The position numbers were made by a program, and so were the translations under genes. From a virus (Duplodnaviria; Caudoviricetes): DNA of 24,088 nucleotides. The stretch is from the IMG/VR virus record IMGVR_UViG_3300032332_000069, positions 1 through 24,088 of that record; one strand, 5' to 3'. The notes below the pieces were generated by a model. It saw only the letters and a list, made by a program, of their open reading frames with translations, was not told the origin of the DNA and did no database searches. The number at the start of each line of letters is the position of its first letter. Position 1 is the first letter of the stretch. This document shows, piece by piece, positions 1 to 24,088 of the stretch.

Positions 1-13
1 AAAACAAAACGCT

Positions 14-127
14 ATGAATTGGAAAGAACAAAACAAAGACTACATTAAAGACAGTGTAAGTCTAACAACTGGGATTGTAATTTTTATCATTTGTATTTTA
101 ATTGGCTGCTTAGCCGGAAACCTTTAA
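14..127 (+). CDS. Small membrane protein, 37 aa (MNWKEQNKDYIKDSVSLTTGIVIFIICILIGCLAGNL)
   Basis: Translated by hand; below ORF-track cutoff. Same AACGCTATGAA start context as genes at 138 and 1530. One C-terminal hydrophobic helix. Confidence 0.65.
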   Translation: MNWKEQNKDYIKDSVSLTTGIVIFIICILIGCLAGNL

Positions 128-137
128 ACTCAACGCT

Positions 138-524
138 ATGAAAAAATTCACAAAAGACCAAAATGCAACTATTTTAAAAGCATTAGAAAAGGAAGTAAAC
201 TTTTGCCAATTACAAATGCTAGGTTGTAAGCAAACAAACCTAAAAGCATTGACAGATATTTGGCAAAGCGATATAACCACCTTAAATAAAATGATAGATA
301 TTATAAAAGCAGACAGTTTGAATAATACGGAGATTTTATGCAAGTGGGAAAAAGGATTTTTAGATATAGTTGACATTGATTTAGATTTAACAATAGTTCC
401 TAATGTTGGAGATATTTATTTGCATTTTAATAATGGCAGCTATACTGAATTAGTAGTTAAAAGAAGGCAAATAGTTAAGCACCTTTCTACAACTGCAATT
501 ATTATAACCTTTATAAAAAAATAA
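138..524 (+). CDS. Hypothetical protein, 128 aa
   Basis: ORF with CAACGCTATG start context, tightly packed with neighbours. Confidence 0.7.
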   Translation: MKKFTKDQNATILKALEKEVNFCQLQMLGCKQTNLKALTDIWQSDITTLNKMIDIIKADSLNNTEILCKWEKGFLDIVDIDLDLTIVPNVGDIYLHFNNGSYTELVVKRRQIVKHLSTTAIIITFIKK

Positions 525-526
525 CA

Positions 527-739
527 ATGGCACAGTACAAAAAAACACCAGCGCAATTAATTAAACAATTTATGGAGCAAAAGAACTACACAATAGGCGC
601 AGACCTTATTGAGTTCCTAAATGACGTTGACATTTACTTTGAGCGTGAAATTAAAAACGCTTATAATGCCGGCGATGGCAACGATGGTAGAGGCGAAGCA
701 AACCGTTATTACACATTAATATTTGAAGATAATAAATAA
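527..739 (+). CDS. Hypothetical phage protein, 70 aa
   Basis: ORF starts 2 nt after the previous stop. EREIKNAYNAG...ANRYY motif resembles small early proteins of Bacteroidota phages (recall only). Confidence 0.7.
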   Translation: MAQYKKTPAQLIKQFMEQKNYTIGADLIEFLNDVDIYFEREIKNAYNAGDGNDGRGEANRYYTLIFEDNK

Positions 740-746
740 ACCAGCT

Positions 747-1043
747 ATGACACTAATTTATCAAGGCAGACAATTAAAGTTACACAAAAGAGCAACTTGT
801 TTATTAGAACTATTAAAAGAAGCACAAAGGAGACAGGACTTATTTGAAAAGGATTTATCCTTATGGCGCAAAGGCGCAGACGAAGAGCCTGTAAGGCTTA
901 TGTCAACTGAAGAAGATATTCTCATAAAGATTGCACGTATGAACGCAGTGCAAAAAAGAATATTAAAATCTTATCATTGGCTTATCCTTGACCTCTACGA
1001 AATAACAGACCAATTTATGTTACCTGTAAATACTTTTTTATGA
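747..1043 (+). CDS. Hypothetical protein (MTLIYQGRQL...)
   Basis: ORF track starts at TTG 723. ATG 747 in CCAGCTATG context just after the upstream stop is more plausible. Confidence 0.7.
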   Translation: MTLIYQGRQLKLHKRATCLLELLKEAQRRQDLFEKDLSLWRKGADEEPVRLMSTEEDILIKIARMNAVQKRILKSYHWLILDLYEITDQFMLPVNTFL

Positions 1044-1216
1044 GTTATATAGACAATAAACATTCCTTAATCAGGGAAATAAAAATACTAGAATTAGAAA
1101 ACGAATTATTAAGAACCAAAATAAAACAACTACAAAATGACTTACTGGACAGTACCGAGCCGAAAATTGGACAAAAGCCTATACAACGACCAAAAGCACG
1201 CAAACAAGATAATTAA
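1040..1216 (+). CDS. Small coiled-coil protein, 58 aa (MSYIDNKHSLIREIKILELENELLRTKIKQLQND...)
   Basis: ATGA overlap with the upstream stop (1040-1043). Fills the gap to 1137. Heptad leucines. Confidence 0.6.
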   Translation: MSYIDNKHSLIREIKILELENELLRTKIKQLQNDLLDSTEPKIGQKPIQRPKARKQDN

Positions 1217-1475
1217 TGAAATATGCGACTTTTATAGTCTTACACACGCACAAATAAAAGGCAAATGCAGGGTAAGGGGTTACATTAAAGCTAGATTTAT
1301 AGCAATGTATCTTTTAAGGCGTAGAACAGGCTTAACACTAAAAGAGATTGGCAGAATGTTCCACCGAGACCACACTAGCATTATACACGCTATTAAAACA
1401 ATAGATGAAGTATTAAGTTTAAAGTACGAAAATGACTATCAGGATGAAATTAAAAGATTATTGGAAATTATTTGA
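1137..1475 (+). CDS. Stand-alone DnaA C-terminal (domain IV, Bac_DnaA_C-like) DNA-binding protein
   Basis: ARFIAMYLLRRRTGLTLKEIGRMFHRDHTSIIHA matches the DnaA domain IV signature (RQIAMYL...SLxxIGxxFxRDHTTVxHA). No AAA+ domain. Confidence 0.88.
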   Translation: MTYWTVPSRKLDKSLYNDQKHANKIINEICDFYSLTHAQIKGKCRVRGYIKARFIAMYLLRRRTGLTLKEIGRMFHRDHTSIIHAIKTIDEVLSLKYENDYQDEIKRLLEII

Positions 1476-1502
1476 TTTATTCACAAAATACCTTTATTTT
1501 TA
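1471..1502 (+). promoter_or_regulatory. Putative Bacteroidota-type promoter TTTG-N20-TATTTTTA with DnaA box TTATTCACA (1477-1485) in the spacer
   Basis: TTTG 1471-1474. TATTTTTA 1495-1502 has one mismatch to TAnnTTTG. TTATTCACA fits TTWTNCACA. Confidence 0.5.
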
Positions 1503-1529
1503 ATTATTATTTAACCAAAATTCAACGCT

Positions 1530-2096
1530 ATGAATGAAACAACAAACGAATTTCGCAAAGGCTTAAAACTTTACAAGGCCATTGCAGATTTTCAACAAGA
1601 ATGCCCTGTAATACACAAGGGTACTACAGGACACAATTACACGTATGCTGATTTGCCGGCAATCTTTAAGGTTATTATGCCTTTATTAAAGAAGCATAAA
1701 CTAGGCTTTGTTCAACCCCTTCAGGATGACAAATTGCAAACGATTGTTTTCCACACTGAAACAGGCGAAACAATCAGTAGCGAGGTTACAATACCTCAAG
1801 TCGTATTAAGGGGAATGAATGAATATCAGTCGCTAGGTAGTGCAATAACCTATTATCGCAGGTACTCGATTGCGAGCCTTTTAACTTTAGTAACTGATAA
1901 GGACACGGACGCAGCCGGAGAAAAAGAATACGATTTGCCGGCATATTTAAAAAAGCATAAGAACGCTACTGATTTAACATTGGCAGTTGACTTTTGCGAA
2001 AACGTACAGGAATTAGCCAAGTTACACAGTTTAAACAAAGAATTAATTAACCCAGCTATTCAGGCATTATTTACTTCAAAGAAAAACCACTTATAA
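1530..2096 (+). CDS. erf: ERF-family ssDNA-annealing protein (recombinase)
   Basis: N-terminal YTYADL...LKKHKLGFVQ and the ERF signature QSLGSAITYYRRYSIASLLTLVTDKDTDA. Confidence 0.9.
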   Translation: MNETTNEFRKGLKLYKAIADFQQECPVIHKGTTGHNYTYADLPAIFKVIMPLLKKHKLGFVQPLQDDKLQTIVFHTETGETISSEVTIPQVVLRGMNEYQSLGSAITYYRRYSIASLLTLVTDKDTDAAGEKEYDLPAYLKKHKNATDLTLAVDFCENVQELAKLHSLNKELINPAIQALFTSKKNHL

Positions 2097-2097
2097 A

Positions 2098-2517
2098 ATG
2101 AACACTTTAGCAATTTGGGAAATCGCACCCTCTAAAAGCGAAATAGATACATTGGCTCAAAACGTAGCCAATGAATTATCCGAAGGCACAATAAAAGCCG
2201 AGGACATAGCGGTTAAGATTTCAGTAATGGAAAACTTTACTAAAACATTAAGGGCAAAAAGTGAGGAACACATTATCGACTTCCTAGATAAATGCCCAAA
2301 GGGCAAATACGACCACCTGGGAGCCGCTATAAGCCTTAAAGACACTCAAACGTATGATTATGCTTCCTACTCTCTTAGATGGGCAGAATTACAGGCGCAA
2401 ATCGATATTTTAAAAGCCGAGCAAAAGGAAATAGAAGAAAACGGCAAAAAGTTCGAAAGGGGTGCAATACCTTTGAAATCTTATAAACAATCTTACGTAA
2501 TTACATTAAACAAATAA
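2098..2517 (+). CDS. Hypothetical protein in the recombination module, 139 aa
   Basis: ORF between ERF and the SSB-like gene; helical/coiled-coil character. Confidence 0.75.
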   Translation: MNTLAIWEIAPSKSEIDTLAQNVANELSEGTIKAEDIAVKISVMENFTKTLRAKSEEHIIDFLDKCPKGKYDHLGAAISLKDTQTYDYASYSLRWAELQAQIDILKAEQKEIEENGKKFERGAIPLKSYKQSYVITLNK

Positions 2518-2519
2518 AA

Positions 2520-2756
2520 ATGGAAAAGAAGCAAAACTATGGAGCTTGGAAAAAAGCTACCTCAAAAGGCGAAGTAATTGAATTTACTATTGAAGGGCAA
2601 CGATATTCAATGTGGCCTAATTCATACAAAAAGCCTGATAGTAAAGACCCTGATTTTAAAATATTCCCTAACGACTTCAAGCCAAAGGCAGAATTTAAAA
2701 AGGAATATTCAACACCAGTTAATCAACAGGAAAGCGAAGAAAACTTACCATTTTAA
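2520..2756 (+). CDS. Small putative ssDNA-binding protein (DUF736-like core, acidic SSB-type tail ESEENLPF)
   Basis: GAWKK...N.YK...PDFKI core. C-terminal LPF tail typical of SSBs. Located downstream of ERF. Confidence 0.65.
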   Translation: MEKKQNYGAWKKATSKGEVIEFTIEGQRYSMWPNSYKKPDSKDPDFKIFPNDFKPKAEFKKEYSTPVNQQESEENLPF

Positions 2757-2767
2757 ATAAACCAACT

Positions 2768-2962
2768 ATGAAAACACAAAAACAACAAATTAAAGCCTAT
2801 TTATCAAAAGGCAAATCAATTACCCCAATAGACGCTTTAAGTAAATTTGGATGCTTTAGATTATCAGCTAGGATTGCAGATTTAAGAAACGAAGGCTTAA
2901 ATATTGTAACTAAATACGTAACTAAAGGAGATAAAACATTTGCTAGTTATTCGGTAAAATAA
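2768..2962 (+). CDS. Winged helix-turn-helix protein (HTH_39-like)
   Basis: TQKQQIKAYLSKGKSITPIDALSKFGCFRLSARIADLRNEG is the typical pattern of this family. Confidence 0.82.
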   Translation: MKTQKQQIKAYLSKGKSITPIDALSKFGCFRLSARIADLRNEGLNIVTKYVTKGDKTFASYSVK

Positions 2963-2972
2963 GTTATATTTG
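2939..2972 (+). promoter_or_regulatory. Bacteroidota-type promoter for the replication genes (TTTG-N22-TATATTTG)
   Basis: TATATTTG 2965-2972 followed by CA; TTTG 2939-2942. Confidence 0.7.
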
Positions 2973-2973
2973 C

Positions 2974-3059
2974 AACGGATGTAGGATATCCATTTACAAA
3001 CTTATTGGCTCAAAGCTGAACCCTCAATCCTACTGGGGGGAATGCCGAGAGCCTTTTTT
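2974..3059 (+). ncRNA. Structured 5' leader RNA: two hairpins with complementary 7-nt loops (kissing loop), ending in a terminator-like stem and U-tract
   Basis: GGAT-[GTAGGAT]-ATCC 2977-2991; CCCTCA-[ATCCTAC]-TGGGGG 3021-3039; outer stem GGCTC 3007-3011 / GAGCC 3049-3053; T6 3054-3059. Confidence 0.7.
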
Positions 3060-3062
3060 ATT

Positions 3063-3812
3063 ATGTCAAAAGATACATTTTACTTTTCGCACGACTATAA
3101 TAGCCGGAATGATGAAAAGATAAAGTTTCTAATTAGGAAACACGGAATAACTGGGTATGGCTTATTTTGGGTAATCATTGAAGATTTATATAATAATGCG
3201 AACGCATTGCGAACGGATTACGAAGGCATTGCGTATGATTACAGGATTGAATGCGACATAGTAAAATCAGTAATTAATGACTTTAATTTATTTGTATTTG
3301 ATGGCGATACTTTTGGTAGTTTATCAGTGCAAAAACGTTTAGATGAACGAGATAGTAAAAGCGTAAAAGCAAGACAATCAGCTAGTAAGAGATGGACAAA
3401 TGCGAACGCAATGCGAACGCAATGCGATAGCAATGCTATAAAGGAAAGGAAAGGAAAGGAAATAAAGGAAAAGAAAGTAAATAAAGGAAAGGAAATAACT
3501 TACCCTTTTGATAGTGATAATTTTAAAAAATATTGGTCATTATGGGTTGAATTTAAGAAGGAACAATTTAATTTTACTTATAAATCAAATATATCAATTC
3601 AGGCTACGTTAAATGAATTAGTAAAACTTTCTAACGGACAGGAACAAACTGCTATTAAAATTATTGAACAGTCTATTGCTAAAGGATGGCAAGGATTATT
3701 TCAACTAAAAACCGAAACTAATGGAACTAACAACAACTCAAAAATCGCTCCAAAAATTACCGACCAACAGTTACACGAAGCCTTTGTTAAACGCAATAGT
3801 AATTGGAAATAA
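3063..3812 (+). CDS. Replication initiator, DUF4373 (Lin1244/Lin1753-like) N-terminal domain
   Basis: YFSHDYNSRNDEKI...GYGLFWVIIEDLY N-terminus, low-complexity basic linker, and a C-terminal domain ending SIAKGWQGLF. Start moved from 3042 to ATG 3063, downstream of the leader structure. Confidence 0.8.
   Translation: MSKDTFYFSHDYNSRNDEKIKFLIRKHGITGYGLFWVIIEDLYNNANALRTDYEGIAYDYRIECDIVKSVINDFNLFVFDGDTFGSLSVQKRLDERDSKSVKARQSASKRWTNANAMRTQCDSNAIKERKGKEIKEKKVNKGKEITYPFDSDNFKKYWSLWVEFKKEQFNFTYKSNISIQATLNELVKLSNGQEQTAIKIIEQSIAKGWQGLFQLKTETNGTNNNSKIAPKITDQQLHEAFVKRNSNWK
3195..3238 (+). repeat. Degenerate 11-bp tandem repeats (iteron cluster 1)
   Basis: AATGCGAACGC, ATTGCGAACGG, ATTACGAAGGC, ATTGCGTATGA. 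Confidence 0.65.
3399..3499 (+). repeat. Putative replication origin: 11-bp iterons (cluster 2) followed by a purine-rich AAAGG tract
   Basis: AATGCGAACGC x2, AATGCGATAGC, AATGCTATAAA (3399-3442), then (AAAGG)n-like purine tract to about 3499. Lies inside the initiator gene, as in lambda O. Confidence 0.75.
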
Positions 3813-4323
3813 TGGGGCAGTATTTAACGAATTATGCCGGTTTAAAGAAAAAGGCGAACCGTTACCAATGAAAATAATCGAGTATGTACCTGTAAGCGAA
3901 AGGCTTCCGGCATTGGCTAAAATGTACGGAAACGATAAAATTGCAGCCGTATTAAGTAAGGCAATTACTAAATCATTAAATAACTTTAATTTAAGGGTAG
4001 CAATGACACCTGAACAAATTGCTGATTTATCTTATGCTTTAATTGATGAAGCAGAGCAAGACCAGCTAGCTATACAGGATATTTTATTATTCCTTGAAGG
4101 AATGGTTAAAAACAAATACGGCAAAGTTTATGACCGTATGGATATGCCTACTTTTTTCGATATGCTAGAAAAATACAGGGAGCAAAGGCATTTAGACTTT
4201 ATGAACGGCAAAGAAGAAGCACACGCACAATTTAAAGCAATGGGAGATAGTAATCGAACAAGCCAAGATATAGACAAAGAAGCCAACAGGAATGCAATGC
4301 TAAACTATTTAAAAACAAAATAA
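3721..4323 (+). CDS. Replication-associated protein (possibly DUF6633-like; candidate helicase loader)
   Basis: Overlaps the initiator 3' end. KYGKVYDRMD motif recalled from genes that follow initiators in Bacteroidota phages. Function inferred from position only. Confidence 0.55.
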   Translation: MELTTTQKSLQKLPTNSYTKPLLNAIVIGNNGAVFNELCRFKEKGEPLPMKIIEYVPVSERLPALAKMYGNDKIAAVLSKAITKSLNNFNLRVAMTPEQIADLSYALIDEAEQDQLAIQDILLFLEGMVKNKYGKVYDRMDMPTFFDMLEKYREQRHLDFMNGKEEAHAQFKAMGDSNRTSQDIDKEANRNAMLNYLKTK

Positions 4324-4328
4324 AACAT

Positions 4329-4389
4329 TGCCCTCACAAATTATTAATTAACAAAATAAAGGGTGTTGATTAAACGTGGGGGCATTTTT
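4329..4389 (+). terminator. Extended hairpin terminator/attenuator after the replication genes
   Basis: TGCCCTCAC 4329-4337 / GTGGGGGCA 4376-4384; inner stem TTAATTAACA 4344-4353 / TGTTGATTAA 4364-4373; T5 4385-4389. Confidence 0.65.
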
Positions 4390-4394
4390 AAACT

Positions 4395-4640
4395 ATGAGC
4401 AACAAACTATATTACCACATTTGCAAGAAATACCCTGAAATAGAGTACAAAGGAGAAGATTTAAACCTAGAAAATCTTTATACTGAGGAACTAAAAAAGA
4501 GATGGTTAAACACTGTTAAATATCCAACAGTAACCGATATAGTAATTGAATTAAGAATAAGCGAAAGAACTGTATATAGATTAGCAAAGGAAAACAATCT
4601 AGGTTCACGCTGGGTACACCGTAAAAATAATCAACTATGA
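4395..4640 (+). CDS. Small HTH DNA-binding protein
   Basis: VTDIVIELRISERTVYRLAKENNL is a Fis-like HTH pattern. Confidence 0.7.
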   Translation: MSNKLYYHICKKYPEIEYKGEDLNLENLYTEELKKRWLNTVKYPTVTDIVIELRISERTVYRLAKENNLGSRWVHRKNNQL

Positions 4641-4738
4641 ATTTTCTATTAGGCTTTCTATGCGTAATTATATTTACTGCATTATCAAGTTACATTTACG
4701 TATTTAACGATAATAACGATGACAATGAGATATATTAA
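4637..4738 (+). CDS. Small hydrophobic peptide, 33 aa (MNFLLGFLCVIIFTALSSYIYVFNDNNDDNEIY)
   Basis: ATGA overlap with the upstream stop; N-terminal TM-like helix. Confidence 0.55.
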   Translation: MNFLLGFLCVIIFTALSSYIYVFNDNNDDNEIY

Positions 4739-4817
4739 ATTTTTCTTTATTAGCGTTCCTTTAGCTTGTATGCTTTACGGAACTGCAACTATAATTAGAT
4801 TAATAAAAAAAGTATGA
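4719..4817 (+). CDS. Small hydrophobic peptide, 30-32 aa (MTMRYIKFFFISVPLACMLYGTATIIRLIKKV)
   Basis: Translated by hand; its stop overlaps the next ATG (ATGA 4814-4817). Alternative start at 4725. Confidence 0.55.
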   Translation: MTMRYIKFFFISVPLACMLYGTATIIRLIKKV

Positions 4818-4891
4818 ATATTATATTAATAGTTTTAACCTGGGAACTAATTAAAGAAGTTATTAAAAGAATAATTGAAAGACATTTATGA
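4814..4891 (+). CDS. Small peptide, 25 aa (MNIILIVLTWELIKEVIKRIIERHL)
   Basis: ATGA overlaps at both ends (4814-4817 and 4888-4891). Confidence 0.55.
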   Translation: MNIILIVLTWELIKEVIKRIIERHL

Positions 4892-5094
4892 GTGAAATTA
4901 AAGGATTGGAAAATAGCAGACCAATAAAAATGATAGACATTGAAACAAAAAAAGCTACAATATTTAAGTCAATAGCTTACGCAAAAAGGGTTACAGGCTT
5001 AACGGAGTACGGAATACGTGCCGGACTTAACCCAATGCAAAAGAAGCGTTTTGAAGTAAATGGCCGGACAGTTTGTTTTAGAGTAATTAAATAG
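4888..5094 (+). CDS. Stand-alone NUMOD1-like DNA-binding domain protein
   Basis: RPIKMIDIETKKATIFKSIAYAKRVTG resembles the NUMOD1/IENR1 repeat of homing endonucleases. No nuclease domain. Confidence 0.6.
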   Translation: MSEIKGLENSRPIKMIDIETKKATIFKSIAYAKRVTGLTEYGIRAGLNPMQKKRFEVNGRTVCFRVIK

Positions 5095-5103
5095 CTAGTT
5101 TTG
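5072..5103 (+). promoter_or_regulatory. Bacteroidota-type promoter TTTG-N20-TAGTTTTG upstream of ninG
   Basis: Perfect consensus and spacing; ATG follows after only 4 nt. Confidence 0.75.
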
Positions 5104-5107
5104 TCTT

Positions 5108-5491
5108 ATGGCATTAATAACTATTCCTAAACTAACTGCAAAGGCTCAAAAGATATTCAATGCTTATATCAGGCAAAGAGATAGCGAAGACGGATATTTT
5201 ACTTGTATTAGTTGCGGACAGGTTAAAGATACTAGCGTTATGGATGCCGGTCACTACGTTCCAGTTAAGGGTAGTTCAGCTTTACGCTTTGATGAGTATA
5301 ACGTAAACGGAGAATGCAAGTCTTGCAATGGCTTCGACCAATTTCACTTAATAGGTTATCGCAGAAACTTGATTGATAAAGTAGGTGAACGCAAGGTTAT
5401 GGAATTAGAGCATCAACACAGGCTAATTAAAAAATGGAGCAGAACTGAATTAAACGAAATAATTGAAACGTATGGCAAAACTAACAAGTAA
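5108..5491 (+). CDS. ninG: NinG/Rap-family recombination endonuclease
   Basis: AQKIFNAYIRQRD, CISCG, DAGHY and LRFDEYNVNGECKSCN motifs. Confidence 0.9.
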   Translation: MALITIPKLTAKAQKIFNAYIRQRDSEDGYFTCISCGQVKDTSVMDAGHYVPVKGSSALRFDEYNVNGECKSCNGFDQFHLIGYRRNLIDKVGERKVMELEHQHRLIKKWSRTELNEIIETYGKTNK

Positions 5492-5594
5492 CGGAAAAAC
5501 AACATTCGGTAAAAGGAAATGTGGTAAGGCTAAAAAGTCTTACAATAAACATAGCCCCAAACCTAAACCATATAAAGGACAAGGAAGATGCTAA
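5472..5594 (+). CDS. Small basic protein, 40 aa (MAKLTSNGKTTFGKRKCGKAKKSYNKHSPKPKPYKGQGRC)
   Basis: Translated by hand; bridges ninG and the MTase. Y(K/R)GQG end recalled from small proteins of aquatic phages. Confidence 0.65.
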   Translation: MAKLTSNGKTTFGKRKCGKAKKSYNKHSPKPKPYKGQGRC

Positions 5595-6748
5595 TAACAC
5601 AAATCAAACCAAACCCAAACAATCCTAGAATAATCAAGGATAATAAGTTTAAGAAGTTAGTAAAGTCAATACAAGACTTTCCGCAAATGCTAGAATTAAG
5701 ACCAATTGTTATAGACGAGAATAATATTGTATTAGGTGGCAATATGAGATTAAAGGCTTGTCAAGAAGCTGGACTTACTGAAGTGCCGGTCGTTCAAGCT
5801 AAAGATTTAACCGAAGAACAAAAGAAAGAATTTATTGTAAAAGATAATGTAGGTTATGGCGAATGGGACTGGGACGATTTAGCTAATAATTGGGATGTAG
5901 AACAATTAACTGAATGGGGATTGGATATTCCAAACTTTGAGCCTGAAATATTAGAGGCTGAAGAAGATGACTTTGCGGTGCCTGACGGTGGAGTTGAAAC
6001 CGATATAGTATTGGGTGATTTATTTGAAATAGGGGAACATAGATTACTTTGTGGCGATAGTACGGATAGCGACCAAGTGGCAAAGTTAATGAACGGACAA
6101 AAGGCTGATATGGTATTTACTGATCCACCATATAAAATAGAAACTGAAGGTGGATGTAAAGGAAGTATAGGACAAGGATTAAAAAAACAAGGTGATAGCA
6201 TTGAATTTATTTCAAATTTTGAACCAACTGAATTTTTACAGGTATTGCCAATAATATTTGATAAAAATAAATTAAACGCTTACATATTTTGCAATAAAGA
6301 ATTATTGCCTGATTATTTGGTTTGGGCTAGGGATAGTGGATATTCTTTTAATGTTTTAATTTGGAAAAAACCAAATGCAATTCCAATTGGCGACTCTCAT
6401 AGACCTGATATAGAATATTTACTTTTATTTAGAAAATCAGCAATTTGGAATAATGGATTGCCGAATGTTAATTATTCAAGATGTTTAGAATTTGGTAGAG
6501 AAAAAGGATTGCACCCTACAATGAAGCCTATTGAATTGATTGCAAATGAAATGAAAATAAGCTCAAATGAAAATAGTTTAGTATTTGATTTCTTTTTAGG
6601 TTCAGGCTCAACAATGGTGGCTTCGCACCAACTTAAACGCAAATGCTACGGTATGGAATTAGACCCTAAATACTGCCAAGTTATAGTTGACCGTATGAAA
6701 AAACTAGACCCTACATTGGTAATCAAGAAGAACGGAGTACCTTTGTAA
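5588..6748 (+). CDS. ParB-like N-terminal domain fused to an N6-adenine/N4-cytosine DNA methyltransferase (beta class)
   Basis: PNPNNPR...GGNMRLKA ParB domain; HRLLCGDST, FTDPPY catalytic motif, HPTMKP, DFFLGSGST SAM-binding motif, GMELDPKY. Confidence 0.93.
   Translation: MLITQIKPNPNNPRIIKDNKFKKLVKSIQDFPQMLELRPIVIDENNIVLGGNMRLKACQEAGLTEVPVVQAKDLTEEQKKEFIVKDNVGYGEWDWDDLANNWDVEQLTEWGLDIPNFEPEILEAEEDDFAVPDGGVETDIVLGDLFEIGEHRLLCGDSTDSDQVAKLMNGQKADMVFTDPPYKIETEGGCKGSIGQGLKKQGDSIEFISNFEPTEFLQVLPIIFDKNKLNAYIFCNKELLPDYLVWARDSGYSFNVLIWKKPNAIPIGDSHRPDIEYLLLFRKSAIWNNGLPNVNYSRCLEFGREKGLHPTMKPIELIANEMKISSNENSLVFDFFLGSGSTMVASHQLKRKCYGMELDPKYCQVIVDRMKKLDPTLVIKKNGVPL
6716..6745 (+). promoter_or_regulatory. 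Bacteroidota-type promoter TTG-N19-TACCTTTG for the terminase genes, within the MTase 3' end
   Basis: TACCTTTG 6738-6745; TTG 6716-6718. Confidence 0.65.
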
Positions 6749-6770
6749 ATAATTAGAAAATATTTAGAAA

Positions 6771-7118
6771 ATGGCTAACGAACAAAACTTAATACCAGCA
6801 CAAAAAGGGGAAGTGAGAAACCCAAAGGGTAGAGGTAAGGGAGTGCTAAATTCAAAGACAAGATTATTAAAGTTATTGGAATTAGTTACGACTACTAAAA
6901 ACCCAGTTACAGGCGAAGAAGAAGAGTTTACTATTGCCGAACAATTGGATATGCAAATAATAGCAAAAGCAAGAAAGGGGGATTTAAAGGCATACGAAAT
7001 ATTATTAGACCGATTAGAGGGTAAGCCTAAACAATCGACTGAAGTAGAGGTAAGCGGTGGAATGACAATTAATTGGGAAGAGAAAAAAACATACGTAGCA
7101 AATACAGGTAGCTTATAA
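6771..7118 (+). CDS. terS: Terminase small subunit (putative)
   Basis: KGEVRNPKGRGKG N-terminus and KGDLKAYEILLDRLEGKP. Stop overlaps the terL start. Confidence 0.8.
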   Translation: MANEQNLIPAQKGEVRNPKGRGKGVLNSKTRLLKLLELVTTTKNPVTGEEEEFTIAEQLDMQIIAKARKGDLKAYEILLDRLEGKPKQSTEVEVSGGMTINWEEKKTYVANTGSL

Positions 7119-8428
7119 TGGAACTTTCCATAAAACAAACTATTGCTCTCGATTTACTCGAGGATAAAACAACAAGCGAAATTTTATTCGGTGGTGGTGC
7201 CGGTGGTGGAAAAACTGCCTTGGGTTGCTATTGGCAATTAAAGCAACGTTTAAAATATCCAAATACTAGAGGCTTAATAGGTAGAGCCGTATTAAAGACG
7301 CTCAAAGAAACTACCTTAGTCTCATTCTTCCAGGTGGCAAAGATGCAAGGACTTGAAGCCGGCAAGCACTACAAATACAACGGTCAATCTAGTCAAATAG
7401 AGTTATTTAATGGCTCAACTATTTTATTAAAGGATTTATATTTATATCCGAGTGACCCAAACTTTGACGAATTAGGTTCGTTAGAGATTACGGACGCATT
7501 TATAGACGAAGCAAATCAGGTAGATGACAAGGCTCGTAATATTATTAAATCGAGAATTAGATTTCAGTTAGACCAAAACGACTTAGTGCCTAAGATACTT
7601 TACACTTGCAATCCGGCAAAGAATTGGACTTATTCGGAGTTCTACAAGCCTCAGCAAGACAACACCATTGCAGACAATAAACGCTTTATATCCTCGTTAA
7701 TAGATGACAACCCCTTTATTTCAAAGCACTATAAAGAAAACCTTTTAAGCCTTGACAAAGTAAGTAAGGAACGTTTGCTTTTTGGTAATTGGGAATACTT
7801 ATCCGACCCTGCTCAATTAATAGACTATGATAAAATACTTGACTGCTTTACTAGCGATTATTTACCTGGTGGTACACTTTACATTTCTTGTGACGTTGCT
7901 CGTTTTGGTAGCGATAGCACTGTCATTGGGTTATGGTTTGGCTTTCGTGTTAAACTATTTCAATACAACGGTAAAAGTGTTGTTGAAGTCGCTGAAATCA
8001 TAAAGAAGCTACAAAAGGAATTTCAAGTGCCAACGTCAAATATAGTAGTGGATGAAGACGGAGTAGGTGGTGGAGTGTGCGATATATTAAGGTGCAAAGG
8101 ATTTGTAAATAATAGTTCTCCATTAGAAAACCCAGTAACTAGAACAAAAGAAAACTTTGATAATCTTAAAAGTCAATGCTACTATAAGTTAGCCGAATTA
8201 GTAAACGATAATAAAATTTACATAAATGCAGACGGTAAACAAAAGCAAATGATAATCGAAGAACTAGAACAGGTAAAACAAAAATCAGTTGACAATGACG
8301 GTAAGAAAGGAGTTGCACCAAAAGATAGGGTTAAGGCTGCTATTGGTCGCTCCCCTGACTTTAGCGATTGTTTAGCTATGCGTATGATATTTGAATATAC
8401 TCCAAAATTTGTAGTATCAGTTTATTAG
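7118..8428 (+). CDS. terL: Terminase large subunit
   Basis: Walker A GGGAGGGKT, Walker B FIDEA, TCNP coupling motif, nuclease motifs CDVARFGSD, VVDEDGVG and SPDFSD. Confidence 0.95.
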   Translation: MELSIKQTIALDLLEDKTTSEILFGGGAGGGKTALGCYWQLKQRLKYPNTRGLIGRAVLKTLKETTLVSFFQVAKMQGLEAGKHYKYNGQSSQIELFNGSTILLKDLYLYPSDPNFDELGSLEITDAFIDEANQVDDKARNIIKSRIRFQLDQNDLVPKILYTCNPAKNWTYSEFYKPQQDNTIADNKRFISSLIDDNPFISKHYKENLLSLDKVSKERLLFGNWEYLSDPAQLIDYDKILDCFTSDYLPGGTLYISCDVARFGSDSTVIGLWFGFRVKLFQYNGKSVVEVAEIIKKLQKEFQVPTSNIVVDEDGVGGGVCDILRCKGFVNNSSPLENPVTRTKENFDNLKSQCYYKLAELVNDNKIYINADGKQKQMIIEELEQVKQKSVDNDGKKGVAPKDRVKAAIGRSPDFSDCLAMRMIFEYTPKFVVSVY

Positions 8429-8439
8429 GATAAAATAAG

Positions 8440-8447
8440 TAACTTTG
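8440..8447 (+). promoter_or_regulatory. -7 element TAACTTTG upstream of the portal gene
   Basis: Intergenic TAnnTTTG; no correctly spaced -33 TTTG. Confidence 0.55.
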
Positions 8448-8463
8448 ACTAAATTGTACATAT

Positions 8464-9843
8464 ATGGGACTACTTGACTTCTTTAGTAAAAAGAAAGTAA
8501 ATACTTTATTTCCGAATATACCACTAGGCGCACAGGTAGCAATTCAGCAGGGAATTGTAACGTGGCAAGGACAAAACGCTCAACAATATGTTAGAGATGG
8601 TTATCAATCAAACGATATAGTTTATTCAATCATTAAGCTAATTACCGATAAGGCAAAACTTGCTCCATTCCACGTTTACAGGATTGTTGACCAAACGGCT
8701 GCAAAGCGTTATAAGTCATTAATGAAACAACCTGATAAGATTGAGAACTGGAACGAAGTAAAACAATTACACAAAAAAGCATTTGAATTATATGATGGTG
8801 ACGCTCGATTAAACGAGTTGCTTAAATATCCAAACGGAGAGGACACTTGGGCTGATTTAGTTGAACAATGGTGCGGATTTAAACTAATAACAGGTAATTC
8901 CTTTATTTATGCTAAAATGATTGAAGGGGGTGCTAATGATGGCAAACCTTTTGAACTATTTGCTTTGCCGGCTCAATATATGGCTATTGTTGCAAATATA
9001 GAAGTGTTTCCACCTGTAAGAGTTGGTTATCAACTTTACTACGGTAAAATGTGGACTTTCGACACTAAAGAGATTTTACACGATAAATATTTTAATCCTT
9101 ATTGGACTGTAACCGGCAATGAATTGTACGGTCAATCTCCTTTAATGGCAGCTGCTAGAACTTTGACTAGAAGTAACGAAGCTAAGACGGCGGCGGTTGC
9201 TTCATTCCAAAATGGAGGCCCAGCCGGAGTTTTATTTATGAATGACGATAGGTTCGACCCTACAAGTGGAACTCAACAAGCTCAAGCGTTAAAGAAATCA
9301 ATAAGTGAGAAAGGTGGTGCAAGTAACTTTAATTCTATTGCAGTATCAGGTTATAAAGTGGATTGGAAACAAATCGGCTTATCTCCTGTTGAATTAAATA
9401 TAATTGAGAGTGAGAAGTGGGATATGAAATCACTTTGTAATATTTATGGAGTGCCTAGTCAATTACTAAATGACGCTGATAACAAAACTTACAATAACCA
9501 AAGAGAGGGTGAAAAGGCTTTAACTTTACGTTGCGCTATTCCTTTACTTGATTCAATCGCAGAAAATTTAAATAGAAAATTACATAGCGATTGGGGTTAT
9601 AGAGGCACAAACGTTTACATTGGTTACGACATACAAGTATATCAAGAATTAGAAGCAAACAAAGCTGAGCAAGTTGCTTGGTTAGACCAAGCGTGGTGGA
9701 TTTCACCAGCGCAAAAGATGGAGATAATGGGCATTAAAAATCCTGATTACATTCCACAGGAAGAGCTACAAAAACTTTACGTTCCTAGTAGCTTACAACC
9801 AGTAGACCAATTTCAACCGTTAACAATTAACGAACCTAAATAA
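8464..9843 (+). CDS. Portal protein, HK97 family
   Basis: LLKYPN, ITGNSF, YGQSPL, FQNGGPAGVL, NIYGVP and TYNN motifs; follows terL. Confidence 0.95.
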   Translation: MGLLDFFSKKKVNTLFPNIPLGAQVAIQQGIVTWQGQNAQQYVRDGYQSNDIVYSIIKLITDKAKLAPFHVYRIVDQTAAKRYKSLMKQPDKIENWNEVKQLHKKAFELYDGDARLNELLKYPNGEDTWADLVEQWCGFKLITGNSFIYAKMIEGGANDGKPFELFALPAQYMAIVANIEVFPPVRVGYQLYYGKMWTFDTKEILHDKYFNPYWTVTGNELYGQSPLMAAARTLTRSNEAKTAAVASFQNGGPAGVLFMNDDRFDPTSGTQQAQALKKSISEKGGASNFNSIAVSGYKVDWKQIGLSPVELNIIESEKWDMKSLCNIYGVPSQLLNDADNKTYNNQREGEKALTLRCAIPLLDSIAENLNRKLHSDWGYRGTNVYIGYDIQVYQELEANKAEQVAWLDQAWWISPAQKMEIMGIKNPDYIPQEELQKLYVPSSLQPVDQFQPLTINEPK

Positions 9844-9849
9844 GATAAA

Positions 9850-10212
9850 ATGCAATTTGTAGAATTTATAAGCCAATTATTAGATAGTAAAGAGCAAGCG
9901 ATAGTTTGGCATAATCAAACGTTAAGCTATGCAGAGCATAAAGCCTTAGACAAATATCAGGATGAAATTGCTGAACTTTATGATGATTTAGTTGAAAGCG
10001 TAAGCGGAATATACGGACGACCTAAAAACTATTCAGTAGGTACTTTACAAAACTATACTAGTAACGAAGCCTTACAGGCATACTTCAAAGAACTTTACGC
10101 ATTCGTACAAAAGGAGCGTAAAACAATATACCAGGATAGTTGGGTGCAAAATCAAATCGATGAGATTGCACAATTAATAGCTAAAACACTTTACCTTTTA
10201 ACATTGAAATAA
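9850..10212 (+). CDS. Ferritin/Dps-like four-helix protein (DUF5856-like)
   Basis: WHNQTLSYAEHKALDKYQDEIAELYDDLVE resembles the Dps ferroxidase helix pair (H...H...D...E); ends NQIDEI...TLYLL. Confidence 0.7.
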   Translation: MQFVEFISQLLDSKEQAIVWHNQTLSYAEHKALDKYQDEIAELYDDLVESVSGIYGRPKNYSVGTLQNYTSNEALQAYFKELYAFVQKERKTIYQDSWVQNQIDEIAQLIAKTLYLLTLK

Positions 10213-10598
10213 TGGAAACAAAACATTTCGACAAGTTCTTGCAATTAGTAGAGGAACTTAAAAAGACAACAGGAATTAATAAAGCTGGTAATACTTTTGC
10301 AAACGCTAAAGTTGACGCTGGTAAAGTTATCACACCTTCAAGTTGGAATGCTCCTACTGCAAGTGAGGAAAACGCATACATAGAGAAAAACGGAATGGCT
10401 GCATTCGGTAAATGGCATTTAGGAATAGACGCTAACGCTGACGCTGAAACTAAAGAGCATTGGCATTATTTATATACTAGCGATTTTGTAAACGTTGACC
10501 GTGCCGGACTTATAGCAATAAGACAAAGAGCAGGGCAACAAAAACAAACTGATGTATTTGAAGCAGCCGGCAAGTTAATAGCTAAAATAGACGCATAG
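10212..10598 (+). CDS. Conserved hypothetical protein in the head module, 128 aa
   Basis: TAATG coupling to the upstream gene. Globular-looking motifs ENAYIE..G...GKWHLG.D and DF..V.RAGL.A...RAGQ. Confidence 0.75.
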   Translation: METKHFDKFLQLVEELKKTTGINKAGNTFANAKVDAGKVITPSSWNAPTASEENAYIEKNGMAAFGKWHLGIDANADAETKEHWHYLYTSDFVNVDRAGLIAIRQRAGQQKQTDVFEAAGKLIAKIDA

Positions 10599-11473
10599 TG
10601 ATTTGGCAAGATTATAGAAAACTCTATATGAATGCGCTTGTTCAGTATTCCCCTAAATTCAAAAAGGAATTACAAAAACAAGTCGATACTTATTGCCGTA
10701 CCCAAGACTACAACGCAATTAGCGATAAGAGCCTCAAAAAGACGATTAAACAGTTACACATAGCATTAGGTACCAAAATGGGACTAATAGCCGAAAAAGA
10801 CGTTAAAAAGGGCGCTAAAGGGGTTTACGTTCCATTAGAAACAAAAAGTGCTAAAACTGATTTATTCGCTTATGTTATAATCAGGTATTTAGAAACTAAA
10901 GGTTTAGACCAATTAGCTTCGGATATAACCGATACTACAAAAGAGCAAATTAGAAGCTTCCTAATAAAGGGACAAGAGCAAAATTTGACAATGCCGGAAA
11001 TTATTGCATTGCTTAAAACTTCAGGTATAACAAATTATAGAGCCGAACTAATAGCTAGAACTGAAACTGCACGTTCAGCAAATATCGGTTCAATGGTTGG
11101 AGCAATGAGTACAGGTTTAGTAACGGTTAAAGAATGGATTGCAGCAAAAGATAATAGGACAAGACGCATACCTAGAGACGCAAACGACCACTTACATATG
11201 GACGGTATGCAATTACCAATAGATAAAAAGTTTGTAGTACCGGCAAAAACTTACATTGACAATATGTTACACCCAGGCGATAGCACGGCACACGCAGGTA
11301 ACGTTTGTAATTGTAGATGTACTTTAGGATATGAAGCCGTAAGGGGTACTGATGGCAAATTAAAAAGATTATCCGATAATCCACCACTAGGGGACGCAGG
11401 TTTGATTTGGGAACTATTAACAAATTTTGCTGCTTATGAAATCGGACAATTATTAGCAGACGCATTAACATAA
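10598..11473 (+). CDS. Head morphogenesis / minor capsid protein (Mu gpF / SPP1 gp7-like)
   Basis: RAELIARTE, KEWIAAKDNRTR, HLHMDG and HPGD...CNCRC motifs; GTG start. Confidence 0.9.
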   Translation: MIWQDYRKLYMNALVQYSPKFKKELQKQVDTYCRTQDYNAISDKSLKKTIKQLHIALGTKMGLIAEKDVKKGAKGVYVPLETKSAKTDLFAYVIIRYLETKGLDQLASDITDTTKEQIRSFLIKGQEQNLTMPEIIALLKTSGITNYRAELIARTETARSANIGSMVGAMSTGLVTVKEWIAAKDNRTRRIPRDANDHLHMDGMQLPIDKKFVVPAKTYIDNMLHPGDSTAHAGNVCNCRCTLGYEAVRGTDGKLKRLSDNPPLGDAGLIWELLTNFAAYEIGQLLADALT

Positions 11474-11485
11474 TAAAAAAAATAA

Positions 11486-11493
11486 TAACTTTG
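11486..11493 (+). promoter_or_regulatory. -7 element TAACTTTG upstream of the prohead protease gene
   Basis: Intergenic TAnnTTTG, 5 nt before ATG 11499. Confidence 0.55.
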
Positions 11494-11498
11494 TTCAA

Positions 11499-12266
11499 AT
11501 GAGTACAATGCAATTAAAAAATACACTTGTTGGAAAGCAAGATTTAGGCTATAACATTATGGACGTTGACAGTGAGCAACGCAGAGTTAAAGCCGTATGG
11601 GCAAGATGTGGTAATATTGATTTAGATAATGATATTATTGTGCCTGAAGCGTTTACTAAAACATTAGCCGAAAGAGGCCCAGCCGGAAAGAATTTGATTT
11701 GGTCATTAGTTGACCATTGCGCTGAAATGGACTATGTAATAGGTAAGCCGGAGCAATTATATGTAGAAGATGATATGTTAATAGCTATCACTCCAATAGT
11801 AGAAACTGAAAAAGGAGAGGATATTATTAAATTATATGAAGCAGGTTTAATCAATCAGCATTCAATCGGATTTAGTACAATTAAATCAAACGTAAACAAA
11901 GAGGGCATAAGAACAATCACTGAATTAAAAATGTACGAAGGTTCAGCCGTTCTTTGGGGTGCTAACCCTGAAACTCCAACCTTAGGATTTAAAGGCGAAA
12001 TGGAAATAAAGGATAAAAAACAAGAATTAAACAATAGGCTCGAAAAGCTAATCAAAGCGTTCAAAGGTGGTAAATTTACCGATGAAATGTTTAGCTTAAT
12101 AGAGATAGAAATAAAAAGGATACAAGGCGATTTAATGGAAATCGAAGTAATCAAAGAAATCACTCAACCCGAGCAATCAGTTGAGCCGGTGCAAGAAGAA
12201 AAGACCGAAAATAATGAGCAAATCCTAAAGGCAATCAATCAATTTAACAATCTATTTAAAAAGTAA
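11499..12266 (+). CDS. Prohead maturation protease, HK97 family
   Basis: DLDNDIIVPEAF, LVDH (His), HSIGF (Ser) and MYEGSAVLWGAN motifs; precedes the capsid gene. Confidence 0.92.
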   Translation: MSTMQLKNTLVGKQDLGYNIMDVDSEQRRVKAVWARCGNIDLDNDIIVPEAFTKTLAERGPAGKNLIWSLVDHCAEMDYVIGKPEQLYVEDDMLIAITPIVETEKGEDIIKLYEAGLINQHSIGFSTIKSNVNKEGIRTITELKMYEGSAVLWGANPETPTLGFKGEMEIKDKKQELNNRLEKLIKAFKGGKFTDEMFSLIEIEIKRIQGDLMEIEVIKEITQPEQSVEPVQEEKTENNEQILKAINQFNNLFKK

Positions 12267-12269
12267 AAA

Positions 12270-13358
12270 ATGGAAAATTTAATCAATGAAATGGCAGAGA
12301 ACGTAAAAGGAATTAAATCCGACGTTTCTGCTCAAATCGAAGAAGTGAAAGCTTCAATCAAAGTGTTAGCGGACGAAACACAAAAGCAAATCGACGCACA
12401 AAACGTTGCACAAAAGAAAGCTGCAAAGCGTGAAGTTAAGTTTTTAGACGAGGTAATTATGGAGAAACTTGATGGCAATATGGACTTAATGGAAAAGGAA
12501 ATGAAGTCAGGCGGTAAATTCCGTTTAGATTTAAGCGAAGCAAAGTCTATGACTTTATCAGCTTCTTTAACTGGAGATGCTCAGGCTTCTTATGCTCCTA
12601 ACGCTTCTATTTTACCAAGCCAAGCAGTAAATTTCCGCGACTTAATTCCAACAGTACGTTCAACAAGTGGTTTGTATGTTTTCTATAAGGAAACTTCTAC
12701 AACTAACAATATCGCTGCACAAACTGAAGGTTCTAACAAAGGAGAAAATAACTACGCATTAAGCGAAGTAAAAGTAGTTAACGATTATATCGCTGGCTTC
12801 TCTACTTTCTCAAAGCAAATGGCTAAATCTTTACCATTCTTAAGTACAACTTTACCAAGAATGTTGACTAGAGATTTCTACAAAGCTGAGAACAGTGCTT
12901 TCTATACAACTGTAAGCGGTGCTGCAACAGGTTCAACAACAACTGCTGAAACTTTAGATTTAAAGCAATTAGTTGACTATATCGGTAACCAAAAGAGTGC
13001 AAACTTTGTAGCTTCGGTTGCATTAGTTTCTCCTACTCAAATGGGACGTTTATTAAAGGAAACAATTACTGCTGGTTACTATGCGGGTTCAGGTTCAGTT
13101 ATTGTTAACCCTAACGGTGGTATGACAATATGGGGAACTCCTGTTATCTCTGCTTCTTGGGTAGCTGATGACAAGGTATTAATCTTAGATAACAATTTCT
13201 GTGAGCGTGTTGAAGTTGAAGGTATGGCTATTGAGTTTTCTTATGAGAACGCAAGCAACTTCCAACAAAATATGGTAACTGCTCGTATCGAGTGTTACGA
13301 AGATGTAAACTTAATGCAACCAACTTCAGCTATCTTTGCTGACTTAGGTAACGTATAA
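12270..13358 (+). CDS. Major capsid protein, HK97 fold
   Basis: N-terminal coiled-coil delta domain, EGSNK, IWGTPV, NFQQNMVTARIE and P.SAI motifs; strongly biased codons. Confidence 0.95.
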   Translation: MENLINEMAENVKGIKSDVSAQIEEVKASIKVLADETQKQIDAQNVAQKKAAKREVKFLDEVIMEKLDGNMDLMEKEMKSGGKFRLDLSEAKSMTLSASLTGDAQASYAPNASILPSQAVNFRDLIPTVRSTSGLYVFYKETSTTNNIAAQTEGSNKGENNYALSEVKVVNDYIAGFSTFSKQMAKSLPFLSTTLPRMLTRDFYKAENSAFYTTVSGAATGSTTTAETLDLKQLVDYIGNQKSANFVASVALVSPTQMGRLLKETITAGYYAGSGSVIVNPNGGMTIWGTPVISASWVADDKVLILDNNFCERVEVEGMAIEFSYENASNFQQNMVTARIECYEDVNLMQPTSAIFADLGNV

Positions 13359-13381
13359 TTTTAAGTTTTACTTATAAAATT

Positions 13382-13410
13382 ACCCTCACTAGAAATGGTG
13401 GGGGTTTTTT
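13382..13410 (+). terminator. Rho-independent terminator after the capsid gene
   Basis: ACCCTCACTA-GAAA-TGGTGGGGGT stem with GNRA loop, followed by a T-run. Confidence 0.85.
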
Positions 13411-13423
13411 ATTTATATTATTG

Positions 13424-13431
13424 TAAATTTG
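13424..13431 (+). promoter_or_regulatory. -7 element TAAATTTG for the neck/tail genes
   Basis: TAnnTTTG just after the terminator, 12 nt before ATG 13444. Confidence 0.6.
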
Positions 13432-13443
13432 TAAAAAAGGATT

Positions 13444-13974
13444 ATGTATAATTTCATTATAGATTACACCCAAGCTGATTTAGGGACAATTACGGAGCCT
13501 GTAACGGTTGCTGAGGCTAAACAATATTGTAGAGTTGACAATGATGTAGAAGATGACTTATTTGAGGAACTTATCACTCAATCTAGACAAGCCGTTGAGA
13601 AAGCTGCTAACATAAGTATAACACCTAAAACGGTAACATTGTGGTTTACTAATAGTGCCGGCAACTTTCAGTTACCATTCGGCCCAGTAACGGCATTTAC
13701 AAGTTTAACGGACGCAAACGGAAACATATTAGGTACAAACGTTTACACTTTAGTAGGTGGACAAAATCCTAACTTGCAAAGACCTTTATGGGCTGATTTA
13801 AAGGCTATCTATACAACAGGAATGTCAACCGTACCAAAAGAGATTAAGATTGCTATTTTAGATCAAATTAACTACGGTTACGAGAATAGAGGAATGGATG
13901 TTGATGATATGGGTATATGTGAGAAAACTTGGAGAGTGTGTCAAAGATGGACACGCACTTCGCCAATACTTTAA
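13444..13974 (+). CDS. Head-tail connector (gp6-like adaptor)
   Basis: EPVTVAEAKQYCRVD...DDL...LI, LPFGPV and VPKEIKIAIL...YENRG motifs. Confidence 0.9.
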   Translation: MYNFIIDYTQADLGTITEPVTVAEAKQYCRVDNDVEDDLFEELITQSRQAVEKAANISITPKTVTLWFTNSAGNFQLPFGPVTAFTSLTDANGNILGTNVYTLVGGQNPNLQRPLWADLKAIYTTGMSTVPKEIKIAILDQINYGYENRGMDVDDMGICEKTWRVCQRWTRTSPIL

Positions 13975-13975
13975 T

Positions 13976-14317
13976 ATGAGAATAGGTTTACATAAAGACA
14001 ATTACGTTGATGCTAATTCTATGACTAGATTAGTGGACGTTTACGCTCCAACAAGAACAAGTGACGGCGAGGGTGGATTTACTACTAGCTTTACTTTAAT
14101 TCAAACCGTATGGGGGGATTATAGGCCTCAGCCTCAAAATAGAGCCTTATTAGAGTCTCAATTATCTTTTACTAGGTATGCAAAGCTATTTATTAGATAT
14201 GACCTTACAATAGGCGATAATTACGAATTAGAAGTAGAGGGACAAAGATTTACTATTCACTCAATTAAGGACGTGGACAATGCGCATAGATTTTGGGAAA
14301 TTGAAATGTACGCTTAA
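13976..14317 (+). CDS. Head closure / head-tail adaptor (SPP1 gp16-like)
   Basis: DGEGGF...TVW...IRY...EGQRFTIHSI motif. Start placed at ATG 13976, just after the upstream stop. Confidence 0.85.
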   Translation: MRIGLHKDNYVDANSMTRLVDVYAPTRTSDGEGGFTTSFTLIQTVWGDYRPQPQNRALLESQLSFTRYAKLFIRYDLTIGDNYELEVEGQRFTIHSIKDVDNAHRFWEIEMYA

Positions 14318-14859
14318 TGGCTTCAATTACAGTAGATATAAAAGGAATGAGCGAAGCTTTGGGTAAGTTCGATAAGTACAGTAAAAAAGTACAAACCGAA
14401 ATAAAAGACGAGGTTAACGCTTCAGCTTTGGCAATACAATCCAATGCTAAAAAAATGGCTCCTGTAAACTTAGGTATGTTAAGGAACTCAATTTATTTAA
14501 CAGGGGAAACCAAAGGGCAATTTGCATTTATGTATTCCGTTGGTGCCGGTGCTAAATATGCTCCTTATATAGAGTTTGGAACAGGTGGCAAGGTTTCTAT
14601 TCCTTCAGGGTATGAAAGTTACGCTTCTAGCTTTAAAACTAAAACAGGTGGCACATTTAAAGAGATGGTTAAGGCTTTAACTATGTGGGTTGAAAGGAAA
14701 GGAATAGCAAGTGGTAAACAAAGCAAATCGGCTGCTTATATGATTGCTTTAAGCATATTAAGAAAGGGGTTAAGACCTCAACCGTTTTTAATACCGGCAT
14801 TTGAGCAAGAGAAACCTAAACTTAAATTAAGAATAGAAAAAATAATAAAAAATGCTTAA
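14317..14859 (+). CDS. HK97 gp10-like neck/tail component
   Basis: AKKMAPVNLGMLRNSI, YAPYIEFGT and PQPFLIPAF motifs. Confidence 0.9.
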   Translation: MASITVDIKGMSEALGKFDKYSKKVQTEIKDEVNASALAIQSNAKKMAPVNLGMLRNSIYLTGETKGQFAFMYSVGAGAKYAPYIEFGTGGKVSIPSGYESYASSFKTKTGGTFKEMVKALTMWVERKGIASGKQSKSAAYMIALSILRKGLRPQPFLIPAFEQEKPKLKLRIEKIIKNA

Positions 14860-15262
14860 CCCTAATATAGAGATAAAAAAATGGTTTGTTACCAATGTGG
14901 GAACGGCTACTGGATTGCCTGTTTATGACGGAATGGCTCCTGATAATAATTTATCGGAGTATATTGTTCTAGATGGCAGAACTTCAAGCCAAGAGCAAGG
15001 CAAATCCGGTTACACAAATACAAACGTAATCATAGTTGACATAATAACAAAAAATGCTAACTTTGGCTATAAACGTGCTGAAACAATATCCGATTTGATA
15101 TTGACCGCGATAAATTCGGACACTATTATAACTTTGCCTAGTGGTTGGACTTCTAGCAGTTTGTTTGTAAATAGTATTCAAAATTTAGACGGTTTAAATC
15201 CTTTGGATAATGTATTTAGAACTTTAATAACATATAATTTAACAATAACACAAATTCAATAA
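14852..15262 (+). CDS. Tail terminator / tail completion protein (putative)
   Basis: PVYD..P...YIVL pattern; lies between the gp10-like and tail tube genes. Confidence 0.75.
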   Translation: MLNPNIEIKKWFVTNVGTATGLPVYDGMAPDNNLSEYIVLDGRTSSQEQGKSGYTNTNVIIVDIITKNANFGYKRAETISDLILTAINSDTIITLPSGWTSSSLFVNSIQNLDGLNPLDNVFRTLITYNLTITQIQ

Positions 15263-15264
15263 AA

Positions 15265-15705
15265 ATGGCAGAAACTAAAGTATCAGGTAGAGATTACCTA
15301 TTATTCGCAGACATAGACGGCGATTCAACATTTAAGCCGGTAGCTTGTCTAACTTCAAACTCAATTACTTCTTCATTGAACGTAATTGACGCAACTTCTA
15401 AATGTGGAGACCAATTCCAACCAGGCCCAGCTTACACTCAGTCAATCAAGGCTGATGGTTTTGCAATCGACCAAACAGGAACTCCTTCTAAAGACAGTTA
15501 CAATCAATTGTATTCAGCATTTGTTGCCGGTACTGTATTCGCAATTAAAATGGGCGAAGCTACACCAGTTGCAGGTAACGTTACTTATTCAGGTGATGTT
15601 TTCATTTCAGCATTTGACGTGAACGCAGCTGACAAAGAAGATGTTAAATTTAGTGCGACTTTTACAGTAGCAGTTCCACCGTTAACACAAACAGTAACAG
15701 CTTAA
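15265..15705 (+). CDS. Major tail (tube) protein
   Basis: VACLTSNS...IDATSKCG and YSGDVFISAFDVNA...FSATF; canonical position; biased codons. Confidence 0.85.
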   Translation: MAETKVSGRDYLLFADIDGDSTFKPVACLTSNSITSSLNVIDATSKCGDQFQPGPAYTQSIKADGFAIDQTGTPSKDSYNQLYSAFVAGTVFAIKMGEATPVAGNVTYSGDVFISAFDVNAADKEDVKFSATFTVAVPPLTQTVTA

Positions 15706-15723
15706 TAAAAAACAACAACAACT

Positions 15724-16095
15724 ATGTTCGAACTAAAACTAAACAACAAAACAATCCCTCTAAAGTGGGGTACTTGGGCAATGCGTGAATTTTGCGTAGC
15801 AAATAATATCGGTATAGATAAGTATTTTGAACTATTAGGGAAAACGCAATTTGATTTAGACCTTGTTGTAAAGATGATTTACATAGGGTACAAATCGGCT
15901 TGCGTTAGTAACAAACAAGACGTAGAATATACTGAAAATGATGTTTGTGATTGGATGGACGAAATAGGTGGACTTTTTAATACTGAAGGGCAATTCATTG
16001 AGTTCGTTAAGTATATCATATCGACTACTGTAACGACTGTTCAGGGGACTGTCAAAGAAGAAAAAAAAAAGCCTAATAAAACTAAATTGGGATGA
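15724..16095 (+). CDS. Tail assembly chaperone (gpG-like)
   Basis: Between tail tube and tape measure; A10 tract at 16061-16070 near the 3' end. Confidence 0.8.
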   Translation: MFELKLNNKTIPLKWGTWAMREFCVANNIGIDKYFELLGKTQFDLDLVVKMIYIGYKSACVSNKQDVEYTENDVCDWMDEIGGLFNTEGQFIEFVKYIISTTVTTVQGTVKEEKKKPNKTKLG

Positions 16096-16390
16096 TATTT
16101 TAGTTAAAGCCGCTGAATGCGATATAAGACCCAATGAGTTTTGGGAAATGACTTGGAAGGACTTTTCTATTATTGTAATGGGAAAGGAAAAGAAAGAGTT
16201 AAATGAATGGGCGAGGACTAGAAACCTCGCCTATATTATATACCTAAGTAACACGGCGGAGAAATCCCCTAAATCACTTAGAGCATTTTGGCACATTCCG
16301 TCAATCGATGACGTAGAGATAGAGGAAGAAAAAACAATGTTAACTGATGAACAACTTGCAAGGACTTTAAAATTGTATGGAGTAAACTAA
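16061..16390 (+). CDS. Tail assembly chaperone extension (gpT-like), probably reached by frameshift at A10
   Basis: Frame is open from the A10 tract: SLIKLNWDDILVKAAECDIRPNEFWEMTWKDF... The P.EFW.MT motif begins upstream of the first ATG (16148). Confidence 0.7.
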   Translation, partial: KKKSLIKLNWDDILVKAAECDIRPNEFWEMTWKDFSIIVMGKEKKELNEWARTRNLAYIIYLSNTAEKSPKSLRAFWHIPSIDDVEIEEEKTMLTDEQLARTLKLYGVN

Positions 16391-16396
16391 TAAAAA

Positions 16397-18406
16397 ATGG
16401 CTACGGAAAATTTAGAGATTATTATAGGTGCAAATACGCAAGATTTACAAACCGGCTTAAATCAGGCTTCGCAATCAGTAACCAATTTTGGAAATGCAGT
16501 TAGGGCAAATACAAGGCCAACGGCTGACGCAACAAATGCTTTAGGAAACTTATCAAGAGTTGCTCAGGATGCTCCTTACGGCTTTATGGGTATTGCGAAT
16601 AACTTAAACCCATTATTAGAAAGCTTTCAACGATTAAGCAAAGAAAGTGGTGGTGCAGGTTCAGCATTAAAAGCATTAGTAGGTGGCTTAACTGGGCCTG
16701 CCGGTATTGGTTTAGCTTTGGGTGCCGTATCTTCTTTAGTAGTGGCATTCGGAGATGATATTGCAGGTTGGATAGCAAATACTACTGAATTAGAAAAGGC
16801 ACAAAGACAATTAAGAGCTTCTATAAATGATAGTTTAAAAGGAGTTGAAGCAACGATTGCAAATGACCAAGCTTTAGTTGGTGTTATTAATGATGTTACA
16901 CAATCAACGCAAGCTAGAGAGGCAGCTTTAAAACAATTAAAAGAAGCACATAAAGGTAATGTAGAACTTCAAAAGACTGATATTAATGACGGAGAAAAAT
17001 TAGTTGGAGTTATTGATAGATTATCACAAGCATTAATAAGAAAAGCACAAATTGAAGGAACTGCTAAAATAATAGGGGAAAAATATGCAGAATTAATAAG
17101 ATTACAAACTGCTGATTTAGAAGAGCAAATAGGGGATTTATCAACTGGAAGTAAAATTTATGATTTTTTTGCAGGCTCATTAAAAGGTTTGACAAATAAT
17201 TTAGGTGGTGCAAATACTGCAATTTCATTAAGTACTGACGCTTTAGATAAAAATGAAAAACAAGTATCTAAAACCCAAAAAGTAATTAAATCTTTACAAG
17301 ATAGTTTAAATGAATTAACAAAAGCTTCTTTTGCTGCCGGAGATTACAATGTAACAGGAACAAGCGCTCCAAAAGCAGACAAAAATAAAAAAGAAGATGT
17401 TGATACTTCAGTATTACAAACATTAAAGAAAACACAACAACTATATAAAGATGACGCATATTTATATAAGGAGTATGCTGATAAAATTGTTAACGAAGAA
17501 TTAAGAATAGCATTAGAGAAAGCAAAAATAAATAAAGCAAGTAAGGAAGAGATTGCGCAAATTAACGAACAGGCAAATATTGGCTTAATACAAAATCAAA
17601 TTAATTTAGGTAATTCATTAACTAAATTATTCCAAGCTGCAGATAAGGAATGGTTAAATGAACAACTAAAATCTACTAAAGATAGAATATCAGCTATTCA
17701 AGACCAAATGGATATTGAAGAGAAAATGGCTGATAAGGATTTTGAGAAGAAAAAAGAAGCCGTAAGAAAGGCAATGCTCGAAATCAAAAATTTAATTGAC
17801 ACAAGCTCAAATCCTAAAGTAATTGAATTACTTGGGGACGCTTACGATAAATTAGGTAAAAAATTAAAGTTACTTAATATAGATGAGCAACAAAAGAATG
17901 CAGAATTATTACAAAAGAGATATGAAGATTTTGCGCAAACAATAGCAAATGATGTAACAGGTGCTTTATTTACAATGTATGACGCTATTCAACAAGGCGA
18001 GCCACCGTTAAAAGCATTAGGAGATTATGTAGCTAATTTAGCTAAACAATTTGCAGCTGCAGTTATTCAAGCTACAATATTTAAAGGCTTAATGTCTTTA
18101 TTGAATGTTGCTACTGGTGGTGGTTCAGGTTTCTTTGGTAGCATTTTAGGTGGAGTAAGTAAATTATTAGGTTTTGCAGAAGGTGGAATAGTTTCTCAAC
18201 CTACAATCGCAATGGTTGGAGAGGGTGGACAAAGCGAAGCAATAATGCCATTAAACAAATTAGGCAATATGATGAATAGTACATTTAATGCAGGCGCAAT
18301 GAGTGGTGGTGGTGCAGGAAACGGTCAATTTGTACTAAAAGGCAATGATTTAGTTTTAGCTTTGCAGAGAAGCAATTATTCACTTAATTTAAGACGTGGA
18401 GCATAA
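16397..18406 (+). CDS. Tape measure protein, 669 aa
   Basis: Long helical/coiled-coil protein; QDAPYG..GIANN and C-terminal FAEGGIV...VGEGG.SEAIMPL; follows the chaperones. Confidence 0.9.
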   Translation: MATENLEIIIGANTQDLQTGLNQASQSVTNFGNAVRANTRPTADATNALGNLSRVAQDAPYGFMGIANNLNPLLESFQRLSKESGGAGSALKALVGGLTGPAGIGLALGAVSSLVVAFGDDIAGWIANTTELEKAQRQLRASINDSLKGVEATIANDQALVGVINDVTQSTQAREAALKQLKEAHKGNVELQKTDINDGEKLVGVIDRLSQALIRKAQIEGTAKIIGEKYAELIRLQTADLEEQIGDLSTGSKIYDFFAGSLKGLTNNLGGANTAISLSTDALDKNEKQVSKTQKVIKSLQDSLNELTKASFAAGDYNVTGTSAPKADKNKKEDVDTSVLQTLKKTQQLYKDDAYLYKEYADKIVNEELRIALEKAKINKASKEEIAQINEQANIGLIQNQINLGNSLTKLFQAADKEWLNEQLKSTKDRISAIQDQMDIEEKMADKDFEKKKEAVRKAMLEIKNLIDTSSNPKVIELLGDAYDKLGKKLKLLNIDEQQKNAELLQKRYEDFAQTIANDVTGALFTMYDAIQQGEPPLKALGDYVANLAKQFAAAVIQATIFKGLMSLLNVATGGGSGFFGSILGGVSKLLGFAEGGIVSQPTIAMVGEGGQSEAIMPLNKLGNMMNSTFNAGAMSGGGAGNGQFVLKGNDLVLALQRSNYSLNLRRGA

Positions 18407-20325
18407 TGGCATACCAAAACAAATACAAAGCAACGTTTGCGACTAAAAGTGGTAAAACGGTATATTTATATTTATTAGAGGATGGATATACAGGCGATTT
18501 AATAGAATATCAAGGGGTGCATATTGATTTACAATATTTGCCTACTTCGGATGACCCATTTGAGCCTATTTATGCAAGTCAACTAAATATTATTTTAGAT
18601 ATAACTGATGATATTAATGATATGCCTAATTTGGTTACTTTAAATGACCGAAAATATAACGCACAATTATTTATAGATAGCGATTTAGAATGGCAAGGAT
18701 GGACTTTAAGTGATAGCGTATCAATTAACTATTCAACAGGTAGAAGAGAATTAAGTTTCAATGCAGTTGACGGATTGGCTTTATTAAAAGATATTCCATT
18801 GCCTATTCCTACAAGTCAAAATATAAACACAATAAATAAACTATTGTATTATATAACTACTTCTTTAAACTTAATAGCATTTCCTAGTAACCCAAACTTA
18901 AAAACAGTTTGTTCTTATTATGCACTAGGTATGGAAGATAGAGATGATGACCCAGCTGCAGAGCCGTTTAATCAAACCTATTTACCTTATAGAACTTTTA
19001 TAAAAGATGATGAGTACATATCTTGTTTTGATGTAGTAAATAATATTATTAAGTCTTTTGGTTGCAGATTGTTTCAAGCCGGCGGAAAATGGTGGATTGT
19101 TTCAGTAAATGAATTTGCAAATATAAACGCTTATTATACTGAATATAATTCAGCTATGACGGTAGTAAATAGTGGCACAATAAATACATTAAGTACTATC
19201 GAAGGTTACACAGGAAATACAAGCCAATTATATTTTATTGATAATAGTCAAATAAAACTATTAAGGAAAGGTTATAATAGAGTAGAACAAACGGTGGATG
19301 TTCAAAGCGCAGAGAATTATGTAAGCAATGGCACTTTTAAACCTTATGTAGGCAATGAAGCAGTCAATTGGGATATTGGATACGTTTCCCCTGCAACAGT
19401 AACTTTAATTGATAACCCTGATTATAATTCTGCAACATATAGATTAGTAAGGCCGGGCAGTTCAGGTACGGCTTATGTTGAGATACAAAAAGCAAGTGGT
19501 GGAAATCCGGCTTCAGGCCCTTATATATCAGGTGGAGTTGTTTTAGATATATCTTGGATATTTAGAGGACAAGATTTAGGCACTTCTCCTAGAGCAGTAG
19601 TTTATTTACATATTACGGATGGCGTTAATGATTATTATTGGAATGGTACTGCTTGGGTAAATGGAACAATATCTTATATAAATATTCCGGCTTATACTGG
19701 AGCAAGTGGAGATGATGTAAACGAATATAATTTTAAGACTGCAATAACCCCAATAGCAGGGCAATTATTCTTTAAGATACAAATAGATGCAGGAACAGGA
19801 AACTTTATTGCTATTAGTGATGTTAAAATAGAAACAGTATCGCAAATTTCACAAATCAATTACTTTGGGTATATTAATAATAATAAGCAATATATAAAGC
19901 GAATTGACATTCCGTATGGCTTTGATAGCCCTAATGGTGTTTATCCAACTGAATTAGGTGTTTTAATGAAAGCTGATGGAACGGCTGCAGTATCTTGGTA
20001 CGAGCAAGATGACGCAACAACTTATTCAAGTTTGCTTTTATTGTTAATTCAAAAGTATATGAATATATACGGATTTAACTTAATCAATATAGACTGTAAT
20101 TTATCTAGCTTTGATACTGCAAATGGATATTTAGACGGTGCTAAATTGTTTAAAGCTGATGATACTGACCCAGCGCAAATAAACGTAAGTGAAAATTCAT
20201 ATATGCTAGGCAATAGCACAATTAACTATACAAGTGATGAAAGTCAGGCAACGCTTATACAAATATCAAATGAATTGGTAGAAGCTACGATTGGCAAGAC
20301 TTATATTTACAACACAATTATTTAA
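18406..20325 (+). CDS. Tail tip / baseplate hub-like structural protein, 639 aa
   Basis: Directly after the tape measure gene; beta-rich; WQG...AVDGLALLKDI and IIKSFGCRLFQ..GKWWI motifs. Confidence 0.7.
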   Translation: MAYQNKYKATFATKSGKTVYLYLLEDGYTGDLIEYQGVHIDLQYLPTSDDPFEPIYASQLNIILDITDDINDMPNLVTLNDRKYNAQLFIDSDLEWQGWTLSDSVSINYSTGRRELSFNAVDGLALLKDIPLPIPTSQNINTINKLLYYITTSLNLIAFPSNPNLKTVCSYYALGMEDRDDDPAAEPFNQTYLPYRTFIKDDEYISCFDVVNNIIKSFGCRLFQAGGKWWIVSVNEFANINAYYTEYNSAMTVVNSGTINTLSTIEGYTGNTSQLYFIDNSQIKLLRKGYNRVEQTVDVQSAENYVSNGTFKPYVGNEAVNWDIGYVSPATVTLIDNPDYNSATYRLVRPGSSGTAYVEIQKASGGNPASGPYISGGVVLDISWIFRGQDLGTSPRAVVYLHITDGVNDYYWNGTAWVNGTISYINIPAYTGASGDDVNEYNFKTAITPIAGQLFFKIQIDAGTGNFIAISDVKIETVSQISQINYFGYINNNKQYIKRIDIPYGFDSPNGVYPTELGVLMKADGTAAVSWYEQDDATTYSSLLLLLIQKYMNIYGFNLINIDCNLSSFDTANGYLDGAKLFKADDTDPAQINVSENSYMLGNSTINYTSDESQATLIQISNELVEATIGKTYIYNTII

Positions 20326-20326
20326 G

Positions 20327-20334
20327 TAAATTTG
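20327..20334 (+). promoter_or_regulatory. -7 element TAAATTTG upstream of the second tail-tube-like gene
   Basis: TAAATTTGCA, 4 nt before ATG 20339. Confidence 0.6.
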
Positions 20335-20338
20335 CAAT

Positions 20339-21043
20339 ATGGCAGACAAAGTACAGGGAAAAAATATAATGCTTTATTATCACGAAGCGCCTTCGGAAAC
20401 TTATCCTGATGGTAGGGACATACCTTTTGCGTGTTCAACTAATTGCACGTTTAATGTAAGTATAGACCAAAAAGAAGTTACTTCGCAAACTTCGGCCTGG
20501 TATAGAGAATATAAAATAGACATAGCAAGTTGGACTGTGAACTGTGATGGTTTAGTTACTTTAAACGGTTACGGTTATTTAAACTTTTTAACTATCCAAC
20601 AAGATAGAACTCCAATAAGTATAAAGTTTGTAATTGATAACGGAGCGGACGGTTTAGTGGTAATTAGTGGAACGTGTAATTTAAGCAACTTTCAAATGAA
20701 CGCACCATTTAAGGACATAGCGACTTATTCAGTTAGCTTACAAGGTACAGGCGCTTACGGTACAACAGGAACTTCAGTAAATCCAAGTGGAACGGTAATT
20801 GTAGCCGGTGGAGCAGTTTATTCAAAAGGTTATACGGCTTCAGGAGCAGAAACTACTATAACGTGGTCGGATATGATTGGTAAGACTTGTTTATACGTTT
20901 CTAGGGGTGGTATTGATGTACAAAATATTATAGGAACAGGAACACCAGTTGACGAAGAAGTTAAATGGGTATCAGCGACAGGAATTTTAACGTTTAGTAG
21001 AGCGTTAGAAAGTGGGGAGTATGTAAGGGCATTATTTCAATAG
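20339..21043 (+). CDS. Second tail-tube-like protein (TP901-1 MTP-like fold) with C-terminal extension
   Basis: FACSTNCTF...KEVTS...WYREY...SWTVNCDGL...ISG...NAPFKDIATYSVSLQGTG is a tail tube pattern; about 90 extra C-terminal residues. Confidence 0.7.
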   Translation: MADKVQGKNIMLYYHEAPSETYPDGRDIPFACSTNCTFNVSIDQKEVTSQTSAWYREYKIDIASWTVNCDGLVTLNGYGYLNFLTIQQDRTPISIKFVIDNGADGLVVISGTCNLSNFQMNAPFKDIATYSVSLQGTGAYGTTGTSVNPSGTVIVAGGAVYSKGYTASGAETTITWSDMIGKTCLYVSRGGIDVQNIIGTGTPVDEEVKWVSATGILTFSRALESGEYVRALFQ

Positions 21044-21057
21044 AAAAAATTAGATAA

Positions 21058-23769
21058 ATGAGCAATCAATTAGTTATAACGAGTGGTGCGAAAGTTAGAA
21101 GTTTAGAAGGTGTAATTACAGGAACAACAGGTGTTCTTAATTCATTGCCTATTAACGCTGCAAATGGTATTCCACAATTAGATGTAAACGGTAAAATATT
21201 AGTATCTCAGTTACCAAATTCAGTAATGGAATATAAGGGGACTTGGAATGCAAATACAAACACTCCAACTTTAGTAAACGGTACAGGAAATCAAGGGGAT
21301 GTTTATTTATGTAACGTAGCCGGAACGACTAACTTCGGAGCGGGTCCGATTGCTTTTGTAGTGGGCGACCAGGTTATTTACTCAGGTAGTATTTGGCAAA
21401 GGGCAAGTGGATCGACAGGAACGGTTACAAGTGTTGCGGTTACTGAAAGTGGAGACGCTTTAACAATTACAGGCTCACCGATAACAACAAGTGGAACAAT
21501 TAATATAGGCTTTGCCGGAACTTCTGCTCAATATGTAGCGGGGAACGGTTCGTTAATTACTTTCCCTTCATTAACAGGTTACGTGCCATATACAGGTGCA
21601 ACGGCTGATGTTAATTTAGGAGCATTTGATTTATATACTTCTAAGGTATGGTTATACGACAATCCTAATAGTGCTTACGGTTCAATGGAATTAACTGACG
21701 GAGTTTTACATTTTGAGGACGCTGACGGTCATTCTATGGTTACAATGGAAGATGGATATTTAACGATTGCTAACGCTTCAACTATAAGAGCATTATTAAA
21801 CGTATCGGCTTTAACTGCAAATAGAGATTACGCTTTCCCTAACGCTTCGGGTACTTTGGCTTTAACAAGCGATTTAAGCGGATATGTGCCAACTTCACGA
21901 ACAGTAAGTACAACTAGCCCTTTAAGTGGTGGGGGTGCTTTAAGTAGCAATTTAACGTTATCTATAAGCCAAGCGACTACTTCTACTAATGGTTATTTAA
22001 GTTCAACTGATTGGACAACGTTTAACGGTAAACAAGCACAATTAAACGGAACAGGATTTGTTAAGGCTTCAGGTACTACAATCACTTATGATAATTCAAC
22101 TTATTTAACTACGAGTGCGGCTGCTTCAACTTACGTTCCTTATACAGGTGCTACAACTGATGTACTTTTAGGCAGTTGGGCATTATTTTCTGCAGGGGTT
22201 CAAGTTACTAATGGTGGAACAGGTGTTATAAGTACTGACGGATGGTTAAGTGCAAGTAAGGGTATATTTTTAACTGATACTGTTAGTGGCGGGAATTGGT
22301 CAACAGGAATAACAAATATAACTGCAAGAACTTCAGGACTTTTAATTACTCACAATTTAGGTGGTGGAATATTAAATTTTAATACTTCAACTACTTATAC
22401 TTATAATTTTCCTGCTGCTGATGGCACTTTAGCTTTAACTAGCAATTTATCTTCTTATTTGCCTTTAAGTGGTGGAACTTTAACAGGTGCTTTAAATGGT
22501 ACAAGTGCAGTATTCACTAGTAGTGTAACGGCAACGCAAGGTAACTTTTTTCAAACTGCTTCAAGTGGATTTGCAATAACTTTAAGAAATAGAAATGCAA
22601 ATCAAACTTGGGCGCAAGTTGTAGATGTTAATTCAGTAGATGATAAATATTTTGGTTTATATGATGTAACTAATTCTGCTTATAGAATGGTTGTTACTAA
22701 TGGAGGCAATGTAGGTATAGGAACAACAAGTCCAAGTTATGCTTTAGATGTTAATGGTACAGGAAGATTTACAGGAGCATTGACAGGAGCTGCTGCTACT
22801 TTTAGTGGTAGTGTTACGGCAGGTGCTGGTGCGAATGTTACGGGTTATACAATTTCAAGTGGTGCTAACTATTTGGAAATGGGAACTACAAGCACATCAT
22901 ATGCTATTAACGCACTTAATAGGTCAAGTGGTGTTTATAATTATCCACTTTATATAGATGCACAAAAGTTAATATTAAATAATGGAAGTGGAGGTAATGT
23001 AGGTATAGGAACAAGTTCGCCAACCGAAACATTTACTTTAGCAGGTTCAGCTAGAATAACAGGACAAGCAACTGATTTTAGTGCAGGTACTAGAGGTGTA
23101 AATATTGATGTAATATCTAGCAGTGGCAATGGTAGAATATATATGGTTAACGGAACAGGTACGGCAGGGGATTTACTTTTAGGAACTGCTAATACCGAAA
23201 GAATGCGTATTACAAGTGGTGGTTCATTATTAATAAATACTACCACTGATAATAGTGTTGGTAAATTAGAGGTTAATGGTGCTATATATTCAAAAGGGAG
23301 TAATTCAGTTTTGTATTTTCAAAGTCAAAATTCTTCATCAATATCAGCTTGGTATTCTGCATCAACTCAAACAAGATTATATAATAATGGTTATGGTGTA
23401 ATAGGTTATTTTAATGAAACAAATGGTGTTTATGTTCCATCTTCAGATATTAATAGAAAAAAAGATTTTGAATATTCTAAAATTGGATTAAACGAAGTGT
23501 TGCAATTAAAACCCAAATTGTTTAGAATGAAATTTGAAGATGAAAATGCTCCTAAAACTTTAGGATTTATTGCTCAAGAAGTTAAAGATTTAATTCCACA
23601 AGCATATTCAGAAACAGGAGAGGGAGATGATAAATTTATAGGTTTATCAGATAGACCAATTATAGCAGCTTTAGTAAAAGCAGTTCAAGAAATAGTTGAC
23701 AAATATGATAATAAAATATCAATACTTGAGGCACAAATAGAAGAATTAAAAGCAAAAAATAATGGATAG
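21058..23769 (+). CDS. Tail fibre / receptor-binding protein with C-terminal intramolecular chaperone (peptidase S74)
   Basis: G/T/S-rich repeats (YVPYTGAT x2, GTLALTS x2, GNVGIGT x2); SSDINRKK cleavage motif, GFIAQEV, and LVKAVQE coiled coil. Confidence 0.9.
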   Translation: MSNQLVITSGAKVRSLEGVITGTTGVLNSLPINAANGIPQLDVNGKILVSQLPNSVMEYKGTWNANTNTPTLVNGTGNQGDVYLCNVAGTTNFGAGPIAFVVGDQVIYSGSIWQRASGSTGTVTSVAVTESGDALTITGSPITTSGTINIGFAGTSAQYVAGNGSLITFPSLTGYVPYTGATADVNLGAFDLYTSKVWLYDNPNSAYGSMELTDGVLHFEDADGHSMVTMEDGYLTIANASTIRALLNVSALTANRDYAFPNASGTLALTSDLSGYVPTSRTVSTTSPLSGGGALSSNLTLSISQATTSTNGYLSSTDWTTFNGKQAQLNGTGFVKASGTTITYDNSTYLTTSAAASTYVPYTGATTDVLLGSWALFSAGVQVTNGGTGVISTDGWLSASKGIFLTDTVSGGNWSTGITNITARTSGLLITHNLGGGILNFNTSTTYTYNFPAADGTLALTSNLSSYLPLSGGTLTGALNGTSAVFTSSVTATQGNFFQTASSGFAITLRNRNANQTWAQVVDVNSVDDKYFGLYDVTNSAYRMVVTNGGNVGIGTTSPSYALDVNGTGRFTGALTGAAATFSGSVTAGAGANVTGYTISSGANYLEMGTTSTSYAINALNRSSGVYNYPLYIDAQKLILNNGSGGNVGIGTSSPTETFTLAGSARITGQATDFSAGTRGVNIDVISSSGNGRIYMVNGTGTAGDLLLGTANTERMRITSGGSLLINTTTDNSVGKLEVNGAIYSKGSNSVLYFQSQNSSSISAWYSASTQTRLYNNGYGVIGYFNETNGVYVPSSDINRKKDFEYSKIGLNEVLQLKPKLFRMKFEDENAPKTLGFIAQEVKDLIPQAYSETGEGDDKFIGLSDRPIIAALVKAVQEIVDKYDNKISILEAQIEELKAKNNG

Positions 23770-23830
23770 ATTACTTATAGATTTAACAACGCATAATGGT
23801 AATCTAATAGGAAATTTAAAACAAAATAAT

Positions 23831-24088
23831 ATGACAACTTATCAATGGGTAATTAATGAGCTTTCAACGGCTCCAAGTGAAGATGGCTTAACTGACGTTG
23901 TAAAAGTAGTTCACTATACTAGAACGGCTGAACAATTTGTAGGTGGCGAACCTATATTAGTATCAAGTTACGGAACAATGGGTTGCACTACTCCTTCAAG
24001 TACGGACTTCACGGCTTATCCTGATTTAACCTACGAGCAAGTTTGCGGATGGTTAGATAGTGGCTTAGATGTTCCGGCAATAGACCTA
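23831..24088 (+). CDS. Tail-fibre-associated hypothetical protein, truncated by the window end (MTTYQWVINELSTAPSEDGLTDVVKVVHY...)
   Basis: Open to the end of the window; F..Y.DLT.EQV.GW motif recalled from genes after tail fibres in aquatic phages. An in-frame upstream ATG exists at 23762. Confidence 0.75.
   Translation, partial: MTTYQWVINELSTAPSEDGLTDVVKVVHYTRTAEQFVGGEPILVSSYGTMGCTTPSSTDFTAYPDLTYEQVCGWLDSGLDVPAIDL

Follow-up and report, generated by a model that had tools for sequence, protein, structure and literature searches.

The window, by which we mean the whole stretch of DNA analyzed, covers 24,088 nt of IMGVR_UViG_3300032332_000069 (Caudoviricetes). It is part of a tailed phage, probably of a Bacteroidota host, and lacks several kb of a genome of about 30 kb. 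Among sequencing runs, one covers it in full and may be its source, and the others contain small shares of it. The genes described here are on the plus strand. The gene for an ERF-family single-strand annealing protein (erf, positions 1530-2096; Pfam PF04404, E 8e-23) heads a module whose type tracks the CCGG state of the phage. The gene that follows (2098-2517) encodes a 139-aa protein with no Pfam or PHROG matches, for which long helices and a short beta hairpin are predicted (structure model pLDDT 86.9); a fold search with this model gave no Foldseek match and a best VIA-align Z of 4.2, and did not point to an enzyme fold. Further downstream are a NinG/Rap-family endonuclease (5108-5491; Pfam PF05766, E 1e-28), a fusion of ParB with an N6/N4 methyltransferase (5588-6748), and the packaging, head and tail genes (6771-24,088), which include terminase (7118-8428), portal, prohead protease, capsid (12,270-13,358) and tail proteins. 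The closest cultured terminase, at 54%, is that of Flavobacterium phage 11b.

An exact count gives 42 CCGG sites in the window, of which 41 are GCCGG or CCGGC, distributed over its entire length (113-24,078). GCCGG occurs 32 times on the plus strand and 17 times on the minus strand (as CCGGC); eight sites are the palindrome GCCGGC, and nine lie on the minus strand only, where the preliminary description had placed them. The sole CCGG that lacks a 5' G on either strand is TCCGGT at 15,005-15,010. CCAG and CTGG are found 24 and 23 times, respectively (47 altogether); GCCAG is absent and CTGGC has a single copy (12,793-12,797, plus strand). These numbers bear out the hand counts of the preliminary description, which had put the start of CTGGC at 12,794. 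Its statement that the motif occupies all three reading frames also holds, as the 41 coding sites divide into 22 NCC-GGN, 16 CCG-G and 3 NNC-CGG, mostly at silent positions. The Arg-frame sites (xGC-CGG at 3103, 3836 and 5063; 3103-5067, plus strand) have no silent CTGG or CCAG precursor in frame. Site density is 1.3 and 0.7 per kb on the two strands, with mean gaps of 690 nt (plus) and 1463 nt (minus); gaps are random (coefficient of variation about 1), without clustering. Both strands are enriched, 4.2-fold and 3.0-fold. The palindrome GCCGGC (8 versus 0.5 expected in the window, 12 versus 0.8 in the related contig L114) is raised by approximately the product of two one-strand effects, while WCCGGW is found once against about 8 expected. 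A longer motif was rejected, since around 609 GCCGG sites no flanking base is fixed and the one visible bias is against a following G.

The preliminary description had set the expectation at about three sites per strand; the excess it reported is real, whereas the expectation is nearer five per strand and the excess 4 to 5 fold. Neither codon- nor dinucleotide-preserving shuffles reproduce the GCCGG counts. In 100 dinucleotide shuffles the mean was 11.25 and the maximum 25, so that none reached the observed 49 strand-sites, and under synonymous-codon shuffles GCCGG/CCGGC was the top 5-mer (48 observed versus 9.6, z 12.7). The same shuffles confirm that GCCAG/CTGGC lies well below expectation (1 versus 19.0, z -4.8). 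However, the proposed link between this loss and the gain of GCCGG did not hold up. More than a dozen other 5-mers are depleted as much as GCCAG or more, for instance ACAGA (3 observed/46 expected), ACAGC (1/34), TCAGA (3/30), CCAGA (0/21) and GAATC (2/22), as are the 4-mers GATC (3/46) and CATG (0/33), and the loss of GCCAG is therefore not special; GCCAG/CTGGC is low in CCGG-free relatives as well (0.59 pooled). Altogether 86 words are depleted in the window. A null model that penalizes all of them, using contiguous 5-mers only, yields 13.9 GCCGG (maximum 25.5) versus 44 in the window and 14.2 versus 50 in L114. It largely reproduces ACAGG (60.5 versus 67) and CCACC (46.9 versus 52), and GCAGG falls to 24 versus 46. 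The GCCGG excess is a property of the 5-mer itself in every frame, not a by-product of avoided words, and the idea of a footprint left by a DNA-processing system acting on this word is supported, since it survives codon, dinucleotide and multi-word-avoidance nulls.

The 233 related contigs include 71 that are CCGG-rich and 145 with almost no CCGG, and switches between the two states are repeated on the tree. These contigs are related by descent, and pooled counts overstate their independence. The free lineages have lost all CCGG (23/667), not GCCGG alone. In the rich phages, CCAG/CTGG stands at 0.31 of expectation. The cultured relatives 11b, phi10:1 and phi12:1 have raw counts of 0, 2 and 15 GCCGG/CCGGC in 36, 50 and 39 kb, respectively.

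As a correlation, whether a contig is rich or free is better predicted by the module beside erf than by its terminase. The 139-aa gene is present in 22 of the 23 CCGG-rich contigs that span the region, while most CCGG-free contigs have two or three small genes in its place. Among 73 erf-bearing loci with downstream sequence, the 139-aa gene was found in 15 rich loci, none of which has the small Cys-rich gene, and 39 free loci carry the small-gene pair. Three contigs (L012, L020 and L488) have terminases 92-96% identical to that of the window, yet they carry the other module and no CCGG. Shared descent confounds the link, and there are exceptions: CCGG falls below 0.7 per kb in 14 contigs that carry the 139-aa gene, L035 is rich without this gene, L039 is free without the Cys-rich gene, and 18 loci fetched by the Cys-rich gene comprise 11 free, 6 intermediate and 1 rich.

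The mutational routes into GCCGG were followed in relatives of at least 85% identity. The 47 one-base partners are GCAGG (16), GCTGG (11), GCCTG (8), ACCGG (6), GCGGG (3) and one each of GCCGA, GCCAG and TCCGG; 28 of them are transversions. Following xGC, Arg is encoded by CGG in 46 of 367 cases versus about 1% elsewhere, or in 10/69 versus 15/791 by alignment column (at least 13 of the 15 such columns are dominated by Arg), and such Arg-frame sites are also present in relatives. Likewise, G is the third base of Lys, Glu and Gln codons in 102/126 cases when CCG-G[AT] follows, versus 384/806 when CC[AT] follows. The excess occurs with GCTGG drained (0/16 in L128) or undrained (30/36 in L114, 17/16 in L078). 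Parsimony polarization gave too few events per class, and likelihood fits were used instead. In these fits GCCGG gains are raised 4-6 fold, and a fit with free rates puts A>C at 6.0 and T>C at 7.8 times background. Losses from GCCGG are near background (0.87, 0.90 and 0.41), whereas under steady selection they should fall to about a third. A gain-biased model is slightly better than selection (AIC 2745 versus 2750), although control contexts are equally inflated (0.94-2.55) and such fits cannot separate selection from a methylation-directed ratchet.

The host is probably a Bacteroidota bacterium of the family Chitinophagaceae. A terminase scan of GTDB gave three loci, probably binned phage contigs or prophages, and among the 34 matches listed from a DNA search of 401 Chitinophagaceae most are short and weak. 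A matching strong, G-specific GCCGG excess is absent in the examined stretches of about 65 genomes; whole-genome pattern counts served only to pick genomes, because their reversed control contains GGCC. In four low-GC Chitinophagaceae (G364, G366, G021 and G367) GCCGG is depleted, at 5/28, 26/52, 10/36 and 14/38, respectively. Genome G405 shows no strand skew (149/106 versus 133/85), on a weak replichore call. The best chromosome case, G242, reaches 81/41 (about 2-fold), without skew in five stretches; no C5 methylases were found in it, and its genus gave only a 37% terminase. Apparent strand runs of sites proved to be a listing artefact.

Our leading explanation, held tentatively and at somewhat less than even confidence, is that GCCGG is kept by selection as a protective word read by the host, which could be Chi-like or a methyl mark; it brings together the Chi-like and self-mark readings of the preliminary description. 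GCCGG, bare or methylated, would tell a host nuclease or defence system to stop cutting, on the model of Chi in lambdoid phages that lack a RecBCD inhibitor. The CCGG-free lineages would either face HpaII/MspI-type restriction or draw no benefit from the word because they have an inhibitor, and would purge the CCGG palindrome as other 4-base palindromes are avoided. Gains from several neighbor words, including transversions, speak against T:G repair alone, and GCCGG is an asymmetric word in excess beyond codon and Markov nulls, as a Chi-type word should be. Against selection, losses are not slowed to the predicted third; against Chi, a family-wide Chi should not be depleted in the four low-GC genomes.

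The closest parallel is provided by lambdoid phages (Bobay, Touchon, Rocha 2013, PMC3784561), for which Chi is reported as over-represented when a recombinase is present without an inhibitor (median O/E 2.5) and as avoided when an inhibitor is present. In both systems an asymmetric word is over-represented or avoided among related phages and its state is linked to genes of the recombination module, represented here by Erf and NinG, although for GCCGG this link is a correlation with exceptions. In contrast to Chi as described there, the word here is a 5-mer around a restriction palindrome and enriched on both strands, its sites are unclustered where Bobay et al. report clustering, no matching excess or skew was found in the candidate-host chromosomes examined, and the free lineages lose the whole palindrome. 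No inhibitor was identified among the module genes, and no known inhibitor family matched. The phosphorothioate/BREX-4 motifs, as far as given in the sources consulted, are CTC-type and do not match GCCGG.

A less probable explanation, and still the strongest rival, is a ratchet without benefit to the phage, in which the outer C of CCGG would be methylated by the host, a preceding G would turn it into a G-methyl-C signal, and mismatch repair would fix new sites. Such a ratchet was proposed for cyanobacterial HIP words (Elhai 2015, PMC4390886), where Oscillatoria PCC 10802 is described as over-representing GCCGGC, GCCGGT and ACCGGC but not ACCGGT, with about one site per kb predicted. The rich phages show 577/127 for GCCGGC, 81/27 for GCCGGT and ACCGGC, and 78/93 for ACCGGT. 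As the ratchet expects, the excess is confined to G-flanked CCGG at near one site per kb in the window, with several source neighbors, raised gains and near-background losses. What the free lineages purge is precisely its core, CCGG. A CCGG excess in Helicobacter, a known outlier, is also called unexplained (PMC4687349); it is about 1.4-1.5 fold, and G preference is not mentioned in the part of that paper that describes it. However, the phage words extend to GCCGGA/TCCGGC (481/122), outside the rCCGGy of Oscillatoria, and they occur in a phage instead of a chromosome; the signature was seen in no chromosome examined. The ratchet needs outer-C methylation, and the C5 methylases found in the candidate host family are HpaII-linked only, either adjoining RE_HpaII genes or 67-77% identical to methylases that do, with specificity judged from neighbor genes; a cognate outer-C methylase was not among them. 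M.HpaII methylates the inner C. Moreover, strict avoidance of GCNNGC or GGCC extends to GCCGGC (0-2 per contig) and GGCCGG (0), and the ratchet does not predict the link to the erf module.

Very-short-patch repair as first proposed, with Vsr turning CTGGC into CCGGC, fares worse: this route would leave the protein unchanged at just 16 of the 41 coding sites and supplies 1 of the 47 one-base differences, versus 28 transversion partners. The flux into GCCGG suggested as its mark is not confined to T>C (A>G) changes, as transversions and the 6-fold A>C rate accompany them. Inner-C Vsr as the sole cause is rejected, and outer-C T:G repair was discarded as well, with GTCGG at 0.95 and GCCGA at 1.34 of expectation showing no drain. 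A widened version, improbable in our estimate, lets Vsr partnered with an HpaII-type methylase convert CTGG to CCGG, with GCCGG left over because WCCGGW and CCSGG are avoided. In its favor, vsr is present in 20 of 61 genomes of the likely host family, rich phages combine low CTGG with high CCGG as under Dcm/Vsr (mechanism described in PMC12907096), a single T>C term beats other one-parameter models (lnL -1391.6 versus -1430.1), and this term stays significant alongside selection terms. Four of 201 Chitinophagaceae genomes, candidate hosts, pair vsr with an adjoining HpaII-type C5 methylase and show a genuine Vsr signature: relative to expectation, CCGG lies at 1.26-2.2 and CTGG at 0.32-0.67, versus 0.40-0.44 and 0.85 in two genomes with the methylase but no vsr. 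This host signature, however, lacks the G preference (Thr before GG[AT]: C 0.50, phage 0.15) and does not raise CGG after xGC, and the hosts spare NNC-TGG (0.32 versus 0.29) where rich phages do not (0.08 versus 0.34). The phages also lose DCTGG in non-convertible frames, L114 and L078 are rich without a GCTGG drain, the Arg-codon sites cannot be reached by T:G repair, and a Vsr-only model fits worse (AIC 2785 versus 2745). Vsr may nevertheless add to the phage pattern.

Use or protection of GCCGG by a phage-encoded enzyme, whether a methylase of the phage or one of its replication or packaging proteins, is similarly improbable. The state does track a phage gene module, and such an enzyme could lie in the several kb that the window lacks, but the long methylase-bearing form of ParB (14 of 35 CCGG-rich and 18 of 46 CCGG-free contigs) does not follow it, nor does an accessory C5 methylase (7 rich, 3 free, 1 intermediate), the near-complete rich contigs L144 and L014 have no C5 methylase cluster, and the 139-aa protein has no enzyme fold in structure comparison. 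Passive escape, by which GCC-GG and CCG-GC would be codon pairs left over from avoiding many restriction sites, is very improbable: avoidance among the 86 depleted words accounts for ACAGG and GGTGG/CCACC, and avoiding GCTGT/ACAGC lifts GCCGT about 2-fold, but the fitted null falls far short of the observed GCCGG, which refutes it for contiguous 5-mers, and AGA is freely used after xGC (192/367), so nothing forces CGG. Restriction-site avoidance as described in phages (Rusinov et al. 2015, PMC4687349) explains why some lineages are CCGG-free and why so many words are depleted, but does not produce the excess.

Analyses of phage genomes usually look for avoided sites; a site that is gained directs attention to host machinery by which it is rewarded or written. 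In Chitinophagaceae chromosomes, vsr next to an HpaII-type methylase is accompanied by depleted CTGG and raised CCGG (4/4 genomes with vsr, 0/2 without), a small natural test of the Vsr footprint outside E. coli. Returning to the protective word, in a bolder and unlikely form a Bacteroidota host nuclease would take GCCGG as its self mark or its counterpart of Chi, and the family would swap strategy by exchanging what follows erf: carriers of the 139-aa gene would write GCCGG roughly twice in each kb, whereas in carriers of the small, Cys-rich, acidic-tailed pair the nuclease would be inhibited and CCGG purged. The literature searched, with most subscription journals outside coverage, contained no report of a Bacteroidota Chi or of a GCCGG excess in phages; if true, this form would give the phylum a recognition word and add a new inhibitor family. 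As both states occur with repeated switches in one family, the cause is open to comparative tests and, given a host, to tests in vitro.

The GCCGG excess in the window is real, and it is the gain of one word, neither a shadow of avoidance nor of Vsr repair alone. Exact counts reproduced those made by hand in the preliminary description: 42 CCGG, 32 GCCGG, 17 CCGGC and 8 GCCGGC, with TCCGGT at 15005 as the single exception among CCGG sites, and 47 CCAG/CTGG sites that include no GCCAG and one CTGGC (at 12793). Neither type of shuffle reproduced the excess: 49 GCCGG strand-sites compare with 11.25 (largest 25) in dinucleotide shuffles, and 48 in genes with 9.6 in synonymous-codon shuffles, GCCGG being the top 5-mer. 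Depletion of GCCAG is matched by many words (observed/expected in codon shuffles: ACAGA 3/46, ACAGC 1/34, TCAGA 3/30, CCAGA 0/21, GATC 3/46, CATG 0/33). GAATC/GATTC (2/22) and ACGCC (2) are also avoided across 1-24088; ACAGA, TCAGA and CCAGA are near zero, yet GCAGA is at its normal level; and CTG accounts for 1 of 679 Leu codons. The set of avoided words varies from lineage to lineage.

The window constitutes one virus record of 24 kb and derives from a tailed phage, whose gene content comprises a DnaA-C domain, ERF, NinG, a ParB-methylase fusion, terminase, portal, HK97-type head and tail. The DnaA C-terminal domain gene (1137-1475) is stand-alone, and a DUF5856 gene (9850-10212) lies between the portal and head genes. 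We infer a probable Bacteroidota host from sequence relationships, because the closest cultured terminases are those of Flavobacterium phage 11b (54%) and Cellulophaga phi10:1 (51%), a Sediminibacterium MAG carries a homolog of the gene at 2098-2517, and terminase relatives occur in Chitinophagaceae, among them a Taibaiella MAG. In the prohead protease gene, the rare codon CCG after G at 12185-12189 is kept in 38 of 38 aligned relatives, and the same site reads GCCGA in the 23 CCGG-free relatives. Lying 80 nt before the capsid gene, it may be an element acting at the nucleotide level.

Merging the output of four scans yielded 233 contigs (2.55 Mb, window included), of which 71 were CCGG-rich (at least 0.7 CCGG per kb), 145 CCGG-free (below 0.15 per kb) and 17 intermediate. 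Against codon shuffles, CCGG stood at 1625/723 and GCCGG at 1258/348 in rich contigs, and CCGG at 23/667 in free ones, although the contigs are related and such pooled counts overstate their independence. CGCG, GCGC, GGCC and GATC are avoided more strongly by free contigs. A quick terminase tree with 82 rows requires at least eight changes of the rich label, four of them forced by strongly supported branches. One contig (L231) is identical to the window across 9.4 kb. In another, L134, six of seven CCGG sites fall within the first 800 bases (108-761) and the remainder is nearly free, which could mean that the contig is a mosaic of rich and free parts.

Selection for a protective word read by the host explains the excess with a probability approaching an even chance. 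The Chi site of Bacillus subtilis is a 5-mer. Lambdoid phages have two Chi states set by inhibitor genes, according to the available text of Bobay et al. (PMC3784561). Against such selection, the phage's GCCGG signature was found in none of the candidate-host chromosomes sampled: four low-GC candidates are GCCGG-poor, and G242, a 33% GC chromosome with GCCGG as top 5-mer, reaches twofold (81/41) without strand skew. Most of the G242 sites (L469, L474-L477) are GCCGGC or GCCGGG; CTGG is normal there, and a search of this genome for a C5 methylase found none. The sites in the window are unclustered, which also tells against a protective word, as do the loss rates. These were 0.87, 0.90 and 0.41, not clearly suppressed, in a free-rate fit to 209 fourfold sites on gene trees of rich contigs only, with models that take no account of recombination or differences between lineages. 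Lineages that avoid GCNNGC or GGCC make no exception for the overlapping GCCGGC and GGCCGG, a further point against the protective-word reading and against dependable outer-C methylation.

A repair ratchet would be a rather unlikely source. The available text of Elhai (PMC4390886) proposes one for a cyanobacterium with a G-flanked rCCGGy excess, and that of Rusinov et al. (PMC4687349) leaves a Helicobacter CCGG excess unexplained. Fits improved greatly when gains came from all bases (A>C 6.0x, T>C 7.8x, G>C 1.6x). The gain-biased model (AIC 2745) lies so close to selection with a free rate scale (AIC 2750), and control contexts have rate scales so variable (0.94-2.55), that ratchet and selection are not separated.

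Vsr repair plus trimming is improbable. A lone T>C term was the best one-parameter model (lnL -1391.6 versus -1430.1 for selection on C), and some Vsr-like flux is therefore possible. The proposed conversion of CTGGC to CCGGC failed as a general route: a silent origin from CTGGC/GCCAG is open to only 16 of the 41 coding sites, and these words are low in free contigs too (0.59 of expectation, versus 0.27 in rich). Among 47 distinct one-base partners of GCCGG, from alignments to relatives of at least 85% identity, GCAGG (16), GCTGG (11), GCCTG (8), ACCGG (6) and GCGGG (3) were followed in number by GCCGA, GCCAG and TCCGG (1 each). Hardly any CCAG/CTGG remains in any frame of rich contigs (e.g. 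L198, L199, L201, L127-L129, L022), except as CCWGG in some lineages, and L022 shows the loss without CCGG gain; this suggests a system acting on an asymmetric 4-base word.

A broader Vsr effect was sought in Chitinophagaceae, where 20 of 61 genomes have vsr. RE_HpaII occurs in 7 of 301 Bacteroidota; one vsr adjoins a C5 methylase that shares 75-77% identity with methylases neighbouring RE_HpaII genes, and such HpaII-type methylases (at least 67%) occur in 6 of 201 genomes. In samples of 20-62 kb per genome, vsr beside the methylase (L093/L378 in G011, L381 in G436, L382 in G371, L383 in G365) goes with CCGG gain (2.2, 1.55, 1.26 and 1.5 of expectation across the four genomes) and CTGG loss (0.42, 0.32, 0.39 and 0.67), whereas without vsr (L379 in G366, L380 in G485) CCGG is depleted (0.40, 0.44; CTGG 0.85, 0.85). 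CCGG richness also occurs in several genomes where a cassette of this kind was not found. Rich phages differ from vsr-bearing hosts, in which T is drained in all flanking contexts, NNC-TGG is spared and CGG after xGC is not raised: the proportion of Thr codons before GG[AT] with a final C is 0.15 versus 0.50 in those hosts, NNC-TGG stands at 0.08 against 0.34 within the phages (0.32 against 0.29 within the hosts), and CGG makes up 46 of 367 Arg codons after xGC and about 1% elsewhere (10/69 versus 15/791 by alignment column, mostly at conserved Arg). In rich phages DCTGG is lost in every frame and CCTGG spared, which reads as separate selection against DCTGG, and GCCGG stands at 4-5x with or without GCTGG drain.

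An enzyme of the phage itself is similarly improbable, since phage methylases do not track CCGG state. M.HpaII marks the inner C. Rich and free contigs alike avoid all GCNNGC words except GCCGGC. The available text of PMC12907096 summarizes Vsr and describes first-C methylation of YGCCGGCR in Caulobacter, while the portions available of PMC12914056 and PMC6329791 contain no matching motif. Passive escape from avoided words is very improbable: with protein and codon usage fixed and 86 depleted 5-mers penalised (GCTGG and CTGGC included), the fitted null accounted for the greater part of the excess in ACAGG and CCACC, yet gave 13.9 GCCGG (maximum 25.5) against 44 observed in the window and 14.2 against 50 in contig L114. 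GCAGG numbered 24 in the window versus 46 under this null, and the GCCGG gain is therefore largely drawn from a transversion neighbour.

CCGG state tracks the genes after erf, an association confounded with descent. Among contigs spanning this region, many of them retrieved with the 139-aa gene itself (window 2098-2517), that gene was present in 22 of 23 rich contigs and a small Cys-rich gene in none of the 23 but in 15 of 19 free ones. Neither gene had a family or fold match. In CCGG-free lineages the small-gene pair (L012:4690-5122) encodes proteins of 79 aa and 61 aa, the latter Cys-rich and ending in an acidic tail; neither has a family match. An erf-based scan of 73 loci gave 15 rich with the 139-aa gene, all known beforehand so that new loci tested only the free side, 39 free with the small-gene pair, and 19 matching neither pattern, mostly of distant erf types. 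Three contigs (L012, L020, L488) combine a window-like terminase with the small-gene module and have no CCGG. The association has exceptions: 14 contigs carry the 139-aa gene at below 0.7 CCGG per kb, L035 is rich although it lacks that gene, L039 is free although it lacks the Cys-rich gene, and the 18 loci retrieved with the Cys-rich gene comprise 11 free, 6 intermediate and 1 rich. The module after erf could mark a host switch.

Follow-up and report, generated by a model that had tools for sequence, protein, structure and literature searches.

The closest working model for the leader RNA reported here appears to be the guanidine-IV riboswitch (GGAM-1/mepA, or Gd4v), which also links a pair of hairpins through a loop-loop pseudoknot, has an intrinsic terminator as its second hairpin and gives a product of ~90 nt (PMC7736828, PMC11611296, PMC9788692). 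Its rigid kissed form is proposed to stretch the linker, blocking the outer pairs of the terminator (Lenkeit et al., PMC7736828), and smFRET work supports a competition of the growing terminator stem with the kiss (PMC11611296). The present leader would nevertheless fall outside this class, on account of both its loops and its genes.

In phage P1, the terminated or processed RNA of the C4 leader regulates the genes that follow it. The CI RNA of P4 (seqA/seqC) and IsrK of Gifsy-1 are comparable phage leaders, whose terminated or processed RNA controls the genes downstream; these are replication genes in P4, and the terminated IsrK leader acts on its own read-through RNA (PMC4825925). P4, however, has three sites and maintains lysogeny (PMC4825925), whereas we find two sites. 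The repZ gene of plasmid ColIb-P9 (IncI-alpha) likewise has long-range pairing of leader loops upstream of a replication initiator, but its control is translational and is blocked by a separate antisense RNA, Inc (PMC8383071).

Part of the element has probably been catalogued before. DNAVirus_187 has 49 nt and 122 sequences, 105 of them from freshwater, with a Bacteroidetes host, and lies upstream of 54 DUF1376 and 36 DUF4373 genes (Fremin et al. 2023, PMC10690425). The second hairpin of our leader has 47 nt and precedes the same two families; judged by length and gene families, this hairpin alone is probably that anonymous candidate. DNAVirus_187 is, however, too short to include the first hairpin and is scored 'no' as a terminator by RNIE (PMC10690425). 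The word 'kissing' is absent from the main text of that catalogue, and a search for the leader motif in part of its supplementary files gave no match (PMC10690425). A literature search, with most subscription journals outside its scope, found no description of the full element.

Anatomy of the leader

The window, i.e., the whole stretch of DNA analysed, is an entire virus record of 24,088 bases. Its genes from 1137 on, all on the plus strand, include those for DnaA-C HTH, ERF recombinase, HTH_39, Lin1244_N, NinG, methylase, terminase and portal proteins. Lin1244_N (PF14297) is a family that we take to be the one once named DUF4373. The order of the leader in related phages is a TAnnTTTG box, hairpin 1, a linker of 11-17 nt, a long hairpin 2, a U-tract and the AUG. 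Dimensions were measured in a filtered set of 75 distinct leaders with 14 loop codes, drawn from 237 locus entries (some contigs were fetched twice), for which an exact complement, a spacing of 43-48, U2/A6 and the hairpin-1 closing pair were imposed. Covariation was counted in an alignment of 32 sequences chosen for complementarity. The features of the window, with the support from these sets, are as follows.

2768 to 2962, plus strand: winged-helix gene HTH_39 upstream of the leader (open reading frame; PF14090, E 8.8e-13)
2939 to 2942, plus strand: putative -33 box TTTG, 22 nt 5' of the -7 box (TTG at a spacer of 17-23 in 46 of 75 leaders)
2965 to 2972, plus strand: -7 promoter box of Bacteroidota type, TATATTTG (71 of 75 leaders match TAnnTTTG perfectly, as do 3.9% of shuffles)
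2977 to 2991, plus strand: hairpin 1, with stem GGAT (2977-2980) / ATCC (2988-2991) and loop 1 GTAGGAT (2981-2987); in 32 sequences the inner three pairs are 100% paired, two of them with double changes
2992 to 3006, plus strand: A/U-rich linker of 15 nt, its 3' part AAACTTATT partly conserved (linker lengths in 75 leaders; column counts)
3007 to 3053, plus strand: hairpin 2, 47 nt (RNAalifold: double changes in 12 of 12 predicted pairs)
3027 to 3033, plus strand: loop 2 ATCCTAC, exact complement of loop 1 (sequence, covariation)
3054 to 3059, plus strand: U6 tract (T6), the tail of a predicted intrinsic terminator (the first 8 nt 3' of the stem have 5-7 T, median 7, in a set filtered for a T run)
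3063 to 3812, plus strand: lambda-O-like replication initiator (PF14297 Lin1244_N, E 2.8e-9; phrog_2562 replication initiation protein, E 2.5e-17)
3197 to 3233, plus strand: iteron-like 11-bp tandem repeat within the initiator gene, 3.4 copies
3399 to 3436, plus strand: second iteron-like array of an 11-bp tandem repeat within the initiator gene, 3.5 copies

Hairpin 2 has a base stem (GGCTC 3007-3011 / GAGCC 3049-3053), an AAA/CGA internal loop, a GC/GC step (3015-16/3044-45), a TGAA (3017-3020) / GAAT (3040-3043) internal loop and an apical stem (CCCTCA 3021-3026 / TGGGGG 3034-3039). The T6 tract is followed by ATT and by the ATG at 3063, so the AUG lies 9 nt 3' of the base stem. With a GC-rich stem and a U-tract directly 3' of it, the layout is that of an intrinsic terminator. 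Every hairpin, loop and stem named in an earlier note on this sequence, with the U6 and the AUG, lies where it was placed, base for base. The note's description of hairpin 2 stands for the stems, the loop and TGAA/GAAT, but had left out the 2-bp GC/GC step and the AAA/CGA internal loop. RNAfold draws hairpin 2 in the window as the note did, and closes hairpin 1 further, to an AGG triloop.

Transcription is predicted to start near 2976, and the 3' end of the HTH_39 gene overlaps the -33 region. As the promoter consensus TAnnTTTG/TTTG is that of Bacteroidota (PMC7366714), the host of the phage is presumably a member of this phylum. Homologues of the initiator begin with MSKDTFYF; an in-frame ATG at 3042 was rejected as an upstream start, being not common to most of them. 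The iteron-like arrays may mark a replication origin within the initiator gene.

Evidence from the window alone is weak, and the case for the leader rests on its homologues. The fold z-score of the leader is -0.84, the loop 7-mer occurs twice in the window (1.87 expected), a resampled 24-kb strand has on average 0.15 hairpin pairs whose 7-nt loops are complementary, and TAnnTTTG is found 38 times (38.9 expected). A simple terminator scan of the window found none; it missed hairpin 2 because the stem is interrupted. The earlier note could not assign the element to a named RNA family, and Rfam 15 gave no match in the window at the gathering threshold; a scan of 2700-3300 at E<=10 returned four weak matches, none on 2965-3065.

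Loop complementarity and covariation among homologues

We used three tests of complementarity that do not select for a loop match, anchored respectively on a pattern, on the initiator protein and on the linker. The viral pattern scan fixed positions 1, 2 and 6 of loop 1 and left positions 3, 4, 5 and 7 and their partners free. All of its 70 matches were perfectly complementary (22 of 22 distinct leaders, with 6 codes), and none of 30 cross-code loop pairs of these leaders was. Protein-anchored leaders were defined by the promoter box and the U-tract, without reference to the loops, and 91 of 93 were complementary in all. Among the 77 viral loci fetched with a Lin1244_N initiator, 75 have the N-terminus; 35 of these have the -7 box and U-tract, and 34 of the 35 carry a 7-nt complementary pair. 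The 40 without that layout include a single complementary pair (L068), a real leader offset by the start call. For DUF1376-like initiators the counts were 57 of 58 with the layout and 0 of 3 without it, after 19 of 80 loci had been set aside for a missing N-terminus or too little upstream DNA. The linker-anchored loci were complementary in 43 of 44 cases, the miss being a contig (L091/L157) without hairpin 1 and promoter. In that contig the promoter and the 5' half of hairpin 1 are absent and the HTH gene runs into the leader, which suggests a deletion or a mis-assembly. As a control, a loose metagenome scan gave 7/7 complementarity in 0 of 113 background matches without both stems; among matches of the same scan with both stems 4 of 6 were complementary, and exactly these four have the promoter box.

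Because the sequences are related, the raw counts overstate the number of independent events: parsimony on a rough tree gives ~20 code changes, not hundreds. In the 32-sequence alignment, chosen for complementarity, the loop-loop helix is 97.8% paired with double changes in five of its seven pairs, every helix of the leader covaries, and G.U covariants are present. The loop-loop complementarity that the earlier note had proposed to check in related leaders holds against the 0/113 background. Covariation bears out the kiss itself, the promoter, the terminator-like second hairpin and the association with replication initiators. We regard it as practically certain that this is a real, covarying kissing-loop leader RNA.

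The dimensions of the leader are conserved. The -7 box lies 8-10 nt 5' of loop 1 in 66 of the 75 leaders, so hairpin 1 begins approximately at the predicted start site. Across the set the hairpin 1 stem has 3-8 bp, the linker 11-17 nt (median 14) and the 5' arm of hairpin 2 17-21 nt (median 20), and the AUG follows the base stem by 7-14 nt in all 75. Loop-to-loop spacing was 45-47 nt, though 32-82 was allowed. The loop bases U2 and A6 are also found throughout the 7-nt-loop leaders of the model alignment, which had no such condition; both positions are invariant in both loops, and the internal-loop purines of hairpin 2 are conserved. At the loop edges the flanks are U.U and A.A and complementarity stops there in 71 of 75 leaders, a count in which the hairpin-1 flanks were set by the filter and the hairpin-2 flanks were free. 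That complementarity ends at the loop edges fits a kiss of intact hairpins, not strand invasion.

A chance match, or an inverted repeat acting at the DNA level (operator pair or cruciform), would agree with the unremarkable single-window statistics. It is contradicted by the covariation in the unbiased sets, by the G.U covariants and by strand asymmetry, hairpin 2 being more stable on the sense than on the antisense strand in 54 of 75 leaders; moreover, an operator would conserve sequence and not complementarity alone. We consider it extremely improbable.

Leaders with identical hairpin-2 arms differ in as many as three loop pairs. The column counts do not demonstrate diversifying selection on the code: loop-centre columns have 9-12 changes, similar to the apical stem (6-15) and fewer than the variable linker (12-19). 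We also discarded 'UNR in one loop' as a signal; it is trivial because position 4 pairs with position 4. Weak matches to the model outside the training set included looser versions with covarying matches and other loop sizes (L013, L022, L027, L057 at 370, L058, L258, L372), and two had no clear loop match (L019 at 4694, L258 at 2947). In L063, L071 and L074 the leader upstream of the initiator is longer, with a giant terminator-like hairpin and upstream complements of 8-10 nt but no clear 7+7 loops; such leaders possibly represent a wider class.

Gene neighbourhood and distribution

The earlier note had tied the leader to DUF4373-type initiators, and in this it was too narrow. Near-identical copies precede non-homologous genes (Lin1244_N, DUF1376-like, HNH, ATPase-GNAT and other unassigned proteins), and the leader is kept while the gene downstream switches among unrelated initiators and HNH genes. 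Conversely, 39 of the 75 Lin1244_N loci with the N-terminus have neither the leader layout nor a match directly upstream; some initiator homologues of this kind have a looser leader before an inserted gene. In whole records, 43 of 50 had a model match, single-copy in all but one. Record G014 (L035) has two early regions with leader copies in opposite orientation and different initiators, and looks like a chimeric assembly. Outside the 50, two leaders of different code were found in one record twice, in L103 (1463-2817) and L189 (1751-1854 and 4607-4712). One leader of each pair precedes an inserted ATPase-GNAT or HNH-like gene, which suggests that genes insert together with the leader or behind it.

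Phages carrying the leader have 28-34 kb, and the tyrosine integrase PF00589 was found in none of the 50 records, nor in the 25 that are at least 90% complete. Model scans of cellular genomes, run without a positive control, gave no match in 5 genomes (150 candidates scored each) or in 151 genomes (25 candidates scored each). A strong match occurred in one of 80 genome loci, on a 1.5-kb MAG contig, and records of cultured phages gave only distant initiators (<60% identity). We rejected the word share of 0.04 seen in wastewater RNA runs as a sign of the leader, since in four contig-only runs it consists mostly of initiator repeats and coding region; the small shares are explained by the 11-bp iteron-like repeats (3197-3233, 3399-3436), which are common to many unrelated contigs. 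A 259-nt contig that covers the leader and continues into another gene comes from a run whose RNA nature is a guess.

Other elements stand out in these records. L289 (8391-9413) and L297 (13340-14140) each have, between the HTH gene and the leader, an inserted gene that resembles cytosine methyltransferases and contains a long ORF nested in another frame. The window has a second terminator-like hairpin at 4330-4389, formed by GCCCTCAC (4330-4337) and GTGGGGGC (4376-4383) and followed by ATTTTT, with an ATG at 4395; its large A/T loop has a G run that could instead pair with the 5' arm, and L149 (3682-3799) and L062 (4258-4372) have similar elements. L123 (3127-3240) and L189 (4113-4226, minus strand) have covarying inverted 7-mers, TATTTTA/TAAAATA versus TACTTTA/TAAAGTA, around a promoter-like box, which could be an operator pair or another RNA.

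A candidate steric attenuator

We lean slightly towards reading the two-hairpin leader as a steric attenuator of the replication operon. By analogy with guanidine-IV, the best reading is the one of the earlier note, in which loop pairing would decide between termination and read-through; it presumes transcription from the -7 box, termination, and the kiss as the ON state. Loop 1 would pair with loop 2 during transcription, and the short linker under the kiss would hold the bottom stem of the terminator apart, so that the polymerase reads on and the AUG region is freed. Without the kiss, hairpin 2 is predicted to zip up and an RNA of ~85 nt to be released at the U-tract, while the closed hairpin would crowd the AUG 9 nt away. 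Since the AUG is that close to the stem, opening the base stem would also ease initiation.

A straight-helix model, with assumed values (2.8 A per pair, ~6 A contour per unpaired nt), gives a median of 5.8 A per linker nucleotide (4.5-7.9) for a kiss with a closed base stem, which is near full extension, and 3.8 A with an open one. The closed base stem contributes 9.4 kcal/mol against 7.8 for the loop duplex, so the kissed and closed states are close in energy. As the geometry proposed for guanidine-IV holds here and the energies fit, we infer that the kiss would mean read-through. The geometry model is crude, and kissing terms are absent from the nearest-neighbour energies. Since kissing complexes can bend, as can internal loops, a kiss and a closed terminator may coexist. 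Other points against the attenuator are that RNAfold favours the hairpin 1 triloop, and that the terminator scan missed hairpin 2, as RNIE did for its probable earlier record. The 39 Lin1244_N loci with neither layout nor match, and the contig that lacks hairpin 1 and promoter, also count against it. A 7-bp Watson-Crick kiss may also be constitutively ON, without a clear input.

The same kiss could act mainly on translation, with hairpin 2 hiding the ribosome site and the kiss opening it, as the IncI-alpha repZ pseudoknot might suggest. The position of the AUG behind the base stem in all 75 leaders would suit this, as does the need of repZ translation for a pseudoknot (PMC8383071). The conserved GC stem with its direct U-tract and the promoter 8-10 nt before loop 1 speak against it, no leader peptide was evident in the leaders inspected, and no third site was found at the AUG. 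We think mainly translational control unlikely.

It is a little more doubtful still that the terminated ~85-nt RNA is itself the product (a compact kissed RNA, a dimer or a protein decoy), read-through being mere leakiness not set by the kiss. The unit from promoter to U-tract does resemble a complete small gene, the invariant U2/A6 and conserved internal-loop purines suggest a defined tertiary fold, and there is a precedent in IsrK, a terminated leader that works as an sRNA (PMC4825925). The leader is, however, always fused 7-14 nt from a start codon, and no other target with the code was found in 10 complete or near-complete genomes.

A riboswitch of the guanidine-IV type, in which a metabolite or ion stabilises the kiss, is improbable, despite the shared layout of two hairpins, pseudoknot and terminator and a few invariant loop bases. 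Guanidine-IV is ligand-dependent and needs highly conserved loop bases, whereas five of seven loop pairs covary here over 14 codes, and this variation argues against a ligand pocket. The loops here are 7+7 nt and fully Watson-Crick; those of the Lactococcus lactis guanidine-IV, read by eye, comprise a short loop 1 and a longer loop 2 with a short match (PMC7736828). The genes of guanidine-IV are sugE, MATE, PnuC, NimA, GNAT and transaminase, not the phage initiators and HNH nucleases that dominate here, where the only GNAT-type neighbour among the loci of the 75 leaders is one ATPase-GNAT fusion (L103).

We give equally little credence to a cis-encoded antisense RNA that would be driven by a minus-strand promoter within the linker (TAAGTTTG, 2997-3004) and block loop 1 as Inc RNA does. 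On its minus strand the window has a perfect -7 box from which transcripts would begin at hairpin 1, and 50 of 75 linkers have at most one mismatch to it (~13% of shuffles), but the one-mismatch cases are mostly one scaffold family, the -7 motif is at chance level in the window, and the reverse box is perfect in 7 of 75 leaders, with a freely varying final G, against 71 of 75 for the forward box. Two differences from repZ are that no conserved antisense promoter was found in the 75 leaders, and that the pairing involves a terminator-like hairpin, through its loop. In 10 complete or near-complete genomes, the code was not found in any third hairpin. The leader's own code is not enriched near the AUG or upstream: a 6-nt copy of loop 1 follows the U-tract in 0 of 75 leaders, and loop-2 copies of at least 6 nt occur downstream in seven, with a mean equal to that of other codes. 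With no third site, conserved antisense promoter or tyrosine integrase found, the alternative offered by the earlier note, a target of antisense RNA as in P1 C4, P4 CI or plasmid (IncI-type) copy control, is not supported.

The least certain part of the attenuator model is its input. Folding intermediates of the window include a small alternative hairpin within the 5' arm (3005-3019); of 34 distinct arms, however, only 12 reach -2 kcal/mol, so it is not a general antiterminator. As no ligand pocket, third site or conserved reverse box is supported, kinetics and feedback by the terminated RNA remain: the input would most likely be a race of kissing against elongation, possibly with feedback by released RNA, and not a small-molecule ligand. 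Such feedback would make the leader a self-titrating switch, one-piece and protein-free, in which each terminated ~85-nt leader, with both loops exposed, caps the loops of new leaders, blocks their internal kiss and forces more termination. This is conceivable, though we tend to doubt it. The evidence for it is thin: identical arms with differing loop codes and tandem leaders of unlike code (L103, L189) favour it, whereas loop columns change no faster than the apical stem and the intramolecular kiss should usually win. If true, the RNA would serve as a counter for genome copies or co-infecting phages, with exclusion groups set by the 7-nt code.

Should the leader merely dose expression constitutively, it would still be a well-supported RNA motif absent from Rfam. 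In the literature found, kissing-loop steric antitermination has been proposed only for ligand-bound guanidine-IV. If the attenuator model is true, a ligand-free version with a swappable 7-nt code would mean that this mechanism is a general expression platform, of which these phages hold a natural set of orthogonal switches. It would also suggest how small Bacteroidota phages, in which no integrase was found, dose their replication initiator.
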